Program-made: the position numbers and the translations under genes
Source of the DNA: a virus
Virus record (IMG/VR): IMGVR_UViG_3300023082_000009
Coordinates: 30,880-94,879 of that record
DNA length: 64,000 nucleotides
Direction: 5' to 3' (one strand)
The notes under the pieces: model-generated
Told to the model about the DNA's origin: nothing
The model's database searches: none
The model's input: the letters and a program-made list of their open reading frames with translations, nothing else
Shown: positions 1-64,000 of the stretch, one piece after another
How the letters are laid out: each line of letters begins with the position of its first letter
Position numbering within the stretch: the first letter of the stretch is position 1

Positions 1-2
1 CG

Positions 3-272
3 ATCCTGGGTGAGCAGATCCAGATCTTCGCAGGGGCGGCAGACATCTGCGCACCGGAGGAGCTGGCCCTGCTCGGGGTGAAGATTCCGAAGTGGTACGC
101 GGAGCGGTACCTGGACCCGCAGGAAGTGGCGCAGCTCTTTGACGTATCGGTAGTACGGGCGGGCGAGATTGCCCGGCCTACGCTGCATGCGGTAGCCACC
201 TCGGAAGGCGTTGTGATCAAGGCCGTAGGGGAGGAAGCACCACGCCGCATGCGGATGAGGAGGAACACCTGA
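3..272 (+). CDS. hypothetical protein, 5'-truncated by window edge
   Basis: Frame open from base 3 to the TGA at 270-272, which overlaps the next ATG; C-terminus PRRMRMRRNT. Confidence 0.6.
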   Translation: MLGEQIQIFAGAADICAPEELALLGVKIPKWYAERYLDPQEVAQLFDVSVVRAGEIARPTLHAVATSEGVVIKAVGEEAPRRMRMRRNT

Positions 273-1237
273 TGCCAGACGCACGAGTAGAGCTATGGCG
301 CGATCCTCGCATGATGCAGGACGTGCTTACCTACACCTTCACCTACACTCGCGAGCAGTTCCACGAGATGGAGCGTGATCTGGTCATGTCTGCGCGTAAC
401 ACGGTAGCCCAGGAGCTTTCCCAGCTGATCTACCAGCGCCTGGGAGAGCTAGGGCTGCGGGGAGCCACCATGGCCGCCTGGATGGAGGCTGGATCTGGGC
501 AGGCGCGGCAGTACGGCCTGGGCCTGGACATGGCTAACCCTCAACACATGGTAGGCCTGGGGCTACTTGTTGCTGCGGAGTACCACCGCCCCACTTTCGT
601 CAACCTGATGGATCTGGACCGTGGGGTAGAGGTGCGGCTGGAGTGTGGCTACAACAACCTGGAGTACACGGTAAACCTGTACGTGCATGTCAGGGTTCCA
701 GCGCACTTGGCGTACCGGGGTGGCCGCTCCCTGAGCATGGGAGAGGCGCCTATACGAGGGGACCGGTACCGTATGGGCGGCAGCGAAGTGAACTTGGTCC
801 AGGAGAGTATGACCCTCGACCTGGGCGGAGAGCTGCGCAGCATGCCACGAGGCCCGCGCCGGGCGGAGGTGTCATTAAACGGAGTCGACGTTGGCTCCTT
901 CACGGATCTCACCGTGGCCGCCAATATCACGGGAGGCGAGGCAGTAACACTGCGTGACCCTGCCATGGTAGTAGCGGCTCGCGAGAACCCGGAGCGGGAG
1001 AGCATACGCAACGAGGCCAGGGCACTCACCAATCAGCAACAACTACGCAACCAGGAGCGCATCCTGGAGCAGAACAACATGCGGCAGCAGCAGGTGGCCG
1101 CAGCAAGAGCAGCACTCGACAAACCCCAGGGTGAGTTGAAGCCGCGCAAAGCCAAGAGGGTCAGTGTCGGTACCGAGACACCGCCCCTTGAGGCAGAATC
1201 ACCACGTCGATTGAAACTTCGGCGAGACCGAAAATAA
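272..1237 (+). CDS. hypothetical protein
   Basis: 321-aa ORF with AGGAGG SD; basic C-terminus PRRLKLRRDRK. Confidence 0.7.
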   Translation: MPDARVELWRDPRMMQDVLTYTFTYTREQFHEMERDLVMSARNTVAQELSQLIYQRLGELGLRGATMAAWMEAGSGQARQYGLGLDMANPQHMVGLGLLVAAEYHRPTFVNLMDLDRGVEVRLECGYNNLEYTVNLYVHVRVPAHLAYRGGRSLSMGEAPIRGDRYRMGGSEVNLVQESMTLDLGGELRSMPRGPRRAEVSLNGVDVGSFTDLTVAANITGGEAVTLRDPAMVVAARENPERESIRNEARALTNQQQLRNQERILEQNNMRQQQVAAARAALDKPQGELKPRKAKRVSVGTETPPLEAESPRRLKLRRDRK

Positions 1238-1271
1238 CCAACGTGCAATTGATTGCACAGGAGGCAACAAC

Positions 1272-1715
1272 GTGAGCCACACCAGCGCAGTAAAAAGCAT
1301 TGCCATCACCAGCGTTGAAGCGCTGCGTGAGGCCGTCAAGGAACTGAACGCCAACGGCGTGAAGTGCAGCTTGGTCGAGAACTCCACCCCTCGCGCCTAC
1401 TACAGCAACCAGACCGGCCTGGGCAAAGCCGACTTCGTACTCAAGCTGGACAACAGCCGTTACGACGTTGGCTTCTACAAGTCCGAGAACGGCGGCTACG
1501 AAGTGCGCACCGACTTCTGGGGCCAGGACGTGAAGAACCAGCTCGGCGCCACCGCGTCAGGCCCTGGCAAGACTGAGCAAGCCCAGCTGGGCAAACTCTT
1601 CCAGGCGTACGGCATCCACGCCGCCATGATGGAAGCCCGCCGCAAGGGCCTGATGGCTACCCGCCAGAAAGGCAAGGACGGCATCGAGCAAGTAGTCGTC
1701 TCGGGCTACCGTTAA
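1272..1715 (+). CDS. DUF1257 (Ycf35-like) domain protein
   Basis: AGGAGG SD, GTG start; MSHTSAVKSIAI...YDVGF...DFW...L.QAY pattern typical of DUF1257; followed by a DUF2997-like gene. Confidence 0.7.
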   Translation: MSHTSAVKSIAITSVEALREAVKELNANGVKCSLVENSTPRAYYSNQTGLGKADFVLKLDNSRYDVGFYKSENGGYEVRTDFWGQDVKNQLGATASGPGKTEQAQLGKLFQAYGIHAAMMEARRKGLMATRQKGKDGIEQVVVSGYR

Positions 1716-1750
1716 TCCACTCACCCGGCCATAGGCCAGAGGACCGCACC

Positions 1751-1954
1751 ATGCGTAAGCAAGTCGTTATCTCCATCCTCCCGGATGGCACCACCAGCAT
1801 CGACGCCCAGAACTTCAAAGGTAAGGGCTGCCAGGATGCTACCAACCAGATCGCGCTCGCCCTGGGCGGTGCCGGTCGCGACACGTCGGACGACAAGAAG
1901 AAGCCTGACTTCTTCGCGCCCGGCACCACCGGCACCCAGACCCACAACGTCTGA
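1751..1954 (+). CDS. DUF2997 domain protein
   Basis: VVISILPDGTTSIDAQNFKGKGCQDAT...KKPDFF matches the DUF2997 pattern; usual partner of DUF1257. Confidence 0.7.
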   Translation: MRKQVVISILPDGTTSIDAQNFKGKGCQDATNQIALALGGAGRDTSDDKKKPDFFAPGTTGTQTHNV

Positions 1955-1978
1955 TAGCGAGGCACCAGGAGAGAGATC

Positions 1979-2353
1979 ATGGGACTGTTAGCCAATAGCT
2001 TGGACAAGCCGCAGGACGCAGTGGTTATCACCTTCGGGGAGGACGGCTCTGCCGAGTCCCTGCACGTAGACCAGTTCGACCTGGGCTTCCTCGGCAAGAA
2101 GGAAATCACCCGCGCCACGGACATCCGCTTCGAGGGTGACACGCAGGACTGGACGATCTACCTCCTGGACGCCAAGGGCGAAAACCCTACGCTGGCCTGG
2201 AAGGGCTGCAAAGGCCTGCCCTCCTACGAAGTGGCGCGCACCGTCGAGGTGGCTTGGTTGAACCTTTGCCGTCTCAACGATGCCGACCCGCGTGACGGGG
2301 ACGGACACACCTACCTCAACCAAGCACGGAAGGCCAACGGTCTCGCCATCTGA
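1979..2353 (+). CDS. hypothetical protein (DUF1257/DUF2997 cluster)
   Basis: AGGAG SD; phage-like codon use. Confidence 0.7.
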   Translation: MGLLANSLDKPQDAVVITFGEDGSAESLHVDQFDLGFLGKKEITRATDIRFEGDTQDWTIYLLDAKGENPTLAWKGCKGLPSYEVARTVEVAWLNLCRLNDADPRDGDGHTYLNQARKANGLAI

Positions 2354-2366
2354 CCTTCCACCCCTC

Positions 2367-2392
2367 GGGCGCTTCGGCGCCCTTCCTTGTTT
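2367..2392 (+). terminator. possible intrinsic terminator / UUCG hairpin
   Basis: GGGCGC-TTCG-GCGCCC with a weak T-rich tail. Confidence 0.45.
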
Positions 2393-2403
2393 CGGAGAAC
2401 ACC

Positions 2404-2727
2404 ATGAGTCGATCAATCGCAGAAGAGCTGCTGGCGCGAGTGCGTGAGCAGATCCACGGCATCGGAGCCCGCCCAGGCCCGTCCGCTTTGGCCGTGTATT
2501 GCTGGGTGCTGGGCGTCATGTCTTACGAGGGCGTCCGCGTCCTGGAAGTGACCCCTTCCCAGATCCATCTGGGCGTAGTAGTCGGAGGCAACGCCCGCTA
2601 CACCGGGGTGGGCTTCTCCTTGAACACGATCAAATCGTCACTGGAGATCCTGGAGCATCACGGCTGGCTTATCATCAGCAGGAAGCCCGCGAAGAAGGGC
2701 GAGATCCTCCGTATCGAAACCCCATAG
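2404..2727 (+). CDS. hypothetical protein, possible winged helix
   Basis: GGAG SD; C-terminal SLNTIKSSLEILEHHGWL resembles a wHTH recognition helix and wing. Confidence 0.55.
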   Translation: MSRSIAEELLARVREQIHGIGARPGPSALAVYCWVLGVMSYEGVRVLEVTPSQIHLGVVVGGNARYTGVGFSLNTIKSSLEILEHHGWLIISRKPAKKGEILRIETP

Positions 2728-2737
2728 GGCCTCCGCC

Positions 2738-3274
2738 ATGACGCGCTTAGTTCAGCAACCGCTAGTAGATCGCAAAGAGTTTCACGAGCTGTACCGCAAG
2801 CTCCGTTTTTGGTGGGGCATGCGGCACATCGAAGAGTCCGCCTACCTGCTCGGCATGCACGTCCTCCAGAAGATGAGCAAGCAAGACAGCCTGGAAGTGT
2901 CCGGGACTTGGCGCGAGTTCGCCGGTCAGATCGTGATGCGCGGCGGCGAGATCCTCGCTGGCCCTGTCGACGATAACCAGTACATGTTCCTCGGCGCCCT
3001 GCACCAGCTGCAAGGTACCGTGGGCGTGCTGAGCCACATCAACCAGGAAGGCATCGAGCTGACCAAAGCAGACGCCTACCAGAACCTGGGCCGCAGCCCA
3101 CACTTCACCAAGGAGCCGGGCGTAGATCCTAACCTGATCGGGGCGGACACTCCGTTGCTCTTCGTGTACGTGCCGTGGGCCGGGTACGACATGGAAGCCA
3201 CCTGGGCGAAGTACCCAGAGTGCGGTCGGCTGGTCAACCTCCCGAACTGGCTCACGGTGAAGGGGAGGGGCTAG
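2738..3274 (+). CDS. hypothetical protein
   Basis: 178-aa ORF with phage-like codon use. Confidence 0.7.
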   Translation: MTRLVQQPLVDRKEFHELYRKLRFWWGMRHIEESAYLLGMHVLQKMSKQDSLEVSGTWREFAGQIVMRGGEILAGPVDDNQYMFLGALHQLQGTVGVLSHINQEGIELTKADAYQNLGRSPHFTKEPGVDPNLIGADTPLLFVYVPWAGYDMEATWAKYPECGRLVNLPNWLTVKGRG

Positions 3275-3276
3275 CC

Positions 3277-4632
3277 ATGAAGTACAACCACGGGCACCAC
3301 ACTTTGTCGACCCTGGCAAAGACGCTGACCACCAAAGACGACGCTCACTTCATCGCCTACATCGAAGTGATGTCCGTTCTGGGCAAGTTCTGGTCCGCCC
3401 GGTTCACCCCCAGCGAGTTCCTGGTCCTCAGTTTCCTGGCCAATCGCACGCTGATTTTCCGTAAACGGGCGGAGGCAATCACCCGTAGACACTTCGAGGA
3501 GGGCATCTCGTCGGAGAGAGGGGACACCTGCACAGGCTGCGGAGTGAGCGAACACGCCCGAGTCAGGGCTTTAAACTCTTTGTGTTCCCGCAATTTCATC
3601 AACGTACACTGCTTTTTGGAAGGCAAAACAGAGACCAAGCCCCGGATCTACGAGCTGAATTATGAGCTTTTAGTAGAGGGCCACGACCTCGGGGAGATCC
3701 GAAACATGCTAAAACGTAGCCGAACACTCGACCGAGATAAGCGTCCCGAGGACGATTTTTATGCCGAAAATACCCCCCGACAATTCGCGGGGGTACCCCC
3801 CGACAATCGTGGAGGCTTAACAGAGCTATTACATAGCTCTAAAAGAACTTCTATTAACATAGAAGAGTCGGCAGCTGCGCAGCCGAGCCAATCGAGGTTG
3901 AAGGTTGGTAAGAAGACAGTAGCGGGCGCAATCAATTGCACACCCAAACCTCCGCCTACTGGTAATGCCGCAGAGCGCATCGCGCAGATCCAAGCTGACA
4001 CTACGAAAGCTCGGACCACCCGCGTGGCTACTGCAAAGACCCTCCCCGCCCGGCGCTGGGAGATCAAGGATCTACAGGCCCTCCTTGACCAGGGGCGCGC
4101 CGACGCGGGCGTCACCGTGCCTCGCGTTATGGCGACTACCAAAGGGGCGGGTGTGTTGTTCAAGCGGATGAAGGAAGCCGAGATCACCGACGCGCTGGAG
4201 TTCTTCACCTGGACCTTCCAGAACTGGGGCACCGTGGCCTCGGCCAACCGCCGCGCCAAGGCCAAGCAGTTGAAGGACACCAAGGCGTCGAACAGCGAGA
4301 TGTCCCTGATCCCGAACTTCGCGGAGCTGGCCTACCGCTTCCCCTACATCCTCGCGTTCTTCAACGACCGCAAGTACACCAAGGTGCAGGAAGAGCAGAA
4401 GGTTGTCCGGCAGAAGCAGGAGACCCGCGCCCTCGCAGAGAAGCAGCAGGTGGCCATTGCTACCCGCCGCGACATCGTGCGCCAGCAGGACATCGAGCAA
4501 CGCGACAAAGACCGAGCTGCCCAGGAGCGTCGCGTAGCCCGCCCGGTCGTGCGCCGCAGCCGCCAGCTCGTCGACGACCTGGACGAACCGTTGCCAGCCT
4601 ACAAAGAAAGGGAGTGGAACCCAGATGAGTAA
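3277..4632 (+). CDS. putative replication initiator (lambda O-like, N-terminal wHTH)
   Basis: GGAGG SD; N-terminal wHTH-like segment (EFLVLSFLANRT...RVRALNSL...PRIYELN); internal direct repeats and AT-rich tract; lies upstream of DnaC-like and DnaB genes. Confidence 0.6.
   Translation: MKYNHGHHTLSTLAKTLTTKDDAHFIAYIEVMSVLGKFWSARFTPSEFLVLSFLANRTLIFRKRAEAITRRHFEEGISSERGDTCTGCGVSEHARVRALNSLCSRNFINVHCFLEGKTETKPRIYELNYELLVEGHDLGEIRNMLKRSRTLDRDKRPEDDFYAENTPRQFAGVPPDNRGGLTELLHSSKRTSINIEESAAAQPSQSRLKVGKKTVAGAINCTPKPPPTGNAAERIAQIQADTTKARTTRVATAKTLPARRWEIKDLQALLDQGRADAGVTVPRVMATTKGAGVLFKRMKEAEITDALEFFTWTFQNWGTVASANRRAKAKQLKDTKASNSEMSLIPNFAELAYRFPYILAFFNDRKYTKVQEEQKVVRQKQETRALAEKQQVAIATRRDIVRQQDIEQRDKDRAAQERRVARPVVRRSRQLVDDLDEPLPAYKEREWNPDE
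3771..3865. other. putative replication origin inside the initiator gene
   Basis: TACCCCCCGACAAT at 3771-3784 and 3794-3807, then an AT-rich tract with inverted repeats at 3822-3840 and 3848-3865. Confidence 0.5.
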
Positions 4633-5230
4633 GTCAACCGAACGTTTCATGGCTGCCGGGGTTCCTCGGTCCTGCTGGGAGCTGAGCTGCCGCGACCGTG
4701 GTCAGGTGAACATCACCGAGTGGGCCAAGGAGCAGGCCCGCCGCCGTAAAGAGCGGGAGGCCCTTGTCTCCGCCTACGTCCTGCACCCCGTGACCAAGCG
4801 AGGGGCCGAACGCCGGGCGGAGGATTTCACCTATTGCCAGGAGACGGTCGACCTGCTCGCGAGGCAGGCGGTGCTTGAAGGATTGCCTGTGAAAGTAGTT
4901 CCGTTCCACGGGCTGGTTCATGCTCTTCAACACCCCTCGGCCTATATCTCCCAGGACACGGACCCAGAAGCCCGCGCCAGGACCACGATATTTGACTTAC
5001 TTGGTCAAGGAGTTATTGTCGTACCTCTCCTGCCCAACCCGCTCGACGCTGAATGCGAGCCATATCAGTATCGGGTCGCGCTCGACTTCCTGCTCACCCA
5101 CCTCTACGAGGGCGGTGCCCTGGTCATCGGCGGTTCGGAGCAGCTAAGCAAGCGACTTCAAAGTGGCTACCCCGATTCCCTGGAACGTCTACTCCTGGGG
5201 AACTCGGAATACTTCGGGACAGGCTCATGA
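4625..5230 (+). CDS. degenerate DnaC/IstB-like helicase loader
   Basis: Sits between initiator and DnaB; N-terminal AGVPRS motif; no intact Walker A. Confidence 0.4.
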   Translation: MSKSTERFMAAGVPRSCWELSCRDRGQVNITEWAKEQARRRKEREALVSAYVLHPVTKRGAERRAEDFTYCQETVDLLARQAVLEGLPVKVVPFHGLVHALQHPSAYISQDTDPEARARTTIFDLLGQGVIVVPLLPNPLDAECEPYQYRVALDFLLTHLYEGGALVIGGSEQLSKRLQSGYPDSLERLLLGNSEYFGTGS

Positions 5231-6501
5231 GCACAGGATTGAAATTCATCGCTTCGGCGATCCAGCACCAGGCGGGGAACGCGATCATCCGCGTCGACCC
5301 CGACCTGCTGATCACGGAGCAAGAGGTAGCGGTCTACGAGTTCTGCCGTGACTACTACCGCAGCTACCGCGAAGTGCCCACGCCCGCGATGGTCCAGGAG
5401 AACCTGAACATCCGCATGCCTCGGGTAGAAGGGCCGGTGGGTTTCTACGAAGACGAACTCCAGGATCGCTTCAACTTCGAGGTGGTCCGGGAGGGCTTCA
5501 CCGATCTGCGCTCGATGGTCCAGGAAGGCAAGCCCGGTCCGATGATCGAGACCATGGAGCAGACCATCCGGCGCATCCGTCGGACCCGTCGCGGCCAGGG
5601 CGGGATGATCAACATCGGCGAAGCCATGACCTTGGCCATCGACCGCCTGCAAGCCCTCCAGGGGAGCGGCGGGATGTCAGGGGTACCTACCCCTTGGCCG
5701 ACCCTCAATCGCATCACCAGCGGCTACCAGAACGCCGACCTGATCACCTGGGTGGGCCGGACCTCCCTCGGTAAGACGATGATGCTCCTGGCCCAAGCCG
5801 AGTTCGCCTATGACAACGGCTACTCGGTTCTTTTCGTTACGACGGAGATGGCCTCGGAAGCAATCGCACGACGCTGGATGGCCATGAAGTGGGGCTTCGA
5901 TCCCGAGGCCCTCAAGTCGGCCCAGGTCTCCACTTACACCCTGCGCAAGATGCGTGCGCTGAACGTCGAACTCCTCGGGCGGGAGCGCTTCCGTTTGCTC
6001 AGCGCCGGGATGAAGGGTGACCTTGCCATGGTCGAGGCCGCCATCGAAGAGATGCAGCCCGACATCCTGTTCCTGGACGGTGTGTACCTGATGCGCCCGA
6101 GCGGCAAGCAAGTACCCCGCAGCAAGACCGAGCAGGTCTCTGCCGTGTTCGACGAACTCAAGCAACGCAACATCGACACCAATATCCCGTTTGTCGTCAA
6201 TACCCAGTTCAACCGGTCATCCGGGAAGGGCGGTAAAGAGGGCAGCCTGGAAAGCATCGGCCTCTCCGACACGATTGGCCAACACAGCTCCATCGTAATT
6301 GCGATCAAGCCTGGACCCACGGACAACTGGCACCACTCCCGAGAGCTGGACTTGCTCAAGGGGCGGGAAGGTGAACAGGGCAAGGTGAACATCAATTACC
6401 GCTTCAAACCTACGGATCTCAGCGAGATGTCGGATGAGCAACTGGAGGAATGCAGCAATGGGGCGCCCGCTATCGGAAGCGATGGCGAGATCTACACTTG
6501 A
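5227..6501 (+). CDS. dnaB: DnaB-like replicative helicase
   Basis: GVPTPWPTLN, Walker A GRTSLGKT, VTTEM, FLDGVYLM, TQFNR, LLKGREG; ATGA overlap with upstream gene. Confidence 0.9.
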   Translation: MSTGLKFIASAIQHQAGNAIIRVDPDLLITEQEVAVYEFCRDYYRSYREVPTPAMVQENLNIRMPRVEGPVGFYEDELQDRFNFEVVREGFTDLRSMVQEGKPGPMIETMEQTIRRIRRTRRGQGGMINIGEAMTLAIDRLQALQGSGGMSGVPTPWPTLNRITSGYQNADLITWVGRTSLGKTMMLLAQAEFAYDNGYSVLFVTTEMASEAIARRWMAMKWGFDPEALKSAQVSTYTLRKMRALNVELLGRERFRLLSAGMKGDLAMVEAAIEEMQPDILFLDGVYLMRPSGKQVPRSKTEQVSAVFDELKQRNIDTNIPFVVNTQFNRSSGKGGKEGSLESIGLSDTIGQHSSIVIAIKPGPTDNWHHSRELDLLKGREGEQGKVNINYRFKPTDLSEMSDEQLEECSNGAPAIGSDGEIYT

Positions 6502-6511
6502 GGACTGAGCA

Positions 6512-9391
6512 ATGACATGCAACCGCGACCTTTGTGAGGGGTGCCCGATTGACGGGCTCCATGAGCCAGTCGAGCCGTTGGGCTACGAGGACGCTCCCTA
6601 CCTCATCGTGACAGACACACCGAGCAAGGCAGGTGCCAAAGCTGGCCGCCTCCTTGCACCTTCCCACAAGGCAATGCTGTTCAAGCACATGGGCAACGAG
6701 CAGTTCACCGAGGACCAGTTCCAGTACCACCCTCTCTGCCTCTGCCCGTTCGACCAGGACCAGTACAAGAACACCGAGAAGAAGAAGATCTTCAAACACT
6801 GCCGGGCGCACCTGGAGGACTTCATCGACGAGATCCGTCCCGAGGTGATCATCCCCCTGGGCAGCGAGGCCGCGTGCCAAGTCTTCAACAAGTCGGTGAA
6901 GATCACCCAGGTGAAAGGTCTGGGTGCTCAGTCCGATGAGTTCGGCGTGCCGATCTTCCCGCTCCAGAACCCAGGCCTCGCCACTTTCCGTCCTGAGAAC
7001 GAACCAGTCCTCGCGGCGGACATTGCGTCGTTCGGGCGGTTGGTGGATGCAGGCTTCGACATCGCCAAAGCTGACGACTTCATGACGGGCGATTACACCG
7101 AGGTGACTGACCTCCAGTTCCTCATCGACGGCAAGCACGAACTGCTCTCGTACGATACCGAGACCACCGGCCTGCGCTGGTACCAGAAGGGCGTCAACGT
7201 CCGCACCTACGACGAGGCCAAGCACAAAGGCAAGGACTGGTTCCGCCCACGGTTCCAGATCCTTACGATGCAGTTCACCGTGAAGACCGGCGAGGCGTTT
7301 ATCCTGGTCTGGGACCACCCAGAACGCCCGATCCCCGAGGAGCGCAAGCCTGTATTGCGTAACCAGCTTCGGCAGCTGTTGTGCGCACCAGAAACCACGG
7401 TAATCGGACAGCGCATCAAGTTCGATAACGTGGCTCTTTGGATGACCGAGGGTATCCGTTTCCCTATCGGCGGGTGCACCCAGATGCTGTGCGCGATCCA
7501 CGATGAAAACCTGCCCGAGAAGAACCTGGACATCCTCACCAAGATCCATGCGCCGGAGATGGCCGGGTACGCCGACCGCTTCAACGCCAGCGTGGACAAG
7601 TCGAGGATGTGGGAAGTCCCGATCAAGACCATGATCCCGTACGGCGGTGGCGATACCGATGCAGCGTTCCGCGTCTACAACGAGCTGGAGCGCCTCGTGC
7701 AGGAAGACGAAAAGAACTGGAACCACTACTGCCGCGTCTCGATCCCAGGCCTCAACGCCCTGGCCGCAATGGAGACCCGAGGCATGCTCGTGGATCTCGA
7801 AGTGGCCCTGCCAGAGTTCCAGGCCTACCTGGAGGAGGAGGTGCTGCGCCAGCGCAACAGCCTGCTGGCCCAGGTGCACCGCGACATCAAGCGCGACCAC
7901 ATCGAAGCCAAGAAGGGCGACGTGGAAGAGGCCCTCAAGTTCTCCCGTCAAGAGTTCCTCAAGGACATCCTGTTCAACCATCCGAAGGGCTTCAAACTCA
8001 AGCCGAAGGTGTGGACCAAGACGACAGAGAAACTGCCGGACCACATGAAGGAGCCGAGCACCAGCTCGAAGGACCACCTGCCGTTCTTCTTCGAGAGCTG
8101 CCCCTTCACGTTCGAGCTGGCCGAGTACGTCAAAGACTCCACCATGCTGCGCAACAACGTCCAGGGCTTCCAGGACAAGTTCGTGGTAGATGGATGGTGC
8201 CGACCGACCTACTTCCTGGACGTGGCGGTGACCCGTCGTACGGCCTCGCGTGACCCCAACGGCCAGAACTTTCCGAAGCGTGGCAAGAAGGCCAAGATGT
8301 ACCAGCGTTCGTTCATCGCGCCCAAGGGCAAAGTGATCATCGCGTGCGACTTATCGCAGGCCGAGCTGCGCATCGCGGGCGACATGGCCAACGACAAAGA
8401 GATCATCAGGATCTACAACGAAAACGGCGATATTCACATCACCACGGCTGCTCTCGCGATGGGCATCAGCGAAGAGAAGTTCGCCCTGCTCCCGGCCAAG
8501 GAACGTAAGGAGTGGCGGCAGAAGGCCAAGGCGATCAACTTCGGTTTCATCTACGGGATGTCGTGGAAGAAGTTCATGGCTTACGCCAAGACCCAGTACG
8601 GGGTGGAGTTCACCGAGACCGAAGCCAAGAACATCCGGTCGAACTACTTCAAGAAGTACAAGGGCATTGCAGCGTGGCACGAAGTGGTCAAGAACTTCGT
8701 CAAGCAACACGGCTTCGTCCGCTCCTACAGCGGCCTCGTGCGCCACCTGCCAAGCGTTTACTCCGAGGAGGAGTGGATTCAGGCGGAGGCCATGCGCCAA
8801 GGCATCAACAGCCCGGTGCAAGAGTTCGGCTCCACCCTGGGCGTGATCAGTCTCGGGCGGATGAACGAAGAGATGGACCCGGTGTACCTGGAAGTGTTTG
8901 GCTTCATCCACGACGCCATCTACGCCTACGTCGACGAGAAGTATGTCGACTGGGGCCTCAAGACACTCAAGGGCTACATGCAGTCCAACGACCTGGAAGA
9001 TCTGTTTGGCCGGAAGATGAAGGTGCCGATCATCGCCGACGCGGCGTTTGGCTGGAACCAGGGCGAGCTGTACGAGCTGGGCGACTACGGTGGCTTCGAC
9101 CTCGACACCCCGTACGACTTCACCCAGATCCAGGACAAGGACGGCAATCAGCTGGTCGATCTGCCACCGCAGGAGATCCCACCAAATGGCGGTTTCCTCA
9201 CCCGCTCCCCGTACACCGAGGTCACCGACCTGGAAGACGAAAGCGTTGTGGTCGCAGTGCGCCGTCGCCACCTGGGCGTAGCACCGCCACGCCAAGCACA
9301 GGTCAAGCCACGCCGGGTGGCCGTCCGGGAGGAGGAACCGGAGCAAGTCAAGGCGGTCAAGCGGACGTACCGCAGCCGCGAATCAGTGTAG
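6512..9391 (+). CDS. polA: family A DNA polymerase with N-terminal UDG-like (family 4, Fe-S) domain and 3'-5' exonuclease
   Basis: ExoI YDTETTG; motif A DLSQAELR; motif B RQKAKAINFGFIYG; motif C IHDAI; N-terminal CEGCP...IRPEVIIPLG UDG-like fold. Confidence 0.93.
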   Translation: MTCNRDLCEGCPIDGLHEPVEPLGYEDAPYLIVTDTPSKAGAKAGRLLAPSHKAMLFKHMGNEQFTEDQFQYHPLCLCPFDQDQYKNTEKKKIFKHCRAHLEDFIDEIRPEVIIPLGSEAACQVFNKSVKITQVKGLGAQSDEFGVPIFPLQNPGLATFRPENEPVLAADIASFGRLVDAGFDIAKADDFMTGDYTEVTDLQFLIDGKHELLSYDTETTGLRWYQKGVNVRTYDEAKHKGKDWFRPRFQILTMQFTVKTGEAFILVWDHPERPIPEERKPVLRNQLRQLLCAPETTVIGQRIKFDNVALWMTEGIRFPIGGCTQMLCAIHDENLPEKNLDILTKIHAPEMAGYADRFNASVDKSRMWEVPIKTMIPYGGGDTDAAFRVYNELERLVQEDEKNWNHYCRVSIPGLNALAAMETRGMLVDLEVALPEFQAYLEEEVLRQRNSLLAQVHRDIKRDHIEAKKGDVEEALKFSRQEFLKDILFNHPKGFKLKPKVWTKTTEKLPDHMKEPSTSSKDHLPFFFESCPFTFELAEYVKDSTMLRNNVQGFQDKFVVDGWCRPTYFLDVAVTRRTASRDPNGQNFPKRGKKAKMYQRSFIAPKGKVIIACDLSQAELRIAGDMANDKEIIRIYNENGDIHITTAALAMGISEEKFALLPAKERKEWRQKAKAINFGFIYGMSWKKFMAYAKTQYGVEFTETEAKNIRSNYFKKYKGIAAWHEVVKNFVKQHGFVRSYSGLVRHLPSVYSEEEWIQAEAMRQGINSPVQEFGSTLGVISLGRMNEEMDPVYLEVFGFIHDAIYAYVDEKYVDWGLKTLKGYMQSNDLEDLFGRKMKVPIIADAAFGWNQGELYELGDYGGFDLDTPYDFTQIQDKDGNQLVDLPPQEIPPNGGFLTRSPYTEVTDLEDESVVVAVRRRHLGVAPPRQAQVKPRRVAVREEEPEQVKAVKRTYRSRESV

Positions 9392-9446
9392 CTACCCTGG
9401 GGCCGTGATTGGCCCCAGACTTCTTTTCACTACAGGAGATACCACC

Positions 9447-9902
9447 ATGTCCGAAGAACGCATCATCCGCCGCACACGCACCGTAGCCCGAGGGGTACTC
9501 CGCCAGGAGCCTACTCACCTGGGCGACATCAACCAACGCATGCAATTGATTGCAGAAGCCGAGGCCGAGATCCGCAAGACCCTGGAGGCCATCGAGACAG
9601 CCAAGGCCGAAGTGGAAGACCTCATGAAGGCCGCAAAGCTGACCACCCACGAGCACCTGGGGCTGATCGCGGAGTGGGTCGAGACCAAGACCAACTCGTC
9701 TACCGAAGTCAGCGTAGAAGCGGCTCGCAAGGCGATCAGGAACGACAAGGACTTCTTCTCCGTCCTCAAGGTCCAGATGGGTCCGCTGGGCAAGGTGCTG
9801 TCCGAGAACGAGATCAAGGCCATCGCCAAGGTCACGCCCGGTCAGGTCACCGGCAAGAAGTTCCAGATCATGCAACCGAAAAAGAAGGCAGGCAAAAAAT
9901 GA
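9447..9902 (+). CDS. hypothetical coiled-coil protein
   Basis: AGGAG SD; N-terminus MSEERIIRRTR. Confidence 0.75.
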   Translation: MSEERIIRRTRTVARGVLRQEPTHLGDINQRMQLIAEAEAEIRKTLEAIETAKAEVEDLMKAAKLTTHEHLGLIAEWVETKTNSSTEVSVEAARKAIRNDKDFFSVLKVQMGPLGKVLSENEIKAIAKVTPGQVTGKKFQIMQPKKKAGKK

Positions 9903-10456
9903 ACAAGACCCTGGAGCTGGCCGATCACCTCGAACGCACCCCTGCCGACTCCGGGGTGCTTGTTGTCCACGATGCCTTGCGTATGGCTGCCGCCGAGCTG
10001 CGCCGCCTGGACGCGCTGATCAACACACCCGAGACCGAGAACTTCGTCGAAGGCATCCGCCTGGAAGCCGCACACCAGGAGCAGCGCTGGGGCGCGTCGC
10101 ACGATGACGGTAAGGGTCCGCAGGACTGGTACTGGCTCGTCGGCCACCTCGCAGGCAAGGCCCTCATGTCCTTCGTTACGGGCGACATCGAGAAGGCCAA
10201 ACACCACGTCATCACAACAGCTGCGGCGCTGGCCAACTGGCACCGCAAACTCTGTGGGAGCGGCACCATGCGTCCAGGCATCGCACCACCAGAGCCGGAG
10301 AAGACCGAGGAGTACCAGCAGGGCTTCAAGGCTTACCAGGAAGGCCGCACCCCTTGCGCCAACCCCTACCTGTCCACCAACCAGTTCTGGGCCAGCGGCT
10401 CTTGGGCTCGCGGCTTCCGCGCCGCCGCTCTCAAAGACACAAAGGAGCATGGCTAA
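9899..10456 (+). CDS. MazG-like helical domain plus C-terminal RMF-like motif
   Basis: EAAHQEQRWG...DW...HH..T.AA.L..W; C-terminal YQQGFKAYQEG...NPY...W.RGF resembles ribosome modulation factor. Confidence 0.5.
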   Translation: MNKTLELADHLERTPADSGVLVVHDALRMAAAELRRLDALINTPETENFVEGIRLEAAHQEQRWGASHDDGKGPQDWYWLVGHLAGKALMSFVTGDIEKAKHHVITTAAALANWHRKLCGSGTMRPGIAPPEPEKTEEYQQGFKAYQEGRTPCANPYLSTNQFWASGSWARGFRAAALKDTKEHG

Positions 10457-11454
10457 TGGAGCGGGCGCACATCAAGGAGGTTCTGCGTGACGTGTTCGGG
10501 CGGAACTTCGCGATGAAGGATCTCGGCGAGTGGGTGAGTATCAAGTGCCCGCTGGCCAAGTGGACCCACGAGAAGGGCTCCGACTCCACGGCGTCTGCCG
10601 GGGTCAAGGTCGCGCCCGACGGCACCAGTATCTACAACTGCTTCACCTGCAAGCACCCCAAGCCGTTCCACGCCATGCTCAAGGAGTACGCGGAGTATTC
10701 CGGGGACAACCTGGACGGCTTGATCGAGGAGCTGGAGGAGGGTGAGTTCCTCGGCCCGTCCAGGCCCCGCACGTACGACGAGATCCGGGCGGAGATGGCC
10801 CAGGAAACCGAGATGGCTATGCCCCTGGACGAAGGCCTGTACATGGACCTCTACCAGCCAGCAGGCAAGCACCGGTACCTGCGTGATCGCGGCATCGACC
10901 TCGCCACCTCCCAGAAGCTGGAGCTGCGGTTTGATCCGAAGGACAGCGAAGGCGAGGCCCGCATCATGTTCCCGGTGCGCGGCCCCGATGGCCTGCTCTA
11001 CGGGTTCAGCGGGCGGGCGATCAACCCAGGTGCCCGGCTCAAGGTCCGCGACTACCACGGCCTCAAGAAGTCCGAGATGGTCCTGGGCTCGCACCTCGTA
11101 GGGCCGACCGACAAGATCTGCATCGTCGAGGGGCTCTTCGACTACGCCAACGCGCATCAGTGTGGCTATACAGGGTGTGCCGTAATGCACTCAACTATGA
11201 CCGATCACCAAGCCGACATCTTCCGGGATCTCGGGCGGCCAGCCTACCTCTTCTACGATGACGACAAGGCCGGTGAAGATGGCAACGTGATTGCCGAACG
11301 GAAACTGAAAGGCCACATCCCTCTACTCGGAGTGACCTACCCAGACGTGAAGATTGAAGACGATTCACCGGAAGGATGGCACTGGCTCAAAGACCCCGGA
11401 GAGATGATTCCCGAGGACTTTGCCCAGATGATCCGGGACGCCTATCTTCTTTGA
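10456..11454 (+). CDS. DNA primase (DnaG-like)
   Basis: Zn-binding CP..H...CFTC; RIMFPV...GFSGRA; TOPRIM IVEGLFD, YDDDKAG, KDPGE. Confidence 0.9.
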   Translation: MERAHIKEVLRDVFGRNFAMKDLGEWVSIKCPLAKWTHEKGSDSTASAGVKVAPDGTSIYNCFTCKHPKPFHAMLKEYAEYSGDNLDGLIEELEEGEFLGPSRPRTYDEIRAEMAQETEMAMPLDEGLYMDLYQPAGKHRYLRDRGIDLATSQKLELRFDPKDSEGEARIMFPVRGPDGLLYGFSGRAINPGARLKVRDYHGLKKSEMVLGSHLVGPTDKICIVEGLFDYANAHQCGYTGCAVMHSTMTDHQADIFRDLGRPAYLFYDDDKAGEDGNVIAERKLKGHIPLLGVTYPDVKIEDDSPEGWHWLKDPGEMIPEDFAQMIRDAYLL

Positions 11455-11479
11455 CATACGAAAGGCCAATGCCTAGTAT
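11451..11479 (+). promoter_or_regulatory. sigma70-like promoter
   Basis: TTGACA-17 bp-TAGTAT. Confidence 0.6.
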
Positions 11480-11487
11480 GGTGCGAC

Positions 11488-11862
11488 ATGACTAATGGTC
11501 AGATAGAAGAACCCGATTACTTCCTGTTGCACCTCCAACCCCTCTTGAAGGGCAAGAGCGTAAAGCTCGTAGTTGAGCAGGAAAAGACGCACGGAAAGGT
11601 TAACCGTCTCGTGCAAAAAGGATTACTCATCGCGCCAGGGAAAGTCTACGGACTCGATACCCATGCGATGGTAGTGTCGCTCCTCGGGAGCGGGAGCTGC
11701 GTGATCTATCCAGACTCGCAGACAAGCAAAGGTGAATTGGTCAAGGCTGGGCTCTCCGCTCGGCTGGCCATAGCCTTAATTGATTCACTTAAAAAACTCT
11801 ACGGAGAGTCAACCCATGGCACCGCAAAGACCCGCAAGACCCGCTCGCGCCGCAGCAAGTAA
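11488..11862 (+). CDS. hypothetical protein, possibly leaderless
   Basis: ORF starts 8 nt after the predicted -10 and has no SD. Confidence 0.55.
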   Translation: MTNGQIEEPDYFLLHLQPLLKGKSVKLVVEQEKTHGKVNRLVQKGLLIAPGKVYGLDTHAMVVSLLGSGSCVIYPDSQTSKGELVKAGLSARLAIALIDSLKKLYGESTHGTAKTRKTRSRRSK

Positions 11863-13096
11863 GGCGCCAGCAGCACGCACTTCCTACCGAGGCGACGCGG
11901 GCCGTCGTCAGATGGAGGAAGAGCAGATCCGCCAGGAAGCAGCCAAAGAAGCACGCAAGGCCAAAGGCTTTGAACCCTTCCGCTTCTGGACCCCGGTTGG
12001 CGAAACTCGCCAGATCGTGATCATCGACGACGCGCCGGACTTCTTCCGCTACGAGCACGCCCTGAAAAGTGCAGGCTCGAATCGCTACGACAACTTCTTG
12101 CCGTGCATCAACGAAGACGCCAACTGCCCGGCCTGCTCGGTATCCGAGAAGCCTGCGTACTTTGCCATGTACCTGTCGGTCATCGACCTGACTCCGTACA
12201 ACAACAAAGACGGCGACGAAGTTCCATGGTCCAAGAAAATGCTGGTCGTGAAACCGTCCCAGCAGAAGAAGATCTCCCGCCTGTTCGAGCGTGAAGGCTC
12301 CCTGCGCGGCATGATTCTGGACATGACCCGCGACGGCGACAAAGACGCGGCCATTGGCAACGACATCGAGTTCGTGGGCTGGATGGAAGAAGACGAACTG
12401 GCCACCTACTACGATGAATACACGGACAAAGACGGCAAGGTCCAAACCATCGACTGCCTGGAGCCGTTCGACTACGACAGCATCTACCCTGAAATGACCG
12501 AAGAGCAGTTGGCTACCATCGCAGGCGTAACCGACCACGGCGTGGGCAACCGTCGCCAGACTGATCGTGCGATTGGCCGTGGCGGTCGTGAAGCTCCAGC
12601 ACCAGCAGCTCGCGGTGGTCGTTCCGCAGGCCGTCGTGATGCCGAGGCGCCGACTCGTCCAGCGCGGGGCGGTCGTCAGGCTCCTGCCGATGATGGCAAC
12701 GATGACCAGCAGGACGCACCACAACGTGGTCGCCGCCCAGCGCCAGCAGCAGAAGCCCCGGCACGCGGTCGTCGCCAAGCAGCGGAAGAAGCCCCGGCGC
12801 CTACTCGTGGCCGCCGTGCGCCTCCACCGCCTGCCGACGATTACCCGGATGACCAGGGTGGCGAAGACTACGCCGATGACGCCCCAGCAGAAGCTCCACC
12901 GGCACGCGGCGGTCGTCGCCCGGCACCGGCAGCAGAAGCGCCTTCGCGTGGTCGCCGCCCATCGCCAGCAGCTGATGATGCCCCTCAGCGTCCAGCTCGC
13001 GGCGGTCGTGCGGCAGCAGCACACGAAGACCCGCCATTCGAGGAAGAGCCACCAGCAGCGCGGGGCCGTACTGCCCTTCGCGGTCGGCGTAACTAA
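11816..13096 (+). CDS. single-stranded DNA-binding protein (gp32-like) with long RGG/Pro/Ala-rich disordered tail
   Basis: FRFW...EH...C.....CPAC...YLSVIDL, typical of phage Zn-SSBs; highly biased codons; low-complexity C-terminal ~180 aa. Confidence 0.7.
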   Translation: MAPQRPARPARAAASKAPAARTSYRGDAGRRQMEEEQIRQEAAKEARKAKGFEPFRFWTPVGETRQIVIIDDAPDFFRYEHALKSAGSNRYDNFLPCINEDANCPACSVSEKPAYFAMYLSVIDLTPYNNKDGDEVPWSKKMLVVKPSQQKKISRLFEREGSLRGMILDMTRDGDKDAAIGNDIEFVGWMEEDELATYYDEYTDKDGKVQTIDCLEPFDYDSIYPEMTEEQLATIAGVTDHGVGNRRQTDRAIGRGGREAPAPAARGGRSAGRRDAEAPTRPARGGRQAPADDGNDDQQDAPQRGRRPAPAAEAPARGRRQAAEEAPAPTRGRRAPPPPADDYPDDQGGEDYADDAPAEAPPARGGRRPAPAAEAPSRGRRPSPAADDAPQRPARGGRAAAAHEDPPFEEEPPAARGRTALRGRRN

Positions 13097-13099
13097 ACC

Positions 13100-14788
13100 A
13101 TGCGCCCGGCTATCCTTGCGGGCGCTATGAAGCTCCCTCTCGATAGTATCGACGCCCCTGCCGTAAAGAAGCTGACCACCTACAAGCATCGCCCCCTGGG
13201 CCTTGCCGACGGTGAGCCAGATCTGGAGGTCGAGGCTTGGTACTACGAGGGGGATTTTCTTTGCGTGCCCCGCCAGCTCGGGATCACGCTGTGCAATCAG
13301 TTGCACATCGAGATCGAAGATCAGACCAGTGATGGGTTCCCTGCCGTCTTCCCTTGCATCCCCGATCCCAGGGTGTACCAGGAGCCGCAGATCGACCAGA
13401 TCGTGGAAACCTTCGACAGCTTTTACGACTTCATCTTCCGTGCCCATACCGGGTGGGGTAAGACCGTGGGCTCCCTCATTGCCGCAGCGCGGATGGGGCG
13501 GACCACCATTGTCATCGTTGACCAGGACAACCTCCGGGAGCAGTGGGAGGAGTGCCTGATCAAGTTGTTCGGCTTCAAGCCCGAGGAGATCGGGATCATC
13601 CAGGGGCCGGAGAAGAAGTGGCGCTGGAAGGGACTGGCCGTAACCATCGCTATGGTGCAGACCCTCAGCCAGAAGGGCGTGTCGGAGGAGATGGCGGAAT
13701 ACTACGGTACTGCCATCGTCGACGAGGTACACACCGCTGGCGCCCCGACGTTCTCCGCCTCCCTGGTCATGTTCAGCGCCGGTCGACGCCTGGGCGTGTC
13801 TGCTACTCCTGGTCGCCGTGATGGCCTCCAGCGCGCCCTGGACCACAACCTGGGCAAGATCCGCGTGGCAGCCGACAAGGAGCACGACCGCTCCGCCGTC
13901 TACGTGATCCGTCACGAGACCGTCTACAGCTTCTACGGCAACGTGTCCAAGATGACCGGGCGGATCTTCTCCGAGGTCGAGGAGGATGGCCCGCGTAACA
14001 TGACGATCATGGAGGCAGCTCTCTGGCTGTACGAGTCGGGGCGGGACGTGCTGATCCTCTCGGACCGTATCGAGCAGCTGCGGGAGCTGATGAGCATCGG
14101 CTATTACCTGGGGGTGCCCGAGGAGGAGATGGGCCTGTATACTGGCCACGACCCCCAGTGGATCTTCGGCAAAGACCCGAAGCCTACCAAGAGACCTGAT
14201 GACCTGCACCGATGGAAAGACGACCGAGGCCGCTTCGTGTACGCGGAGTACAGCGCGGTCGGTTTGCAGCTCGTGAGGAAACGAATTCCTAAAGCCACAC
14301 TCAAACAGGTCAAAGAAAGATGCACGATGATGTTTGCTACATACGGGATGTGCTCAAAGGGCTTCGACAAACCCAGCCTCACGGGCGGCATCGACGCTAC
14401 ACCTAGAAGCACGGCAGAACAGATTCACGGTCGGATTCTCCGAGGGGAAGACGGCAGGCCAATACCGATCTGGGTAACCATCGCCGACGTGAACAGCTAC
14501 CGACTGATGTATTCGTTCGGTAGTCGGGTGAAGGAGTATCTCAAAAGCAATGGTGTCCTCTTTGAGTGGCACCCAGACGGGAGTGTTGAACCATGCGACG
14601 TGACAGACCTAAAGGCAGAGATCTACGACCGGGTAACCGAGCTGAAATCTATGCAGATCCAAACCAACAGCGACGGGCTAAATATTCTGCTGACGGCCAA
14701 GGACGCGCAGAGAAACAAGCGGACAGCCGAGCGCGCTATAATGCAAAAGTTCCAAAGACCGCCAGCCCGCCTGCCCCGCCATCAGTGA
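13100..14788 (+). CDS. superfamily 2 DNA helicase (ResIII/UvsW-like)
   Basis: AHTGWGKT, IVDEVH, GVSATP, GFDKP, EQIHGRILR. Confidence 0.9.
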   Translation: MRPAILAGAMKLPLDSIDAPAVKKLTTYKHRPLGLADGEPDLEVEAWYYEGDFLCVPRQLGITLCNQLHIEIEDQTSDGFPAVFPCIPDPRVYQEPQIDQIVETFDSFYDFIFRAHTGWGKTVGSLIAAARMGRTTIVIVDQDNLREQWEECLIKLFGFKPEEIGIIQGPEKKWRWKGLAVTIAMVQTLSQKGVSEEMAEYYGTAIVDEVHTAGAPTFSASLVMFSAGRRLGVSATPGRRDGLQRALDHNLGKIRVAADKEHDRSAVYVIRHETVYSFYGNVSKMTGRIFSEVEEDGPRNMTIMEAALWLYESGRDVLILSDRIEQLRELMSIGYYLGVPEEEMGLYTGHDPQWIFGKDPKPTKRPDDLHRWKDDRGRFVYAEYSAVGLQLVRKRIPKATLKQVKERCTMMFATYGMCSKGFDKPSLTGGIDATPRSTAEQIHGRILRGEDGRPIPIWVTIADVNSYRLMYSFGSRVKEYLKSNGVLFEWHPDGSVEPCDVTDLKAEIYDRVTELKSMQIQTNSDGLNILLTAKDAQRNKRTAERAIMQKFQRPPARLPRHQ

Positions 14789-15111
14789 GGCGAGGACATC
14801 GGCGCGAGGTGAGTCAAGCTGATATGGACGGTACCGCAATCGTAGAGAGCTACACGGTGCCCGAGGCGGCGGAGGCAATGGGCAAAGCCCTGAACACCTT
14901 CCGACGCTGGATACACGATGAACTGATCCCTGGCCCGTACCTGCATGACACGCAGTCGGGGTATCTGGTCTACAGCAGAGGCGAGCTGGACATAATCGCC
15001 CAGGCACTGCAAGTGCACGCCGAGGAGTTCTCCTACTTCCGGGCGGACCACACGACAGTGATTCATGCAATCAACCAGCGCATCCAGGCATACCGCTCGA
15101 TGCACATCTGA
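14593..15111 (+). CDS. HTH (MerR/excisionase-like) DNA-binding protein
   Basis: YTVPEAAEAMGKALNTFRRWIHDELIP; GGGAG SD before 14593; start could lie further downstream. Confidence 0.7.
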   Translation: MRRDRPKGRDLRPGNRAEIYADPNQQRRAKYSADGQGRAEKQADSRARYNAKVPKTASPPAPPSVRRGHRREVSQADMDGTAIVESYTVPEAAEAMGKALNTFRRWIHDELIPGPYLHDTQSGYLVYSRGELDIIAQALQVHAEEFSYFRADHTTVIHAINQRIQAYRSMHI

Positions 15112-15118
15112 GGTCACC

Positions 15119-15508
15119 ATGGCAGACCAACCAAGAGTCATTCGCCCGAAGGCTGCTCAAACGCGGCAGGCGGCGAGTCAAGAGATCGCGGGGCGTGCGA
15201 CAGTCCAGACGGACTACCGCAGGAAGAAGACCACCGAGCAGGAAACGGCAAGGCAGGAATCACTCGATGCGGGGTACTTTCCCCCAGGAGTGGAGCCTGC
15301 CCTTGTCCGTGTAGGGGTGGGCAACACCATCAACCTGGGTAACTTTGAGTCCATGCGCATCGACATCAGCATCACGCTGCCGTGTCTCGTCGAGGACATC
15401 GAAGACACCTACCGTCGCGCCAGCGAATACGCGTCGGAGTTCATGGCCGAAGAAGAAGCCGTATGGCTCGGGCCAACCAACGCCAATCCAGCAAAACCTA
15501 AGCGCTAA
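15119..15508 (+). CDS. conserved phage protein (TINLGNFES motif)
   Basis: GAGG SD; NTINLGNFESMRIDI motif common in phage replication modules. Confidence 0.7.
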   Translation: MADQPRVIRPKAAQTRQAASQEIAGRATVQTDYRRKKTTEQETARQESLDAGYFPPGVEPALVRVGVGNTINLGNFESMRIDISITLPCLVEDIEDTYRRASEYASEFMAEEEAVWLGPTNANPAKPKR

Positions 15509-15519
15509 GGAGCCTCACC

Positions 15520-16659
15520 ATGGCCCGCACCATTATCCGTGGTAAACCAGTAGGAAAGCCCGCTGAGCATAAGATGGGCGCCGAGCTGATGCAGACGATC
15601 AAGGAAATCGACAAGGCGTACGGCGGTGGCCTGGTCCTCAAGGGGCGCGGTGTGCAGCAGCCCATGCGAATCCCTACCGGCATCTTTGCCGTGGACTTGG
15701 CAACCTGCGGCGGCATCCCGGTGCGGGGCATCTCGATGTTCCACGGGCGCCGGTCCTCCGGCAAGACCACCAGCGCCTTGAAGACCATCGCCCAGGCCCA
15801 GCGACTCTGGCCGGATCTCGATCACGTCTTCGTTGACGCCGAGCACAGCTTCGAGTCCGTGTGGGCCGCCAAGCTGGGTGTGGACCTGGACCGCTTGATC
15901 CTGGTTCAGCCAGAGACAGGGGAGCAGGGCGTGAACATCATGGACGCGCTCATGCAGACCCCAGGGGTGGGCCTCATGGTCCTGGACAGCATCGCCGCAC
16001 TGATCCCGATGAAGGAGCTGGACGCGGCAGCCGAGGACGCCCACGTAGGCATCCACGCCAAGTTGGTCACCACCCTCATGCGCCGGATCACCGCAGCCTT
16101 TTCCAAGGCCCGCCAGACTGGCCGCATGATGGCGTTCCTCTGCATCAACCAGGAGCGCGCCGGTATCGGCAAATGGGCACCACCAGGACAGGAAGCGATC
16201 AACCTGCCGGGCGGCAAGGCGCTCGATCACTACACCATGCTCCAGATCAAGTTCAAGAATAAGGAGAACATCTCGAAGGACCACCAGGGCATCGAAACCC
16301 TGGAGTACAACGAGCACGCTTTCCAGATCGACAAAAACAAAATGAATGCTGGCCTGCGCAAGGGCGAGTTCCAGCTGATGCGCCGGGCCAACGAAGAGAA
16401 GGGCTTGGTGGAGGGCGACCTCGACGACTGCGGCACCATGATCGCCTACGCCAAGAAGGTCGGCATCTACACGGGCGGCGGTCAGTCCTGGACCCTGGAC
16501 CTCAATGGCGTGCCGATCAAGTTCCGCTCAGCCGATGAAGCCTGCCAGCACTTCCAGAGCGACCACGATGACTTCTGGGCGCTGCGCAACCACTTGATCG
16601 CTCTGCATGCGCAGAAGATGGGTATGCCCGCTGACTTCATCCAACGCTTCTACGAGTGA
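15520..16659 (+). CDS. recA: RecA/UvsX-like recombinase
   Basis: IPTGIFAVDLA, GRRSSGKTT, FVDAEH, LDSIAAL, INQER, PGGKAL. Confidence 0.93.
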   Translation: MARTIIRGKPVGKPAEHKMGAELMQTIKEIDKAYGGGLVLKGRGVQQPMRIPTGIFAVDLATCGGIPVRGISMFHGRRSSGKTTSALKTIAQAQRLWPDLDHVFVDAEHSFESVWAAKLGVDLDRLILVQPETGEQGVNIMDALMQTPGVGLMVLDSIAALIPMKELDAAAEDAHVGIHAKLVTTLMRRITAAFSKARQTGRMMAFLCINQERAGIGKWAPPGQEAINLPGGKALDHYTMLQIKFKNKENISKDHQGIETLEYNEHAFQIDKNKMNAGLRKGEFQLMRRANEEKGLVEGDLDDCGTMIAYAKKVGIYTGGGQSWTLDLNGVPIKFRSADEACQHFQSDHDDFWALRNHLIALHAQKMGMPADFIQRFYE

Positions 16660-16666
16660 CCCTGCC

Positions 16667-17041
16667 ATGTCCGACACGCCACCTACCAACAGCGCCCTGG
16701 CACGCATGCAGCGAACCGGTAACCTGACTGCCTCGCACAAGCGTGCTCCTAAGCAAGAAGCATCCCTGGCCAAGCGGGTAGGTGGCCGGGTAACCCCAGG
16801 CTCCGGCAACGGTGCAACGAAGGGCGACATTCGTATCAAGGGCATCGCCCGGATCGAGTGCAAGTGCACCAAGAACAAGTCCTTCTCTGTCACGTTCGAC
16901 ATGATCGAGAAGATCGAAGCAGCCGGGGCCGAGGGTGCCGAGCTACCAATCATTGCAATTGAGTTCATCGACGACACCGGGCGGGTTTTGAAGTCTGTAG
17001 CCGTATGCCCGATGTACGTCCTCGACAGTCTCAGGGAGTAG
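16667..17041 (+). CDS. PD-(D/E)XK nuclease, Holliday junction resolvase-like
   Basis: QE..LAK..GG..TPGSG...KGD......IECK. Confidence 0.75.
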   Translation: MSDTPPTNSALARMQRTGNLTASHKRAPKQEASLAKRVGGRVTPGSGNGATKGDIRIKGIARIECKCTKNKSFSVTFDMIEKIEAAGAEGAELPIIAIEFIDDTGRVLKSVAVCPMYVLDSLRE

Positions 17042-17044
17042 TCC

Positions 17045-18046
17045 ATGCCGATCATCCGCAGAATCCGAACCAGAGTGCAGGAACAGCCGCCGCAGCCGCG
17101 TGCTGAGTCCCGCGCCAGCCTCGCACTGCGTCGCCGTCGTGGCGAGACCGTGGAGCCGACGCCTGCCCCTGGTCGCCGGGTGCGCAACGCCAACCCAGAT
17201 ACCCAGGTTGTGCCTGCACCTAACACGGACTACCCCCTGGGCGAAGTGATCGACCGTGCGAAGTGGTCCATGCAGGACACGCGCCCAGGCCACCACCTCC
17301 ACGTCAGCGACCTGCTTTATAAGTGCATCCGCAAGCGTGCCCTGGAGGAGCGGTACAGCGTCCTGCCGCCAGCGCGCCGGTTGACCATGAGCGACATGCT
17401 GACCTTCGCGATGGGCGATGCCGTCCACGACTGTCTCAAGGAGCGTGCCCGCATCGGCGCACCCGAGAAGGTCTGGGGCATCTGGTCCTGCAAGTGCAAG
17501 TACCTCACGCACGACGAGCCTTGCATCTATGCCGAGATCAACCAGGAGGAGACGTGCCCACACTGCAAGTCCCTGGTTAACCACTACAACGAAGTCTCCA
17601 TGTTCGACGAGGAGTACGGGGTGGTCGGCAACCCTGACCTGATCCTGTACATCGAACGCAGCGATGCCTTCCATGTGACCGAACTCAAGTCGATGGCGCA
17701 CAAGCAGTGGGAGGAGCTGACCCGGCCCGATCCTGACCACGTTCGCCAAGTCGTCTTCTACTGGCACCTGATGCACCGCAAGGGCTACCGCCTCACCGAC
17801 CGCGTGTCGATCTTCTACTGCACCAAGCAATGGCAGTTCGGGGACAAGACCGTCTACAAGGAATTCCTCATCGACCCGGTGGCCGAGCTGCACCGCCTGG
17901 ACCCGATGATCGAAGATGCCAAGGCCTACAAGGCGTGCGTGGAACTCGGGGAGGCTGCACCTTTGCCACTCCGTACCCACTGCGCCCACGAAGGCTCCAA
18001 GGATGCAAAGAAGTGCGGGGTTCTCGAACTCTGCTTTGGAGAGTGA
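17045..18046 (+). CDS. Cas4-like PD-(D/E)XK exonuclease
   Basis: HVSDLLYKC, G.AVHD, GNPD...ELKS, QVVFY, C-terminal Cys cluster. Confidence 0.8.
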   Translation: MPIIRRIRTRVQEQPPQPRAESRASLALRRRRGETVEPTPAPGRRVRNANPDTQVVPAPNTDYPLGEVIDRAKWSMQDTRPGHHLHVSDLLYKCIRKRALEERYSVLPPARRLTMSDMLTFAMGDAVHDCLKERARIGAPEKVWGIWSCKCKYLTHDEPCIYAEINQEETCPHCKSLVNHYNEVSMFDEEYGVVGNPDLILYIERSDAFHVTELKSMAHKQWEELTRPDPDHVRQVVFYWHLMHRKGYRLTDRVSIFYCTKQWQFGDKTVYKEFLIDPVAELHRLDPMIEDAKAYKACVELGEAAPLPLRTHCAHEGSKDAKKCGVLELCFGE

Positions 18047-18047
18047 C

Positions 18048-18560
18048 ATGCGCATTCAGAGATCGCGCCCTGGTGCGCAGCCACAAGCAAAGGCCGAACA
18101 CATCCTGGGCGTAGACCCAGGCAACTCCGGCGCCCTCGTCGTGCTGACTGAGCGAGGGGCATTCGTCGACGCGCTCAACGTACCTATCGTTCAGTCAGGC
18201 AAGAGTTACCGCGTCAACGGGGCGGCGGTCGCTGCCTTCCTTTGGAAGTACAACATCATCCATGCCTACATCGAGAAGGTAGGGTCCATGCCCGGCCAGG
18301 GCGTCGCCTCGATGTTCACGTTCGGCCATGCAGCCGGGCTGGTAGAAGGTGTAGTAGCCGGTCAGATGATTCCGATCAGCCACATCACCCCGCAGTCCTG
18401 GAAGAAGATGGCCGGACTGACAGGCAAGGAGAAGGATTGCGCCCGGTCCCGCTGCGTCCAGCTCTACCCACACGTCCGCGTCCTGGACACCAAGGTGCGG
18501 GGCGGTGCAATAGGCGATGCCATCCTGATCGCCAGGGCCGGACACGGACTGCCGCTATAA
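18048..18560 (+). CDS. ruvC: RuvC-like Holliday junction resolvase
   Basis: ILGVDPG, AYIEKV...GVASMFTFG, PQSWKK, DAILIA. Confidence 0.85.
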   Translation: MRIQRSRPGAQPQAKAEHILGVDPGNSGALVVLTERGAFVDALNVPIVQSGKSYRVNGAAVAAFLWKYNIIHAYIEKVGSMPGQGVASMFTFGHAAGLVEGVVAGQMIPISHITPQSWKKMAGLTGKEKDCARSRCVQLYPHVRVLDTKVRGGAIGDAILIARAGHGLPL

Positions 18561-18599
18561 GTTTCAATGCAATTGATTGCACCAAAGGTCTGTGAAGAC

Positions 18600-18628
18600 T
18601 TGAATAAAGAATGAACCCGCCCTACTAT
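18600..18628 (+). promoter_or_regulatory. sigma70-like promoter
   Basis: TTGAAT-17 bp-TACTAT; a 16-bp palindrome copy lies just upstream at 18567-18582. Confidence 0.55.
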
Positions 18629-18690
18629 CACTTCGCGAGTTCACCAACTTGACCCGGCATCCCGCCACCTACACACGAGAGTTACCCACC

Positions 18691-20184
18691 ATGGCAAACA
18701 CCAAAGCTAAATCCGCTCCGGTTGAGGAAGCGGCTGCCGACATCGAAGTCGGTTCCAATGTCACCTTCCTCGGCTACGATGCCGACACCCCCGAAGCCGA
18801 ACGCATCCTCGAAGCTGGCGAGCGTTACGAAGTAATCGAACTGCCCGGCACCACCGAGATCGACGGCGAAGTTGTCGAAACCGGTTACGTTCTGCGCCTG
18901 CCGAACCCTGACTTCAACAAGAAGAAAAAGGTTCACGCCGAAACCAACCCTGAATTCCTGGAAACCGAAGTCTTCGCCGAAGAGATCGAACTCTACGTTG
19001 AAGGCGACGATGCGGGTGCCGAAGGTGGCGAAGCTGCCGACGCGGGCGCTGATGCCCCAGGCGATGATGACCCTCTGACCTACGAAGAGCTGGCCGGTTA
19101 CGACAAAGCCCAGCTGCTCGAATTCGCAGAAGTCAACGAAGTCAAGCTGACCGCAGCTGACAAGAAAACCGACAAGGCGCTCCTGGCCAAGCTGGCTGCC
19201 GTCTACGAGCTGAGCCCTGCCGAGCCTGCCCCTACCAAGGCACCGGCCAAACCAGCAGCCAAAACTGCCGCAGCCAAGCCTGCCGCCGAAGCGCCTGCTG
19301 CCAAGCCTGAAACCGCCGCAGCCAAGAAAAAGCGTGAAGCTGCCGAAGCCGCGCAGAAGACCGCAGCCGCTGCCAAGAACAAAGGCGTGAACAAGTCGCC
19401 CGAAGGCGAAGTCGATCCTGACGAAGTGCCGGACCTGGACAACGAAGACGATGCCGTTCTGGCGTTGATCGACGGTGACGTGGATCTGGTCGAAGTAGCC
19501 CAGGAACTGGAATCGGCGGTGGCCGTGTCCGAGTACCAACTCGGCGGCGTGCTGTACCACATCAAAAAAGAAAAAGTGCATCTGGCCGTCGACAAGAAGG
19601 GCAAGCTGCTCAACCCTGAATACGGCGAAACGGGCGGCTTCAAGCTGTTCCTCCAGGAGAACTTCAACCTGGACTACCGCAAGGCCACCTACCTGATCGA
19701 CATCTACATCAACTTCACCCAGGCCGGTATCGAAAACCCGTCCGAAGTTGTTGGCCGTATCGGCTGGACCAAGGCAAGCAAGATCGCCAAGCCGCTGGGC
19801 CTGCCTGACGCTGACGTAGAAGGCCTGATCCAGGCTGCCGAGAACAACACCGTTCAAGACCTGTCTACCATCATCAAAGATGAATTCACGGTCGGCGGCG
19901 GTGAGGGCGCCAGCAAAGGCTCCGAAGGTACCAAGGTCAATCGCCTGACCCTGCGCTTCCGCTTCGTTGAAGAAGAAGCCAACGTGGTCGAGGACATCCT
20001 CAAGGAAGCCGCTGAGAAACTCGGCGTCAAAGAAGATGAAGCCTTGTTCCAGATCCTGACCGAGTATCACGCACAAGCCCTGACCGGCGACGCTGATGCC
20101 CAGGACGTGGAAGACACTGCCAAGGCAGCGGCCAACGCCAAGCCAGCTACACGCGGTAAGCCTCGTGGCGCAGCTCGTGCCTAA
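18691..20184 (+). CDS. acidic multidomain putative DNA-binding protein (HeH/Rho-N-like, AKP-rich linker, DUF3102/HTH-like, RHH-like C-terminus)
   Basis: Strongly biased codons; own promoter and terminator; LGGVLYHIK...FKLFLQENFNLDYRKATYLIDIY...IGWTKA. Confidence 0.6.
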   Translation: MANTKAKSAPVEEAAADIEVGSNVTFLGYDADTPEAERILEAGERYEVIELPGTTEIDGEVVETGYVLRLPNPDFNKKKKVHAETNPEFLETEVFAEEIELYVEGDDAGAEGGEAADAGADAPGDDDPLTYEELAGYDKAQLLEFAEVNEVKLTAADKKTDKALLAKLAAVYELSPAEPAPTKAPAKPAAKTAAAKPAAEAPAAKPETAAAKKKREAAEAAQKTAAAAKNKGVNKSPEGEVDPDEVPDLDNEDDAVLALIDGDVDLVEVAQELESAVAVSEYQLGGVLYHIKKEKVHLAVDKKGKLLNPEYGETGGFKLFLQENFNLDYRKATYLIDIYINFTQAGIENPSEVVGRIGWTKASKIAKPLGLPDADVEGLIQAAENNTVQDLSTIIKDEFTVGGGEGASKGSEGTKVNRLTLRFRFVEEEANVVEDILKEAAEKLGVKEDEALFQILTEYHAQALTGDADAQDVEDTAKAAANAKPATRGKPRGAARA

Positions 20185-20202
20185 CTGACCCGCAGCAACC
20201 AG

Positions 20203-20232
20203 AAAAGGCACCCACTACCGGGTGCCTTTTTT
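20203..20232 (+). terminator. intrinsic terminator
   Basis: AAAAGGCACCC-ACTACC-GGGTGCCTTTTTT. Confidence 0.85.
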
Positions 20233-20252
20233 ACTTGACCAGGAGATCTGCT

Positions 20253-21014
20253 ATGCCAACTCCAATTCGCCCAGGTCGTAAGTCGGTGAACGTGACCCGA
20301 CCAGAGAAGGGCAGTACCCCGGCACGCCCGTCGCGCCCTGCGCCACGGCCAAAGCCAACCGACATGTCCAAGGTCAAACTGCGCCTTGAGTACGTGGACA
20401 TCAATGACATCCAGCCCTACGAATGGAACGCACGCGACAACGCCAAGGCTGTGACTGCCGTGGCCAACTCGATCAGAGCGTTCGGCTTTGTCGTGCCCGT
20501 AGTGATCGACGCCAACGGCGTGCTGGGCGCTGGCCACACTCGTGTCGAAGCAGCCAAGACCCTGGGAATGCTGGAGGTTCCTGCGGTGCGGGCGGAGCAC
20601 TTGACCAAGGAACAGATGGACGCCTTCCGTATCGCCGATAACAAGGTGGCGGAGATGGCAACCTGGAATACCTCGATGCTGGCGGATGAGATGGACAAGC
20701 TGACCGGCCTGTTCGACTTCACCGACTTCGGTTTCGGCCAGGGCGAGATCGACTGCCTTGCGTCCCTGGTAGGCGACGACTGCCTGTCTACTGCCAACCT
20801 GGGCGCCCTCACCGGTACCGCAGCAGGCGAAGAGACTCCAGGCCGCAGCGTTCGCCGTGCGCCGCTCCAGGCCCGCATCGTGATCGGTGAGCTGACCTTC
20901 TTTGTCCCCGCCGAGCAGTACCGTAACTGGGTGCAGGGTCTGCGCGATCTGCACGACTTCAAAGACGAAGACATTGCGGCTGATCTGAAACGCCGCCTGG
21001 GGTTCCACGAATGA
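20253..21014 (+). CDS. ParB/Srx N-terminal domain protein
   Basis: IQPYEWNAR...SIRAFGFVVPVVID...AGHTR..AA...RIADNK. Confidence 0.9.
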   Translation: MPTPIRPGRKSVNVTRPEKGSTPARPSRPAPRPKPTDMSKVKLRLEYVDINDIQPYEWNARDNAKAVTAVANSIRAFGFVVPVVIDANGVLGAGHTRVEAAKTLGMLEVPAVRAEHLTKEQMDAFRIADNKVAEMATWNTSMLADEMDKLTGLFDFTDFGFGQGEIDCLASLVGDDCLSTANLGALTGTAAGEETPGRSVRRAPLQARIVIGELTFFVPAEQYRNWVQGLRDLHDFKDEDIAADLKRRLGFHE

Positions 21015-21607
21015 AATACCTCCCTTGGATTGTTTGCTCCATCATCGCCCTGGCCTACCCCTTCGCCGGGTACCTGCCAGCCCTCGTACCTGGGACGGAC
21101 TGGGGCCTCGTAGGCGTCCTGGCTGCACCGCTCCGGCATGCGACCCTTCTACACCTCGCGGTGAATCTGTTACCCTTGGCCTACCTCCTCAGCCTGATGC
21201 GCAACGACCCGCCTGCCCGTGTGATCATGGGCCTGCTGACCATCGTTGTAGTGGGAGGTATGTGGGTGTGGTTCTGGGGTCGACTCGGTATCCACGAAGG
21301 GGCAAGCGGCCTCACCCTCGGCGTGCTGGCAATGCTGGCGATGCGCACTGACTACCGATCCGTACTATCCGTTGCAGCCCTGGTGGGCACCGGCATCGCC
21401 CTTGAGTATGTGAACATACCCGAGGCGTCCTGGGAGACCCACCTGGGTGGCTTCGTGGCTGGAGCCTACTACGGGATCATCACACTGAACTGGAAGAGCA
21501 AGCGGGAGATGGACCATGACGACGAATCGAGTAGTGCGCAGGCTACGCCATGCCCGGCCAAGTGCCGAAGTGACAGCCGACCACATTACCCTGGTCCCGG
21601 TCGATAA
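21011..21607 (+). CDS. rhomboid-family intramembrane serine protease
   Basis: Multiple TM helices; H...HL..N, HEGASG (catalytic Ser), SWETHLGG (catalytic His). Confidence 0.85.
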   Translation: MKYLPWIVCSIIALAYPFAGYLPALVPGTDWGLVGVLAAPLRHATLLHLAVNLLPLAYLLSLMRNDPPARVIMGLLTIVVVGGMWVWFWGRLGIHEGASGLTLGVLAMLAMRTDYRSVLSVAALVGTGIALEYVNIPEASWETHLGGFVAGAYYGIITLNWKSKREMDHDDESSSAQATPCPAKCRSDSRPHYPGPGR

Positions 21608-23072
21608 GCTGACCCCCGACAATAAGAACCCCCGCAAGGCGGACCAAGCCCGGTCCGCTCTGCTGCTCCTCTCGCTCAAGAAGTTGAGCTTCCTCATGCC
21701 GCTGTTCCGTCAAAGGTCCAGCGGCTTGTTGCTGTCTGGCCACCAGCGCCTCACCCAGTCGAAGATCCTGGGCCTGGATGCGGTGCCGGTGGTAGACGTG
21801 GATGTCGAGGACAGCGAGGTGATGAACATCAACCTCCTGTTCAACCGACTGACCAACGACTTCAACGCGTTCGACACGGGAGCCCAGGTCCAGGAGCGCC
21901 TGGACATGAAGCAGGTGCTTGCGCTGCTGGAGGCCCTACCGGACGCCGAGGGTCACTACGCCCTGGGCTGCACCGTGGAACCGATCCGGCAGTTCGCTCG
22001 GGCGGTGGGTGATCAGTACGACAAGAAGGCCGCAGTCACAGCCGGTGCCTTTACCCGTATGAATATCCGCATCCCTCTCGTCGTCAGCGAGTCCGGCAAG
22101 GTGGTCAATGGCGTCAACCGGATGTTCGCCGCGCTCGACCGTGGTATCGAAGAGTGGCCGGTAGTCCGGGTGCCCGACGACATCGCCGAGGTTGCAGCCG
22201 TGGTGCTGAACTACCTGTCCATGGACTTCTCCGTCGACGACGATTTCAAGAACCTGCTGCGCTCCTCTGCGTTCCGCCGCGTGTCGAACAACCGGGGCAC
22301 CGTAGGCAAGACCTACCGCTTCTGGGCCAACGGCTGCCGCTCGCTCCTGGATCGCGACAGCTACTCGCCGGAGTATTGGTCGAACTTCCGCCAGCTGCAC
22401 GGCAACTCGATCCTGGACTTCGGGGCGGGCCTCGGGAAGGTGGCGCCCTACCTCCTGACCAAGGGCTTCGACGCTCACGACTTCGAGCCGTACCGCGTAG
22501 ACCCAGACATGAATGCCGCCGAGCCCTCGCGCACCTACAGCAGGGAGCAGGCCAAGCGATTCCTCAAGGCCATCGAGAACCCCGAGCAGCGCTTCGACAG
22601 CATCTTCATGTCTGCCGTGATGAACTCGATCCCGTTCCCGGAAGACCGGCTCATGGTGCTGGCGATTGTCCATGCGCTGTGTGCCCGTGAAACCGTGGTC
22701 TACGGAACCTGCCGCGACATGTCCGACTTTGACTACGAGTACGGCGGCGTGCGCAACGGCAACTACTTCGTCTGGGATACCGAGCCGGGCGTTCGCCTGG
22801 GCGACGTGTCGAGCTGCCCCAAGCTCCAGAAGTTCATGACCCAGGAAGAGGCTCGCGGGTACTTCGAGCGCTTCTGGACCACTATCGAGTTCTGGAAGGG
22901 TGGCAACGTGTTCTACTTCAAGCTCTCCGATCCGAAGGGCGTGAACATCAAGGCCCTGGGCCAGTCGCTAGACTTCGAGTTCAACCTGCCGTTTCGGGAC
23001 GGCAAGGGCTTGGATCTGGTCAAGGAAGCCAAGGCTGCATTCAGCAAGCGTCTGCGGAGGCAAGTTCCATGA
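21516..23072 (+). CDS. tandem ParB-ParB domain fused to class I SAM-dependent (DNA) methyltransferase
   Basis: ParB1 NPRK...LSGHQR; ParB2 PLVV...VNGVNR; MTase ILDFGAG, DFEPY, FDSIFMSAVMNSIP. Confidence 0.8.
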   Translation: MTTNRVVRRLRHARPSAEVTADHITLVPVDKLTPDNKNPRKADQARSALLLLSLKKLSFLMPLFRQRSSGLLLSGHQRLTQSKILGLDAVPVVDVDVEDSEVMNINLLFNRLTNDFNAFDTGAQVQERLDMKQVLALLEALPDAEGHYALGCTVEPIRQFARAVGDQYDKKAAVTAGAFTRMNIRIPLVVSESGKVVNGVNRMFAALDRGIEEWPVVRVPDDIAEVAAVVLNYLSMDFSVDDDFKNLLRSSAFRRVSNNRGTVGKTYRFWANGCRSLLDRDSYSPEYWSNFRQLHGNSILDFGAGLGKVAPYLLTKGFDAHDFEPYRVDPDMNAAEPSRTYSREQAKRFLKAIENPEQRFDSIFMSAVMNSIPFPEDRLMVLAIVHALCARETVVYGTCRDMSDFDYEYGGVRNGNYFVWDTEPGVRLGDVSSCPKLQKFMTQEEARGYFERFWTTIEFWKGGNVFYFKLSDPKGVNIKALGQSLDFEFNLPFRDGKGLDLVKEAKAAFSKRLRRQVP

Positions 23073-23341
23073 AACACATCACCGATGGGTATCAGCCAGT
23101 GAGTGCAGGGCGCGTGGGCGCTGCCCCTCCAAAGGAGCGCTTCGACCCACCTCCTACTACCGAGGAACGGCGCGTCACCAAGACCCAGTTACAGGCCGAG
23201 CTGCGTAACGAGATCCTCGAAGAGCTGGCTGTGCTGCGGCGCATCATCAAGGGCCGAACTCTGGGCGCCGATGTATGCCTGGACAAGCACGAGGCAGAGT
23301 CCCTGGCCGACCGTCTACAGAGTTGGGCCGGTCGCGTCTAA
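23069..23341 (+). CDS. hypothetical protein
   Basis: GGAGG SD; ATGA overlap. Confidence 0.6.
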   Translation: MKHITDGYQPVSAGRVGAAPPKERFDPPPTTEERRVTKTQLQAELRNEILEELAVLRRIIKGRTLGADVCLDKHEAESLADRLQSWAGRV

Positions 23342-23371
23342 TCGAATGCAATCAATTGCACGGAGTACACC

Positions 23372-24082
23372 ATGAACAGTCCCGCACACTTCCCGGCCAA
23401 CCCTTCCCGCTTCGTCTTCGACGCGTCGGTGGCAGCCATCTTCGATGACATGGCCGACCGCTCGATCCCACTCTTCCGGGAGGCGCACCGCAACAACGTC
23501 AAGCTGGCGGAGCCCTGGCTGGCGAGCGATCCCCAGGTGCTGGACGTGGGCGCGTCCCGTGGTGCGTTCCTGCTGGAGCTGGATCGCCTATACGGCATCG
23601 ACAACTTTGACGTGCGCGCCACCGACATCAGCCCGGAGATGGTGGCCTACATGCGGGAGGACTTCCCCTCGGTGCAGGTCGACCAGCTGGACATCACCAC
23701 CAGCGCGTTCCTCAACTGCTCCCACACGTACGACGTGATCAACTTCACCTACGTACTCCAGTTCATCCCGAAGGAGCTGCAACGCATTGTGCTGGCCAAG
23801 GTGTGCGCCATGGTCAAGCCGGGCGGTGTGCTCTTTATCGGCCAGAAGAACAAGGACGACAGCCCCGCAGGCCAGATGCTCCACAAGCAGTACATCAAAT
23901 GGCGCATGGACAATGGCTACACCCAGGAAGAGATCGACGCCAAGACGAAGGCACTTGCTGGTAGCATGTGGCCCACTGATGAGGCTATGCTCATCGGAGA
24001 TCTCAAAGGCGCCGGGATGGTCGAGGTGGTACGCACCTGCTCCTGGGGTCCATTCAGCAACCTGATGTGCATCAAGCGATAA
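23372..24082 (+). CDS. cmoA: CmoA-like (carboxy-SAM synthase family) SAM-dependent enzyme
   Basis: F.FD..VA..FDDM..RSIP, LDVGASRG, D.SP.M, Y.LQF, PGG.L....K, NGY...EI..K..L all follow the CmoA layout. Confidence 0.75.
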   Translation: MNSPAHFPANPSRFVFDASVAAIFDDMADRSIPLFREAHRNNVKLAEPWLASDPQVLDVGASRGAFLLELDRLYGIDNFDVRATDISPEMVAYMREDFPSVQVDQLDITTSAFLNCSHTYDVINFTYVLQFIPKELQRIVLAKVCAMVKPGGVLFIGQKNKDDSPAGQMLHKQYIKWRMDNGYTQEEIDAKTKALAGSMWPTDEAMLIGDLKGAGMVEVVRTCSWGPFSNLMCIKR

Positions 24083-24092
24083 GGAGACGGAC

Positions 24093-24881
24093 ATGCCCAC
24101 GAATAACGAACGCCCTGGCGAACGCCGCGTCATCATGCGCCGGAGTCGTGGGCAGATGCCTTTCAGCAGTGCAGGCCGGGTGGACGGTACCCCTCGGGAA
24201 GCCCCGGTGATCGACGACGATATTGACGACGCCATCGACCCTGACCAGATCGACGACCACGTACGCCAGCAGACCCGACGCCCTGCCCCAGGCCCGAGCC
24301 GTGGCGACGCGCCAGAGCGCAACCCTGCCCAGATGCTTATGGACGTGGATGAGTCCGGCAGCGCCGCCTACAGCAAGGAATACCGCATGGTGCTGCTGCA
24401 CAAGATGCTGGCGCGGAAGATGCCCCTGCACGAGATCGCCCGGCACCTGCGCGTATCCATCTCCACCATCGAGAAGGACCGGGTGCGGTTGAAGGCCTGG
24501 ATGCGCGAGCAGGCCAAGGAGATGAACATCGACGAGATGATCGGCAGCCAAGTCGCTCTCTACGATGAGCTGACCGCCATGTCGTTGCGCATCGCCTCGA
24601 AGACCTCCGGCGAGGGTGCCGTGCCCGTGGCCATGCAGCTGGCCGCCATGCGTACCACCCTGGCAGCCAACGCTGACAAGACCCGGTTCCTCGGCGCCGC
24701 TGGTGTACTCGATGTGCTGCGCTTCCGTAAGGGCGATACCGGTGAAGCACAATCTGACATCCAGATCGTCATGGAGCGGACTGCCCGCATGCTCGCTGCC
24801 CTGGCAGAGGACGGCGGCGGCATGGAGAACTTCGGCGACTTCTCCATCAACGATGTGGAACCTGAAAGCGAGGAACTGTGA
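24093..24881 (+). CDS. putative terminase small subunit
   Basis: HTH (EIARHLRVSISTIEKD); directly upstream of TerL. Confidence 0.6.
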   Translation: MPTNNERPGERRVIMRRSRGQMPFSSAGRVDGTPREAPVIDDDIDDAIDPDQIDDHVRQQTRRPAPGPSRGDAPERNPAQMLMDVDESGSAAYSKEYRMVLLHKMLARKMPLHEIARHLRVSISTIEKDRVRLKAWMREQAKEMNIDEMIGSQVALYDELTAMSLRIASKTSGEGAVPVAMQLAAMRTTLAANADKTRFLGAAGVLDVLRFRKGDTGEAQSDIQIVMERTARMLAALAEDGGGMENFGDFSINDVEPESEEL

Positions 24882-26788
24882 TGGCCGTTCAACGTAGAAG
24901 CGCCATGCGCAAGCAGCTGGTTATCCAGGAGGTCGAGCTGATCGCCGACGGCTTGGCCAACAAGCAGTTCTCCGAGATGTACCGGCACGCAGTCCTCTGC
25001 GCCATGAACGGCGACACCCGGCTGTTCGACTTCATGTCGGTCCTGGACCGCGTGCCCGTGAGCATCGAAGACTTCATCGACAGCCCTGAGTTCCTGGGCA
25101 GCACTGACCTTGAGATGTGGCCAGAGGTTCGCCGGGCGGTCATCGAAGAGAACAAGGACTGGTGGAAGGGCCTAGAAGGCGGAGCACGGGATACCTGCTG
25201 CCTCATGGGGTGCACCCGTAGCGGCAAGTCGACCCAGGCAATCATCGGTACCCTGTACGACTTCTACATCCTCACCTGCATGCAGAACCCGCAGAAGTGG
25301 TACGGCCTGCCCTCGGCTACCTCCATCGTGTTCCCGATCATTGGCGCGAAGCCACACGTAACGAAGAAGGTTGTGTATGCCCCGATGCGGAAGTGGATCG
25401 AGCGCATGCCCTACTTCCAGGCCTGGGCACAGCCCGACAAGAACATCGACAGCGAGATGCTGTTCACCGAGAAGAACTTGCGGATCACGCCCGTCGGCGG
25501 TAGCGAGGATGCGATCCTGGGTGAGGCGACCATCGGTGGCATCATCGACGAGATCAACTTCATGAACGTGGTGCAGAAGTCGAAGAAGGCCGAGGTGTCC
25601 ACCGGGCGGTCCGGCGTCTACGATCAGGCAGCGCAGATCTTCGATACGTTCAGCCGCCGTCGCCGTGGTACGTTCGCCAAACGCTTCCCGCAGATCGGCA
25701 AGATCTTCGCGGTGTCGTCCACTCGGTACCGGGGCGACTTCACCGACAAGCTCAAGGCCGACGTGATCAAGCACGACATGAAGAACGTCTACATCTTCGA
25801 CAAGAAGCAGTACGAGGTTCAGCCTGCATCCAACTACTGCGGCCAGACCTTCCGCCTTCTGATCGGTAACGATGTGCAGCACGAGACCCGCGTGCTCCGG
25901 GACGACGAGGAAGTGATCGAAGGCGCCTGGGTGGAGAACGTGCCTATCGAATGCCTCCAGGACTTCCAGCGTAAGCCGTACGACGCGCTGCGGGACATCC
26001 TGGGCCTGTCGTCCAACGTGATCAGCCCGTTCATCAAATCGCGCCACAAGGTCTACGAGTGCGTGGAGGCTGGCCGGGAGGTTGGGCTGGAGTCCTTCCT
26101 CATCCGCGACCACGTTATCCTGGGCGAGCACGGGATGCCGCAGGTCAAGCATGCCCACTATTGCAAGAACCCATCGCGCCCTCGCTATGTTCACATCGAC
26201 TTGTCGCAAACGGGTGACCGGTGTGGGATCGCGATGATCCGATTCGATGGCATGATGCACCTACAGCGGAGTGGTGACTTGACCGAGCTGCTGCCCACCG
26301 GGGCGGTAGAGATGGCTTGCTCCATTCAGCCGGATGCAAACAACGAGATCGACATCGCCGAGGTACGGGCCTTCGTCAAGAACCTGAGCCGGTTGTATGG
26401 CTACCCCATCAAGGGCGTGTCCTATGACGGCTTCGATAGTCGCGAGTCTATCCAGGCGTGGCGCAAGGATCGGATGCCTACCAAGATCATCTCGATGGAC
26501 CGCACGAGCGCACCCTACAAGCAGTTCCGGGACGCGCTGTACGACCGTCGGATTGGTCTGCTCGATGACGCGGACGTGACCAGCGAGATCCTTGAACTGG
26601 AGTACGACGAGTCGAAGGACAAGGTAGACCACACCATCGTCGGCAAGAAGGACGTGGCGGATGCGATCTGCGGTGCGTACACCAACATGCTGGAGCGCCG
26701 GAGCACCTGGGAAGGCGTGGATGAATCCCTGGCCGAGTCTGGCCGATACGATGGCGAGCGGTTCGGGGACGAACCACGCCCACACTAG
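24878..26788 (+). CDS. terL: terminase large subunit
   Basis: Walker A GCTRSGKS, Walker B GIIDE, RNase H-like nuclease YVHIDLS...SYDG...KDVADA. Confidence 0.9.
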   Translation: MMAVQRRSAMRKQLVIQEVELIADGLANKQFSEMYRHAVLCAMNGDTRLFDFMSVLDRVPVSIEDFIDSPEFLGSTDLEMWPEVRRAVIEENKDWWKGLEGGARDTCCLMGCTRSGKSTQAIIGTLYDFYILTCMQNPQKWYGLPSATSIVFPIIGAKPHVTKKVVYAPMRKWIERMPYFQAWAQPDKNIDSEMLFTEKNLRITPVGGSEDAILGEATIGGIIDEINFMNVVQKSKKAEVSTGRSGVYDQAAQIFDTFSRRRRGTFAKRFPQIGKIFAVSSTRYRGDFTDKLKADVIKHDMKNVYIFDKKQYEVQPASNYCGQTFRLLIGNDVQHETRVLRDDEEVIEGAWVENVPIECLQDFQRKPYDALRDILGLSSNVISPFIKSRHKVYECVEAGREVGLESFLIRDHVILGEHGMPQVKHAHYCKNPSRPRYVHIDLSQTGDRCGIAMIRFDGMMHLQRSGDLTELLPTGAVEMACSIQPDANNEIDIAEVRAFVKNLSRLYGYPIKGVSYDGFDSRESIQAWRKDRMPTKIISMDRTSAPYKQFRDALYDRRIGLLDDADVTSEILELEYDESKDKVDHTIVGKKDVADAICGAYTNMLERRSTWEGVDESLAESGRYDGERFGDEPRPH

Positions 26789-26798
26789 GAGCAGGACC

Positions 26799-27113
26799 AT
26801 GATGACTTTCTTTGCAGTAGCCGGGATGGTGTGGCTCACGCTGATGGCGATACGCGTGCCCGCCCTCTACCGTGAGTCCAAGATCTTCGTAATGTCGTTC
26901 GTCAAGGGCGGCGGGTACACGAAGCTCCAGGCCCGCTGGGTGACTTTCCGTTGGGTGATCCTGCCCAGCCTCGGGGCGGCGCCGTCGCTTGTGTTCCTTG
27001 AATGGAGCCTGTTCTACACCGCACCATCTGCCCCAGAGATCCACGAAGCAGCCAAAGCCATCGACAAGTTCCTCAAGGAACGTCAGGCCAACGCAATCAA
27101 CGAAGGGAAGTAA
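26799..27113 (+). CDS. small membrane protein
   Basis: SD; two hydrophobic segments. Confidence 0.6.
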   Translation: MMTFFAVAGMVWLTLMAIRVPALYRESKIFVMSFVKGGGYTKLQARWVTFRWVILPSLGAAPSLVFLEWSLFYTAPSAPEIHEAAKAIDKFLKERQANAINEGK

Positions 27114-27115
27114 CC

Positions 27116-27964
27116 ATGCAACAGTACCGCGAATTGATCAGCGACATCCTCCTGCGCGGCGAGGAGCGCAAATGGCGCAACGGCCACACCGGCATCAGTA
27201 TCTTCGATGCCCGGATGGAGTTCGACTTGCGTGAAGGCTTCCCGCTCGAAGGGCTCAAGAAGGTGCCGTTCAAGACCGGGGTGGTAGGTGAGCTGATCGG
27301 CTTCATTCGCGGGTACACCAACGCTGCGGACTTCCGTGCCCTGGGCTGCAACGTCTGGAACCAGAACGCCAACGAAGAGCCGAGCTGGCTGAACAACCCG
27401 GCACGTAAAGGGCACGACGACCTGGGCCGCATCTACGGTGCGCAATGGCGGGACATCCGCGTCCAGGACGGCGGTAGCTACGCGGTGGTCGACCAGCTCT
27501 GGCAACTCCTGGCTGGCCTGCGCAGCGACCCGCACGGGCGGCGTCACGTAGTGTCCGCCTGGAACCCGGCTGAGCTGCACCTCATGGCCCTGCCTCCTTG
27601 CCACATGTTCTTCCAGTGCTACGTGAGCAACGACGGGCACCTGGACCTCAAGATGTACCAGCGCAGTGCGGACGCCTTCCTGGGCATCCCGTTCAACATC
27701 GCCAGCTACGCGACGCTGATGCACATCCTGGCCCACTTCTGCAACCTCGTGCCGCGTCGTCTGATCATGGACCTGGGCGATGCCCACCTGTACACGAACC
27801 AGATTGATCTGGCCCACGAGATGCTCAAGCGTTCGTGCCCGGAACTGCCCGACCTGGAGTTGAACACCGACGGGTGGGAAAGCCTGATGCACATCAAGCC
27901 CGAAGACTTCGCACTCAACGGGTACCGTCCACACGCTGCAATGAACTGCGAGATGGCCGTATGA
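27116..27964 (+). CDS. thyA: thymidylate synthase
   Basis: LG.IYG.QWR, RR..VSAWN, LPPCH, YQRSAD.FLG.PFNIASY (Asn = dUMP specificity), HLY. Confidence 0.95.
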   Translation: MQQYRELISDILLRGEERKWRNGHTGISIFDARMEFDLREGFPLEGLKKVPFKTGVVGELIGFIRGYTNAADFRALGCNVWNQNANEEPSWLNNPARKGHDDLGRIYGAQWRDIRVQDGGSYAVVDQLWQLLAGLRSDPHGRRHVVSAWNPAELHLMALPPCHMFFQCYVSNDGHLDLKMYQRSADAFLGIPFNIASYATLMHILAHFCNLVPRRLIMDLGDAHLYTNQIDLAHEMLKRSCPELPDLELNTDGWESLMHIKPEDFALNGYRPHAAMNCEMAV

Positions 27965-29364
27965 GAATCGTACGTACCCGACCGGCAGTCCTGGCCCAGG
28001 CTGTCCGTGACACCACCGCCGACCAGCGCGGCAGCTCCGACCTCGTGGCCCGCGTGATCGAAGAGATCAAGGCCGAGTCCGGGCGCACTGCCAAGAAGGA
28101 GATGCTCAAGGCACTACGCGACAGCAGCGACATCGCGCTCAAGGTGATGCTAGCCGTCTTCGACGTGAACCGTACCTACGGCATCAAGAAGGTACCGAGT
28201 GCCCGCGTGAAGGGTAACCCACACTCCGGCAGCCGCGAGTTCAGCGACAACACCTGGGGCATCCTGGATGACTTGGCCAGCCGTAAGCTGACCGGCAATC
28301 GTGCCCAGGATGTCCTGGCCGTGGAGCTGGGCTTCCTGACGCAGCCATCGCGTGACCTGTTCACCGCCATCCTCCAGCAGAACCTGCGGGCGGGGTTCAG
28401 CGGCGACGTGGTAAACGAGGTCTGGGGCCCGGTCCTGCGCATCGTCAAGATCCAGCTGGCCAACACCTTCTTCATGAAGCAGAAGGCTGGCGAGAAGGGT
28501 CCGCGTAAGGTGAACCCGAAGGCCCGCTTCCCTGCCTACGACGACATCAAGTACGACGGCGTGCGCGGCTTCCGCCTGAGCGACGAGGACACCGGGTTCT
28601 TCTCGCGGGCCGGTCTCCCCCTGGAATGCCCGCCTGCCTTGCATACCCTGATCGGCGAGTTCCTGGAGGATGCCCGTGCGTTCTACGAGTGCGGTGCCGA
28701 GGAGGCGTTGTTGCTCGATTGCGAGATCGTGCCGCTTGCCGGTGGCTTCGCCGACATCATGAGTCAGGTGCGTGCCTCGAAGCGTGGCGCGAGCGACGGA
28801 ACCACCGGTATTCGCATCATCGACATCATCACCAAGCAGGAGTACCTGGAGGGTAAGTCCTACGATAACCAGCGTGCCCGCCGTGAAGACCTGGAGCTGA
28901 TGATCCAGCAGCCTTGGTTCAAGAAGTACGAGGGCTACATCAAGCTGACCGAAGGCCGCGAAGTGAAGAACGCCGAGGAGGCCCTGGCCTTCTACGCGGA
29001 GGTCGTGGCCAACGGCGGCGAAGGCACGATGCACAAGCACTACGACGATTACTGGGAAGCCAAGCGCACCGACGGCTGGTTGAAGCTCAAGCCTGCCGAG
29101 GAGATCGAAGGCAAGATCGTCGGGTACAAGGACGGTGCCAAGCACAGCAAGTGGGAAGGCTGGCTCGGGGCGGTCCTGGTCAAGCTACCCAACGGGGTGG
29201 TGGTATCCGTCGACGGTATGACCGACAAGGTGCGCGAGTACATCCACCTGCACCGCGAAGAACTCCTGGGCGAGACAGTCGAACTGCTCTACCACGAGAT
29301 GACCCCAGACGGCAGCCTGCGTCATCCACGGTTCAAGCCCGGCTTTGTACGGGACGATAAATAG
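27961..29364 (+). CDS. ATP-dependent DNA ligase
   Basis: KYDGVR, LDCEI, EGTMHK, WLKLK, SLRHPRF. Confidence 0.92.
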   Translation: MRIVRTRPAVLAQAVRDTTADQRGSSDLVARVIEEIKAESGRTAKKEMLKALRDSSDIALKVMLAVFDVNRTYGIKKVPSARVKGNPHSGSREFSDNTWGILDDLASRKLTGNRAQDVLAVELGFLTQPSRDLFTAILQQNLRAGFSGDVVNEVWGPVLRIVKIQLANTFFMKQKAGEKGPRKVNPKARFPAYDDIKYDGVRGFRLSDEDTGFFSRAGLPLECPPALHTLIGEFLEDARAFYECGAEEALLLDCEIVPLAGGFADIMSQVRASKRGASDGTTGIRIIDIITKQEYLEGKSYDNQRARREDLELMIQQPWFKKYEGYIKLTEGREVKNAEEALAFYAEVVANGGEGTMHKHYDDYWEAKRTDGWLKLKPAEEIEGKIVGYKDGAKHSKWEGWLGAVLVKLPNGVVVSVDGMTDKVREYIHLHREELLGETVELLYHEMTPDGSLRHPRFKPGFVRDDK

Positions 29365-29373
29365 GAGCACACC

Positions 29374-29598
29374 ATGCAAACCAACAACCTGGACCCACGG
29401 GTGTCTGAGGTACTCAAGGCCCGCGTAGAGATGAACGCAGCCATAGCGAAGGCGGCCTCGGACGCTATCTCGGCATTCGAGAGCAGCACTGGGCTGGCCG
29501 TAACCTCGGTCGCTATCACTACCGTACAGCACAGGAGCTTCGGCCAGCCGGACGGGTGCATGGTGACGGGCGTTACCACGACAATCGCTGGCCTTTAA
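29374..29598 (+). CDS. hypothetical protein
   Basis: AGGAG SD. Confidence 0.6.
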   Translation: MQTNNLDPRVSEVLKARVEMNAAIAKAASDAISAFESSTGLAVTSVAITTVQHRSFGQPDGCMVTGVTTTIAGL

Positions 29599-29631
29599 CC
29601 TGACGTGCAATCAACTGCACCGGAGAAACCT

Positions 29632-30189
29632 ATGTCCCTCCTTTCGTACACCGAGCTTGTAGAGCTGGTAGAACAAGGCGTCCTCAAGGGGGTCCAGCCG
29701 GGCGCCATCCAGCCAGCAAGCATCGACGTGCGCCTGGGGGACGTGTTCCTCCGGGAGAATCGCCTGCCCTGGTACAAGCGCCTCCTCGGGTGGCCCAGGC
29801 CCGTGGTCGACCTTGCCCGCCGTGAGTCCGTAGGGTTCACCGAGGAGCTGGGCTACGTGATCCTGCGGCCCCAGGACTTCTGCCTCGCCCACACCATCGA
29901 GATCTTCAACCTGCCGGATGACATCTCGTGCGCGTTCTGCCTCAAGTCCTCCATGGCCCGTAATGGTTTGGAACATTTGAATGCGTGCTGGGCGGACGCC
30001 GGGTTCAACAGCTCGGTGCTTACGCTGGAGGTCAAGAATATGCTGCGCTTCCATGATCTCGTATTGACATCAGGCATGTTTATTGGTCAATTGAAGTTCT
30101 GGCGGCACACAGCGGTGCCCGCCGAAAAGAGCTACAGAGCAGTAGGTCGGTACAACGGGGACAGCTCCGTGAGTGCCATCAAGAAGTAA
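29632..30189 (+). CDS. dcd: dCTP deaminase
   Basis: IQPASIDVRLG, KSSMAR.GL, DAGF...LTLE, IGQL.F, Y...GRY. Confidence 0.9.
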   Translation: MSLLSYTELVELVEQGVLKGVQPGAIQPASIDVRLGDVFLRENRLPWYKRLLGWPRPVVDLARRESVGFTEELGYVILRPQDFCLAHTIEIFNLPDDISCAFCLKSSMARNGLEHLNACWADAGFNSSVLTLEVKNMLRFHDLVLTSGMFIGQLKFWRHTAVPAEKSYRAVGRYNGDSSVSAIKK

Positions 30190-30213
30190 CCAACCGCAGC
30201 AAGGAGTGTCGCC

Positions 30214-31047
30214 ATGGGTAGCAGCTACCAGTCGGAACGCCGCAAGGGCCGCAACACTAAGGGCAAAGGCAACCGCGAGCAGGACGGCAGCAATAATATT
30301 CTCGACCTCAACGACGCTCTGGCCCGTAAGGAAGGCCCGACCAAGAAGCAATGGCACGAACACGACCTCCGCCACATCAAGGCCAAGACCGATGGCCAGG
30401 AGACCGCCATCCAGGCATGGTTCGCTGACCCCGAGGGTCACCTCTCCCTGATCGGTTCCGCAGGTACCGGCAAATCCCTCCTCGCTGTCTACTGCGCCTC
30501 CGTTGACTACACTCGCGGTCAGGTAGAAGGCATCACCATCATTCGAGCCTCCGTGCCCAAGCGTGACCCTGGCGCACTGCCCGGCACCCTGGAGCAGAAG
30601 CAGGCCCCGTACGAGGCTCCCTACGCCTCGCTCCTGCAAACTCTGTTCGGTCGCAAGTCCACCTACGACGACATGAAGGCCGCAGGCGTCATCGAGTACA
30701 AGTCGACCAGCTACATCCGTGGCACCACCATCGACAACCGCATCATCATCGTCGAGGAAGCCCAGAACCTGGACTTCGACGAGATCGACTCCGTGCTCAC
30801 TCGGGCGGGTGAAGGCTCTCGGGTGATCCTGACCGGCGACACGCTGCGTCAATGCGACCTCAAGCACTTCGAGACCTCCGGCATTCAGATCCTCAAGGAA
30901 GTCCAGGACAAGCTGGAAGGTATGACCGTCGTGGAGTTCGGCCCGCATGACTGCGTGCGCTCTGGCTTTGCTCGGTCCTGGCTCCTGGCCACGGAAGACT
31001 TCTTCACCGAGCAGCGTGCCCGCGAGCGCAACGAACGCAACGCTTGA
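30214..31047 (+). CDS. phoH: PhoH-like ATPase
   Basis: GSAGTGKS, G.LPGTL..K, YIRGTT, EEAQN, LTR.G..S.VIL.GD..Q.DL. Confidence 0.93.
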   Translation: MGSSYQSERRKGRNTKGKGNREQDGSNNILDLNDALARKEGPTKKQWHEHDLRHIKAKTDGQETAIQAWFADPEGHLSLIGSAGTGKSLLAVYCASVDYTRGQVEGITIIRASVPKRDPGALPGTLEQKQAPYEAPYASLLQTLFGRKSTYDDMKAAGVIEYKSTSYIRGTTIDNRIIIVEEAQNLDFDEIDSVLTRAGEGSRVILTGDTLRQCDLKHFETSGIQILKEVQDKLEGMTVVEFGPHDCVRSGFARSWLLATEDFFTEQRARERNERNA

Positions 31048-31107
31048 TCGCCAGTGTCGGTTGCCCGGTAACACGGGCGCCGATACATTGAACCCAAGGA
31101 GAACGAC

Positions 31108-31419
31108 ATGAGCGACAAGACACCACCAGACAATGTTCGTAGCATCTCCCTAGTCGCGAGTAACTCGCAGATCAAAGGCCCAGTTGCGGAACCCGGCGCA
31201 GCCGTCAAGCACCTGAAAAGCATGATCGAGGCGATTGAGAGCGGCGCCATGCCCGAGCCAGAGTTCGGCGTAACGATGATGGGTTTCACCGACCCTAACG
31301 AAGCGCCGATCCAGATGGAGTTCGGGACCAAGGAAGTACACCCGTACATGATTGTCGGGCTGATCGCGGAGGCCAAGATCCTTACCTTGAGCCCTGCCTT
31401 CGATGCCGACGAAGGTTAA
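31108..31419 (+). CDS. hypothetical protein
   Basis: AAGGAG SD. Confidence 0.65.
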   Translation: MSDKTPPDNVRSISLVASNSQIKGPVAEPGAAVKHLKSMIEAIESGAMPEPEFGVTMMGFTDPNEAPIQMEFGTKEVHPYMIVGLIAEAKILTLSPAFDADEG

Positions 31420-31441
31420 CCCACCGAGAAAGGTAATACCC

Positions 31442-31657
31442 ATGGCAGTAGTAGCGCACTTTGTAGGCGGCCCGCGTAACGGTCGCAAGAACAACCTCCA
31501 GGGCAACGACGAAGCGCCAGACCGCATCGCCGTCACCGCCAAGGAAGCCAAGGCGGTCAACATGAAGCCAGGGCGTTACGAGATCTCCTCCAAGGAAGCG
31601 GACGGCAGCAAAGGTGTCTACCGCTGGGTAACCCTTCAACAGGCCGAGATGGCCTAA
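31442..31657 (+). CDS. hypothetical protein (FVGGP motif)
   Basis: AAGG SD; HFVGGPRNG start. Confidence 0.65.
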   Translation: MAVVAHFVGGPRNGRKNNLQGNDEAPDRIAVTAKEAKAVNMKPGRYEISSKEADGSKGVYRWVTLQQAEMA

Positions 31658-31678
31658 CCAGAGCAGCAAAGGCATTTA

Positions 31679-31703
31679 GGCCCGCTTCGGCGGGTCATTT
31701 TTT
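31679..31703 (+). terminator. intrinsic terminator
   Basis: GGCCCGC-TTCG-GCGGGTC-ATTTTTT. Confidence 0.75.
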
Positions 31704-31732
31704 AAGTGCAACTAATTGCACGGGAGGTAGGT

Positions 31733-32002
31733 ATGCGCCGCTATGATGTTCAAAAGGTCATCATGTCCACCGGCCTGACCGTAGGCCACTTCCTCCTGCT
31801 GCCTCCTGAGATGGAGGACGTGCTTCGCAGCTTCACGCCCGACGCCTACGACAGCGACATGATCCTGGACGGCCTGTCCGGCGTGTACTTCTACCTGGAC
31901 CCGCAGGGCAAGCGCTGCACCATCCCACCGGACGACGTGCGCTCCCAGCTGATGCTGTCCATGAACCTGCCGGGCCACGGCCCGATCTTCGGCGACGCGT
32001 GA
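31733..32002 (+). CDS. hypothetical protein
   Basis: GGAGGT SD. Confidence 0.65.
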   Translation: MRRYDVQKVIMSTGLTVGHFLLLPPEMEDVLRSFTPDAYDSDMILDGLSGVYFYLDPQGKRCTIPPDDVRSQLMLSMNLPGHGPIFGDA

Positions 32003-32388
32003 TGTCTATCCTCATACTGGCAACCCAGTTGCTCGTAGAGGCGGGGATACGTCGCGCCATGAACCCACCGAGACAGACCATGAAATACACTCAACGCCAA
32101 GTAGACTTCCACGAGGACAACCGGGGCTTGCAGGGTCACCGTTGCAGTGCAGCCGTGGAGGCCGAGGTAATGGCCATGCCCGCCTACTCCTGCGATTCCC
32201 CTGTCCTCTATGACCAGCGCAGCCGGATGTTCTACTTCCTCAACACGGACGGTCGACCTGAGTACCTGGAGCGCGAGAGCGTACACACCATGCCGCTACG
32301 CGACGCCAGCGTCGACCGTGACTACATCGACGAACTGCCTGCGGGTGTGGTTCAGCGCGTCGGCCAATGGTCGGGGCCGTCAGCATGA
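31999..32388 (+). CDS. hypothetical protein
   Basis: Overlaps both neighbours; start uncertain. Confidence 0.5.
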   Translation: MMSILILATQLLVEAGIRRAMNPPRQTMKYTQRQVDFHEDNRGLQGHRCSAAVEAEVMAMPAYSCDSPVLYDQRSRMFYFLNTDGRPEYLERESVHTMPLRDASVDRDYIDELPAGVVQRVGQWSGPSA

Positions 32389-32825
32389 GCCGCCTGGAGC
32401 TGTACACCGACGGTGCCCGCAAAGGTGACAAGGTAGGCGGGTGGGGTTGCCTGATACGCTGGGGCAATGTGGAGAAGGAACTCTTCGGCGGCGAGCGTGA
32501 CACCACCAACAACCGCATGGAGATGATGGGCGTGATCGAGGGGCTGCATGCCCTGACCAGGACCGACCTGGACATCCTGATCACCACCGACAGCCAGTAC
32601 GTGATGAAGGGTGCCACCGAGTGGCGGCGCGGGTGGATAGGCCGAGGCTGGCGGACAGGCGAAGGCGAGCCCGTCAAGAACAAGGACTTGTGGATCGAGA
32701 TGTACTCCCTACTAGACCAGCACAACGTGGAGTGGAAGTGGGTCAAGGGCCACAAGGGTCACCCGGAGAACGAGCGCGCAGACGCCTTGGCCAACAAGGG
32801 TGTGGACTGGGCAAGGCAACAGTAG
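32385..32825 (+). CDS. rnhA: ribonuclease HI
   Basis: YTDGA, TTNNRME, TDSQYV, VKNKDLW, WVKGH.GH.ENERAD.LA. Confidence 0.95.
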   Translation: MSRLELYTDGARKGDKVGGWGCLIRWGNVEKELFGGERDTTNNRMEMMGVIEGLHALTRTDLDILITTDSQYVMKGATEWRRGWIGRGWRTGEGEPVKNKDLWIEMYSLLDQHNVEWKWVKGHKGHPENERADALANKGVDWARQQ

Positions 32826-32871
32826 TTGCCCCAGGCCCGGTCAGTGGCTATCATCAGCAGGACGAATAATC

Positions 32872-32901
32872 AAGCCTCGGCATTCGCCGGGGCTTTCTTT
32901 T
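32872..32901 (+). terminator. intrinsic terminator
   Basis: AAGCCTCGGC-ATTC-GCCGGGGCTT-TCTTTT. Confidence 0.75.
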
Positions 32902-32911
32902 GGAGAACGCC

Positions 32912-33229
32912 ATGTCTTGCGGACCTACAGTAAGCGTCAAGCGCGGCGCCAGCCTGACGCTCCAGCATCGAGTAAAGATCGACGGCAAGGTCACCGACCT
33001 GACCGGGTGGCAGTTCGCCTCGACCGTCAAGCAGGGTGACCGCGTGCTGGGTGAGTTTATCTTCACGCCCACCGACATTGCCCATGGTCAGGTGCAGATG
33101 GATCTGCAAACCGACGAGACGTGGCCGCTCGATACCCTGGTGTTCGATGTCAAGTACACGACGCCCGATGGGTACGTCCACTACTCGCCCACCCTCAACC
33201 TGTCGGTCAGCGAAAGGATCACGCCATGA
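32912..33229 (+). CDS. Ig-like (BppU-like) virion adaptor protein
   Basis: KRG......DLTG...S.VK...G.V.M......W......FDV.YT pattern; precedes fibre genes. Confidence 0.55.
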   Translation: MSCGPTVSVKRGASLTLQHRVKIDGKVTDLTGWQFASTVKQGDRVLGEFIFTPTDIAHGQVQMDLQTDETWPLDTLVFDVKYTTPDGYVHYSPTLNLSVSERITP

Positions 33230-33456
33230 GTATGCAGCTGACGTTCGAGGTCATCTCCACGGAGATCACCCAGCAGAAACCCATCGTCGTCATGTCGGAG
33301 TTCTCTGTAGGCCCGCCTGCTTCCTTCGACAACCTTGTCGCCGCGATCAGTAATGACCCGAGCAACTCCCTGCAACTGGGCGAGGACAACAAGCTGTTCG
33401 TGCCCGACCCAACTGAACCCGATCCACTTCCTTACTACATTCTCGCAAAGGGGTAA
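33226..33456 (+). CDS. small virion-associated protein
   Basis: ISNDPSNSLQLGEDNKLFV motif seen in fibre proteins. Confidence 0.5.
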   Translation: MSMQLTFEVISTEITQQKPIVVMSEFSVGPPASFDNLVAAISNDPSNSLQLGEDNKLFVPDPTEPDPLPYYILAKG

Positions 33457-33462
33457 CACGTC

Positions 33463-33957
33463 ATGTCTCAAGCAGCCCGCATCATCGCCCTGGCCCAGGC
33501 CATCGGCACCGACATCAAAGGCCTGAATGTCAAGGTAGGCGACCTCACCGCGCTGTCGACCACGGCCAAGGGCAACCTCGTAGCTGCACTCAACGAGATC
33601 TACTCTCTCGTGGGTACCGGTGGCGCGGTAATCGACGACGCAGCAGGCGACGGTGACACCGATGTGGTGTGGTCCGCCAACAAGGTGTTCGACACCATCG
33701 AGCTGGCCAAGCAGGCAGTGAAGGACGATCTCCTGGACGGCGCCGGTACCGCACTGGACACCCTCAAGGAACTGGCCGATGCGTTGAACAACGATCCGAA
33801 CTTCGCGGCCACCATCGCCACGGCGCTCGGCTTCCGTCTGCGCTTCGACGAAGCCCAGGTACTGACCACGGCGCAGAAGCTCCAGGGCTGCACTAACCTG
33901 GGCATCGGTGATCCTGAGACCGATCTGGCAGCTGCGTACACCGCAGCCAAGGCGTAA
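33463..33957 (+). CDS. head/tail fibre protein
   Basis: GDLTALSTTAKGNLVAALNE and DGAGTALDTLKELADALNNDPNFA fibre motifs. Confidence 0.75.
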   Translation: MSQAARIIALAQAIGTDIKGLNVKVGDLTALSTTAKGNLVAALNEIYSLVGTGGAVIDDAAGDGDTDVVWSANKVFDTIELAKQAVKDDLLDGAGTALDTLKELADALNNDPNFAATIATALGFRLRFDEAQVLTTAQKLQGCTNLGIGDPETDLAAAYTAAKA

Positions 33958-33960
33958 GTC

Positions 33961-35103
33961 ATGAGCCTGACTAGCCGCATCACCGCGCTGGCCCAGGCTA
34001 TCGGCGCGGACATCAAGGCGATCATCGCCGGGAAGAACCGCTTCACTAAGGTGACGGACAAGACCGACTACGTGCCGGTGATCGAGCTGCTCGACTACGG
34101 GGTGCGTCGTGACTACACGATCAGGCCCGTCGGCGACACTCAGGCGGTTTCTCCTGCGGTGCTGAGCGTCTTCACCGTGGACACCATCGACGGCAACTTG
34201 GTCACCGAGGGCCACGGCATTGGCCACCTGGACGTGTACTCGGTCGAGGGCGGTGGTAGCTGCAACCTGATCTTTGGTAAGGAGACCAGGATCGGGTTGA
34301 AGGACGGCAGCCACCTGGAGGAGTTCCTCCTGCACAAGTGGGTCTTCGAGCCGAACGCCACCAACCACGGGACCATCAACATCGTGACCCTGGACGGCCT
34401 GGATGATCAGACCACCAGCGCTCCCTATGTGACGATGTTCCGCAGGCTGTTCGCAGACCCTCGAATGGTCGACTACCTCAACGGCGGTGTGATCCAGACG
34501 CCACGCATCATCGACGGTAACGTCACCCTGCACGACCGGGACAGCGGCAAGGTGATCTTCCTCAACAGCTTCGGCGACGTGACCGTGACCGTCGGTGCCG
34601 ACGTGTCTGACGGGTTCAAAGTGAAGGTCATTCAGGGCACCCTGGGCGGCAAGGTAACGCTGGCATCGGAGAGCAGGTTTGTCCTGGCCAACACGGCCCG
34701 TCGGCAGACCCAGTTCACCTTCGATACGCTGGAAGTGGTGGCCGTGGCTGGCGCCTACCTCGCACTGTCCTGGCTGATGACTCCACCGAGTGTCGTCACG
34801 CCCGACACCGGGGCAGCACGTACCCTGAGCTTGCAGGACGTAGGCAACTACATCCGCATGGGCAGCGGCACTGCGCAAACCGTCACCGTGCCCGCTCAAG
34901 CGACCGTGCCCTGGGAGGGTAACGAGGAGTTCACCATCGAGCAGGCCGGTCCGGGAGCCGTGACCGTCGTGCCCGCCTCGGGCGTAACGATCAACAAATC
35001 AGCAGCTCGCACCACCACCCTGGGCGGCCAATGGTCTGTCGCTACGCTGCGCCGGGTGGCCGAGAATGAGTGGACCTTGTACGGCGGGCTGGCATCCGTC
35101 TGA
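33961..35103 (+). CDS. fibre protein with two tandem C-terminal beta modules
   Basis: N-terminus homologous to the previous gene (ALAQAIG.DIK); duplicated TL...D.G..I....TVTV...Q...G.VT module. Confidence 0.7.
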   Translation: MSLTSRITALAQAIGADIKAIIAGKNRFTKVTDKTDYVPVIELLDYGVRRDYTIRPVGDTQAVSPAVLSVFTVDTIDGNLVTEGHGIGHLDVYSVEGGGSCNLIFGKETRIGLKDGSHLEEFLLHKWVFEPNATNHGTINIVTLDGLDDQTTSAPYVTMFRRLFADPRMVDYLNGGVIQTPRIIDGNVTLHDRDSGKVIFLNSFGDVTVTVGADVSDGFKVKVIQGTLGGKVTLASESRFVLANTARRQTQFTFDTLEVVAVAGAYLALSWLMTPPSVVTPDTGAARTLSLQDVGNYIRMGSGTAQTVTVPAQATVPWEGNEEFTIEQAGPGAVTVVPASGVTINKSAARTTTLGGQWSVATLRRVAENEWTLYGGLASV

Positions 35104-35160
35104 TGGCCTGTGATATGGTGGGATCACCTATCTAGCGGTGGGTGACATGGTGAGTATTTG

Positions 35161-35185
35161 AGGAGTCCTTCGGGGCTCCTTTTTT
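35161..35185 (+). terminator. intrinsic terminator
   Basis: AGGAGTCC-TTCG-GGGCTCCT-TTTTT. Confidence 0.85.
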
Positions 35186-35199
35186 ATTGCCTGTGTATA

Positions 35200-35228
35200 T
35201 TGCAACCCGGCCCTCTTCCCCAGATACT
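35200..35228 (+). promoter_or_regulatory. sigma70-like promoter
   Basis: TTGCAA-17 bp-GATACT. Confidence 0.55.
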
Positions 35229-35234
35229 GGACTC

Positions 35235-35500
35235 ACCAAGCGCGGGAGCGACTCGGGTGGTAGAGCTGACGTTTTGTTGCAGTAGAGCATAGTTGACAGT
35301 CGTGGGCAGGGCCTGCGTACCCGTCAGTTTAGACTGACCGGCAACCTCTCCACCTGGAGCTTGCGCAAACAAGCCCGAGGGCTGGGAACAGAAGGGGAGG
35401 ACTCTTTACGTGGGGCAGCCGGGACCGTTGGAGAACCAACAAGCGTTTGGTGATCTAGAATCCCGAGGCGCTGGCGACAGACCTACCGGTTGCCCCACAC
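35235..35500 (+). ncRNA. candidate structured ncRNA / 5' leader (two domains)
   Basis: No + strand ORF of 60 aa or more; 35240-35265 pairs with 35346-35366; 35410-35422 pairs with 35486-35498; internal hairpins. Confidence 0.5.
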
Positions 35501-35515
35501 TTACAAGGAGCTAGC

Positions 35516-36007
35516 ATGATCCTCGCAGCCACCGGCCACCGGCCTGACAAACTGGGCGGCTACAGTGTACCCCTCGCCACTCTCCGTACTGACCTAGCAA
35601 TGGGTTGGATGGACATCAGGCAAATCGACAAAGGTATCACCGGCATGGCCCTGGGCTGGGACCAGGACTTCGCTCTCGCGTGCTACGAACTCGGAATCCC
35701 CTACATCGCAGCCATACCCTTCGAGGGCCAGGAGAAAGCGTGGCCTGCTGCATCGCAGCGCGTATATCGCTGGCTGATGAACCGTGCCGATGAGGTCGTC
35801 ATCGTCTCGCCCGGCGTGTACTCCCCGGCCAAGATGCTCAAGCGAAACATCTGGATGGTCGACGAGTGCAATCAATTGCTCGCGCTGTACGACGGCAGCC
35901 AGGGCGGGACGGCCCACTGCCTGCGGTATGCCCGCGAATGGCAGAAGGAAGTGACCAACCTATGGCACGTCTATCAAGCCGAGCTGCAAGATGACATTCC
36001 GTTTTGA
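35516..36007 (+). CDS. SLOG family (YspA/DUF1273-like) protein
   Basis: AATGHRPDKLGGY, ITGMALGWDQ, AIPF.GQE..W, RN.WMVD, GGTAHC. Confidence 0.85.
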   Translation: MILAATGHRPDKLGGYSVPLATLRTDLAMGWMDIRQIDKGITGMALGWDQDFALACYELGIPYIAAIPFEGQEKAWPAASQRVYRWLMNRADEVVIVSPGVYSPAKMLKRNIWMVDECNQLLALYDGSQGGTAHCLRYAREWQKEVTNLWHVYQAELQDDIPF

Positions 36008-36009
36008 TT

Positions 36010-36093
36010 TGTGTGGGCATGTGGTCTCCCCTACTAACCATTCTGTGTGGGCATGTGGTTTGCTTAACTAATGGTTCTGTGTGGGCATGTGGT
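36010..36093 (+). repeat. three 16-bp direct repeats, period 34 bp
   Basis: TGTGTGGGCATGTGGT at 36010, 36044, 36078. Confidence 0.9.
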
Positions 36094-36347
36094 TTCCCCA
36101 ACTAGTGGATCACTGGTGAACCAGTGTCCGGCCCGTGTCGTCGGTGGTCTCTGGTGTCGGGCCGGTGGCGCGTCTCTGGTCAGTGGACCGCTGGTCGGTG
36201 GCCGTCAGTGTTGGCGCGGTCTGTGCTAGCCGCCTCGGTGGCGTCCTGGCCTCTGTCCGGCCCGCCCTGGCCCTGTGTTGCGTGCAATTGATTGCACCAG
36301 GGTGCAGGGTTCGCACACCACACACGCACTCTACAGAGGCACACACC

Positions 36348-36665
36348 ATGCAAACCAATACCCGCCGCCGCGCTCCCCTGGATAACGTCGCCCAGGCCAC
36401 CGCGCCCGCTACCCGTACCGTCTGCCACCTCAACGGCGCCGCCCTGGGCGTTCGCGTACATTCCAACGGCTGGGCGGCCACCTATGACGGCAAAGACTGC
36501 GCCCTGGCTGACATCCCTAGCCAATACCACGGCATGATTAAAGCCACCGTCAAAGGCTTGGCCTACGACCTGGGGTACTTCACCTACGCCCCGCCTAGCG
36601 TGCCGTGCGCCGGTTGGGACCGGGTAGAGTGGATAGACCACGTAACCTTTAACTTTCCCATCTGA
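36348..36665 (+). CDS. hypothetical early protein
   Basis: CTCTACAGAG box / GAGG SD. Confidence 0.65.
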   Translation: MQTNTRRRAPLDNVAQATAPATRTVCHLNGAALGVRVHSNGWAATYDGKDCALADIPSQYHGMIKATVKGLAYDLGYFTYAPPSVPCAGWDRVEWIDHVTFNFPI

Positions 36666-36675
36666 CCTGTGGTAT

Positions 36676-36703
36676 TTGCATAACTCCAGGCAGCGTCTAT
36701 AGT
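36676..36703 (+). promoter_or_regulatory. sigma70-like early promoter
   Basis: TTGCAT-16 bp-TATAGT. Confidence 0.55.
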
Positions 36704-36741
36704 TCACGTACACACCACGTCACCCTAAAGGGGATACAGCA

Positions 36742-37845
36742 ATGAACAGCCACCAAATCCAAATCGGCGCCCAGGTTTTCAACTTCTCCGTAGTCATTGA
36801 AAAAGACGACGACCACGGCGCGCCCTGGGTAGAGGAAGACGGCCACGGCCCGGTAAGCGAGTGGACCACCCGCGCCAAGCAAGCCGGGGAACTTGTCTTG
36901 AACGACGACAAGCGCGGTCACCGTCGCTACTATGACTTTGCCGAGGCGTGCAAAAAGGCCCTGGCCGAAGGTTGGGACGACACCCCCAGCAAGATCGAAG
37001 GCGAGCCAGAGACCAAGCGTCAGCAGGCAGCACGGGCGGCCCGCGCAGACTTTGAACACTTGCAAGCATGGTGCAATGAGGAATGGTATTACACCTTTAT
37101 CACCGTGACCCTGCTCGACCGCGACGGCAACCCCACCACCCACACCGACAGCATCGGCGGCACCGACAACGACTACGCCGAAGAGCAAGCGCGCCTTATG
37201 TGCGATGAGCTGGCGAGTCAGGTAGACGCCAGCGGCCCAACGTCGGAAGAGTTGAACCTCCTCCCCTTGTCCCGCCTGGATGAGCTGCATAACGAGCTTC
37301 GCGACGTGCACCAGGGCGAGAGCGACGACGACACGGACTTCGACGTATGGGTCCAAGACATGGCCGATAACAACCGAGGCACCTACCAAGCCGCCGCCCT
37401 GGAATACTTGCGCCTTAGCAACGATGAGCAGCACGCGGAATCCGTAGCCATTGCCGCCCAGGTAAACGGGGATGAACACTTGGCCGAAGATTGCACCCTC
37501 ATGGCTAAGTTGTTGGAAGCCAGCCAGGACGACAACGCCAAGTTAAAGGCCGCCCTGGCCGTAGCCCTGGGCTCCCTGGAATCCCTCCTTACCCTGGCCG
37601 ACAAGCCGGACGTTAAAGCCTACGGCGCCGCCCGCGTGCATGCCCTGGCTGTCGTCAAAGGTTGCCGCCTGGACAACCCGCCGCCACTCCGTTGGGACGG
37701 TTGCCACGGGTTCAGCATTGCCACCACCGGCCAACGCTTCGCGACTATCGCTAACGCCTTCAAGGGCAGCGGCGAACAGGCCGACGACGGTACCGCCCTT
37801 GTACACGCACTGGCCCGCCTGGGCGCGGTTGCCCTGACCTATTGA
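36742..37845 (+). CDS. hypothetical acidic early protein
   Basis: 367-aa ORF behind a CCCTAAAGGG box. Confidence 0.8.
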   Translation: MNSHQIQIGAQVFNFSVVIEKDDDHGAPWVEEDGHGPVSEWTTRAKQAGELVLNDDKRGHRRYYDFAEACKKALAEGWDDTPSKIEGEPETKRQQAARAARADFEHLQAWCNEEWYYTFITVTLLDRDGNPTTHTDSIGGTDNDYAEEQARLMCDELASQVDASGPTSEELNLLPLSRLDELHNELRDVHQGESDDDTDFDVWVQDMADNNRGTYQAAALEYLRLSNDEQHAESVAIAAQVNGDEHLAEDCTLMAKLLEASQDDNAKLKAALAVALGSLESLLTLADKPDVKAYGAARVHALAVVKGCRLDNPPPLRWDGCHGFSIATTGQRFATIANAFKGSGEQADDGTALVHALARLGAVALTY

Positions 37846-37854
37846 GGTGCTGAC

Positions 37855-38082
37855 ATGGCCGCTATGTACATCATTGAAGCGCGTACACCAGATGGGGCGA
37901 TTAACCCCGCCCCAGCGGCACAGCCACCGTTTAACGTGATGAGCGAGCGCCAGTTGTTCGAGTATCGAAACGACAACGTGACCGGGGCGGGTTGGCTCTA
38001 TGAGGATCAACCCGGCCACCTGGAAGCGGTCAAAGAATGGTTTGCAAGTAACGGCTGGCATGTCCGGCCTAAGACGTGGTAG
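37855..38082 (+). CDS. hypothetical protein
   Basis: GAGGT SD. Confidence 0.65.
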   Translation: MAAMYIIEARTPDGAINPAPAAQPPFNVMSERQLFEYRNDNVTGAGWLYEDQPGHLEAVKEWFASNGWHVRPKTW

Positions 38083-38094
38083 GGAGTAGACGTT

Positions 38095-38346
38095 ATGTCA
38101 GTTACAGACGTTGTGCATGTTGTGCGCGGTAAGTGCAAAGTTACCGGGCGGCAATACAAGTTGGTCCGCAAACAAATCTTACCCGCTCATGAGGTACGCG
38201 GAGAGGATAAGTTTGAAAGCAAGTTTGACGCTATTTTTGTTTGCATCCAGGCGGCGCGAGCTTGGCGGTTCTGTTCGCCTACCGTGATTTTCAATGTCGA
38301 CACTATCGCTACACCTTTGCCGGGTCCGCCCCAGGTGATAACGTGA
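38095..38346 (+). CDS. hypothetical protein
   Basis: GGGAG SD. Confidence 0.55.
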   Translation: MSVTDVVHVVRGKCKVTGRQYKLVRKQILPAHEVRGEDKFESKFDAIFVCIQAARAWRFCSPTVIFNVDTIATPLPGPPQVIT

Positions 38347-38451
38347 CGGCCTTAGAAGCGGCGGCGAAGTTCTGGTATGCGTTTAAGTTGTTGGGCCTTA
38401 TCATACTTGCCGCGTTCGTTTACCACCTGGACAACAACACAAGGGCCAAGT

Positions 38452-38757
38452 ATGAAAACCCTACTCGACAAGCCGCGCTTCCAACTAAAGCCGGACGTAT
38501 CAGCCCGGCAATATGCGAACTGCTCGAACTTACTAGAGGTTGTGATAAACAATAGAGCGCGTACCGTCGCGGTCCAAGTCCCGGCGGTCCTGTTCCATCT
38601 AATGCAGTTCCTCAAGGTGCCGGTAGGGGCGGACGTATCCCTCTACCTTGACCAGGAAGGCGCCGTAATGGTTTTCGGGTTGTGCGTAAACGGCACGGAA
38701 ATACACGACCTTTGGACCTATACAAAAGCCAGCTTGCCGCCGTTCCTGGCGAGCTGA
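38452..38757 (+). CDS. hypothetical protein
   Basis: ORF with weak SD; overlapped by a short TM ORF at 38343-38555. Confidence 0.5.
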   Translation: MKTLLDKPRFQLKPDVSARQYANCSNLLEVVINNRARTVAVQVPAVLFHLMQFLKVPVGADVSLYLDQEGAVMVFGLCVNGTEIHDLWTYTKASLPPFLAS

Positions 38758-38783
38758 TAACCCGTCAATCGAGGGGCAAAACC

Positions 38784-39143
38784 ATGGATAACATCCAGCC
38801 GAAGCCGGTTAAAGAGTTCACCAGGGCGGACCCCTGCACTAAGGTGCATCTGTCTAATTGCTTCACCCAGGGCGGCAAATACGTACCCCGTGCCGTGGTC
38901 GAGGCACGCGGGGAAATTGGCGTTAACGCTATCAAGTACCTGCTAAAGAACGGTTACGCCCTGGCTTATGAAAGTGTTGGAATTGATTGGTGGAGGCTTA
39001 CGCCCCAGGGCGAAAAGTGGTTAGCTGATGGCCTTGCGCGGCACCTGGAGTTACACCCAGCAGACGCCCGCAAAGTGACCAGCACACGCACCGAGGCACG
39101 CGCTACACCGAGAATCATCCGCCGCCCCCGCAAAGGGCAATAA
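38784..39143 (+). CDS. hypothetical protein, possible wHTH
   Basis: GAGG SD; YLLKNGY...WRLTPQG; C-terminus PRIIRRPRK. Confidence 0.6.
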   Translation: MDNIQPKPVKEFTRADPCTKVHLSNCFTQGGKYVPRAVVEARGEIGVNAIKYLLKNGYALAYESVGIDWWRLTPQGEKWLADGLARHLELHPADARKVTSTRTEARATPRIIRRPRKGQ

Positions 39144-39237
39144 TCATTAATGTATGAAAGGCCGTTTTTGCTGCAAAACCTTGCAAGAAATTGGCCTTTT
39201 GCAAAGCGGTGCAATCAATTGCACGGGAGTGGTAACC

Positions 39238-39495
39238 ATGGAACGTACAGAGAATGGCCGCGCTATCCTCAAGACTGAGACCGGGCGCAAAGTGGTAGCC
39301 CTGGATATTGTCGCGAAACTGTCAGGTACTGGCGCGAGTCGCGTTATTGCAATCTTCAAAGCACTAGCCCAGGTTGCGGAACATTCCGGCCTCACAGTTG
39401 AGGAACTTGTCCGCCTGGAGAACATGCCGACCGCCGCGCCGGACGAAGAACGCGCCCAGGGCACGAACGACTATTACGACGAACTGCACCAGTGA
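39238..39495 (+). CDS. hypothetical protein
   Basis: GGGAG SD directly after a 16-bp palindrome copy. Confidence 0.6.
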   Translation: MERTENGRAILKTETGRKVVALDIVAKLSGTGASRVIAIFKALAQVAEHSGLTVEELVRLENMPTAAPDEERAQGTNDYYDELHQ

Positions 39496-39577
39496 TGGCT
39501 TGCACTATTCGCCCAGGCGACTAGTATTCACCCCATGCAAGACACACCAGTCACTAGCCACCCTAAAGGGGGTTGTC

Positions 39578-40249
39578 ATGATCGTTAAGAAGTTCACCGC
39601 AGCCATGCACCAGGACCACGGCACTTTGGGTTGGGTCATGGATACCATGCCCCATTTTGACCCCACCACCGGCATGGGCGTAGCCCATGATTGCATGGAA
39701 CATCTGACCCGCCGCGCCGGTTTCGAGGGCGAGATGGAAGCCTTCGGCGTAGCGCTGTACATCCGTCACCAGGGCGGGTACTGGCAGCAGCAGTTGACCC
39801 GCAACGCATCCAAGGGCGCCGGGACTTGGGCCTACAACACGTCGTACGAAATTGCGGAGTTCCTGGCGCGTGATACTGCCTTGAACGTGGAGAAGGCGCC
39901 GCGCACTGCGCTACTTGACGATGAGGACGCCGAAGAACAAATAGCCATGATGCAACTGCGCGCCCTGAATGACTTCTATAGCGATGTTGCGGAGTGCTAT
40001 GGCCTGGAAGATACACCCCGCGAAGTTATTGTTGAGTGCCTGGAGCGCGCCGCCGTTTGGGTCCGTCGCGGATGGCTCAACGCCGAGCGCAAGTATGGCG
40101 CATTCCCTTATGACCTTTGCTACATGTTCAAACAAATTGAAGAGGAGGTAGACGCACTTAACATTATCGAAGGCGACACACTTACTGTAATGTTTAACCG
40201 CGATAACACGGACTATTCCGTAACTCACAAATCCCTGTACAACTACTAA
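39578..40249 (+). CDS. hypothetical protein with HDxxEH metal-binding-like motif
   Basis: CCCTAAAGGG box; GVAHDCMEH...EMEAFG. Confidence 0.7.
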   Translation: MIVKKFTAAMHQDHGTLGWVMDTMPHFDPTTGMGVAHDCMEHLTRRAGFEGEMEAFGVALYIRHQGGYWQQQLTRNASKGAGTWAYNTSYEIAEFLARDTALNVEKAPRTALLDDEDAEEQIAMMQLRALNDFYSDVAECYGLEDTPREVIVECLERAAVWVRRGWLNAERKYGAFPYDLCYMFKQIEEEVDALNIIEGDTLTVMFNRDNTDYSVTHKSLYNY

Positions 40250-40261
40250 GGTAATTCAATC

Positions 40262-40561
40262 ATGAAAGGTTCCCTCATTCGTTCCGCCCTGGGCTTGGCT
40301 GCTTTGTTGTCGGTTGGCATTAACAACCGTTTCACCGCTGACCCGTTCGGCAAGAAGTTGGCCCCGGCTGTTAAAACTCGGTCCTGGACCACTACCAAGG
40401 GCGGCAAAGTAAAAACCGTGTTCCCTGGCCAAACCCCGGCGCAGAAAAAGGCCGCCCTGGCCCAGGCCGAAGAGAAGCGCGCCCGCCGCTCCCTGACAGC
40501 CGCCCGCAATGCCCGCAACAGCGCCGAAGGCTACGCACGCACAGCCGGGCGCACCTTCTAA
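40262..40561 (+). CDS. basic hypothetical protein
   Basis: TAAGGT SD; biased codons. Confidence 0.65.
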   Translation: MKGSLIRSALGLAALLSVGINNRFTADPFGKKLAPAVKTRSWTTTKGGKVKTVFPGQTPAQKKAALAQAEEKRARRSLTAARNARNSAEGYARTAGRTF

Positions 40562-40642
40562 CCCTTCACCAGGACGAACGACTAGCCCGCCATGCGCGGG
40601 CTTAGTCAGTACCAGAACACTACCCTAAAGGGAGTTGCCGCC

Positions 40643-41038
40643 ATGACATGCGCAAGCGTCACCAATCTGCAAAACATCAAAGACGTAACCGAGGCAGACG
40701 CCCGGTTAATCCGTAAGGTCTGGTCGCTCATGGGCGCCACCCAGACACGCGCCTACCTGCTGCGCCCGGCTATCAACTTGAACGGGCGGTTTAGCTCCCT
40801 GGCTGATACCGCTAGAGGGTCCGCCAACCTCAAACAGGGCGCTATTGACATCATCCTGGGGACGCACGGGGTTGAATACCTGGGGCAGCGCAAGGGCAAC
40901 CGGGAACACGTCTACTACTGCAATGCAGGCGACACCTACGCCACCACGGTACTTTTTGACGGCCTGCATTTGCGGGTAGGTGACATCGGCGGCCTGATAG
41001 AGCGCAATCTGATCAGCGAGCGCCACTCTGATTTTTGA
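40643..41038 (+). CDS. hypothetical protein
   Basis: CCCTAAAGGG box; THGVE...YCNAGDTYATT motif. Confidence 0.7.
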   Translation: MTCASVTNLQNIKDVTEADARLIRKVWSLMGATQTRAYLLRPAINLNGRFSSLADTARGSANLKQGAIDIILGTHGVEYLGQRKGNREHVYYCNAGDTYATTVLFDGLHLRVGDIGGLIERNLISERHSDF

Positions 41039-41123
41039 CCATTCGTCGGTGGTAATGGCGTCTTTTCAGAAGGCGCCTATACTTCGTTTACACCTTCCAA
41101 ATCACCCTAAAGGGGATTGCATC

Positions 41124-41813
41124 ATGGCACTTTCAAAAGAACAGTATTTCAACATGGGCCACCGCGACGCCCAGACCACCCCGCCTAACCGTAACGGCGC
41201 CCTCATTGCTTCCATGTCCTGGCAGGGCCGCGCCTACGCCGAAGGCTACAGCGCTGGGGAACTTCACCAGGAAGCAAACGCCATTCGCGCCCAGGCTTGC
41301 CCGGCATGCGCGGCGGGTATCCCCTTTCAACAGTCTGTCGATTGCGTGCAATCAATTGCACCGGGTGCAGCACGCCGGGCGGACCGCATCCAGGCACTGA
41401 CACGCGGCTACATCTCCGCCATGCTCTGGACCACTACCGACGACGACGGCAACGAATGCCAGGACATGGAAGTAACGCCAGAGGGCCGCGCCGAAGTCCT
41501 GGCAATCGTGACCGCGTTCTATGACGCCAACCATGTCGACCTGGGCGCGTACGTTGATTTGCGAATGGCGGACGTGGGCAGCACCTACCGAGTTCACGCC
41601 AGCCAGCAAACAGAGGCGTACGGGTTTGCAGGCCACGACCTTTGGCTGACTAGCCAGGGCCACGGGGTTGGGTTTTGGGACCGTGGGCACGGGCGGGTAG
41701 GCGAACGCCTCACAAAGGCCGCCAAGGCGTTTCAGGGTTGCGACGCGTATACAACAGACGACGGCTATGTCGACTTGTCTATCCCCTATCACGCTTCCTG
41801 GAAAAAGGTCTAA
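41124..41813 (+). CDS. hypothetical protein (GHD.WLT..GHG.GFWDR motif)
   Basis: CCCTAAAGGG box; motif recurrent in phage early proteins. Confidence 0.7.
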   Translation: MALSKEQYFNMGHRDAQTTPPNRNGALIASMSWQGRAYAEGYSAGELHQEANAIRAQACPACAAGIPFQQSVDCVQSIAPGAARRADRIQALTRGYISAMLWTTTDDDGNECQDMEVTPEGRAEVLAIVTAFYDANHVDLGAYVDLRMADVGSTYRVHASQQTEAYGFAGHDLWLTSQGHGVGFWDRGHGRVGERLTKAAKAFQGCDAYTTDDGYVDLSIPYHASWKKV

Positions 41814-41817
41814 CGCC

Positions 41818-42141
41818 ATGAGCATCAACAACACAATCCAAGTAACCGCAATCGAACGCGCCATTGAAGACCTGGAGCGTTTGACCCATGACGCAATCGC
41901 CAGCCTTCGCGGGAACGAGAAACTCAACAAAAAGGTAATTGAGCGGGCGGTTCTGGTAGGCAACGCCCAGGCAGCCGGGGAACTGGTATACGCGGCGCTG
42001 ATCGCTTGCAAGACGCCTGTACGCCCTGACTCGGTTGAGCTGGTAGTCGACACCAAGGGCTTTAACCACGACCGCGTAACCGAGAAGGCCAGCGCCGCCG
42101 CTACGCGTACCTTTGTGCGCCGCATCAAAGACAACTATTAA
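41818..42141 (+). CDS. hypothetical protein
   Basis: AAGG SD. Confidence 0.6.
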   Translation: MSINNTIQVTAIERAIEDLERLTHDAIASLRGNEKLNKKVIERAVLVGNAQAAGELVYAALIACKTPVRPDSVELVVDTKGFNHDRVTEKASAAATRTFVRRIKDNY

Positions 42142-42177
42142 TCGCGGTGCAATCAATTGCACCAGGGAGCAGCAGAC

Positions 42178-42294
42178 ATGATTGGTAAAGTGAAGATCAG
42201 CAGAAAGGCATTCTACGCGGCGGGCGGTTTCAGCAACCCCGCACTATCCAGGAAACAACGTGGTAGCGGTTGGGCGTATTACCAATCCGTTTAA
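42178..42294 (+). CDS. 38-aa small protein (not in ORF track)
   Basis: GGGAG SD; MIGKVKISRKAFYAAGGFSNPALSRKQRGSGWAYYQSV. Confidence 0.55.
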   Translation: MIGKVKISRKAFYAAGGFSNPALSRKQRGSGWAYYQSV

Positions 42295-42308
42295 CCAGGG
42301 GCGATACC

Positions 42309-42578
42309 ATGAAACGCACAACGGCCTATCGCACTTCCTACGCTGTCGAGTTGACAGTTAAGCAGTTCACCAAAGTAGAAGAGCGAGACGACAAAGCAAA
42401 AGACTTTGGTTTGCTTTCGATCCTCTCTAACCTGGGCGCCCACTCTATCGAGTACAACGGCCACTTTGGCGCGAGCATCTTCTACACGCTCGACACTGAG
42501 ACCGACTCGCCAGAACTTCGGGCGGAGATAGAGACCGCGATAGTAGATTATGCAAATGGCAAACGCCGAACGTTCTAA
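42309..42578 (+). CDS. hypothetical protein
   Basis: AGGGG SD. Confidence 0.65.
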   Translation: MKRTTAYRTSYAVELTVKQFTKVEERDDKAKDFGLLSILSNLGAHSIEYNGHFGASIFYTLDTETDSPELRAEIETAIVDYANGKRRTF

Positions 42579-42593
42579 CAGCAACACACACAT

Positions 42594-42629
42594 AAACGCC
42601 CTGGGCTAATCACCTGGGGCGTTTGTTTT
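42594..42629 (+). terminator. intrinsic terminator
   Basis: AAACGCCCTGGG...CCTGGGGCGTTT-GTTTT. Confidence 0.7.
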
Positions 42630-42865
42630 CGGGCGGAACAATGCACTACAACCATAGGGACACTACCAGGAACAGCAAATAGGCAAAGTGCAGTTTGGGC
42701 CAATGATTCCGGGCGGGTGGAAGCAATCAATCCTATATAGACCAATAGAGAATCCCCTAGACCATCCCATAGAGAAGTATCCGTGTTGCAGCATGATCAA
42801 TCATCTCTGTTACTTCCTGAAAATGTTATCTGTGTTTAGCCAGTGAAATAGTTCCCGCAAAAATT

Positions 42866-43076
42866 CTCTGGTGGAGTCAAGTCGAATTCATCACTGAACT
42901 TGTGTCGATCACTGCTGGTGTATACCTGTGTCTTGTTCACTGGTGCTGCTGGTGGCTACTGGTGAGTTAACTGGAGCTGTCATGAGCTAATCACTGCTGC
43001 TGGTGAACAATGCCACTGCTGGTGATCACTGGTGTCCGCCCGTTCAGTGAATCCAGGATCGGTGGACCGCTGGTCG
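42866..43076 (+). repeat. cluster of CTGGTG hexamers
   Basis: CTGGTG at 42868, 42915, 42940, 42949, 42959, 43000, 43019, 43029. Confidence 0.75.
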
Positions 43077-43104
43077 CCAGGATCTGTGTTTACGCAAAAT
43101 CGGT

Positions 43105-43132
43105 TTGCAAGGTTTGTGTATTCGTCTACTCT
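43105..43132 (+). promoter_or_regulatory. sigma70-like early promoter
   Basis: TTGCAA-16 bp-TACTCT. Confidence 0.5.
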
Positions 43133-43180
43133 CTCAATACACAACGCATCACCCACCCGGCACTCTAAAGAGGTCACACC

Positions 43181-43609
43181 ATGAAAACCGTAGCCACCTA
43201 CCCAGCCTTCGACGTAGTAGACCTGGAAACCGAAGTTATCCATTTGTCCGCCGAGGTCTGCAATGATCGCCTGGGCTCAGGTATCAAGTTCTGCACCGCG
43301 TACGAAAGCCGCCGTCACGGTACCCTCTACCGCGAAGTGTCGCCCAACTGCATCGACTACTATTGCGCTGACATCTACACCACCCCGGAAGAGATGGCCG
43401 CCCAGATTGCCAAGTCAGCAGAACGCAAAGACCCTCGGTTCTGGTTTAACAATTGCGGCGCCTGCATCACCGCCCAGGCAATGCCGCATTACACGATGTT
43501 TCTCATCCAGGAAGGGCAGTTGGTCACTATGGCCGGTCACACACTGCGCGTACGTATCGTGGGCGACTATATCCGCCTGGACGTGGTAGAGCAGGCAGCC
43601 GCCGCGTAA
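43181..43609 (+). CDS. hypothetical early protein
   Basis: CTCTAAAGAG box / GAGGT SD. Confidence 0.75.
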   Translation: MKTVATYPAFDVVDLETEVIHLSAEVCNDRLGSGIKFCTAYESRRHGTLYREVSPNCIDYYCADIYTTPEEMAAQIAKSAERKDPRFWFNNCGACITAQAMPHYTMFLIQEGQLVTMAGHTLRVRIVGDYIRLDVVEQAAAA

Positions 43610-43629
43610 TGCAATCAATTGCACCGCCT

Positions 43630-43658
43630 AGGGCGCCCAGGTTGGCGCCCTTTCTTTT
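43630..43658 (+). terminator. intrinsic terminator
   Basis: AGGGCGCC-CAGGTT-GGCGCCCT-TTCTTTT. Confidence 0.75.
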
Positions 43659-43783
43659 GCCTACCGTTTGTCGGGCGCTGTCAAAATAGTGCATTTAGAG
43701 GTGGCAAGGATCGGTGGTAGTGCTAATCTACAGATACAGGGAATGCACAACGCAAACCCAAGTCACCCTAAAGGGGACACACC

Positions 43784-44263
43784 ATGAACGCACAAGTCAT
43801 CCACGCCGAAGCAACCAAGCCAGCCAAGAAAGCCGCCGCTAAGCCTGTAGCCAAAGCAGCCACTACCAAGAAGCCAGCCGCCAAGGCTAAGACCGCCCCT
43901 AAAGCCAAGGCGCCTAAAGGTATCAAATGCATGGTTGCCAACCGCCCAGGTAGCGGCGTGCTGCTCTTCGCATACACCGAGGCTGCATTGCAGTTGTTGG
44001 GTATGTACGAAGGCGCCGAAGTAGAGAAGGCCGTCCTGGCTAAGGTCATGGGCCTGACTGCCATCAGCTACCACACCGCTAAGGCTACCCTGGTACGCCT
44101 CGACAACGGGCGGTACGCACTGACCAAAGCAGGTAAAGCGTTCTTCGCCGAACGTGCTACTAAGGCCATTGCCGCCGATCTCAAAGGCTGGACTAAGGTT
44201 CTGTCGACCGGCAAGGCAGACGGGGTTGTCGTCAAGAACCCTGATATGTTGACCGCGATCTAA
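43784..44263 (+). CDS. Lys/Ala-rich (histone H1-like N-terminus) putative DNA-binding protein
   Basis: PAKKAAAKPVAKAATTKKPAAKAK; wHTH-like YALTKAG end; CCCTAAAGGG box. Confidence 0.7.
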   Translation: MNAQVIHAEATKPAKKAAAKPVAKAATTKKPAAKAKTAPKAKAPKGIKCMVANRPGSGVLLFAYTEAALQLLGMYEGAEVEKAVLAKVMGLTAISYHTAKATLVRLDNGRYALTKAGKAFFAERATKAIAADLKGWTKVLSTGKADGVVVKNPDMLTAI

Positions 44264-44332
44264 CCCACCTCACACACGCACGGGGCGGCGATATACAGAC
44301 CGCCCCACACTACCCTAAAGGGAGTAACAGAC

Positions 44333-44614
44333 ATGAACGCACTTCACACCACCACCATTCTCGCCCAGGCTCAGGCCGTACCATTTACCCAGGCCGAAGC
44401 CTATGCAGCCGAACGCGGTATCATGGGCCGCTACAACCGTCAGTATCTGCGCAGCCTGTTGCGTGCCCGTCGCGTGATGCGCCGCAACCTGACCCAGGCA
44501 ATCGCGGGCGGTCACCTACTCCAGGCAGTAGAGCAAGCCACCCTTATGCATAGCTTCGGAGTACAGGCCGTTGTATGCATCCGCCGCAATGCACGTCACA
44601 CCCTGGTAGCCTGA
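44333..44614 (+). CDS. hypothetical protein
   Basis: CCCTAAAGGG box. Confidence 0.65.
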   Translation: MNALHTTTILAQAQAVPFTQAEAYAAERGIMGRYNRQYLRSLLRARRVMRRNLTQAIAGGHLLQAVEQATLMHSFGVQAVVCIRRNARHTLVA

Positions 44615-45094
44615 TGCAATTGATTGCACGAGATTGGTTCGCTCTTTTCTCAGTGAAGAATCGGGCGGACCAATCCATTACCCCTCTATGCATATGCCAT
44701 ACCACCCTATAGAAAAATCCACCATAGCTTTTCCGGTGTCGCTAAATGGACCCGCGCCGCAGAGTTTCTCTACGTACTGATTTCAAAGTGACCCTACCTA
44801 CTTTCTTCGTTTTCCATCTGGCCTACGACACGTCATGTTCAATCAAGCTCTTTGCATGTCTCTCTCATGACTCTCACATATCAAAACGCTTTTCAGATCG
44901 GATTTTTTGCTGATGCAATCAATTGCACTGACATGTATGGGAAATTTTTGAATTCAATCAGTGTCCAGGTTTGCGAGGGCAGGATCGGTCATGATCACAT
45001 CAGTGTTCAGCATGCCTTCGTCATGAACAGGTATGATCGGCACAACGGGGCAAACCATTCAATGCCCGAAAAATCGACGTTGAGGATCAAGATC

Positions 45095-45307
45095 ATGTCT
45101 ACTCAAGAAGTCACCCTGTCGCTCGCGGCGCGGATCGCCATCGAACACAACGTGCGCCAGCAGATCGCAGATAACGTCATGCTGCTACAGAGTGCTGGCA
45201 AGTTCGACGCCGGTTGCGTGATTACCCATGCTGGCTTGCAGGCCGCAGCTACGGAGTTCATCAGCGACACCGTTGCCCAGGTCTACCAGGAAATCCTCCA
45301 GGCCTGA
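45095..45307 (+). CDS. hypothetical protein
   Basis: GAGGA SD. Confidence 0.6.
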   Translation: MSTQEVTLSLAARIAIEHNVRQQIADNVMLLQSAGKFDAGCVITHAGLQAAATEFISDTVAQVYQEILQA

Positions 45308-45345
45308 ATCCGTCATCAAAAAATTCGCGTTGGAGAGTCAAAGTC

Positions 45346-45687
45346 ATGAGAACGAAGTCACGGGTAGTCACCCTTGCGCAGCTCGCCCTACTCCCTCGGG
45401 GTACCCTGGTCGCGTGCGTAAAGTTCGACGACACCTACGGTCAGGTGCAGCACGACTGCCAGGGCATTGTCCAGGTAGGCCCGATACACGCCGTGCACTC
45501 CGTAGATGCGGACTACGTGGTCCTTCGCCCTGTCGTGCCCGACATCCGTTGGCATGAAGGCCGAGTCGAGGAATCCTACGAGCCCACGCACATCGGGAGG
45601 GTCAACTTCTGCGATCACCGCTTCATCGTCTACCCGACGCTCGAAGCCATGCTGCGCAACAGCACCCGTACCACCTGGAGACCGTGA
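45346..45687 (+). CDS. hypothetical protein
   Basis: GGAG SD. Confidence 0.6.
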   Translation: MRTKSRVVTLAQLALLPRGTLVACVKFDDTYGQVQHDCQGIVQVGPIHAVHSVDADYVVLRPVVPDIRWHEGRVEESYEPTHIGRVNFCDHRFIVYPTLEAMLRNSTRTTWRP

Positions 45688-45995
45688 TGGATCACAACAG
45701 CCCAGTCGTGCGCTACCTGCACTTCGTGCTCCTCGGTCGCCGGGTGGGTCTCGATGGTCACTGGCCGTCGTCATTCCTCTACGACCACGACTATGATGAG
45801 CGTACCGAGCGAGCCCGCGCCGTGTTCGAGGAGCTGTCGAACCTCGGGTACCTGAACCGCACGCCGTTGAAGGTAGGGCCGAACGCTCTCCCAGGTGTGC
45901 GCTACGAGGTCACCCAGCACGCCAAGGAATACTTCATCGGCCTCGACGACCCCAAACACCACCAGCCCAGTCCGTATACCACCTGGGCCAAGTAG
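45684..45995 (+). CDS. hypothetical protein
   Basis: GTGA overlap. Confidence 0.6.
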   Translation: MMDHNSPVVRYLHFVLLGRRVGLDGHWPSSFLYDHDYDERTERARAVFEELSNLGYLNRTPLKVGPNALPGVRYEVTQHAKEYFIGLDDPKHHQPSPYTTWAK

Positions 45996-46005
45996 GAGAA
46001 ACACC

Positions 46006-46230
46006 ATGACTGTACTCACCGAAGCCGAGAAGGCCCGCATCGAAAGCATGGTCCGTGCGCGCATCGTCGAGATGATCTCCACGTCGGACCTGGAAGGCGG
46101 CATGGGCGAGCAAACTGTAACCCCGGAGGTTACCCACCTCGCCCGCTTCTTCTCCCACAAAGTGTGCATGGAAATCCTTGGCGACATGCCTGTCGAGGAC
46201 TACCTGCACTTCAACATGATCGGGAGCTGA
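46006..46230 (+). CDS. hypothetical protein
   Basis: AGGAG SD. Confidence 0.65.
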   Translation: MTVLTEAEKARIESMVRARIVEMISTSDLEGGMGEQTVTPEVTHLARFFSHKVCMEILGDMPVEDYLHFNMIGS

Positions 46231-46232
46231 CC

Positions 46233-46466
46233 ATGATCGACGGAATCCTTTTCTGGCTCTCGCTGCCGGTAGCGCTCGCCCTCCTGGCGCTGTTCTTCCT
46301 GGCCCTGGGCGCGCTGCTAACATTCCCCAGCTGGCTGACCAAGAAGCGCTGCAAGCACCTGGAGTATTACGAGACTCGCTCGTGCGACGCCATCTGCGTG
46401 AAGTGCGACAAGAACCTGGGGTTTATAGCACCTGTTCGTGCCGACAAGTCGAAACGGGAGGTGTGA
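46233..46466 (+). CDS. membrane protein with C-terminal Cys motif
   Basis: TM segment, then CKH...CVKC. Confidence 0.6.
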   Translation: MIDGILFWLSLPVALALLALFFLALGALLTFPSWLTKKRCKHLEYYETRSCDAICVKCDKNLGFIAPVRADKSKREV

Positions 46467-46467
46467 C

Positions 46468-46665
46468 ATGAGCTGGGGAGCCTACGGCGACATGAAGCTC
46501 AAGGAAAAGGAGCAGCGGGAGGCTTTCCTGATCAATGCCAAGGAAGGCGACAAGGACTGGGACACGGAGTGCGAGGTCTGCGAAGGTAAGCCCACCGTGC
46601 ACCCCACCGGCCTCTGCGGACCCTGCTGCTTCGGTGAGGCTGCAACTATCAACGGCAATTGGTAG
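46468..46665 (+). CDS. small Zn-finger-like protein
   Basis: GGAGGT SD; CEVC...LCGPC. Confidence 0.6.
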   Translation: MSWGAYGDMKLKEKEQREAFLINAKEGDKDWDTECEVCEGKPTVHPTGLCGPCCFGEAATINGNW

Positions 46666-46674
46666 GAGAACACC

Positions 46675-46833
46675 ATGGCACACAGTAAAGAAGAACTCGA
46701 AGAGCTTAAAAGTCTGGCGGCCAAGGCCAGGGACGCGCACGACCCCGACTCCCTTGCCTGGACCATGCACAACGCCATCTACGAGAAGGTCTCCCGCCTC
46801 CTCGATAACCTCGCACCTACAACCCTGCACTGA
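46675..46833 (+). CDS. 52-aa hypothetical protein
   Basis: AGGAG SD; fills the gap between neighbours. Confidence 0.5.
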   Translation: MAHSKEELEELKSLAAKARDAHDPDSLAWTMHNAIYEKVSRLLDNLAPTTLH

Positions 46834-46843
46834 GGAGGTAGAC

Positions 46844-47092
46844 ATGCTCTACCGATTCCTGCGCAAGAAGATCAAGAAGCTGATCGCCCCGGCCTACCCG
46901 CACATCCGCATCCTCAAGTATGCAAAGGAGAAGGGCGGCAAGGGCACCGGTCGCTATCAGGCAGTCGGTCGTAAGCCTTTCTCCAAAAACCTGCGGTATG
47001 CGTACGGCGAGACGCTGCGCGATGCCTACCTCAACTACATGAACGAGTATTACCGGCTCACGCCGAAGGATCAGATCCATGCGCGTAAATAA
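46844..47092 (+). CDS. basic hypothetical protein
   Basis: GAGGAGG SD. Confidence 0.65.
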   Translation: MLYRFLRKKIKKLIAPAYPHIRILKYAKEKGGKGTGRYQAVGRKPFSKNLRYAYGETLRDAYLNYMNEYYRLTPKDQIHARK

Positions 47093-47203
47093 ACTGACCT
47101 GGGCGATCCGGGACATCATCAGCCGTCACTACCAGGGCGGGTCGGAGTTCTGCTCGGCCTACTGGAGCTGCTGCGGCCAACACAACCTGGAGTGGAGAAA
47201 GCC

Positions 47204-47569
47204 ATGAGCCAAGTAAGCGATTTGCAGGAAGAGGTTGCAGCCCTGGAGCAATGGCGGGCGCTGGCCTTGCAGTTTGATCACCACCGTATGCGGGCGCTCT
47301 CGATGCTCAAGACCCTGGTAGCAGATCCCAGCGTCGAGAACGCGGTGCGGGCGCAAGCCTTCCTGGCAGAGCCACCGGTACCGCACCACGAGATCGTGGC
47401 CAAGCTGGAGGAGTGCCAGAACGTGCTGCGCCTGATCCCTCGCCGCGCCACCACCCTGGACCGGGAGATCGACGCGGCGCTGCAACCAGGAACACCAGGG
47501 GTGTGGCGTACACCGATGTACATCAACATCCCGGCCTGCACCAACAAGATCGACATGGACCAGAACTAG
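47204..47569 (+). CDS. hypothetical protein
   Basis: GGAG SD. Confidence 0.6.
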   Translation: MSQVSDLQEEVAALEQWRALALQFDHHRMRALSMLKTLVADPSVENAVRAQAFLAEPPVPHHEIVAKLEECQNVLRLIPRRATTLDREIDAALQPGTPGVWRTPMYINIPACTNKIDMDQN

Positions 47570-47578
47570 GAGAAAGTC

Positions 47579-47755
47579 ATGACCCAACAAGAAGCCTTCA
47601 CCTGGATCAGCATCGGCGTGGCTGCGGTTGCCTTGCTTATGTCCGTTTGGCTGGTCCTGTTTGTGCGTCGCCTGATCGTCGAGCGCAAGCAATTGACTGC
47701 ACGGCACCGCATGTGCGATTGCAACCAGGGCCGGGAGCCGTGCCGCTGCAAGTAG
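47579..47755 (+). CDS. small membrane protein ending in CDCNQGREPCRCK
   Basis: AGGAG SD; TM segment; Cys motif. Confidence 0.55.
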   Translation: MTQQEAFTWISIGVAAVALLMSVWLVLFVRRLIVERKQLTARHRMCDCNQGREPCRCK

Positions 47756-47832
47756 TCAGTGTTCGACACAACGGAAAACGGGCGCGGTATCATGAAGCCC
47801 TCATACCGATAAACCCTTTGGAGTACCGATCA

Positions 47833-48159
47833 ATGAAACTCACCAAGAAAGCCAAGCGTGCCGTGCGCCAGCAGGTATACCGCCTGATCGCGGAAGCGCT
47901 GCGAGGCGAGCACGGGCAGGCAATCGCCAAAGCCGTGTACGACAAACTGCCGGACACCACCGAAGCCATCGTGGCGGTCAACGTGCGCGAGTACGCCGTG
48001 AGCATCGTGCAGAACGCAGCCAACGGGTATGACTCCCTGATCGGTAGCCTGGACATCGCCAATGCGATCCTGCCGGACAAAAACGGGCCGGACGGTACTA
48101 CCTACGATCACCCGGATACCCCACCAGCGCACCACCCAGATACAGGAGCAGACGCATGA
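47833..48159 (+). CDS. hypothetical protein
   Basis: GGAG SD. Confidence 0.65.
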   Translation: MKLTKKAKRAVRQQVYRLIAEALRGEHGQAIAKAVYDKLPDTTEAIVAVNVREYAVSIVQNAANGYDSLIGSLDIANAILPDKNGPDGTTYDHPDTPPAHHPDTGADA

Positions 48160-48365
48160 AACGACTGACCATGCAGGACGTGCGCCGGGCGTACGAGAAG
48201 ATCGACCGTGGCGTGTATATCAGCGGCTCCTCGAACTGGTGCGCAGTCATGGCCGATGCACTGAACGTCGAGCTGGCCAAGGAAGAACCGCCACGTACGC
48301 AAGGCAAGCTGGTCACGGAAAAGATCACCGGTTACACAGGCGACCCCGAGCCTACGTCTGTCTAG
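48156..48365 (+). CDS. hypothetical protein
   Basis: AGGAG SD. Confidence 0.6.
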   Translation: MKRLTMQDVRRAYEKIDRGVYISGSSNWCAVMADALNVELAKEEPPRTQGKLVTEKITGYTGDPEPTSV

Positions 48366-48424
48366 CCAATCAGGTACCCCAAAAATCGTGTCGCCTTCCT
48401 TGGCGTAAGAGCAGGAGCATCACC

Positions 48425-48607
48425 ATGCAAAACCCATACATGCTGTTCGTAGGTATCGCCGTATTAATGTTCTTCTGGGCGGCCTACATCAACGTGCGTC
48501 AGCTGCGCTCCTGGGGCCGTAAGCCGACGCTGTTCACCATGATCCTGCTGATCCTCGGCTCAGGCTGTCTCCTCGCAGTGCTGCATGACGCGCAGGTGAT
48601 CTCGTGA
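48425..48607 (+). CDS. small membrane protein
   Basis: AGGAG SD; 2 TM. Confidence 0.6.
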   Translation: MQNPYMLFVGIAVLMFFWAAYINVRQLRSWGRKPTLFTMILLILGSGCLLAVLHDAQVIS

Positions 48608-48813
48608 TCGAGTTCATCCTCGGCCATCCTTGGCAGTTCGGGGTGGCCCTCCTCCTGGTCGTGCTGGGCAACGTATGCTGGCGCTGCTCGGACCTGAGCA
48701 ACCGGCATTGGCAGAAGGTGCTCCTGGTTGGCCTGCTCTGCATCTGGTCGGCAGCGATCATCGTCCTGGTGACCGTCCTGCCTGAAATCCACCCCTGCTG
48801 CCACCCGGTATAG
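48604..48813 (+). CDS. small membrane protein
   Basis: GTGA overlap; 2 TM. Confidence 0.55.
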   Translation: MIEFILGHPWQFGVALLLVVLGNVCWRCSDLSNRHWQKVLLVGLLCIWSAAIIVLVTVLPEIHPCCHPV

Positions 48814-48820
48814 GTGACCC

Positions 48821-49099
48821 ATGAACCTCTTCGCCTTCCCGATCCTGGGCTGCGCCCTGATCTTCACCCTCACAGGCGTGCGCTACTTCATGCGCAGCCG
48901 CCGCGAGCCGTCCAAGCCCTTGCGCCAAGCGTCCGGCATGATCGGCGCCCTGGCCTTCCTGGCTGCGGCCCAGCTGTACGCCCTCTCGGTACCGGAGATC
49001 TACCGGGCGGTCAGGAGCATCGAGTTCAGTGTTCCTTTCCAGAAGCCCGCCCAAAAGGCACCATCCAACTATCGCTACCAGATAGAGAACGTCGCATGA
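48821..49099 (+). CDS. small membrane protein
   Basis: AGGT SD; 2 TM. Confidence 0.55.
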   Translation: MNLFAFPILGCALIFTLTGVRYFMRSRREPSKPLRQASGMIGALAFLAAAQLYALSVPEIYRAVRSIEFSVPFQKPAQKAPSNYRYQIENVA

Positions 49100-49830
49100 A
49101 CAACGATGACCGTAACGAGAAACTAGGCCAGCTGGCTGACCTCATGGTTGGCGCCTTGGATGACCGGCCTGTTTGGCCACCCTCGCGCACTGGGCGCCAG
49201 CCTTCTCAGCCAAACCAACAGGCACTGCCCGGCACCCCGGCTCATGCTATTGAGATGTCGGAGTGCAAGGGCGTGAGCCGTCATCGCGATGCGGGCGCTG
49301 GCCCTGAACCTCGGCAATTTCCGAAGGTCTTCTGCCCGCTGTGTGACCAGACGGATGGCCACGCCGAAGGGTGCGGGATCGAAGGCCTGAACACGATGAT
49401 CGACGAGCAGTTCCTGTACGGTAACGTGCGTGACAATCCTGCGGTATCTCCTGCCTCGGTCGAGGACATCAAGGCCATGGCCAAGGAGTGCCGCGTGGTT
49501 TTGGTCACCGGCGACCAACCCCTGCCAGCTGGGCTCCTGGCTGCGCTAGGCGGCCTGGAGGGCGTGCGGGTGGTCACCGGCTTGCAGATGATCAAAGAGC
49601 GCGAGGCCGTAGAGGGCTCCCTAAACTTTGACCACACCATGATGCTGGATCTGGTGCGGGAGCACGACGTGACGATAGTGGGGCACAACCGGCTGCGCGC
49701 TGCGGAGTTCTTCGGCGACATCCGCCCGAGCTGGCGTACTGCACCTGCGCTGCCCACCAACCGTAGCGAGACCGGGCGGCACGGCCCGTACGACTCATTC
49801 CACCGCAAGAAAAAGAAAGGGAGACGCTGA
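49096..49830 (+). CDS. hypothetical protein
   Basis: ATGA overlap; CPLC....H...C motif. Confidence 0.6.
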   Translation: MNNDDRNEKLGQLADLMVGALDDRPVWPPSRTGRQPSQPNQQALPGTPAHAIEMSECKGVSRHRDAGAGPEPRQFPKVFCPLCDQTDGHAEGCGIEGLNTMIDEQFLYGNVRDNPAVSPASVEDIKAMAKECRVVLVTGDQPLPAGLLAALGGLEGVRVVTGLQMIKEREAVEGSLNFDHTMMLDLVREHDVTIVGHNRLRAAEFFGDIRPSWRTAPALPTNRSETGRHGPYDSFHRKKKKGRR

Positions 49831-50030
49831 TGGACATTCTTCGCTTCACCGATACCGAGGGATTCTTCCTGGTCTCCCTCGGCACCCTGGTCGTGGCGTA
49901 CTGCCTGATCAGCGCCACGCTGTTTTACTGGGATCTGTACAAGACCTACCGACTGCCGGTAGACATCGTGTGCGCACTGATCCCTCTCATCTGCCTGGGT
50001 GGCTACACGTTCATCCTTTGGCCTCGATAG
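49830..50030 (+). CDS. small membrane protein
   Basis: GGGAG SD; 2 TM. Confidence 0.55.
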   Translation: MDILRFTDTEGFFLVSLGTLVVAYCLISATLFYWDLYKTYRLPVDIVCALIPLICLGGYTFILWPR

Positions 50031-50040
50031 GAGCAACACC

Positions 50041-50484
50041 ATGGAGTTACTCACCCAGAAGCGACGCCTCGGCCTGTTCAACGTGCGCATCGTCAGCAAC
50101 GCGACCATGGTAGACGACGATCCGTCGTACACCTGGGAGCACAAGCACGATCAAACCGCCACGTACGGCTCGAACTACAACACCCAGAAAGCCGCAGTAC
50201 GCGCCGCCTGGAACTACTTGGCTGACCATAACGTGTCGCTGTCCTTCCAGGTAGATGCTCTGGTACCTGACCGCATGATCACGAAGGCTCAGCGCCTACT
50301 CTGGCTGGGCGTGGTGCTCTGCTACCAGAAGGACGAAGACGGCGACGTGTATTGGTTTGCCCAGAATCACAGCAATGCGGACGCCATCACAGTCCTGGCC
50401 CGCCGCACCACCCTCAAGGACTGCATCCGCAACGCCTGGGCCAGCTTGGTGGCCGAGATGGAGGACAACCGTGAGCAAGCGTAA
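50041..50484 (+). CDS. hypothetical protein
   Basis: AGGAG SD. Confidence 0.65.
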   Translation: MELLTQKRRLGLFNVRIVSNATMVDDDPSYTWEHKHDQTATYGSNYNTQKAAVRAAWNYLADHNVSLSFQVDALVPDRMITKAQRLLWLGVVLCYQKDEDGDVYWFAQNHSNADAITVLARRTTLKDCIRNAWASLVAEMEDNREQA

Positions 50485-50962
50485 ACCCAAAGATCCCGTA
50501 GCGTGGCTGTACCCGCAGGCCATGCGGCACCAGGACGTGCTACAGCACAACCGCACGGACCACACATGGCTCCAGCCGGACGCCGAGCACGAGCACGACT
50601 ACATCAAGGGCCAAGCGCTGGTCCTGCAAAGTGAGTGGGAGCCCCGCGTCCTGCTGGCCAGCGAGCGCCAAGCGCGGGTGTACATCGCCGGGCCTATGAC
50701 AGGCCTCGATTACTACAACTTCCCGGCGTTCAACGCCAAGGAAGCGGAGCTGCGCGCCATTGGCTTCGAGGTAGAGAACCCCACCGCTCACGGCATCGTG
50801 GAGGGCGCTACCTGGGCGGACTACATGGCCTACGACCTGGGCCGTCTGGCGCTGTGCAACACCATCTTCATGCTGCCGGGCTGGAGCAAGTCGAAAGGCG
50901 CCACCATTGAACGCAATCTGGCTGCCGCCCTGGGCATGACAATCCTGGGCGCCGAGGAGTAA
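50471..50962 (+). CDS. DUF4406 (nucleoside deoxyribosyltransferase-like) protein
   Basis: VYIAGPMTG...NFPAF...ENP...W.DYM..DL..L..C..I.ML.GW..S.GA..E. Confidence 0.8.
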   Translation: MSKRKPKDPVAWLYPQAMRHQDVLQHNRTDHTWLQPDAEHEHDYIKGQALVLQSEWEPRVLLASERQARVYIAGPMTGLDYYNFPAFNAKEAELRAIGFEVENPTAHGIVEGATWADYMAYDLGRLALCNTIFMLPGWSKSKGATIERNLAAALGMTILGAEE

Positions 50963-50965
50963 GAC

Positions 50966-51352
50966 ATGAAAGCGATAGGCGCACTGTTTCAATCCAAGGT
51001 GGCCGAGTGGCTCCACATGTGCTTCGGCGACGTAATCGCGCTGGACAAGAAGGAGCGTTGCTACCGCTTCCTGGAGGAGGCCAACGAGCTTTGCCAGTCA
51101 ATGGGCCTCACCCGCGAAGAAGCCCATGCTCTGGTCGACTACACCTGGGACCGCCCGATAGGCGAACCACACCAGGAACTGGGCGGCGTGATGGTCACCC
51201 TGGCTGCGCTGTGTCATGCGTCGGACATGGACATGGAGGCGGGCGGGTTCGTAGAGCTGGCCAGGATCATGCAGCCAGACGTGATCGAGCGCATCCGCCA
51301 GAAGCAGAAGACCAAGCCACACCAGTCCCCGTTGCCGGGTAATGCACCGTGA
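50966..51352 (+). CDS. MazG-like NTP pyrophosphohydrolase family protein
   Basis: ERCYRFLEEANEL...QELGGVMVTL. Confidence 0.65.
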   Translation: MKAIGALFQSKVAEWLHMCFGDVIALDKKERCYRFLEEANELCQSMGLTREEAHALVDYTWDRPIGEPHQELGGVMVTLAALCHASDMDMEAGGFVELARIMQPDVIERIRQKQKTKPHQSPLPGNAP

Positions 51353-51585
51353 GCAGGCTTGTCCTGATAGACCGCCCGGAGCGCGACTGGCAGATGCAGC
51401 CAGGGGACGTGGCGGTCCTTAACAGCGGCGGTCCACCGATGGTAGTGGAGATGGTGAAGCCTGACGGACAGCGCTTCTGCACCTGGGACGGTGGCGAAGG
51501 CCTGTTCCATTCCGTGACTATCCGTCCTCCGTTTGAGATGCGCATACTTATGGAACCGGTGGAGCAGGCGCCATACCAGGGCTGA
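51349..51585 (+). CDS. DUF2158 (YodC-like) protein
   Basis: PGDVAVLNSGGPPMVV...CTW. Confidence 0.65.
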   Translation: MSRLVLIDRPERDWQMQPGDVAVLNSGGPPMVVEMVKPDGQRFCTWDGGEGLFHSVTIRPPFEMRILMEPVEQAPYQG

Positions 51586-51639
51586 TGCTAGGATCTGCCT
51601 AAACCAACACGGTGCAATTGATTGCACGGGAGATCTGAT

Positions 51640-51915
51640 ATGAAGGACACAGCGCAAACCGCCCTGCTCGTAGGCCTGCGGGCCATCTGGACGGGCGACC
51701 CGGCCAACATGCCAGAAGGGGTGGCCATAGTGGACACCTCCCTCGGCCCTCGCATCGTGTTCAGCCACGCGGCAGACGACCGCCAGCTGGCCCAGGAGCT
51801 GCGCGAGAAGTTCTCGGCGCTCCGCCAGACCAACAAGATGCTGCGCCACGTCGAAAACTACGGCACCGGCAAGCTGCCCACCGGCATCACTCGTATCAAG
51901 AAGGACGACAAGTGA
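51640..51915 (+). CDS. hypothetical protein
   Basis: GGGAG SD after a palindrome copy. Confidence 0.6.
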   Translation: MKDTAQTALLVGLRAIWTGDPANMPEGVAIVDTSLGPRIVFSHAADDRQLAQELREKFSALRQTNKMLRHVENYGTGKLPTGITRIKKDDK

Positions 51916-52190
51916 TGAACTACGTCATGGCCCTGGTGCTCACGTTCGTGACCGTCTTCCTGAAAGGGTTGCAGCACAAGAACGTGATCCACAACCTGTA
52001 CTTGAACACCTTCTTCACATCGTACCTCATGGCCTTCATGGACGTGCTGGTCATTGGTTTGATCGCTCGCTCGGGGTGGGACATCGCGTTCGCCTCCGGG
52101 ACGGGCGGAGCCCTCGGGATGGTCGCAGCCATGTACCTGCACAACCGCATGATGGATCGCAAGCCCGTGGGCGTGGCGGTGAAATCGTGA
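51912..52190 (+). CDS. 3-TM membrane protein (DUF5698-like)
   Basis: Hydrophobic; GTGGALG motif. Confidence 0.6.
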   Translation: MMNYVMALVLTFVTVFLKGLQHKNVIHNLYLNTFFTSYLMAFMDVLVIGLIARSGWDIAFASGTGGALGMVAAMYLHNRMMDRKPVGVAVKS

Positions 52191-52444
52191 GCCGGTCGCA
52201 ATGGCAGGTCTCCGTCCTGGAGCATATCCGCCACATCGGCCCTTTCACCTGCGCCGTGTTCGACCAGCGCACCCTGGAGCAGGCCCAGGCACGCAACTAC
52301 ACCAGCATGGGCGCCGACCGCGCCGAGATGTTCCAGGAGCTGGATGAGCTGGTAGACGAAGGCATCCTCTGCCGCGCTCGGGCGGCCACCGGAGTCGTCT
52401 ACCACCGCGTTGACCAGTGTCCGCTCCCCTACCCAGCCACTTAG
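52187..52444 (+). CDS. hypothetical protein, possible wHTH
   Basis: GTGA overlap; ELDELVDEGIL. Confidence 0.5.
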   Translation: MSRSQWQVSVLEHIRHIGPFTCAVFDQRTLEQAQARNYTSMGADRAEMFQELDELVDEGILCRARAATGVVYHRVDQCPLPYPAT

Positions 52445-52480
52445 GGTAAGATCGCGTCAAACCACAAAGGAGCACCCGAT

Positions 52481-52690
52481 ATGGGGTTCATGCCAGCACT
52501 ATCCGCCATCATGCTTTCGTTGCTCATCGGCGCCCTGCCGACCATCGGCCTTGGCCTTGTCATGCAGTTCAAAGGATGGATGCAGGCCATCCCCGGCGAG
52601 CACCGTATGACCGCCATGTACTGCGCCTGGGCGCTGTTCGCCATCATCATCTTCACCGCGATGAACCACCAGAACACGTTCTGGGGCTAG
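52481..52690 (+). CDS. small membrane protein
   Basis: AAGGAG SD; 2 TM. Confidence 0.6.
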   Translation: MGFMPALSAIMLSLLIGALPTIGLGLVMQFKGWMQAIPGEHRMTAMYCAWALFAIIIFTAMNHQNTFWG

Positions 52691-52699
52691 GAGGCTGTT

Positions 52700-53077
52700 A
52701 TGGATAACGTCATCAATGTCGACTTCACCGCCAAGAAGCCGAAAGTCACCTTCACCGAACCGCTGCGTGGCAAGAAGTGGTCCATTGCCGAGGCCGAGGA
52801 GATGCTCCAGGGCATCCACGAGGAAACCCGCGTGATCCTGATCGGCGACCAAGCTATCGGCCTGCTCAGGCTGGTCAAAGAGCACAAGCGCGCCCTGGAC
52901 TGGATCGACGCCGCTATTCCACGCCTGCGGGAGGCCAAGGATCTCCTGGGGCAAATAATCGGCAACCTCCCGCAGGTCCAGAGCCTTGAACCTGCGCAGC
53001 TGCAACGCACCGAGGCGAGCCTCCTGGCACGCCGCATGGCCATCGAGAGCCTTATCGAAGCAGCGGGGACACTGTGA
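52700..53077 (+). CDS. hypothetical protein
   Basis: AGGAGG SD. Confidence 0.65.
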   Translation: MDNVINVDFTAKKPKVTFTEPLRGKKWSIAEAEEMLQGIHEETRVILIGDQAIGLLRLVKEHKRALDWIDAAIPRLREAKDLLGQIIGNLPQVQSLEPAQLQRTEASLLARRMAIESLIEAAGTL

Positions 53078-53373
53078 TGGCCAAGCTCGGGAAGAAACAC
53101 TTCACCAAAGGGAAGGTCATGATCAGCGTGGTCGCGGAGGGCCTTTGCCGCCCGCTGCAACCGTTCAATCCAAAGGTCGACAAGGTTGACTTCATGGAGC
53201 TGGTCCGCAAGTGCGAAGGCGTCAGCACGAAAGCCGCTGAGTCGTTGTTCGCCGAATTGCAAAAACACTTCCTCAACAAACCGGCGCAGGCCTGGGTGGA
53301 GCTGCCTTGCTTCGTCGACCTCGCGCCTACCAAGAAACTCAAGTTCCTCAAGGAGTTAGAATCATGCAATTGA
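53074..53373 (+). CDS. hypothetical protein
   Basis: Coupled start. Confidence 0.6.
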   Translation: MMAKLGKKHFTKGKVMISVVAEGLCRPLQPFNPKVDKVDFMELVRKCEGVSTKAAESLFAELQKHFLNKPAQAWVELPCFVDLAPTKKLKFLKELESCN

Positions 53374-53738
53374 AGGTACCCGCAGGCATCGACGTGAGCC
53401 TGGGCGAGCTGGTCAACAGCATTCGCTTCACCAGCACGGATGAAGATTTGCTCTGCCTCTTCGCCAAGGACTTCGCCCAGCGCCACGGGTTGCAGAAAGT
53501 GGGCGCCATCCGCCTGACCTACTGCCCCATCACGCCGATGCCTGGAAACTTCGAGCCAGACCTCGGTGTACCTAGTGCCCACCTGATGATCCTGGTATCA
53601 CATCACGACTTGGCGTTTGCGGGAGACCGCGAGCCGCTGACCACCACGGTCTACAAGACCTTGACCTTCGTGGACGATAACCCGGAGCGTGAAGCACTGC
53701 CCCGGTACACCTACCACTTCACCGCAGCACTCGCATAA
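53364..53738 (+). CDS. hypothetical protein
   Basis: AAGGAG SD. Confidence 0.6.
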   Translation: MQLKVPAGIDVSLGELVNSIRFTSTDEDLLCLFAKDFAQRHGLQKVGAIRLTYCPITPMPGNFEPDLGVPSAHLMILVSHHDLAFAGDREPLTTTVYKTLTFVDDNPEREALPRYTYHFTAALA

Positions 53739-53748
53739 GGAGACCAAG

Positions 53749-54051
53749 ATGACTTGGTATATCTGGAAATGGTGGCGGCTGGCCCGCTCCCGCAACACGG
53801 GCGTGATCACCGACGGCGACGGGCGCTGGGTGAACATCCTCCCAGGTCTGTACCTGCTGACCGTTCGCCGGGCGGCCTGCCCTTTGGGCGAACCGACCAT
53901 GTACAAGCAGGTCTACCAAACAATGATGGCCGCGAACCACGATCACGCGATCTGCGTGGAGACGGCTATCGAGGCGGTTGAGCAGTACGGTGGTCACCGT
54001 TCGCTCAGCCAAAAGCATCTCAACGAAGTTGTAGAAGAGTGCAAACCATGA
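53749..54051 (+). CDS. hypothetical protein
   Basis: AAGGAG SD. Confidence 0.6.
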   Translation: MTWYIWKWWRLARSRNTGVITDGDGRWVNILPGLYLLTVRRAACPLGEPTMYKQVYQTMMAANHDHAICVETAIEAVEQYGGHRSLSQKHLNEVVEECKP

Positions 54052-55490
54052 TCAACCCCGAAAACCTGAACTGCGCGTACATGGAGGAGCAAGGCTTCTC
54101 CCTCGGCGTGATCCCGGCGCCGCGACCGGACCTAAAGATCCTGCGCGAGGACGAAACCTGGGTGGCCTATGACGAGGCAGGCCTGGAGATGGCCCGCAAC
54201 GACAACTACTGGCTGCTGCGCCGTCTGTACATCGAGTACGGCCAATGCCTGAACATGGACCGCCTGCCAGCATCGGGCGATGTCTGGCGCCACCATAAAG
54301 GCAACGAGTACACCATCGACAAGCTGACCAACCAGTTCAGCGACTACCTGGAGTTCCAGACCCAGGTTGTGTACTTCGGCGCCAACGGTAAGGTCTGGAG
54401 CAAAGGCCTGGGCGATTTCATCGAGAAGATGACTTTCGTGCGCCCAGCAGAGAGCGCAGCCTGCGAGCCTATCCAGGATCTGCACATCCACTCCCTGGGC
54501 ATCAAGGGTATGGTTGCGGGCGAGGTGTACCCCGGCAAGGATCTGGAAGACGCCGCCCAGGCCGACATCACCATGCACATGCACGCCAACCACGGCGGTG
54601 GCAGCGACCACTTCTGGCACGCGATGATCCACGTCAATGCCCCTACGCCTGAGAAGGCTGCCGAGCTGCGTGACATCGTGATGAAGGGCCTGCACATGGC
54701 AAGCAACCCCTTCACGGACCTGTCTTTGGCGAGCATCTCGCCGGAGGACGCAGAAGCACTCGCCAAGGCGTTCGACAGCTCGCTGCCGGGGACCATCATG
54801 GCGATGGAGCCAATCTTGCGCGACAGCCTGGAGTTCGAGGGCCTACTCTGCCAGTACCACTCCGAAGTCTGGGAAGCTGCCGAAAACGAGGACAGCCTGC
54901 TGTCCTACGACGAAGCGGGCCTCAAGACGGCCAAGAAGCTGATCGCTATGTTCCGTGGCGAAGCCGAGTACACGCACCACCTGGACCGCCCGGCTCCGCG
55001 TGATCGCAACGGCGAGCCGTTCGCCATGGACCAATGGTGGCTCCAGGAACTCGCCAAGGTGTCCCTGGGTCAGACGATCTCTGCGGACCTCGTTCGTGCC
55101 TGCGCCGTGGCCCGCAACCTCGCACGGGCGGTGCTGCCGGAGAAGGAAGGCGACCGCCTGTACTACCCGGTAACTGCGCCGATCTCTGCCGAGGGCACCA
55201 CGCTCCTGGAGAAAGGTGAGGTGGTCCTGCCTGCGTGTGACCCACGCTTCGCGGACTTCGACAAGGCACGCGAGCTGCCGCCCCTGATCGTCAAGCTGCA
55301 CGAGGGCGGCCAGCAGATCGCCCAGCAAGCGTTCGACACCCAGGAAGCGACCCACGCGGCCCTAGCGACCCGGCCAAAGCCACCCTGCACCGAGTGCAAA
55401 GGTAGCGGTGGTAGCTGGCTGGCGGGCGCACCGGCACACCCGGACAATTGGACCGAGTGTGATGTCTGCAAGGGCAAGGGGACGTTGTAA
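54048..55490 (+). CDS. mosaic protein with DUF1653-like domain and C-terminal CxxCxGxG zinc finger
   Basis: GDVWRHHKGNEY...VVY....G.VW......F...M; CTECKGSG...CDVCKGKG. Confidence 0.7.
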   Translation: MINPENLNCAYMEEQGFSLGVIPAPRPDLKILREDETWVAYDEAGLEMARNDNYWLLRRLYIEYGQCLNMDRLPASGDVWRHHKGNEYTIDKLTNQFSDYLEFQTQVVYFGANGKVWSKGLGDFIEKMTFVRPAESAACEPIQDLHIHSLGIKGMVAGEVYPGKDLEDAAQADITMHMHANHGGGSDHFWHAMIHVNAPTPEKAAELRDIVMKGLHMASNPFTDLSLASISPEDAEALAKAFDSSLPGTIMAMEPILRDSLEFEGLLCQYHSEVWEAAENEDSLLSYDEAGLKTAKKLIAMFRGEAEYTHHLDRPAPRDRNGEPFAMDQWWLQELAKVSLGQTISADLVRACAVARNLARAVLPEKEGDRLYYPVTAPISAEGTTLLEKGEVVLPACDPRFADFDKARELPPLIVKLHEGGQQIAQQAFDTQEATHAALATRPKPPCTECKGSGGSWLAGAPAHPDNWTECDVCKGKGTL

Positions 55491-55744
55491 TGGATAACGC
55501 AGGGTGGGTGTACCGGATCAAGAGTAACTACGACCAGCGGTATTGCACCGTCCGGGTCAGTCGTGGCTACACCAGCCACCTCATGGACCTCATGACCGGG
55601 CTCACACTCTGCGGCCACAAGCACGGCAAGCGAGGCAAGTGGATCTTCCTCGCTGAACCGCCCAAGGGCTACCGCACCTGCGACGAATGCTTCCCCAAGC
55701 CAACCATCAAGCGCATCAAAAGGACAAGGCCATGTCAGCAGTGA
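55490..55744 (+). CDS. small Zn-finger-like protein
   Basis: H...TLCG...CDEC. Confidence 0.55.
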   Translation: MDNAGWVYRIKSNYDQRYCTVRVSRGYTSHLMDLMTGLTLCGHKHGKRGKWIFLAEPPKGYRTCDECFPKPTIKRIKRTRPCQQ

Positions 55745-56229
55745 TAAGCCCATGCGGTCTGTACCGTTGGATACTCGGGCGCGACAACCTAGTCAGGCTG
55801 GTAAGCGCCGGGCGTAAGAAGGGCACCATCCTTTGGGTGATGCTCAACCCGTCCACCGCCGACGCCATCAAGCCAGACCCGACCTTGAACCGGGTGGTCG
55901 ACTTTAGCCGCCGCTTCGGGTACCGGGAGCTGCATATCGTAAACCTGTACGCGTACCGCACAGCCTTCCCGCACGAGCTTTGGCTGGCCGAAGATCCTGT
56001 AGGCGTGGAGAACGACCGTTGGATACACGAGGCCGCCCGTAGAGCCTCAGTCGTTGTCGTCGCTTGGGGCGGAAACGCCAAACCCGACCGTGTTGCGCGA
56101 GTGCTCGAACTCCTCCAGGTGGACAACCCTGTCGTCTACTGCCTGGGTACCAATGCAGACGGATCGCCCCGGCACCCGCTGTATCTCTCCAAAAAGACTG
56201 TTCTCGAACCTTGGGCTCTGCCAGAATGA
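55732..56229 (+). CDS. DUF1643 domain protein
   Basis: S.CG.YR..L.R, MLNPSTAD...DPT, VNLYAYR, VVAWG, G.PRHPLY. Confidence 0.85.
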   Translation: MSAVISPCGLYRWILGRDNLVRLVSAGRKKGTILWVMLNPSTADAIKPDPTLNRVVDFSRRFGYRELHIVNLYAYRTAFPHELWLAEDPVGVENDRWIHEAARRASVVVVAWGGNAKPDRVARVLELLQVDNPVVYCLGTNADGSPRHPLYLSKKTVLEPWALPE

Positions 56230-56555
56230 CCACCTACTCCGACGGCGAACATGCCAAGCAAGTCCTCCAGGAGATAAGGAGGCTGCGCCCGGCGCTGTAC
56301 AACCGGATCAAGATCTGCAAAGGCACTCGCGCTGGCTTCACCAAGCAGCAGCGGGTGCTCCAGGTCACGCTCACCGACGGTCAGTATTACCAAGTCTGCT
56401 TCGCCCGCAAGGGTACCCACTTCGGCCAAGTCGTAGGGGAGTTGGTGGACTACCTGATGAAGTGGAAGGTGCGCGATGATCATGGACACCCTGTTTGCCC
56501 TGACGAAATTGGGGTACTTGTTTGCGATGTGGCAGATCTTAGCCATAAGCACTAA
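56226..56555 (+). CDS. hypothetical protein
   Basis: ATGA overlap. Confidence 0.55.
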   Translation: MTTYSDGEHAKQVLQEIRRLRPALYNRIKICKGTRAGFTKQQRVLQVTLTDGQYYQVCFARKGTHFGQVVGELVDYLMKWKVRDDHGHPVCPDEIGVLVCDVADLSHKH

Positions 56556-56723
56556 TGCCCTCGCGGCGGGCCACCGGACCCTACCCCTGGCCTCCCTCTC
56601 GATCCTCATAGGTCTCTCCCACTTCTCGGTGTGATGCAATCAATTGCACCGAGGTCAGTGTCGTACAAATCTTCTTCCCTTCTCGATATACTCCTGCCTA
56701 ACCGCAGACAGGAGTACCTCGCC

Positions 56724-57221
56724 ATGCCAGTTCCAGCAGGCTTTACCCAGATCCGTTCCGGCTTCATTGAGGTCGGGGACTTCATCTACCAACCCACCCT
56801 TGCCGTCTACCTGGAGGTCTACGCGGACTCGTCCTACGTAGGCTCGCCGGTCCGCAACCATAAGCAGGTTTGGCGGAACCCTGCCAAGGCTCACGCGCAG
56901 CTCATGGCCTCCACCGTGATCAAGTCACACACCGACCTCTGCGACGAGTTGCAGGAGTTCGACTCGGTACGTCTGCGCGAGAAGAACGGGTGGGGCGACA
57001 ACTACCGCATGGTCGTGTACAAAGACGACCAATTCATCTACCTGCGCAGACTGCGCAACGAAGGCGCTGACACCAGCAGCCGCACCTCCGACCGCGTGTG
57101 CCGCCGCACCGGCAAGGTCTGGTCCTGGACGGCGGGCGGATGGGAGCCCTACGAGGCCACCCTGGAAGAGAGCCCTATGGTCAGCAAGAACCTGGACATC
57201 GCCGCAGGCCTCGGAGCGTAA
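56724..57221 (+). CDS. hypothetical protein
   Basis: AGGAG SD. Confidence 0.65.
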   Translation: MPVPAGFTQIRSGFIEVGDFIYQPTLAVYLEVYADSSYVGSPVRNHKQVWRNPAKAHAQLMASTVIKSHTDLCDELQEFDSVRLREKNGWGDNYRMVVYKDDQFIYLRRLRNEGADTSSRTSDRVCRRTGKVWSWTAGGWEPYEATLEESPMVSKNLDIAAGLGA

Positions 57222-57222
57222 T

Positions 57223-57987
57223 ATGACCCGCGACCAAGAGTACCGCCTCTACCGCTATAAGCTGGCTATGGACCTGCTCGACGGCGAGTTGGAGAACCCC
57301 AACGGCTTCGTGGAAGTCAGCGTCGAGGAGAGCCCAGGCATATACACCGCCGAGGAAGTCTTCAAGCCGGAGTACCGGGACGCTCGGGTGCGGTTCGCCA
57401 TAGACACGTTGAAGGATCTAGGCCTGACCCCGCGCCGCGCCCGCGACATCTACGGCATGCAGGATGCTCGTCTGTTGCGGGAAATTGGCGGAGTAGACGC
57501 CAGGATTGTAGCGGGGTCTCCTCGCAGCGGTAGGCGTGGCCGTCCGCACCCTGGACGCCCCGCCCGCAGCGCTGATCAGGTTGCCGCAGACATGCGTGCG
57601 CTGGTAGAGATGGACGACCCGGCCCCGGTGGCCCGCAGCACCCCTAGCCAGTCCCTGCGGAGCCTGCTAGAGGCCGTGTGCAGCACACCCATGGCGCCAT
57701 CCGTGCCAGAAGTGCCGGAGTGGGGCGACACCGTGCTGCCCGCCACCCGGCGCCTGTTAGAGGGCGCACCCGAGCCAACCTATAACCCGGACGGCGACAT
57801 CGCGGACGACCTGCCCACCATGGCGGTAGACCGGTTCGGGGTGGAGTACGAAGTGCCACGCAAGGGCAAGAAGAGCAAGGACGGCAAATACTCGCTTACC
57901 GGCAAGAAGAAAGCACCACCTCCGCCCAAGCCGCAGCGCCGCTTGGTCGTGAAACGCAACAGGCCGCCAGTGGCGCCGGACGATTAA
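57223..57987 (+). CDS. hypothetical protein
   Basis: GGAG SD; basic C-terminus QRRLVVKRNRP. Confidence 0.65.
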   Translation: MTRDQEYRLYRYKLAMDLLDGELENPNGFVEVSVEESPGIYTAEEVFKPEYRDARVRFAIDTLKDLGLTPRRARDIYGMQDARLLREIGGVDARIVAGSPRSGRRGRPHPGRPARSADQVAADMRALVEMDDPAPVARSTPSQSLRSLLEAVCSTPMAPSVPEVPEWGDTVLPATRRLLEGAPEPTYNPDGDIADDLPTMAVDRFGVEYEVPRKGKKSKDGKYSLTGKKKAPPPPKPQRRLVVKRNRPPVAPDD

Positions 57988-58034
57988 CCCGACCTCGGGT
58001 AGACTGCAACCATCAACAACCAGGAGTACCACCA

Positions 58035-58403
58035 ATGCCTACATTCCATAACACCACCGACGTGCTTGCGTACCAGGAGGGCGACGTTCGCTTCCTCCCG
58101 ATTGCCCTGCCGTATGGCTTCAACCATTGGTCCGAGGCTGCACGTCAACTCCGCGAGGACAACCCTGACTTCTTCGCCGAGCGCGAGATCTGCTCTAAGA
58201 ACGACACCATCGGCGTGATCGCGTGCCAGGACGCCAACGGCAACGAAGTCGTGCGCGGCTTCATGGCCATGTGCACCGGCTCCCGCTACGTCTGCACCGA
58301 CTGGAAGCAGCGCCAGGGCACCCCGACCACCGTGCCGCAGGCCGACATCCTGGGCATCGCGGTGCGCAAAGGCCTCGTGACCCTGTTGAAGGTGAAGGTA
58401 TGA
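58035..58403 (+). CDS. hypothetical protein
   Basis: AGGAG SD. Confidence 0.7.
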   Translation: MPTFHNTTDVLAYQEGDVRFLPIALPYGFNHWSEAARQLREDNPDFFAEREICSKNDTIGVIACQDANGNEVVRGFMAMCTGSRYVCTDWKQRQGTPTTVPQADILGIAVRKGLVTLLKVKV

Positions 58404-58936
58404 ATAAGCCAGCAGCAGTAGTCGCCACGCTGGGTGAGGTAATCGGCTTGGCCACCGATTACTACTTGGCCTTCGACTTGGCCAACAATACCCACGCAGG
58501 CATCACGATCAAGCAAGAAACGCCGATCCAGTTCAATGTTTTCGTAACGCACGCGGACCACCAACACCAGCTTTTGGCCGTAGCGGTGAGGGACGGCTTG
58601 GGCGAGTGGGGAGTCACGTTCATGGATCTGACCAACCCGCAATGGCTGGTCATCCAGGAGCGTAACCAGGGCTTCGGTGTAGCTCGGTACAGCTACCAGA
58701 CCGCCGAGCAACTTTTCCGCGAATACGCCAAAGCGCACCACGCGGACGAGACGGTGACTTTCGTGAAGTCCTCCCCAGGCCGCACCGTCGTGCGCCGGGC
58801 GGTAGTGGTCGACGACCGCACCCTGAGCGCGGTGCCCTTCGGCGTGATCCTGGACGCACGCGTGATTCGTGGCGAGCGCATCTTTGCCCAGGACACCGAG
58901 CAAAACCCACGCTACGGCATCGACATCTACGGGTGA
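58400..58936 (+). CDS. hypothetical protein
   Basis: ATGA overlap. Confidence 0.65.
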   Translation: MNKPAAVVATLGEVIGLATDYYLAFDLANNTHAGITIKQETPIQFNVFVTHADHQHQLLAVAVRDGLGEWGVTFMDLTNPQWLVIQERNQGFGVARYSYQTAEQLFREYAKAHHADETVTFVKSSPGRTVVRRAVVVDDRTLSAVPFGVILDARVIRGERIFAQDTEQNPRYGIDIYG

Positions 58937-58939
58937 CCC

Positions 58940-59275
58940 ATGAACAAGCTCTCTCTCCTCGCAGCCCTGGTAAAAGACGCCTGGGCGAAGCGCAAGCAAC
59001 GCAAGAAGGTAGGCAAGCTGGGGCTCTGGGTGGCCGGGGAGATCCTGGACTCGGGCGATGAGTACGTGGCCTACATCACGGTCAACGGCAAGGCCAACGC
59101 CGTCCTGGTGCGCAGCGCCTCGAAGGCCACGGCCATCTCCCGCCGCAAGCTGATCATCGACACCATGATGTCGGCATCGCGGGAGGAGGCCCAGGAGCAG
59201 ATCCTCCGCAACCCCGTGCAATTGATTGCACGAACCCAGGGCGACGTTACCATCGTCAACCCCAAGGACCACTGA
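58940..59275 (+). CDS. hypothetical protein
   Basis: Coupled ORF; contains a palindrome copy. Confidence 0.6.
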   Translation: MNKLSLLAALVKDAWAKRKQRKKVGKLGLWVAGEILDSGDEYVAYITVNGKANAVLVRSASKATAISRRKLIIDTMMSASREEAQEQILRNPVQLIARTQGDVTIVNPKDH

Positions 59276-59290
59276 TGCACGGAGCTGGAC

Positions 59291-60010
59291 ATGACCGCCA
59301 ATCAATCACTGAACCTGGAGGAGGAGATCGCCAAGTTCCTGGCCAAGGGCGGTCAGGTCCAGGAGATCGAATCCAACCCATACCAGCCTCCCAGAATCCG
59401 CCAGGACGCCAGGGAGACGCGCAAGCCGCCACCGCGAAGACCCCGTAAGGTAGCCAAGGAAAACGGTCTATACGTCCTTACAGAGGACGCCAGAGCGTTG
59501 GCCAATAAATTCAAGCCAGTCATCAAAAAGTTGCTTGACGCCGGAATGAAGCTCACGGATATTCGCCGCGAAGTGGGCATAGACTGGAAGCCCGTAAGGG
59601 TGGCTGCGCACGAAGTAGGGTACCGACCCTTCAACCAACAAGAGCAGTACAAACGCGCCATGGCGCTATGGGCGCCGGTTGTTGAAGAGGTCGTGCAAGG
59701 CATCCTGGAGGGTGTGACACTTCGAGCCACCTGCCTGCGCCTGCGCGTCAGCGAGCCCAACGTACTCATCTACTGGGGCCGTTATATCGAGAACAACCCG
59801 CTCACCCCGGAACTCAGGAAAGGTCGCGGCTGTTACGCCCGTTGCTCGGACGAGGATATGCGCCTTGCGCTACAGCTCTACATAGAGCTGCATGGCTGCG
59901 GCATGCAACGAGCAGCCAAGGCCCTCGGGGTGGGGTGGCACAGAGCCGACCGCCTGTTGGCCGACCGCAAACCATACAAACCCCAGTGTAGGCCCACCCG
60001 GCAGTTGTAG
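59291..60010 (+). CDS. SutA-like N-terminus plus multiple HTH-like repeats, putative transcription regulator
   Basis: EEEIAKFLAKGGQVQEI N-terminus; LTDIRREVGI, LRATCLRLRVS, MQRAAKALGVG. Confidence 0.55.
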   Translation: MTANQSLNLEEEIAKFLAKGGQVQEIESNPYQPPRIRQDARETRKPPPRRPRKVAKENGLYVLTEDARALANKFKPVIKKLLDAGMKLTDIRREVGIDWKPVRVAAHEVGYRPFNQQEQYKRAMALWAPVVEEVVQGILEGVTLRATCLRLRVSEPNVLIYWGRYIENNPLTPELRKGRGCYARCSDEDMRLALQLYIELHGCGMQRAAKALGVGWHRADRLLADRKPYKPQCRPTRQL

Positions 60011-60046
60011 TTGATAAGATCGGGACATCAACAACGAGGAACCACC

Positions 60047-60811
60047 ATGTCCAACATAGACCGCTCATTCGTCCTATCCATCCTGGGCCGCCTTGACCGC
60101 TCGTATTTCCCATCGGTACTGCTCAACGTGGAGACCGCAGGCGTCGAGGGCGAAGACCGCGACTGGCACCTGTACGAGATCGGGGTAACCAACGGGGCGG
60201 AGATGTCCCTGGAGTACCTCAGCCCGCGCCTGAACGGCGGTATCGAGTGCCTCGCCAAGGCGTACCAGGAGATCTCCGTAGCCCTGGAGATGACCGCAGA
60301 CAGCTTGGAGCTGGAAGCCCTGGAGCCGCTCCTGGCTGCCCGCAACACCATCGCCAAGCACCTCAAGAGCGAGTGGGACAACTTCCACACAGCCATCCTC
60401 GGGTGGACCTGCGGCATCCTCGGCATCCGGCCCTCGTACCTAGAAGGGAAGGGCGACGACTTTGACGCAGGCGCTCTGGCCGCAACTCTGCTCCTGTTGC
60501 TCACTCGCGGCAGGCCACACCCGTTCTGGGCCTGGGCGGTAGACACCTACCCTCGTAAGCGCAATGTAGGGCTGGGCGAGATCCGTGGGCTGTACCGCGA
60601 GTTCTGCCGCGAGATCCCGGCAGCGGAGCTGACCCAGCTCCAGGGCATGGGCGAGCTGGCCAGCATCGCTAAGCAGTACATCACCTGGGCGCGTGTCGAG
60701 TACGAGGACATGAAGCGCCGTATCGAGGTGAAGACCGCAGGCATGCCAATCCCCACCGAAGAGCTGGCGCTCTGGGTGGCCCACGATGTGCTCAAGGACT
60801 TTGGTGACTGA
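60047..60811 (+). CDS. hypothetical protein
   Basis: GAGGA SD. Confidence 0.7.
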   Translation: MSNIDRSFVLSILGRLDRSYFPSVLLNVETAGVEGEDRDWHLYEIGVTNGAEMSLEYLSPRLNGGIECLAKAYQEISVALEMTADSLELEALEPLLAARNTIAKHLKSEWDNFHTAILGWTCGILGIRPSYLEGKGDDFDAGALAATLLLLLTRGRPHPFWAWAVDTYPRKRNVGLGEIRGLYREFCREIPAAELTQLQGMGELASIAKQYITWARVEYEDMKRRIEVKTAGMPIPTEELALWVAHDVLKDFGD

Positions 60812-60812
60812 C

Positions 60813-61103
60813 ATGGCCAGGGATATTCGAGAAGGTCCGCACAACCGCATCGAGCGAGCCGAGGAAGAGATCCCGGAGTTCCTGGCCATCGCTCGCGAAG
60901 CGATCAACGAATGGGGAGCGGGCGGTAAGTACCTCCCGCAAGCCGTCGCGGAGGCCCTGGAGCGTGTGTACCAGCTGGGCCTCAGCCGCTCGCCTATCCC
61001 GGCACCCAAGACCCCAGAACCAACGGTGCTCCGCCGCACCCGCACGCAACCTGCTGCCGCTCCTGCATCACAGCGCGTGCGCAGAACCCGACCAGCCAAC
61101 TGA
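60813..61103 (+). CDS. hypothetical protein
   Basis: C-terminus VLRRTR...RVRRTRP. Confidence 0.6.
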   Translation: MARDIREGPHNRIERAEEEIPEFLAIAREAINEWGAGGKYLPQAVAEALERVYQLGLSRSPIPAPKTPEPTVLRRTRTQPAAAPASQRVRRTRPAN

Positions 61104-61122
61104 CGCAACACCTGGAGCAAAC

Positions 61123-61545
61123 ATGACCCCTCAAGAAGAGCTGTACCAGCAGGTGCAGGAAGCGTTCAAGGATTGCGTAGACGTTGGCTCGGGCGAGCTG
61201 CTGCGCTTCGCTACGGAGTACGCCATGGGCGGATCTGTAGACATCACCGTAGCCATCATCGGCCACTCCGCAGACCTGCACACCAATGAAGACCCGTTCA
61301 ACTTTGAAGAGCGCACCTGGACTGAGCTTTTCGTGGAAGCCTGCCGCCGCACGTTCTACGACGAGCAGGGCTCCGCCAAGTACGGCACCCAGCACATCTA
61401 CAGCAACCCTGGGATGCTCAAGCTGGTCACCGTCGAACTGATCAAGTACGCCAACACCATCAAGTTCGACGACACCCCGTTCGATCCGGTCGACCTGCCA
61501 GCCAACGTGTTGCAGTTCCCGGCACCCACCAAGACCAGACAGTGA
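61123..61545 (+). CDS. hypothetical protein
   Basis: GGAG SD. Confidence 0.65.
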   Translation: MTPQEELYQQVQEAFKDCVDVGSGELLRFATEYAMGGSVDITVAIIGHSADLHTNEDPFNFEERTWTELFVEACRRTFYDEQGSAKYGTQHIYSNPGMLKLVTVELIKYANTIKFDDTPFDPVDLPANVLQFPAPTKTRQ

Positions 61546-61553
61546 GCTGACCT

Positions 61554-62600
61554 ATGGGACTCTTGAACCCCACCCTCGTGCGCCTTAGCCCGCACTTCCT
61601 GCTCTCGGACTTCATGGGCAGCGATACGGTCTACAGCACCGGCTTCGCCAACGTCTTCAACAAGGTTGCAGGCCACGACGAGCGACTGGCCAACGGTAGA
61701 GCACTGTGCGAGCACGCCCTGGAGCCGATCCTTGCTCTGGTCGGGCCGATCTCGATCTCCTATGGGTTTATCAGCCTTGATCTGTCCAAAGAGATCGTCA
61801 CCTACCAAGATCCGCGCAAGCCCTCCCACCACATGTGGAACCTCGGGGCGGCAGCGGACATCTGCCCGCATGCCTGGGTGCAGAACCTGTCTGGCCAAGT
61901 CAATGAGACCTGCTCGCCGATAGAGTTTGCGCTGCGGCACCTGCAAGACCTACCCCTGAGCCGCCTGATCACCTACAGCGAGTCGCCGTATATCTGCGTT
62001 GCGGTCAGCGCTGAGGAGGTCGCCAACGGCACCCCGCGCATGGCTTGGTACGAGAACCGCTACCAGGGCAAGAAGGGCGCGAAGCCCGACTATCGCAAGT
62101 ACCCCAGCGCCACCACCCGAGCCAACGCCCTCAAGCGCCTGGACCAGGACGGCATGGACCATGCCTGGGAGGGCAAGGGCTTCCCTACGTACCACGGCGG
62201 CGGGCGGCGGCAGCTGCACCACATCCGCGTGTCCAAGTACACGATGCTCACCGACTGGCTGTACGACGAAGAGTTCGTGGCCGATGGGGTGAAGAACCTC
62301 CCGCCGATCTCCAACCCTGCGGTCTGGGATGCCTTCGTGCGGGTGGGCGAGGTGTACGACACCCTCATCGAGCTGACCGGCCTGCCGCGCTTCTCCATCG
62401 TCTCCGGGTACACCTCCCCGCGCAGCGCCGGGTGGCTGCCGAACCACGATTGGCGCGGCGACACCATCGAGTTCGAGCTGGTCCCTCCGGGCTACAAGAC
62501 ACCGGAGGACATCGTGATCTCCGTACTGTTCGGCGGCTGGCCGAAGGACACCTACATCAAGGCGAACGACGGACGCCTCCTGATCACTATCGAGCGATAG
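61554..62600 (+). CDS. peptidase M15A-like protein (possible endolysin), duplicated domain
   Basis: RLSPHFLLSDF...LEP......ISISYGF...SHHM...AAADI; second degenerate copy VSKYTML...SIVSGY. Confidence 0.65.
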   Translation: MGLLNPTLVRLSPHFLLSDFMGSDTVYSTGFANVFNKVAGHDERLANGRALCEHALEPILALVGPISISYGFISLDLSKEIVTYQDPRKPSHHMWNLGAAADICPHAWVQNLSGQVNETCSPIEFALRHLQDLPLSRLITYSESPYICVAVSAEEVANGTPRMAWYENRYQGKKGAKPDYRKYPSATTRANALKRLDQDGMDHAWEGKGFPTYHGGGRRQLHHIRVSKYTMLTDWLYDEEFVADGVKNLPPISNPAVWDAFVRVGEVYDTLIELTGLPRFSIVSGYTSPRSAGWLPNHDWRGDTIEFELVPPGYKTPEDIVISVLFGGWPKDTYIKANDGRLLITIER

Positions 62601-62602
62601 CC

Positions 62603-63571
62603 ATGAAGCGGATCAACCTACGCAAAAGCCGTGAGCCGGAGGAAGGCCTGGAGAAGCCTGTCGAAGCAGACGCGAGCGGTCTGGTCTGGGAAGAGACAGA
62701 CGCCAAGGTACCTACCGAAGATGTGCCCCACATCCCGGTGACCGTGGGTGCACAGAGGCCAGGGCAGCGCACCCTCCGCGACGCGATCATGGGCCGACAG
62801 TTCTACTCTGGCGGCTTTGTTAACGACCCAGCTATCCGCAACGTAAGTAACGCGGCGGAGGCCCTGCGTGAGGCGTTCGGCGGGATGGGCGCCGCGATCA
62901 GCAGGAGAGCCCCGTCGATCAACTCACCAATCCAGGCCAGGAACGGCGCACTCAGCCAGGATATGATCAATCAGATGATTGACAACCTGCGGGCGCCCAG
63001 CATGTTCGAGACCCTAAACGAGATGGCCTTCGCCGTGGACCTGGGCAGCGAGCGCGACCGCACGGTGATGACCGGGCTGCGTGTGCGCGAGGACAGCAAC
63101 CTGCCACCCGACGTGATCATGGCGAGCACCGTGGAGCCTGGGGAAGGCGTGATCGCAAGGGCCGTGTACCGGGCACCTGTAAGCGTCCGGGCGGAGTCAA
63201 TGCTTAGCCAGTACCGTGAACTGAGCACCCGTGCGTTGCAGCGAGAAGGCTTCCGCGACCACATCCTGGGGACACGCCGAGCTGAGGACTACATAGGCCG
63301 AACTGCCGACCTCACTACGTTTTTTGAACGCACGGCCTCACGGATTGATTACTTCCGCCTCTCCGAGCTGGTCTTCTGGGGACGCAACGTCAACCGCATA
63401 GCCATCTTCCTGCTCAGTGGAGAAGGCGAGGAGTGCATGGTCGGGTTTAAGATAGACAACCCACTAAGAAACGTGGCCCACGAACTCGACATGTCGCAAG
63501 ACCAGAACCGCCGCCGCGCATGGGCTGTAGGTGAGCTGGTCGGCTGGGGCATGGCAGGAGCACGAGCATGA
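62603..63571 (+). CDS. hypothetical protein
   Basis: ORF starting MKRINLRKSR. Confidence 0.65.
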   Translation: MKRINLRKSREPEEGLEKPVEADASGLVWEETDAKVPTEDVPHIPVTVGAQRPGQRTLRDAIMGRQFYSGGFVNDPAIRNVSNAAEALREAFGGMGAAISRRAPSINSPIQARNGALSQDMINQMIDNLRAPSMFETLNEMAFAVDLGSERDRTVMTGLRVREDSNLPPDVIMASTVEPGEGVIARAVYRAPVSVRAESMLSQYRELSTRALQREGFRDHILGTRRAEDYIGRTADLTTFFERTASRIDYFRLSELVFWGRNVNRIAIFLLSGEGEECMVGFKIDNPLRNVAHELDMSQDQNRRRAWAVGELVGWGMAGARA

Positions 63572-64000
63572 AGCGAATCAACTTGCGGCAAGCGCGCCGG
63601 GCGGAGTCCGATAAGCCAGCAGAGACGGTGTACTCCAACCACCTGGGCGAGACCATCACGCGCCGTCAGTACCAAGAGACCTACACCGGTCAGGTCATCA
63701 ACGTGACGATCAACCCAGACCCTGCAATGGTGGAGGAGGGCGATTTTACCCGCCGCATCATGGAGACCATGCAAAGCAACAGGTCGCGTATCCGCGAGAC
63801 TGTTGGCACGGGCGAGCCAGCTATGCGTGACGCGGTGAGCCCTTCCGAGTTCCGCTACAACACCCGCGACGAGGCTATCAACGCCGCGCTGCTATGGTTC
63901 CACCGCGACCGCCCTAACTACCACGGTGCGGCCCGCACCCCGAGCAACTGGAACCGCCCGTGCACCGGCAGGCTGCGCGGGGAGCTGACCACCGTGAACT
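63568..64000 (+). CDS. hypothetical protein, 3'-truncated by window edge
   Basis: AGGAG SD, ATGA overlap, open to the end of the window; starts MKRINLRQARR. Confidence 0.6.
   Translation, partial: MKRINLRQARRAESDKPAETVYSNHLGETITRRQYQETYTGQVINVTINPDPAMVEEGDFTRRIMETMQSNRSRIRETVGTGEPAMRDAVSPSEFRYNTRDEAINAALLWFHRDRPNYHGAARTPSNWNRPCTGRLRGELTTVN

Follow-up and report, generated by a model that had tools for sequence, protein, structure and literature searches.

In Cluster O mycobacteriophages such as Corndog, a 17-bp dyad repeat, 5'-TGTTCGGNNNCCGAACA, is present in more than 30 copies throughout a non-temperate genome, both between and inside genes (PMC4351075). The arms of these repeats are invariant while the centre varies, their orientation is unrelated to transcription and most of them are not located at promoters; the authors predicted a dimeric DNA-binding protein with a role other than transcription initiation, and a protein with a ParB-like domain is encoded (PMC4351075). 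Stoperators, another class of repeated phage sites, are asymmetric, transcription-oriented and serve lysogenic silencing (PMC4351075). The 94,879-bp phage genome analysed here, of which a stretch of 64,000 nucleotides is referred to as the window, carries the palindrome TGCAAT-YR-ATTGCA. An earlier note on this DNA had listed about 20 copies, and all 20 positions hold the motif (Table 1).

Perfect 14-mers number 22 in the whole genome and 14 in the window, with an expectation of 0, and none was present in the reversed sequence of the entire genome. At the 20 listed positions, the 16-mer RTGCAATNNATTGCAY is exact in 13 cases and the 14-mer TGCAATNNATTGCA in 14, and five copies (3926, 13291, 29605, 31706 and 35866) contain one mismatch. 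Dinucleotide shuffles used as background yielded no 16-mer and a mean of 1.4 14-mers at up to two mismatches, so the check for enrichment proposed in the earlier note placed the motif far above a shuffled background. The note had also described the 2-bp core as nearly invariant. What is kept is the pyrimidine-purine (YR) step, found in 173 of 176 sites from seven phages, whereas CA and TG are used equally (11:11 on the sense strand of the 22 perfect copies), TA occurs at 31706, and orthologous sites flip between CA and TG centres (G000 versus G003). The right flank is C in 20 of the 22 copies and thus stricter than the left flank (G or A); the left flank base is often the final base of a stop codon. 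Even very distant phages have the same arms, with no compensatory change. In its length of 16 bp, its symmetric flanks and a centre that favours neither orientation, the palindrome resembles the ParB-parS and KorB-OB sites of about 13-16 bp.

Table 1. Palindrome copies and neighbouring elements in the window, with their counterparts in related phages.
Feature	Position	Strand	Context or basis	Counterparts
Palindrome, perfect (GTGCAATTGATTGCAC)	1243..1258	.	intergenic, 6 nt past stop of 272-1237, 14 nt ahead of GTG 1272	G003 orthologue with flipped centre
Palindrome, 1 mismatch (CGCAAT...)	3926..3941	.	within gene 3277-4632, peptide AINCT	sites at orthologous place in G003 and SM1
Palindrome, perfect 14-mer	9540..9555	.	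within gene 9447-9902, peptide MQLIA	centre flipped in G003 orthologue
Palindrome, 1 mismatch (TCAG centre)	13291..13306	.	within helicase-like ORF 13100-14788, peptide CNQLH	orthologous site in G003
Palindrome, perfect	18567..18582	.	17 nt upstream of -35 of candidate binder gene's promoter	same place in G003 and SM1
Sigma-70-like promoter of binder gene, TTGAAT-17-TACTAT	18600..18628	+	direct sequence reading; below scan-tool threshold	
Candidate binder P0001, 497 aa	18691..20184	+	fold match and co-occurrence/co-variation with motif	
Terminator-like hairpin and T run	20205..20233	+	direct sequence reading; ends binder's single-gene unit	
ParB_N-only protein, 253 aa, invariant GHTRxEA	20253..21014	+	conserved neighbour of binder gene	
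ParB_N and SAM-methyltransferase protein, 518 aa	21516..23072	+	possible downstream partner, inferred only	
Palindrome, perfect	23346..23361	.	intergenic, 11 nt ahead of ATG 23372	sites precede orthologous gene in G003 (10419) and SM1 (47938)
Palindrome, 1 mismatch	29605..29620	.	intergenic, 12 nt ahead of ATG 29632	G003 orthologue at 16472, perfect
Palindrome, perfect 5-nt arms, CTAA centre	31706..31721	.	10 nt past terminator 31679-31696; 12 nt ahead of ATG 31733	
Palindrome, 1 mismatch	35866..35881	.	within gene 35516-36007, peptide CNQLL	
Palindrome, perfect	36282..36297	.	within/near start of ORF 36198-36665, peptide VQLIA	
Palindrome, perfect	39209..39224	.	intergenic, 14 nt ahead of ATG 39238	conserved in G003 and SM1
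Palindrome, perfect	41346..41361	.	within gene 41124-41813, peptide VQSIA	
Palindrome, perfect	42147..42162	.	intergenic, 6 nt past stop of 41818-42141	
Palindrome, perfect	43609..43624	.	abuts stop codon of 43181-43609; terminator 43630-43651 follows	
Palindrome, perfect	44614..44629	.	abuts stop codon of 44333-44614	
Palindrome, perfect	44913..44928	.	intergenic	
Palindrome, degenerate, 2 mismatches	47687..47702	.	doubtful member; ~1.4 such matches expected by chance	
Palindrome, perfect	51612..51627	.	intergenic, 13 nt ahead of ATG 51640	
Palindrome, perfect	56634..56649	.	abuts TGA of 56476-56634	G003 orthologue with flipped centre
Palindrome, perfect	59216..59231	.	3' part of ORF 58940-59275, peptide VQLIA	G003 site 54936, similar flanks, in homologous ORF

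Eight copies are intragenic, while synonymous-codon shuffles of all genes gave a mean of 0.85 and a maximum of 2. Of the peptides named previously, the six different ones given in Table 1 were confirmed and fall into three reading frames. As the earlier note had proposed to check in relatives, intragenic copies recur at orthologous places in G003 and in the cultured Pseudomonas phage SM1 (Samunavirus), where motif version and amino acids change together (AINC versus AIAC); SM1 carries the sister motif TGCAA-RCGY-TTGCA at orthologous places. The YR centre, the CA/TG flips and the orthologous intragenic copies, at which the protein sequence gives way while the motif is retained, show in agreement with the earlier note that selection is on double-stranded DNA and not on protein. 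An mRNA hairpin just before the ribosome binding site that affects stability, processing or translation would fit the many copies that follow a stop codon and precede the next SD sequence, 11-16 nt ahead of the start codon. We nevertheless hold such an RNA-level element to be extremely improbable, as the 6-bp stems form only weak hairpins (-3 to -6 kcal/mol), both loop orientations are equally used and flip between orthologous sites, the arms are invariant in distant phages, the centre rule is symmetric under reverse complement, and copies inside genes are conserved in phages and frequent on bacterial chromosomes. A REP-like or RNA hairpin class was also considered and rejected, no strand-specific stable stem with compensatory changes being present. 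A second, degenerate palindrome is located at 39172-39185, near the 39209 site.

The first of the candidate binders named in the earlier note, the product of 18691-20184 (P0001), is predicted to consist of an SH3/KOW-like N-domain, acidic and AKP-rich linkers, a ParB/KorB-like HTH domain (approximately residues 276-403), a ribbon-helix-helix (approximately 416-470) and a basic tail. In the VIA-align structure search, its best fold match was the ParB-parS DNA-binding domain 6s6h (Z 7.1, rmsd 2.8, 97 aa), a modest score below the safe level of the tool, followed by 1vz0 (Z 5.8), 8qa8 (5.6), 1r71 (5.2), 3mkw (4.7) and 3vwb (4.4); the matches include Spo0J, KorB, SopB and VirB, together with a C-terminal ribbon-helix-helix. 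Foldseek, Pfam and the PDB sequence search returned no match for P0001. It lacks a ParB_N (CTPase) domain of its own, which is encoded in the next two genes, and a search of the entire phage genome for ParA (PF13614 and PF01656) gave no hit, the control families being detected in 14 of 14 genomes. On both counts the system falls outside canonical ParABS.

The P0001 family is encoded by six of the seven motif-bearing phages; no homologue was found in G001, a contig that is only 66% complete. Among the families common to at least six of the seven, it is the sole one to which no structural role or replication/recombination enzyme function can obviously be assigned, except for the family of the 129-aa product of 15119-15508, which is likewise shared and has no known function. 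In an independent sample of 59 phage loci (855 kb), picked by the P0001-family protein alone, 99 sites were present versus about 0.8 expected, 98 of them with a YR centre. The motif or a sister palindrome was enriched about 100-fold in these loci, those without the motif carrying TGAAAT..ATTTCA, TGCAGG..CCTGCA or TGACAT..ATGTCA, and in 22 of 52 loci the phage's respective palindrome variant preceded the family gene by 40-140 nt (approximately 5% by chance). Within the DNA-binding domain, no column cleanly separates TGCAA from TGAAA phages, and GWTKA is replaced by GWAKA in one clade only. Together with the predicted ParB-like DNA-binding fold, this co-occurrence and co-variation points to P0001 as the likely binder among the candidates that had been suggested.

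Five bacterial genomes contain 9-31 motif copies (control 0), and each encodes one P0001 homologue; four of them are Reyranella, the fifth is another MAG. A sample of 150 further genomes from this class yielded just one P0001 match, a weak one (E 2.5e-4), and motif copy numbers in the sample ranged from 0 to 7, compared with 41 in G009. In G008, the P0001-like gene is flanked by five sites within 3.2 kb. Because a single phage lineage accounts for much of the co-occurrence and Reyranella for four of the five bacterial genomes, these observations represent few independent events. The 9-41 copies on chromosomes that also have a P0001-like gene, and the identity of the arms in very distant phages, could also suggest that the phage exploits or titrates a host regulator or nucleoid protein, for example one of the LacI/GalR type or a host P0001 homologue. 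The operators of LacI/GalR proteins (PurR, CcpA cre: TGnAAnCGnTTnCA), which we take to share the 14-16-bp pattern with a central YR step, served as a lead only; a central YR kink is typical of the LacI family. This explanation is clearly unlikely, as the co-varying protein is encoded by the phages themselves, the centre or arm variant differs from phage to phage and recurs upstream of the phage's own family gene, and the LacI-type HTH (PF00356) had no match in the four phages G000-G003, in which the controls matched. If it were true, an enrichment of TGCAARCGYTTGCA would be expected in the genome of the SM1 host.

Two ParB_N proteins, one of them fused to a methyltransferase, are encoded next to the binder gene. 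The smaller belongs to a family with an invariant GHTRxEA, which resembles an intact GxxRxxA-like motif; its homologues and those of P0001 originate from contigs of matching sizes, and the two genes are conserved together. It is therefore conceivable that the palindromes are recognised directly, and not via an HTH protein, by an enzyme that modifies, nicks or cuts DNA, for example the ParB_N-methyltransferase or a nickase, for which evenly spaced sites would be suitable marks or nicks. The 26 sites of G001, nearly all in one orientation, would suit a strand-specific event as well; a symmetric dimer does not predict this arrangement, which counts against such a binder. We consider targets of this kind very unlikely all the same, because the ParB_N genes track the motif less well than the P0001 family does: in G002 the ParB_N gene is distant from the P0001-like gene, and beside the Reyranella homologues none was found among the neighbouring genes scanned.

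The genome harbours approximately 25 sites with a mean interval of about 3.7 kb. Their spacing has a coefficient of variation of 0.55-0.65, compared with about 1.0 in a null that preserves the intergenic and intragenic classes (P < 0.01 in six of seven genomes, no even spacing being seen in G005), and the largest gap, about 8.4 kb, is about half of the null value. These data support a distribution more even than expected by chance, in which long genes are forced to carry sites; the range of about 2-6 kb given previously was too narrow. Although non-coding DNA makes up only 9% of the genome, 17 of the 25 sites are intergenic, and the contact with SD sequences that had been pointed out is explained by the very short intergenic gaps. 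The intergenic preference would also agree with a phage repressor or activator that controls single promoters, with one site per transcription unit. One site that lies outside the window, 13 nt past a strong TTGTAC-18-TATAGT promoter that precedes the AAA+ ATPase gene, is conserved in G003 and SM1, some terminators are flanked by sites, and the 18567 site just upstream of the binder's own promoter looks like autoregulation. However, a scan for sigma-70-like promoters in the window gave a count at or below chance and none adjoining a site, supporting the view that most sites are not adjacent to such promoters. One site in three is located inside a gene at a conserved position, the spacing is even, and about half of 20 sampled Reyranella sites are inside genes, which together make ordinary operators rather unlikely. 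This explanation overlaps with the one we prefer if P0001 acts as KorB does.

We consider it probable that at these palindromes double-stranded DNA is bound by a symmetric dimer of a protein that the phage encodes, in all likelihood P0001, which would nucleate all along the phage DNA; the YR centre and the orientation flips are consistent with the dimeric phage protein proposed in the earlier note. The dimer would be held together by the ribbon-helix-helix domain, and each ParB/KorB-type HTH would read one GTGCAA arm, the arms lying one helical turn apart, while the invariant YR step at the centre would supply the deformability needed by the complex. Sites would be kept at quasi-regular intervals, preferentially in very short intergenic gaps, and selection would write them into long genes in which no gap is available. 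From this model of site and binder it would follow that the network works like a set of parS or KorB operators. Once bound, P0001 might serve to organise the replicating genome or to mark it, perhaps with the conserved ParB_N (CTPase-like) protein next door and the ParB_N-methyltransferase as partners, or might exert a global, KorB-like control of transcription. The parS/matS-like network favoured earlier over operators agrees with the even spread of sites located mostly off promoters, and the outcome of binding may be loading or organisation or else control through KorB-type operators. The same combination of protein and sites is present in related phages and on some bacterial chromosomes, and it can be tested in a Pseudomonas phage in culture that also has it.

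Compared with the stoperators of Cluster A mycobacteriophages (L5 gp71), the network likewise comprises tens of short sites that are spread over the genome, often within short gaps between genes, and that would serve a single phage protein. Assignment to this class was rejected: the sites are symmetric, CA and TG centres are balanced and flip between orthologues, and lytic growth is described for the cultured relatives. The 25 evenly spaced copies found here, many of them inside genes, also differ from a metabolic regulon of the LacI/GalR type. The likeness to KorB with its 12 OB operators on plasmid RK2 and to ParB-parS is that 13-16 bp palindromes are scattered on the replicon, both close to promoters and at a distance, the predicted fold of P0001 resembles the KorB and ParB DNA-binding domains, and a ParB_N protein with a GxxRxxA-like motif is encoded next door. 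In contrast to these systems, P0001 is without a ParB_N/CTPase domain and is predicted to dimerise via a ribbon-helix-helix, no ParA and no sequence-level ParB-family match were found, and the replicon is a lytic phage. With the Cluster O repeats, the palindromes have in common that tens of dyads with invariant arms are located between and inside genes, irrespective of orientation and mostly off promoters, which is a likeness of kind and not a sequence relationship. The geometry is 7-3-7 there and 7-2-7 here, and sequence and host phylum differ; whereas no binder was proposed for Cluster O, the present sites have a candidate family that co-occurs and co-varies with them, and they are also found in bacterial chromosomes.

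The network of 16-bp palindromes in the phage genome containing the window (G000) is real, is under selection at the DNA level and is conserved over a large group of phages that includes cultured Pseudomonas phages. The motif is present at every position listed in the earlier note, the copy at 47687 being a doubtful member with two mismatches. The window covers bases 30880-94879 of the 94,879-bp G000 record, has a GC content of 60.6% and carries essentially all genes on the plus strand. In it, exact copies of RTGCAATNNATTGCAY number 13 versus none in shuffles, and the 14-mer core TGCAAT-YR-ATTGCA is found 14 times perfectly and five times with one mismatch. Over the whole of G000, 22 perfect 14-mers compare with none in the reversed-sequence control. 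The earlier peptide readings of copies that lie within genes, in three frames, are correct. With synonymous codons shuffled gene by gene throughout G000, intragenic copies averaged 0.85 and never exceeded 2, versus the eight observed, so that codon choice is bent toward keeping the motif.

The palindrome is a family trait of these phages and follows a clear grammar. Gene order, together with a mean identity of ~47% across 51 proteins, places G000 beside Pseudomonas phage SM1, a 93-kb Samunavirus with P. aeruginosa as culture host; common to both are capsid and tail genes, the lysis module, an AAA+ ATPase, DnaB, PolA, primase, RecA, nucleases, ParB-like genes, a methyltransferase and terminase. 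Scanning viral contigs for exact matches turned up further phages of ~100 kb with many copies. Among these, G003 is syntenic with G000 (~59% protein identity) and has 32 sites of the G000 type, and G001, G002, G004 and G005 are far more distant (a few core proteins at 25-40% identity, 49-61% GC, 19-26 sites per genome). In SM1 a sister motif, TGCAA-RCGY-TTGCA, is present 30 times. Over the seven genomes, 176 sites have perfect TGCAA/TTGCA arms versus ~0.05-0.1 expected per genome, and 173 of them have a pyrimidine-purine (YR) central dinucleotide (CA 80, TG 42, CG 38, TA 13). This centre is phage-specific, being T-CA/TG-A in G000, G003 and G001 and R-CG-Y in SM1, with CG and CA/TG mixed in G002. 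It is loosest in G005, a 103.5-kb phage with terminal repeats, where TA, CA and TG predominate and the adjacent bases are free.

The element acts as DNA and not as RNA. Given that the set CA, TG, CG and TA is closed under reverse complementation, a symmetric double-stranded site that bends or kinks at its centre fits the YR rule, and a strand-specific RNA element does not. Predicted RNA hairpins are weak (-3 to -6 kcal/mol), and the arms are unchanged across very distant phages, with compensatory changes absent. On the sense strand of G000 the CA and TG centres are balanced (11:11), and the centre has flipped between CA and TG at four sites orthologous with G003 (1243, 9540, 18567 and 56634); the single-step intermediates of such a flip, TA and CG, both satisfy the YR rule. 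The 26 sites of G001, a distant phage of 101 kb and 49.5% GC, have nearly all one orientation relative to transcription (CA 23, TG 1 on the sense strand).

Coordinates of the features discussed (window positions unless a genome is named)
Feature	Position	Description
129-aa protein	15119-15508	function unassigned
Palindrome of the P0001 unit	18567-18582	followed by promoter TTGAAT-17-TACTAT, the gene, and a hairpin with T run; single-gene unit
P0001	18691-20184	candidate binder, 497 aa
ParB_N-only protein	20253-21014	gene next to P0001; family-invariant GHTRxEA
Second, degenerate palindrome	39172-39185	TGCAAAACCTTGCA; non-YR centre; 38 nt upstream of the perfect site at 39209; G003 counterpart TGCGAAAGCTTGCA
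239-aa protein	59291-60010	N-terminus matches the SutA RNA-polymerase-binding domain (PF20661, E 1.2e-6, slightly short of the cut-off)
Palindrome providing a start codon	G000:C1:6921-6935	outside the window; ATG CAA TCA ATT GCA; gene after the major tail gene
Decayed SM1-type copy	G000:C1:11499-11512	outside the window; tape-measure gene; TGCAAGCGATTGCC
Long ORF of G001	G001:66216-83753	sense coordinates; ~17.5 kb
Paralogues of the candidate binder	G005:C1:73482-74717 and 75826-76368	two genes
Bacterial site cluster	G008:C7:101930-160546	12 palindrome copies within 60 kb of a MAG contig

Although only ~9% of the DNA is non-coding, 17 of the 25 sites with perfect arms in G000 lie at least partly outside genes (p ~5e-11), and a bias against fully intragenic placement was seen in all seven genomes. 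Many copies are squeezed in between a stop codon and the following Shine-Dalgarno sequence, as had been remarked before, but the intergenic gaps here barely exceed the site length, so that any intergenic 16-mer would look like this. The left flanking base is G or A and is often the final base of the stop codon. Sigma-70-like promoters occur in the window at or below chance, and the scan for them found none adjoining a palindrome. Exceptions are a strong promoter outside the window, 13 nt upstream of the site preceding the AAA+ ATPase gene and kept in G003 and SM1, and the site at 18567, which lies ahead of the promoter of the candidate binder gene. The possibility that the palindrome is itself the promoter of a phage RNA polymerase was dropped because the site is symmetric and is present inside genes. 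The 239-aa protein with the SutA-like match may possibly be a phage modulator of host RNA polymerase.

The intragenic copies are maintained by selection. Their expected conservation in related phages was borne out by orthologous sites in G003 and SM1; counting all sites, at least 15 of G000 have a counterpart at the orthologous position in G003 and at least nine in SM1, there of the SM1 type. In the gene for a scaffold-like protein the site is translated as AINC in G000 but as AIAC in SM1; the protein changed along with the version of the motif. Within its tape-measure gene, G000 has a decayed copy of the SM1 type exactly at the perfect site of SM1 and a new G000-type copy 546 nt downstream, which points to site turnover. 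The palindrome that provides a start codon reads MQSIA in G000 and MQTLA in SM1 gp007, has counterparts at G003 69165 and SM1 3839, and lies directly 3' of a terminator in all three phages.

The sites are also evenly spaced. Against a null that preserved both the intergenic and the intragenic site numbers, the coefficient of variation of the gaps was 0.55-0.65 versus ~1.0 (P <0.01 in six of the seven genomes), and the largest gap, 6-11 kb, was about half of the null median (combined z -4.4). Since G000, G003 and SM1 have sites in common by descent, the test covers about four independent lineages; G005 is the exception. Even spacing means that long genes (tape measure, tail genes, helicase) must carry copies.

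A candidate for the binding protein was found among the protein families common to six or more of the seven phages; apart from two, these are capsid, portal or protease proteins or enzymes of replication and recombination. The two exceptions are the 129-aa protein and P0001, which has no Pfam family and whose PHROG family is without known function. AlphaFold models of P0001, based on 40 homologues (mean pLDDT 78 for full-length P0001, 88.5 for its C-terminal half), predict an N-terminal domain resembling SH3/KOW folds, linkers of acidic and Ala-Lys-Pro-rich sequence, a helical domain and, at the end, a beta-alpha-alpha unit. In an exhaustive structural search the helical domain (~residues 276-403) was nearest to ParB-family DNA-binding domains, with ParB-parS 6s6h at the top (Z 7.1, rmsd 2.8, 97 residues), followed by Spo0J 1vz0 (Z 5.8) and KorB 8qa8 (5.6) and 1r71 (5.2) and, more weakly, SopB-DNA 3mkw (4.7) and VirB 3vwb (4.4). 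The terminal unit (~416-470) matched ribbon-helix-helix (RHH) proteins over the whole small domain (antitoxins, ArtA, NikR, AmrZ and Arc, Z 4-5). Foldseek with both models, Pfam and a PDB sequence search gave nothing useful for P0001, and a protein atlas returned unnamed viral clusters only, with weak leads to ParB-HTH/DUF1016 and DUF3102. Given these negatives and the modest Z scores, the assignment of a ParB-like HTH plus RHH fold is a good lead and not a proof; an obligate RHH dimer with two such HTH domains would fit a 16-bp palindrome. With Pfam and PHROGs, none of ~20 candidate small proteins matched a DNA-binding family, and no LacI-type HTH was found in G000-G003. No P0001 homologue was found in G001, whose contig is 66% complete; G005 has two paralogues.

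The protein family and the motif were found together beyond these seven phages. A 16-mer scan of bacterial genomes gave mostly chance matches, but several were in MAGs of Reyranella and in a further proteobacterial MAG. In several alphaproteobacteria of low GC content, Candidatus Enterousia and its relatives, the EF-Tu gene contains the exact 16-mer by coding coincidence, and lone matches are thus uninformative. Whole-genome counts of TGCAATYRATTGCA in five bacterial genomes were 9-31 (reversed control 0), and each of these motif-rich genomes encodes one homologue of the C-domain of P0001 (E 7e-10 to 3e-22). In G008 five sites within 3.2 kb flank the homologue gene, and in G009 one site lies in the promoter region of the homologue's operon. 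The looser motif occurs 41 times in G009 versus 0-7 times per genome in a sample of 150 genomes of the same class, in which the G009 protein matched itself and one weak match only. The site cluster on another contig of G008 has neither protein similarity to the phages nor the binder gene, which is on contig C30. The Mur box of alphaproteobacteria was dropped as an explanation of the motif because it is a 19-bp palindrome of different geometry.

An independent sample of 59 viral loci (855 kb in total), chosen by protein alone, contained 99 perfect-arm sites versus ~0.8 expected and two in the reversed control, 98 of them with a YR centre. Loci without TGCAA sites bear sister palindromes of the same architecture, namely TGAAAT-YR-ATTTCA (11 loci), TGCAGG/TGCAGA (two) and TGACAT (one). 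Of 52 loci, 22 have the variant typical of that phage 40-140 nt ahead of the family gene, versus ~5% by chance. Such a placement, which changes in step with the motif found across the genome, marks the family as a predicted DNA-binding protein that sees its own promoter. In the putative recognition helix the otherwise invariant GWTKA is GWAKA in the main TGAAA clade (8 of 11 loci), a single clade, and no alignment column cleanly separates TGCAA from TGAAA phages.

The GHTRxEA sequence of the neighbouring ParB_N-only family (gp051 in SM1) resembles the ParB nucleotide-binding box, and the second gene downstream of P0001 encodes ParB_N fused to a SAM methyltransferase. Homologues of the ParB_N protein and of P0001 come from contigs of the same size at least 18 times, some of these contigs being of 4-6 kb, so that the pair is conserved. 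In the Samunavirus-like clade it is therefore plausible that the two act as a 'split ParB'. However, no ParB_N gene was found among the neighbouring genes scanned in Reyranella, and in G002 the ParB_N and P0001-like genes are far apart, so that this does not hold for the family throughout. No ParA-type ATPase was found in G000 (PF13614 and PF01656 had no match in the whole genome).

The earlier note had proposed a parS/matS-like network for a dimeric phage protein. This interpretation is supported in part: the network and the DNA-level selection stand, and the sites most likely form a parS- or operator-like set for a new candidate protein with a predicted ParB-like DNA-binding domain and RHH dimerization. 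After docking, such a protein might organise or mark the DNA, recruit ParB_N proteins, or act as a KorB-like global regulator. We also put forward, tentatively and as a reading less likely than not, that an unrecognised family of ParB-like HTH plus RHH proteins, for which Pfam has no model, makes up a 'split ParB' system with its TGxAx-n-YR-n-xTxCA sites, uses them in the phages as evenly spaced docking points, recruits ParB_N and thereby organises, marks or globally controls the whole genome in lytic growth. In the phages the docked protein would recruit a separate ParB_N subunit, CTPase-like, and perhaps the methyltransferase. This reading extends to a large group of ~100-kb lytic phages and some alphaproteobacterial chromosomes and, if it holds, would bring the management of lytic phage genomes within the scope of ParB-like systems. 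For Reyranella, the data indicate an unannotated family of predicted DNA-binding proteins with tens of chromosomal sites. SM1 is a cultured and tractable member in which gp050, the counterpart of P0001, and the TGCAARCGYTTGCA sites are directly testable, and SM1 and other Samunavirus phages are under consideration for therapy.

Literature searches turned up no paper on this motif or on the variant in SM1. Among phenomena already described, the 17-bp dyad repeat of Cluster O mycobacteriophages comes closest; it has 34 inter- and intragenic copies in Corndog, is not oriented and lies mostly off promoters; its authors predict binding by a dimer, which they do not name, for a role other than transcription initiation (PMC4351075). 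Dispersed dyad repeats in lytic phages were thus already known, but without a binder or a function; this case adds a specific candidate protein and a site rule, by which the arms are conserved, the centre is a pyrimidine-purine step and the sites are evenly spaced. Stoperators, being asymmetric and oriented, do not fit the G000 sites. Unlike in ParB and KorB systems, the candidate binder is without a CTPase domain of its own and no ParA was found, yet KorB with its dispersed operators and ParB-parS are the nearest mechanistic models for the G000 network.

Follow-up and report, generated by a model that had tools for sequence, protein, structure and literature searches.

Two adjacent genes occupy positions 18567-21014 of the window, by which we mean the whole 64,000-nucleotide stretch of viral DNA that was analyzed. 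The first is called X here and the second encodes a ParB-N protein. The features of this segment are as follows.

18567-18582: palindrome copy (core TGCAATTGATTGCA at 18568-18581), 18 nt upstream of the -35 element of X
18600-18628, + strand: sigma70-like promoter of X, read by eye (TTGAAT at 18600-18605, a 17-nt spacer and TACTAT at 18623-18628)
18691-20184, + strand: gene X, 497 aa, net charge -43, phrog_17202 (function unknown)
20203-20232, + strand: intrinsic terminator of X, a 7-bp GC stem lengthened by A-U pairs and followed by a T run
20253-21014, + strand: ParB-N-only protein, 253 aa, with the Shine-Dalgarno (SD) sequence GGAG 7 nt before the ATG

A prior reading of the sequence alone had assigned X its own promoter and terminator, and both signals stood up to scrutiny. 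They were read by eye (the promoter lies below the threshold of a consensus promoter/terminator scan, which also missed the terminator) and checked by conservation and by folding, respectively. L005 and L006, the closest relatives, keep the identical -35 element, 17-nt spacing and -10 element. A sigma70-like promoter occupies this position in almost every relative, and other relatives show good -35/-10 pairs here. The terminator folds with a dG of -25.1 kcal/mol (z -5.8), and none of 200 shuffled sequences gave an equally good fold. The very biased codons reported for X were likewise found: usage is qualitatively distinct from that of 22 other genes (GAA 77% versus 5-55%, with CGT at 42% and GTT at 28%) and GC3 is 0.68 versus 0.72-0.87, although the Nc of 34 is not extreme. 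Such codon usage is typical of high expression, and X, with its own promoter and a strong terminator, is probably an abundant protein. X is the last gene of a conserved RecA/resolvase/Cas4-like exonuclease/RuvC block.

The product of the next gene had been described as carrying only the ParB nucleotide-binding domain, and the family searches agree. An Arg-rich N-terminus is followed by ParB_N with its GHTR sequence, a helical region, two DCL motifs, RRAP and a beta-alpha-alpha tail; the DCL motifs, the RRAP motif and the Arg-rich N-terminus are conserved in homologs. The protein matches phrog_620 (2.4e-46), phrog_498 (2.1e-37) and phrog_15396 (5.2e-32), and scores 20.9 bits against Pfam ParB_N (PF02195), below the 26.3 cut-off. 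No HTH family was matched in Pfam or the PHROGs. G94-H-T-R97, a GxxR phosphate-binding motif, is invariant in 23 homologs and stands where clamp-forming ParBs have the GERRxR CTP motif; neither GERRxR nor a match to an HTH family, which along with a C-terminal dimer domain characterize clamp-forming CTPase ParBs, was found. The protein is similar to the N-terminal module found in ParB-N methyltransferases of phages (phrog_498), and its gene is the first of a ParB-N/ParB-MTase/second MTase/terminase cassette. No separate promoter for this gene was found in the consensus scan.

Domain architecture and predicted fold of X

Models of X divide the protein into five parts, all encoded on the + strand.

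18748-18999, + strand: residues 20-103, an acidic SH3/KOW-like beta-barrel (AF2 pLDDT 94-97)
19072-19206, + strand: residues 128-172, a two-helix HeH/SAP-like insertion present in close relatives only and duplicated in some
19216-19395, + strand: residues 176-235, a disordered, basic linker rich in Ala, Lys and Pro (net +8)
19450-19890, + strand: residues 254-400, a helical domain with a predicted ParB/KorB-type DNA-binding fold (domain model pLDDT 90)
19933-20085, + strand: residues 415-465, a beta-alpha-alpha, RHH-like end (VIA Z ~4.2 to RHH antitoxins)

Both the acidic N-terminus (net charge -25 over residues 1-130) and the AKP-rich linker of the earlier description are present. The helical domain carries a net charge of -10, and the protein ends in a short basic tail. 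In VIA fold comparisons the N-domain matched PsaE, NusG KOW, SH3 and ribosomal KOW proteins (Z 5.3-6.2). In Vibrio phage SIO-2 and in RcZahn the homolog of X lacks this domain. X gave no ParB_N match in Pfam or the PHROGs; the N-domain folds as the SH3/KOW-like barrel. Of the proposed HeH-like segment, the two helices appear with confidence in the AlphaFold model (residues 131-171), but residues 1-170 gave no match in Pfam and the segment is an insertion confined to close relatives.

Some records label X homologs as putative ssDNA-binding protein. We set this assignment aside as unlikely. The N-domain matches SH3/KOW folds rather than an OB-fold (no OB-fold SSB was among the fold matches listed for it), the C-terminus is basic, unlike the acidic C-terminal tip of such proteins, and the source of the label is a record in which products seem to be misnamed. 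In the same record, homologs of the terminase large subunit and the ParB-MTase of this phage are named minor tail protein and tail fiber protein.

The helical domain contains two invariant helices, YRKA and GW(T/S/A)K (GWTKASKIA). In a VIA-wide scan its best match was the ParB DNA-binding domain in the parS complex (6s6h), with a Z of 7.0 over 103 aa that falls within the chance range for helical domains. This was followed by Spo0J (1vz0, Z 6.2), KorB (8qa8 and 1r71, Z 5.5 and 5.3), VirB (Z 4.7) and SopB (Z 4.4). Only six of 48,161 chains reached Z>=5, four of these being ParB, Spo0J or KorB, and the whole-protein model gave the same top match as the domain model. Helical domains of Raf1 score beside the ParB-type domains. 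The domain had been called DUF3102/HTH-like. The HTH part of that assignment is consistent with these moderate matches, whereas DUF3102 (PF11300) failed at the sequence level, with no match in X at E<=10 and no place among the families of 59 homologs at E<=1. The ESM Atlas, used as a lead only, puts the fold of X near ParB-HTH and DUF3102 clusters, and 16-23% of the members of neighboring clusters carry PF11300 (score 0.87, TM 0.48).

Searches of Pfam with X, whole and in pieces (E up to 10), and with the 59 homologs (E<=1) returned no real match, and neither HTH_ParB nor KorB was matched by any of these proteins. Searches of the PDB by sequence and by profile gave low-complexity matches only, and Foldseek found no PDB match for either the whole-protein or the domain model.

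The RHH-like end seen in the sequence reappears as a beta-alpha-alpha unit in the models. Its matches to the RHH antitoxins 8u12, 6a6x, 7wj0 and 7zg6 are weak (Z ~4.2 over ~50 residues), and Pfam gave no RHH match. In its strand, RLTLRFRF, basic or polar residues alternate with hydrophobic residues. Taken together, the predicted ParB/KorB-type HTH domain and the RHH-like end give X the appearance of a DNA-binding protein.

The dispersed palindrome and its distribution with X

The consensus of the palindrome is TG(C/A)AA-N4-TT(G/T)CA, or in a longer form TTG(C/A)AAT-NN-ATT(G/T)CAA (14-16 bp), the 16-mer being GTGCAATTGATTGCAC. With up to two mismatches allowed, the window contains 36 strand matches (~21 sites) versus 0.36 expected. 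The sites are spread fairly evenly over the genome at about one per 3-4 kb. Many are found where genes are separated by short gaps, directly ahead of ribosome-binding sites: 9 of 26 are within 30 nt upstream of an SD sequence plus start codon (2.9 +/- 1.6 for random positions), six at 11-14 nt. Many others are inside coding sequence or after stop codons. Positions relative to genes were assigned with an SD-plus-start heuristic because codon-based gene calling picked antisense frames in this GC-rich genome. No mention of the motif was found in the papers searched.

The sites close to starts, together with the ability of GUGCAA-UUGA-UUGCAC to form a hairpin, allow the motif to be read as RNA, a 6-bp hairpin in 5' leaders that would serve as a processing signal or translational operator and be linked to X by coincidence. 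Proximity to SD sequences is, however, expected anyway of a 16-bp element in very short intergenic gaps, and neither the even genome-wide spacing nor the many sites in coding sequence or after stops fits a leader element. Moreover, the asymmetric center occurs in both orientations before genes on one strand, and the sense strand of UF_RH6 carries the G..T variant as often as the A..C variant, of which just one could pair in RNA. We rejected the RNA reading because of this lack of strand bias and give it hardly any weight; the same observation indicates a two-fold symmetric site that acts as duplex DNA.

The X family comprises ~2800 clusters at 50% identity, and the palindrome accompanies it over whole genomes of phages of Pseudomonas, Vibrio, Rhodobacter and other hosts. 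At the level of whole DNA this phage gave only a weak 15% match to known phages, and no description of a function for the X gene in these phages was found in the literature. Of 42 viral loci encoding X, 39 contain the motif class, at 1.5-6.7 sites per 10 kb versus 0-0.2 expected. Whole records contain 10-36 sites versus 0-1 for the reversed control; UF_RH6 has 30 sites and RcZahn 9. The palindrome characterizes the entire phage group in which X occurs, with 9-36 sites per genome versus 0-1 in controls.

The copy reported just upstream of the -35 element of X is there (core at 18568-18581, 18 nt before TTGAAT), and most related loci have one 7-29 nt upstream of this element; in RcZahn a copy lies 75 nt upstream of the X start. 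The conserved copy upstream of the promoter suggests autoregulation of X. Directly upstream of X, however, SIO-2 and G001 lack a copy, and therefore autoregulation would not be universal. Variants of the recognition helix track variants of the half-site. GWAK is paired with TGAAAT arms in four loci (L022, L031, L035 and L043), UF_RH6 (ARKA in place of YRKA, with GWSK) has TGCAARC arms and L045 (PRKA, GWSK) has TGCAAC arms. This pattern is suggestive, the events being few and phylogenetically linked. BLAST detects 17 core genes common to this phage, SIO-2 and G001, among which X has the sole predicted sequence-specific DNA-binding fold. The others encode structural proteins, polymerase, primase, helicases, RecA, nucleases and TerL, plus two proteins of unknown function (11780-13096, 438 aa, and 15065-15508, 147 aa).

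X as a candidate reader of the palindromes

Given the gene structure, motif statistics, co-distribution and fold resemblance described above, our preferred reading, which we advance tentatively, is that X is a KorB-like, CTPase-less reader of the palindromes that is probably autoregulated. X would be an abundant, very acidic and probably dimeric protein whose C-terminal half, composed of a ParB/KorB-type HTH, an RHH-like dimerizing end and the short basic tail without a ParB CTPase domain, most likely reads TTG(C/A)AAT-NN-ATT(G/T)CAA. It would occupy a network of dispersed operators, as does KorB of plasmid RK2, control its own level via the site upstream of its promoter, and mark or organize the phage DNA. 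Recognition of the 16-bp sites and autoregulation had both been proposed from the sequence. The proposal survives in that X is the best candidate reader and most relatives have the upstream copy, but the copy is missing before X in SIO-2 and G001. Several observations count against X as reader: no DNA-binding family shows sequence-level homology to it and Foldseek was silent; the putative DNA-binding domain (net -10) and the whole protein (-43) are acidic; and the role of reader could fall to any other core protein, for example one of the two of 438 and 147 aa, or to a small regulator too divergent for BLAST.

In an alternative that we consider less likely, though a serious competitor, X is an abundant acidic accessory of the recombination/replication block (a mediator, nucleoid-type coat, DNA mimic or docking hub) and some other phage or host protein binds the palindromes. 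X always closes the RecA/resolvase/exonuclease/RuvC block, its net charge is -43 and its putative DNA-binding domain is acidic, its DNA binding is supported by no sequence family, two core proteins remain unknown, and some homologs bear the putative ssDNA-binding label. The label, however, has the doubtful source described above and the N-domain matches SH3/KOW folds rather than OB-fold SSBs; KorB, too, is strongly acidic. The repeated fold matches to ParB-type DNA-binding domains and to RHH proteins also speak against the accessory role, as does the invariance of the YRKA and GWTKASKIA helices, which parallels an almost invariant half-site.

The sequence-only reading had joined X to its neighbor as a split ParB: X would supply the site-specific HTH and dimer part, and ParB-N or ParB-MTase a nucleotide-gated clamp that is loaded at the palindromes and spreads to modify or package DNA. 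The domains are indeed complementary, with a predicted ParB-like DNA-binding domain in X and a ParB_N lacking an HTH next door. The two genes are adjacent in ~38 of 42 loci, ParB-N, for lack of its own promoter, would depend on transcription passing the X terminator, and its conserved Arg-rich N-terminus could dock on the acidic X. Against this, X and the motif are found without this ParB-N gene in complete or near-complete genomes. It has no match in SIO-2 or in G001 (a contig of 98% completeness), and in RcZahn there is only a marginal ParB-N-like match of 40 residues (E 0.009), which lies where the genome begins and well away from X. Conversely, genes 1, 2, 5 and 6 of Gordonia phage Evaa form the same ParB-N/ParB-MTase/MTase/terminase cassette, and Evaa has neither X nor the palindrome motif nor any other dispersed palindrome. 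Many unrelated phages have ParB-N-only or ParB-N-MTase genes next to a terminase or a genome end. GHTR replaces the GERRxR CTP motif. The beta-alpha-alpha tails of the two proteins, which had been thought similar, have no detectable relatedness: hhalign probability was <1% when the tail or DNA-binding domain of X was aligned with the tail, middle or whole of ParB-N. Finally, in a profile search of 1.84 billion representatives the best 150 matches inspected all had the architecture of X, and no X-ParB_N fusion was found among these or among 109 near-length homologs. Neither an obligate two-gene ParB, with X as recruiter of ParB or ParB-MTase clamps, nor a single parS-guided modification/packaging system is supported by these results, and we regard the split ParB as improbable. 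Co-occurrence of the motif with these genes, suggested as a check, held for X (39 of 42 loci) but failed for the cassette alone in Evaa. A facultative X/ParB-N interaction in this lineage would be compatible with these data. The ParB-N gene is part of a portable cassette of its own, linked to the terminase, which in this lineage has been inserted between X and the terminase genes. It is one of the stand-alone ParB-N ('ParB-like nuclease domain') and ParB-N-methyltransferase genes found by terminases, distinguished by its own Arg-rich N-terminal tag, two DCL motifs and RRAP-beta-alpha-alpha tail. The ParB-N/ParB-MTase cassette is to be studied with the terminase rather than with the palindromes.

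A further possibility, to which we give slightly less credence than to the split ParB, is that X is a DNA-anchored docking hub. Its ParB-like/RHH half would sit on the palindromes while the acidic SH3-like N-domain captured Arg-rich tags, so concentrating recombination, modification and packaging enzymes. Short Arg-rich terminal tags are found on RecA, exonuclease, RuvC, ParB-N, ParB-MTase, TerS and TerL. All five of the examined phages with an N-domain in X have them, whereas in SIO-2 and RcZahn, where X has no such domain, they are weak or missing; these seven genomes are not phylogenetically independent.

Comparison with known operator networks

Returning to X as a KorB-like reader, the closest parallel is KorB of the IncP plasmids RK2/RP4, a global repressor of the ParB superfamily. 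X is predicted to share the ParB-type HTH fold (Z 5.3-5.5 to 8qa8 and 1r71), both proteins are acidic, and in both cases a dozen or more palindromic operators, putative for X, are dispersed, some by promoters and some far from them, with the protein's own gene under one. KorB also has an SH3-like domain, at its C-terminus, whereas that of X is N-terminal and X has an RHH-like end and no sequence similarity to KorB. X lacks the ParB_N CTPase domain, and therefore it should by itself neither form a clamp nor slide. Its replicon is a lytic-type siphophage of ~95 kb. ParB/Spo0J provides the best fold matches to the helical domain (6s6h, Z 7.0; 1vz0, Z 6.2) and the palindrome is, like parS, a 16-bp inverted repeat of two 8-bp halves. 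Unlike chromosomal ParB/Spo0J, X has no N-terminal CTP-binding domain, no GERRxR and no detectable sequence homology, and the 25-36 sites are evenly spread rather than few and origin-proximal. The beta-alpha-alpha end with its amphipathic R-L-T-L-R-F-R-F strand recalls RHH binders (ParG, omega, CopG, Arc and the RHH antitoxins, Z ~4), but the match is weak and the small domain is part of a large multidomain protein.

The stoperators of Cluster A mycobacteriophages and the start-associated sequences of Cluster K are also short (13-17 bp), present in tens of copies per genome, in many cases just upstream of start codons in short intergenic gaps, and read by one phage protein. Stoperators are asymmetric, oriented with transcription and bound by the immunity repressor of temperate phages. 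In contrast, the palindrome is two-fold symmetric, evenly spaced and found in both orientations, and it is conserved across Pseudomonas, Vibrio and Rhodobacter phages and many uncultured viral contigs.

X represents a large unannotated phage family that comes with a conserved genome-wide cis-element. If X reads these sites, phages would possess an equivalent of the KorB operator network that does without a CTP switch. The system would then offer a simple setting in which to ask what a ParB-type DNA-binding domain does without a clamp, and may give a handle on gene control or DNA organization in therapy phages (the genus Samunavirus).

Locus and architecture of X

The window comes from a phage genome of 94.9 kb. 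Distant kin are the Pseudomonas Samunavirus phages PaMx31, SM1 and UF_RH6 (~45% protein identity in X, the product of gene 18691-20184), and the Vibrio SIO-2-like phages and Rhodobacter phage RcZahn are remoter kin. The locus is laid out as follows.

18560: end of the RuvC-like gene
18568-18581: palindrome copy, TGCAATTGATTGCA, with A and C as flanks
18600-18628: X promoter, TTGAAT, 17-nt spacer, TACTAT; its -35 starts eighteen bases past the palindrome copy
18691-20184: gene X, beginning with ATG
20203-20232: X terminator, a hairpin and T-run
20253-21014: ParB-N gene, preceded by GGAG

A strong terminator follows X (dG -25.1 kcal/mol, z -5.8; 0 of 200 shuffles folded equally well). The promoter was too weak to be detected in a consensus scan; its -35/17/-10 arrangement is retained by the nearest kin, and a good sigma70-type promoter occupies this position in nearly all relatives. 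GAA accounts for 77% of the Glu codons of X, as against 5-55% in the 22 other window genes, CGT and GTT stand at 42% and 28%, and GC3 is 0.68 versus 0.72-0.87 in those 22 genes, with an unremarkable Nc. We take such a codon pattern to be the mark of highly expressed genes described in Pseudomonas codon-usage studies. The sequence-only reading of the locus (own promoter and terminator, set-apart codon usage and an upstream palindrome copy) was therefore borne out.

X is a 497-residue protein with a net charge of -43. Its layout was drawn from an alignment of 59 homologs and two AlphaFold models.

Residues 20-103: conserved beta-barrel (pLDDT 94-97)
Residues 128-172: two-helix insertion, found in close relatives only and duplicated in some
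After the insertion: Ala/Lys/Pro-rich linker, disordered and basic
Between the basic linker and the helical domain: acidic stretch
Residues 254-400: helical domain
Residues 415-465: strand-helix-helix unit, preceded by a Gly-rich loop
After this unit: basic tail

The barrel resembles SH3/KOW-like folds (PsaE, NusG-CTD and ribosomal KOW proteins; Z 5.3-6.2). With E values up to 10 allowed, Pfam matched neither full-length X nor segments of it, and it gave no real match to any of the 59 homologs; PDB sequence and profile searches returned low-complexity matches only, and the PHROGs match was to phrog_17202, of unknown function. As no sequence model recognizes any part of X, the DUF3102 domain once assigned to it is unsupported at the sequence level. 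The X family is large and unannotated. Note that product names in UF_RH6 (OQ383211.1; our loci L001, L003 and L004) look misassigned, the names minor tail protein, tail fiber protein and HNH endonuclease standing on its homologs of TerL, ParB-MTase and RecA, respectively; therefore the label "putative ssDNA-binding protein" on the X homolog is no evidence. TerL-bearing open frames reach ~960-1030 aa in viral loci L017, L028, L034, L036, L043 and L046 (636 aa here) and RecA-bearing frames ~730-740 aa in L022 and L046 (379 here); these longer frames may reflect inteins or homing-endonuclease insertions.

A dispersed palindrome that accompanies X

This genome carries 26 sites of the class TG(C/A)AA-N4-TT(G/T)CA, 22 of which are an identical 14-mer. 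UF_RH6 has 30 sites of TGCAARCGYTTGCA, which shares the outer arms and differs in the center, and RcZahn has nine sites. The class was present in 39 of 42 X-encoding viral contigs at 1.5-6.7 sites per 10 kb versus 0-0.2 expected, and whole records held 10, 14, 24, 35 and 36 sites versus 0-1 in the reversed control. The palindrome is shared across the family and goes with X. Here nearly every copy has the asymmetric center TG/CA, creating CAATTG, and many relatives have a fully symmetric CG center (TGCAATCGATTGCA).

The two asymmetric variants are equally common on the sense strand and both center orientations are found before genes of one strand, indicating that the element acts on two-fold symmetric duplex DNA. 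This lack of strand preference led us to reject an RNA-hairpin role, which we give next to no probability. A Shine-Dalgarno sequence and start codon lie within 30 nt of 9 of the 26 sites (random, 2.9 +/- 1.6), six of the nine at 11-14 nt; this nearness may be mere placement in the very short intergenic gaps of a tightly packed genome. Spacing of the sites is more even than chance here (CV 0.65, P 0.013), in UF_RH6 (P 0.002) and in SIO-2 (P 0.018), is borderline in the relative's genome record G005 and lacks significance in another, G001. The largest gap between sites is 8.4 kb versus 14 kb expected (whole genome: window 1244-59230 plus upstream).

Predicted fold of X and its proposed recognition of the palindrome

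A model of the X domain (pLDDT 90) was compared with 48,161 chains using VIA-align. Only six chains reached Z>=5, four of them ParB-superfamily DNA-binding domains: the top match to the helical domain was Caulobacter ParB on parS (Z 7.0, 103 residues), followed by Thermus Spo0J (6.2) and KorB (5.5 and 5.3); the remaining two were Raf1 helical domains. VirB and SopB scored 4.7 and 4.4, and the whole-protein model had the same top match. The strand-helix-helix end aligned with RHH antitoxins at Z ~4.2, and the strand of this unit, RLTLRFRF, alternates in the manner of RHH ribbons. These models suggest that the C-terminal half of X probably has a ParB/KorB-type DNA-binding fold. We put this no higher than probable because Foldseek gave no match to the X models, a VIA Z of 7 is attainable by chance for helical domains, and ESM Atlas gave leads only (ParB-HTH clusters at TM 0.42-0.43, and other clusters that in part carry DUF3102).

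Seventeen genes are common to this phage, SIO-2 and G001 at the BLAST level. X alone among them is predicted to have a sequence-specific DNA-binding fold; the others encode virion proteins, PolA, primase, DnaB-like and SF2 helicases, RecA, resolvase, exonuclease, TerL and two unknowns (11780-13096 and 15065-15508). In most relatives the X -35 is preceded, at a distance of 7-29 nt, by a copy of the motif, and in RcZahn a copy lies 75 nt before the X start codon; SIO-2 and G001 have none just upstream of X. The most conserved X helices (YRKA, GWTKASKIA) parallel the nearly invariant half-site. TGAAAT arms accompany GWAK in four loci, and in UF_RH6 and locus L045, where the helices are altered, the sites read TGCAARC and TGCAAC. 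As there are few such events, and they are not independent of each other, the covariation is suggestive only in its support of X as candidate reader.

The ParB-N cassette and a proposed role for X

X and ParB-N had been read as a split ParB, X recognizing the sites and recruiting ParB-N or ParB-MTase clamps in one parS-guided modification/packaging system. The domain arithmetic fits, the two genes are adjacent in ~38 of 42 loci, and ParB-N seems dependent on read-through of the X terminator. However, SIO-2 (complete) and G001 (98% complete) have X and the motif without a ParB_N gene (PF02195; 23-homolog profile), and in RcZahn X follows recombination genes with no adjoining ParB-N, the sole ParB-N-like match being 40 residues (E 0.009) near the genome start. 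Conversely, genes 1, 2, 5 and 6 of Gordonia phage Evaa encode ParB-N, ParB-N-methyltransferase, methyltransferase and terminase, and this phage lacks X, the motif and any other dispersed palindrome (57 of its 61 kb examined). ParB-N-only and ParB-N-MTase genes lie at genome ends or beside terminases in hundreds of unrelated phages, and ParB-N has GHTR where CTP clamps have GERRxR. The beta-alpha-alpha tails of X and ParB-N, first read as similar, share no profile similarity, and neither 109 homologs nor the best 150 of 2,807 HMM hits included an X-ParB_N fusion. The proposed co-occurrence of motif and genes held for X, but not for the ParB-N cassette, and even a facultative split-ParB interaction is improbable.

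Stably associated with X are the upstream RecA, resolvase, exonuclease and RuvC genes, and with ParB-N the ParB-MTase, a second MTase and terminase; in this lineage the cassette stands between X and TerS. Its occurrence at the left terminus of an actinophage genome (Evaa 1-7213, locus L061) shows the cassette to be portable and terminase-linked. In ParB-N homologs (alignment A4) two Cys motifs are conserved, E(I/L)DCL and DCL, ~10 residues apart, and the tail, RRAP...R.V.GE..FF...YR.W, is invariant; these features could form a metal site, a redox site or a partner-binding domain.

X could instead be an acidic accessory or hub protein, the palindromes being read by another protein, which we consider rather unlikely. 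An alternative candidate for a conserved regulator is the small protein of 15065-15508 (phrog_25619/5189, function unknown), encoded directly upstream of RecA and kept in this phage, UF_RH6, SIO-2 and G001. Among the phages examined, the five that have the SH3-like N-domain in X carry Arg-rich terminal tags on RecA, exonuclease, RuvC and TerL; ParB-N homologs have such tags too. In the window the tagged N-termini (15520, 17045, 17916-18560, 20253, 21516, 24093 and 24878) belong to RecA, exonuclease, RuvC, ParB-N, ParB-MTase, TerS and TerL, and they recur in L001, L017, L042 and L046. SIO-2 and RcZahn (L002 and L062), where X is without this domain, have absent or weak tags. The acidic N-domain could be a docking site for the tags, an association that is phylogenetically confounded.

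Tentatively, and at a little under an even chance, we favor X as an abundant dimeric reader of 16-bp palindromes, KorB-like without the CTP switch. The closest analog is KorB of RK2, which also has dispersed operators but possesses that switch. The literature searched contained no mention of the motif and no description of a function for the X gene of these phages, and we class X as a putative ParB/KorB-type operator binder without a nucleotide domain and with a new architecture. X would be expressed at a high level from its own promoter and dimerize via its RHH-like end, placing two ParB-type HTH domains on the site, one per 8-bp half as in parS geometry, while further, unspecific contacts with DNA would come from the basic linker and tail. 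Once occupied, the site at about -60 of the X promoter would feed back on X synthesis, and those in intercistronic gaps could modulate transcription passing through. The even spacing suggests a further role across the genome, in which X may organize or mark the phage DNA.

Follow-up and report, generated by a model that had tools for sequence, protein, structure and literature searches.

The closest system described so far is the CmoA-CmoX(-CmoY) pathway of Synechococcus phage S-B43, whose products are 5-carboxymethylcytosine and the glycine amide of this base (Yang et al., Nat Commun 2025, PMC12783734). There a DNA transferase receives its Cx-SAM from the phage CmoA, and ParBc genes are often found nearby; that a phage CmoA can feed a DNA carboxymethyltransferase, namely CmoX, a C5-MTase homologue, is already known (PMC12783734). 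The E. coli CmoA/CmoB pathway for tRNA cmo5U (PMC3663124, PMC4482062) offers a parallel in that its dedicated transferase favours carboxy-SAM. On the ParB side, activation of a DNA-modifying enzyme on dsDNA by a phage ParB without HTH is known from the 5mYOX176/ParB176 thymine dioxygenases, where a ParB176-type protein is required for the dioxygenase to act on dsDNA (PNAS 2026, PMC13229309). Fusions of ParB-CTPase-fold and Methyltransf_23 domains are enriched in phages and prophages, and the survey that describes them mentions CmoA nowhere and assigns them no function (PNAS 2025, PMC12704722).

The window (the whole stretch of DNA analysed, 64,000 nucleotides, positions 30,880 to 94,879 of IMG/VR record IMGVR_UViG_3300023082_000009) belongs to a Pseudomonas-type phage of ~95 kb (94.9-kb genome), in which a trio of ParB, ParB-ParB-methyltransferase fusion and CmoA-like genes is placed directly 5′ of the DNA-packaging genes. 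The order is ParB, rhomboid, ParB-ParB-class I MTase, orf90, CmoA-like, probable TerS and TerL, all on the + strand, with neighbouring genes closely spaced or overlapping. Every gene of the row given in the original prediction is present, TerS being a probable assignment by position and TerL being confirmed by fold. As in S-B43, a phage CmoA stands beside a SAM-fold transferase with ParB-domain genes nearby and without CmoB, and here too carboxy-SAM would be made and DNA then carboxymethylated. The differences are that the predicted transferase joins two ParB domains to a domain of the Methyltransf_23 type instead of being a C5-MTase such as CmoX, that the amide ligase is absent and that the CmoA-like protein is from a divergent branch. 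The whole 94.9-kb genome was found to have no tRNA genes and no CmoB, C5-methyltransferase or amide-ligase gene, which extends an earlier statement on tRNA genes and cmoB made for the window. Upstream of the trio a 511-aa acidic protein (18649..20184, + strand) matches phrog_17202 (3.8e-30), a family with no function assigned; its gene lies 5′ of ParB in every SM1-like locus with enough room and is missing from the distant prophage group. Between it and the ParB operon lies a terminator-like hairpin with a T-run (inverted repeat I2, 20196..20237, + strand), with arms of 18 nt that are 83% complementary, followed by TTTTTT, which the terminator scan left unflagged. It may be added that SM1 and PaMx31 are cultured Pseudomonas phages and that SM1-like phages form the near group of the compared loci; we found no mention of modified DNA in the literature on them.

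The linkage of these genes is the strongest result of the analysis. Of the 86 related loci in which the sequence continues for 1.5 kb or more past the fusion gene, 84 carry a CmoA gene 3′ of it on the same strand, and in one of the two exceptions CmoA lies 7 kb downstream. The gap between fusion and CmoA has a median of 46 nt in the SM1-like phages. The trio also recurs in prophages of six phyla (hosts among Alphaproteobacteria, Verrucomicrobiota, Chloroflexi, Actinomycetota, Bacillota and Desulfovibrionaceae) in which the fusion has only 30-36% identity, and in this distant group the CmoA is often canonical (R199, E164, >200 bits against the canonical CmoA profile). In both groups the ParB gene is 5′ of the fusion gene and the set is placed before terminase genes, of TerL families that are unrelated to each other. 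Both the claim that the CmoA-like and ParB-MTase genes belong together and that of a terminase-linked position are thereby borne out, and the gene-neighbourhood survey that had been proposed as a check gives near-obligate co-occurrence in relatives. No homologue of CmoB, CmoX or CmoY was found in the phage or in 106 related loci, nor did phmmer searches with the S-B05 CmoX and an hhaIM-annotated C5-MTase of an SPbeta-like phage find a match in the genome or these 106 loci. Five prophage hosts have no full-length CmoB and no CmoA besides the prophage copy. These observations support the prediction that the CmoA-like protein and the ParB-fused transferase form a conserved functional pair; they also support the view that tRNA modification does not explain the pair, as the phage is without tRNA genes and CmoB and the five prophage hosts are without full-length CmoB.

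The same linkage bears on the alternative that the fusion is an ordinary SAM-dependent DNA MTase and that the CmoA-like protein works separately, either draining SAM against SAM-dependent host defences or feeding host CmoB so as to alter tRNA decoding, which we regard as rather improbable. The likely Pseudomonas-type hosts would have a CmoB of their own, which counts in its favour. ParB-MTase fusions are also commonly read as orphan DNA methyltransferases (PMC12704722), and in their discussion Yang et al. consider that CmoA might deplete SAM (PMC12783734). However, a near-obligate adjacency over such a large evolutionary distance is hard to reconcile with unrelated functions, the pair persists in prophages of hosts without full-length CmoB, and CmoB itself is never part of the module.

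Other elements of the locus do not share this conservation. The rhomboid-family intramembrane serine protease (21011..21607, + strand; PF01694 8.1e-10, 39.5 bits, over the cut-off of 22.6) has GASG and THLGG, which correspond to the catalytic GxSG Ser and His, and no homologue was found in 70 related viral loci. The small orf90 (23069..23341, + strand) has no family match, is limited to the four closest relatives and is not similar to orf140 of the distant group. The two genes are recent insertions outside the conserved cassette and, occurring only in this phage and in its four closest relatives respectively, they drop out as parts of the system. The palindrome TGCAATCAATTGCA (TGCAAT-NN-ATTGCA, 23347..23360) is indeed found just upstream of the cmoA-like SD, 11 nt before the ATG. 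When up to one mismatch is allowed, the window holds 19 copies where 0.12 would be expected, and the 22 perfect copies are spread genome-wide, so that it is not specific to the cassette; the copy at 23347..23360 is retained only in the related loci L007-L009 and L040.

The stand-alone ParB N-domain protein (20253..21014, + strand) matches phrog_620 (2.6e-46) and phrog_498 (2.2e-37), the latter being the N-terminal part of a DNA MTase. Its Pfam ParB_N score is 20.8 bits, and the Pfam ParB-type scores of the cassette (20.8, 21.1 and 21.9 bits) are all under the cut-off of 26.3, whereas PHROG ParB families match the cassette ParB domains at 1e-17 to 1e-46. The PDB sequence matches of these domains are ParB/Spo0J, the Foldseek match is the ParB structure 7bnr, and box II-type motifs (GHTR, GHQR and NGVNR) are present, GHTR being that of the stand-alone protein. 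With a PF02195-type fold and a box II GxxR, as read from sequence and fold matches, these are ParB/Srx N-terminal (CTPase-fold) domains with putative NTP binding. The C-terminal region of the stand-alone protein is conserved in the alignment and holds no recognisable HTH, and the protein is probably a partner or activator of the transferase. What it has in common with 5mYOX176/ParB176 is an HTH-less phage ParB beside a post-replicative DNA-modifying enzyme; the difference is that the chemistry there is Fe/2OG oxidation and here a predicted alkyl transfer, and that ParB domains are here also fused to the enzyme (PMC13229309).

The candidate DNA carboxymethyl (alkyl) transferase is the ParB-ParB-class I methyltransferase-fold fusion (21570..23072, + strand; PF13489 1.5e-8), for which the frame is open from 21516 and the database start is 21570. 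It matches phrog_5475 over full length (6.4e-136, residues 25-514 on profile positions 4-457 of 458); the distant prophage fusions match this profile too (2.9e-105 and 3.1e-92). By sequence it is a member of this family of ParB-ParB-Methyltransf_23 fusions with no function assigned, which has 191 cluster representatives at E<=1e-30 and is of the architecture class surveyed earlier (PMC12704722). ParB-like domain 2 is related to domain 1 (hhalign probability 90.7%, E 1.2e-6) and to the stand-alone ParB (93.9%). The LDFGAG and SAVMNSIP motifs named in the original prediction are present (as ILDFGAGL and SAVMNSIPF) and the PC motif is absent. The Pfam matches of the MTase domain are only Methyltransf_23/12/11/25, and the motif after strand 4 (VMNSIPF) is of the 'vlhhlP' type of Methyltransf_11/23/25 enzymes; the similarity to CmoB comprises generic class I motifs only (hhalign probability 69-78%). 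The fold matches of the AF2 model (pLDDT 84.7; Foldseek, VIA) are ParB and class I MTases acting on small molecules or tRNA. The MTase list is flat, with Z of 11-13, and is headed by 7bgg (Z 13.1) and METTL6 (Z 12.8); a family missing from it is not thereby excluded. The proposed amino-type (N6-A/N4-C) assignment is not supported, as the DPPY-type motif IV, (D/N/S)PP(Y/F/W), is absent, no N6_N4_Mtase, N6_Mtase or D12 match was obtained, and the closest folds are those named above. A CmoX-type C5-MTase was likewise rejected (no PF00145 match in the 94.9-kb genome, and in the fusion neither an SPPC motif nor a counterpart of R350).

These structural neighbours, which comprise N-, O- and C-MTases of small molecules together with METTL6, a tRNA m3C enzyme, and do not point to a nucleic-acid substrate, also speak for a target other than DNA. 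In that case the ParB-like domains would be NTP-binding or catalytic Srx-type modules, and the substrate a nucleotide, tRNA, packaging protein or small molecule. ParB/Srx folds do occur in kinases and sulfiredoxin (PMC12704722), and the module always adjoins terminase genes. On the other hand, the ParB N-domains are closest to those on bona fide phage DNA MTases (phrog_498, 6e-18 and 2.2e-37), the stand-alone ParB partner parallels ParB-dependent DNA dioxygenases (PMC13229309), and the phage is without tRNA genes. We hold a non-DNA target to be quite improbable, more so than the ordinary MTase discussed above.

The divergent CmoA homologue (23372..24082, + strand), a putative synthase of carboxy-SAM or a related SAM derivative, matches phrog_4752 (1.1e-46) and TIGR00740 (1.1e-28). 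The latter match is full length (12-234 of 236) at 100.5 bits, about half of the cut-off of 193.3, and the equivalog threshold of NF011995 is not reached (63.8 against 285). The PDB sequence matches are only CmoA (4gek/4iwn) and YecO (1im8), the best at 1.4e-17. In common with the E. coli CmoA it has the CmoA fold, the SAM-contact residues D62, G64, S66, D89 and D117, as well as NGY(T/S)xEEIxxK, a lid motif specific to CmoA (G189, Y190, E194, I195 and K198 conserved). It differs in that R199, which forms a salt bridge to the carboxymethyl group in CmoA (PMC3663124), aligns to T192, with T, S or N at this position in the SM1-like family, and E164 aligns to Q158. Glu and Asp are stated to be the sole residues at position 164 (PMC3663124), as in all 52 of the other CmoAs that we examined, whereas among 44 members of the SM1-like family the residue is Q in 32, H in five, E in three and S in two.

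Such changes raise the possibility of the same pathway with another cofactor, in which a rewired pocket of the SM1-like CmoA would make a different SAM derivative and lead to a chemically different DNA adduct. This is suggested by further substitutions at otherwise fixed sites (K185 to R in 44/44, W18 to F, F133 to Y and L207 to W), by a 2-residue insertion preceding the LQF motif, by the lack of a conserved Arg at 199, 203 or 207 in the SM1-like subfamily and by the halved TIGR00740 score. However, the experimentally validated phage CmoA (SpCmoA) has E199 and R203 and the alphaproteobacterial prophage type has R207. Since SpCmoA has Glu at 199, R199 is not universal and its loss is not disqualifying; and since the carboxylate-binding Arg already varies between 199, 203 and 207, a fourth placement might be offered by the invariant R185. 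The substitution on which the earlier caveat about the product was founded (Arg of EISQKR to Thr) is thus real, but its weight is reduced. Q and E at 164 seem interchangeable, because a few SM1-like members (L013, L046 and HJ05) keep E164. The fusion also keeps all the motifs that it shares with the canonical-CmoA branch: in the two groups together (93 sequences) conservation of DFGxG, FEP, VxNSxPF, DR and PKxQK, which lie in the active-site region, is 95% or more, so that the same cofactor and chemistry would be expected in both. We consider a different cofactor unlikely, though less so than the two alternatives above.

Downstream, the 262-aa protein (24093..24881, + strand) precedes TerL in the SM1-like loci as a conserved gene and overlaps it by 4 nt. 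It has no PDB match and no PHROG support (among 15 homologues a single one reaches a TerS PHROG, at 0.0055) and weak HTH matches (HTH_38 7.7e-4). By its position and the overlap with TerL the protein is probably the small terminase. The 636-aa protein (24878..26788, + strand; phrog_9 4.5e-7) has a Walker A (LMGATxTGKS), a Walker B (IIDEINF) and an RNase H-like nuclease. The top 31 Foldseek matches in the PDB are all large terminases, though the model is poor (pLDDT 65), with TM of 0.61-0.64 for the nuclease domain against G20c and P74-26, and its ESM Atlas clusters bear either the name terminase large subunit or a PF27249 domain. Judged by motifs and modelled fold, it is TerL, with an ASCE ATPase and an RNase H-like nuclease.

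Taken together, we put at roughly even odds (about 0.5) the reading that the trio places a carboxymethyl-type mark on phage DNA as a two-step, post-replicative modification module. Judging from homology, the CmoA-like protein would turn SAM into carboxy-SAM or a closely similar analogue, prephenate being the co-substrate of the canonical CmoA. Linkage and architecture suggest that the fusion would then use this carboxy-SAM-type cofactor, not SAM, to transfer a carboxymethyl-type group to phage DNA bases; its two ParB/Srx NTP-binding-type domains would anchor it to DNA, and it would be assisted by the separately encoded ParB that lacks an HTH. Since the genes occupy the late block immediately in front of terS/terL, the marking of progeny DNA would come just before packaging or while it proceeds, presumably for blunting host restriction or other DNA-sensing defences. 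Cofactor, DNA substrate, timing and purpose of the module are what we infer, and with them the coupling to packaging; the terminase adjacency may reflect late-operon placement alone. Mom of phage Mu, a late anti-restriction base modification enzyme, has an acyltransferase-type fold, makes N6-carbamoylmethyl-adenine and is not known to involve carboxy-SAM, and homology to it is not expected; with adenine N6 as its target, the present module would yield the acid counterpart of the Mom-type adduct, likewise as a late modification against restriction. Of the proposed 'new DNA (carboxy)methylation system', the concept is not new, having been published in 2025 (PMC12783734), while the predicted transferase is here of a different family, phrog_5475. 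It is unrelated to the only known DNA carboxymethyltransferase, CmoX, and to what was catalogued for the ParB-Methyltransf_23 fusions this analysis adds their association with CmoA and their synteny close to the terminase.

The genes named in the original prediction were found on the + strand as a compact row of ParB (20253-21014), a rhomboid-family protease (21011-21607), a ParB-ParB-methyltransferase fusion of 500-518 aa (start at 21516 or 21570, end at 23072; the fusion protein), a small reading frame, orf90 (23069-23341), a CmoA-like protein of 236 aa (23372-24082), a 262-aa protein (24093-24881) and a 636-aa protein (24878-26788), each gene either overlapping its neighbour or lying at most 30 nt from it. 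A 511-aa protein is encoded ahead of the row on the same strand (18649-20184), with a hairpin and T-run 3′ of its gene (20196-20237), and a terminator scan gave no + strand terminator-like site within 20253-26788. The 636-aa protein has the Walker A, Walker B and acidic nuclease residues, and since all of its best 31 Foldseek matches in the PDB are large terminases, it was identified as TerL. In ESM Atlas it lies beside clusters that bear the name terminase large subunit, some of which contain inteins, and the TerL clusters are placed there in the newer family PF27249 (MJ0330_N); sequence and profile searches against PDB and Pfam gave no match, so that the assignment was settled by the fold search and ESM Atlas only. 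The 262-aa protein is called TerS only by its position, as homology did not confirm this identity. Directly after TerL (27002-29364) lie a thymidylate synthase (2.5e-84) and an ATP-dependent DNA ligase, which places the terminase genes inside a block of nucleotide metabolism and replication; an endolysin gene is found at 61554-62600, and large structural-looking genes (e.g. 1715 aa) occupy the part of the genome preceding the window. The window, which covers bases 30880-94879 of an IMG/VR virus record of 94,879 bp rated 100% complete by CheckV, has a G+C content of 61%. Its closest named phages are the Samunavirus siphoviruses of Pseudomonas aeruginosa (SM1, PaMx31, BHU-1/15/17, UF_RH6, PA_L9 and FBPa45), at a nucleotide identity of only about 72% that is confined to the 636-aa gene. 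No tRNA gene, CmoB, C5-MTase or asparagine-synthetase-type ligase was found in the whole genome.

The main result is the conservation of the gene set. A word index gave 358 relatives of the fusion protein, of about 510 aa and in many cases from contigs close to 100 kb long, and a search of 1.84 billion library proteins matched it, at E<=1e-30, to the representatives of 191 clusters of 50% identity. We surveyed 70 viral loci and 36 bacterial-genome loci by scanning their six-frame ORFs with the window proteins and CmoA profiles. A same-strand CmoA gene is present at 84 of the 86 loci whose sequence continues for 1.5 kb or more past the 3′ end of the fusion gene; at one of the two exceptions CmoA lies 7 kb further on, and at the other, a Puniceicoccales MAG, it was not found. 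The gene-neighbourhood survey, which the original prediction had proposed as a check, therefore bears out the co-occurrence of the fusion and CmoA. In the window phage and its Samunavirus-type relatives (the SM1-like loci) the order, wherever there is room for it, is 511-aa protein, ParB, fusion, CmoA-like protein, 262-aa protein and TerL. A second, prophage-borne group has the fusion at only 30-36% identity and the order ParB, fusion, a 140-aa protein (phrog_32036), CmoA, a TerL of the lambda gpA type (Pfam 1e-94 to 1e-101) and a portal of lambda type, its hosts being Alphaproteobacteria, Verrucomicrobiota, Chloroflexi, Actinomycetota, Bacillota (Laceyella) and Desulfovibrionaceae (Bilophila). 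Among all surveyed loci there is no homologue of CmoB, nor of CmoX or CmoY, the C5-MTase-type transferase and amide ligase of the phage system already described. Also, five prophage-host genomes are without a full-length CmoB, and the only CmoA that matches strongly in them is the one carried by the prophage. The 140-aa protein, absent from the window phage, lies between fusion and CmoA at most loci of the distant group (e.g. L065:7063-7485, L066:5090-5524 and L086:6622-7131, by survey locus). It has an N-terminal hhhhDxNxT motif as well as TAR, K and ESN motifs, and by its ESM Atlas features it is close to HAD_PNKP and T5 deoxynucleotidase-type phosphatases (0.93-0.94), which we regard as a lead only. 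In jumbo phages of Erwinia, Dickeya and Pseudomonas (PaBG), a canonical-type CmoA (R199, E164; E. coli CmoA numbering here and below) is followed by a 348-aa hypothetical protein, as in Erwinia phage pEa_SNUABM_16 (L005, 3971-5799). As neither CmoX nor a ParB fusion is annotated beside this CmoA, the 348-aa protein may be yet another carboxy-SAM partner enzyme.

The fusion protein matches phrog_5475, a family of unknown function, from end to end (6.4e-136). Its AlphaFold2 model (pLDDT 84.7) has two parts, an N-terminal region with fold matches to ParB/Spo0J/Noc and a C-terminal class I methyltransferase domain. Pfam does not see the second ParB-like domain (residues ~125-226), for which alignment to the first domain has a probability of 90.7% (E 1.2e-6) and alignment to the stand-alone ParB one of 93.9%; the ParB-ParB-MTase label given to the protein earlier is therefore right, and the motifs quoted for it, ILDFGAGL and SAVMNSIPF, are present. 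Its description as an amino-type MTase found no support, as NSIPF sits where Methyltransf_11/23/25 have the 'vlhhlP' motif. The best structural neighbours of the MTase domain form a flat list (Z 11-13) of the M. tuberculosis heterocyclic toxin MTase, METTL6, CcbJ, ToxA and glycine N-MTases, and no DNA amino-MTase is among the matches listed. We also considered a CmoB-like transferase and rejected it, since the hhalign alignment to E. coli CmoB covers little past motif I (a probability of 69% across 20 columns, and of 78% with greedy settings); the invariant N352 of the fusion is aligned with Y200 of CmoB in an alignment too weak for use. As some tblastn matches span about 2100 nt for 500 aa, we considered whether the fusion gene is interrupted by an intein or intron and rejected this, since the spans come from HSPs joining the upstream ParB paralogue to the fusion.

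The CmoA-like protein has a full-length match to NCBIfam TIGR00740 (1.1e-28) with a score of 100.5 bits, below the equivalog cut-off of 193.3, and its only sequence relatives of solved structure are E. coli CmoA and H. influenzae YecO (1.4e-17). The caveat attached to the original prediction holds, in that EIDAKT of the window protein aligns to EISQKR of E. coli and R199, the residue of E. coli CmoA that forms a salt bridge with the carboxymethyl group (PMC3663124, PMC4482062), is replaced by Thr. In SpCmoA, the experimentally validated phage CmoA, a Glu is aligned to 199 and an Arg occurs one helical turn on, at 203. The CmoAs linked to the fusion gene have three arrangements at 199/203/207, namely the canonical R199/E203, x199/R203 as in SpCmoA, and E199 with R207, the last in all 35 of the alphaproteobacterial prophage type. 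As the position of the clamp residue varies among real CmoAs, the loss of R199 by itself says little. The SM1-like branch fits none of the three arrangements, having T, S or N at 199, a variable 203 and Trp207; it has an invariant Arg (44 of 44) where all others have Lys185, and Gln replaces the otherwise universal Glu/Asp164 in 32 of 44, with three members keeping Glu. To judge by these residues it is the most altered CmoA branch. Such a rebuilt pocket (Q164, R185, W207 and no Arg at 199, 203 or 207) could produce not carboxy-SAM but another SAM derivative, from which the transferase would write a chemically undescribed mark on a DNA base at an atom other than cytosine C5; we consider this outcome unlikely. 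The partner transferase retains every motif it has in common with the canonical-CmoA branch, so that, within the DNA-modification reading, the odds are put at about 60:40 in favour of the same cofactor over a new one.

The original prediction lists the rhomboid and orf90 within the row, and the survey does not support them as parts of the system. The rhomboid gene is intact (GASG Ser, HLGG His) and lies between ParB and the fusion, and it occurs at none of the 70 related viral loci; orf90 is found only in the four closest relatives. Both are therefore late insertions and not components of the system, the rhomboid being, by this distribution, a recent acquisition of the window phage lineage. 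No similarity was found between orf90 and the 140-aa protein of the distant group, and neither these two nor the 511-aa protein has a Pfam match. In several SM1-like relatives the fusion/CmoA-like junction has 1-3.7 kb of extra genes, at L042 (7477-11173), L014, L017, L023, L025, L034 and L038, and about 7 kb at L047, including an 863-aa protein without a Pfam match; it is apparently a hot spot for insertions, with orf90 at the same place in the window. The palindrome TGCAAT-NN-ATTGCA reported before the CmoA-like gene is indeed there (14 bp, 23347-23360), and its link to the cassette did not stand, because the motif is genome-wide and the copy before the CmoA-like gene is kept in no relatives but the four with orf90. 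The window has 19 copies with at most one mismatch against 0.12 expected, and the genome has 22 perfect copies across all regions, those in the window being at 1244, 9541, 18568, 23347, 36283, 39210, 41347, 42148, 43610, 44615, 44914, 51613, 56635 and 59217. It is AT-rich in a phage of 61% G+C, and several copies directly precede a gene start. The loci of more distant SM1-like relatives have one to three copies. The palindrome is probably regulatory, either bound by a regulator of the phage or acting as a promoter element, and is outside the mechanism of the cassette.

To our knowledge, CmoX, a homologue of C5-cytosine MTases described in 2025, is the sole natural DNA carboxymethyltransferase. 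Yang et al. (Nat Commun 2025, PMC12783734) found that a phage CmoA gives Cx-SAM to CmoX, whose product 5-carboxymethylcytosine is then amidated by CmoY, and left the ParBc genes seen nearby unexplained. A survey of the ParB-CTPase fold (PNAS 2025, PMC12704722) found Methyltransf_23 fusions enriched in phages and does not mention CmoA, and O'Toole et al. (PNAS 2026, PMC13229309) described a phage ParB without an HTH that activates a DNA dioxygenase on dsDNA. The window module joins the themes of all three papers, which are CmoA supply, ParB-MTase fusion and an HTH-less ParB helper, but its transferase is unrelated to CmoX. We found no paper describing a ParB-fusion/CmoA module, and nothing on DNA modification in the literature on Samunavirus phages. 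The interpretation of a CmoA-fed DNA transferase is supported in part, by the linkage of the two genes and not as to an amino-type MTase. If true, it would give a second family of DNA carboxymethyl enzymes, unrelated to CmoX and using the same rare cofactor, in a cassette of about 190 sequence clusters at 50% identity that occurs in lytic phages of about 100 kb as well as in lambda-like prophages from six or more bacterial phyla. The ParB-Methyltransf_23 fusions, which are abundant, and the phage ParB proteins without an HTH would likewise gain a concrete biochemical role. As the close relatives SM1, PaMx31, BHU-1, UF_RH6, PA_L9 and FBPa45 are cultured P. aeruginosa phages, the prediction can be checked on virion DNA, the modification state of which bears on the fate of such phages when they face restriction systems.
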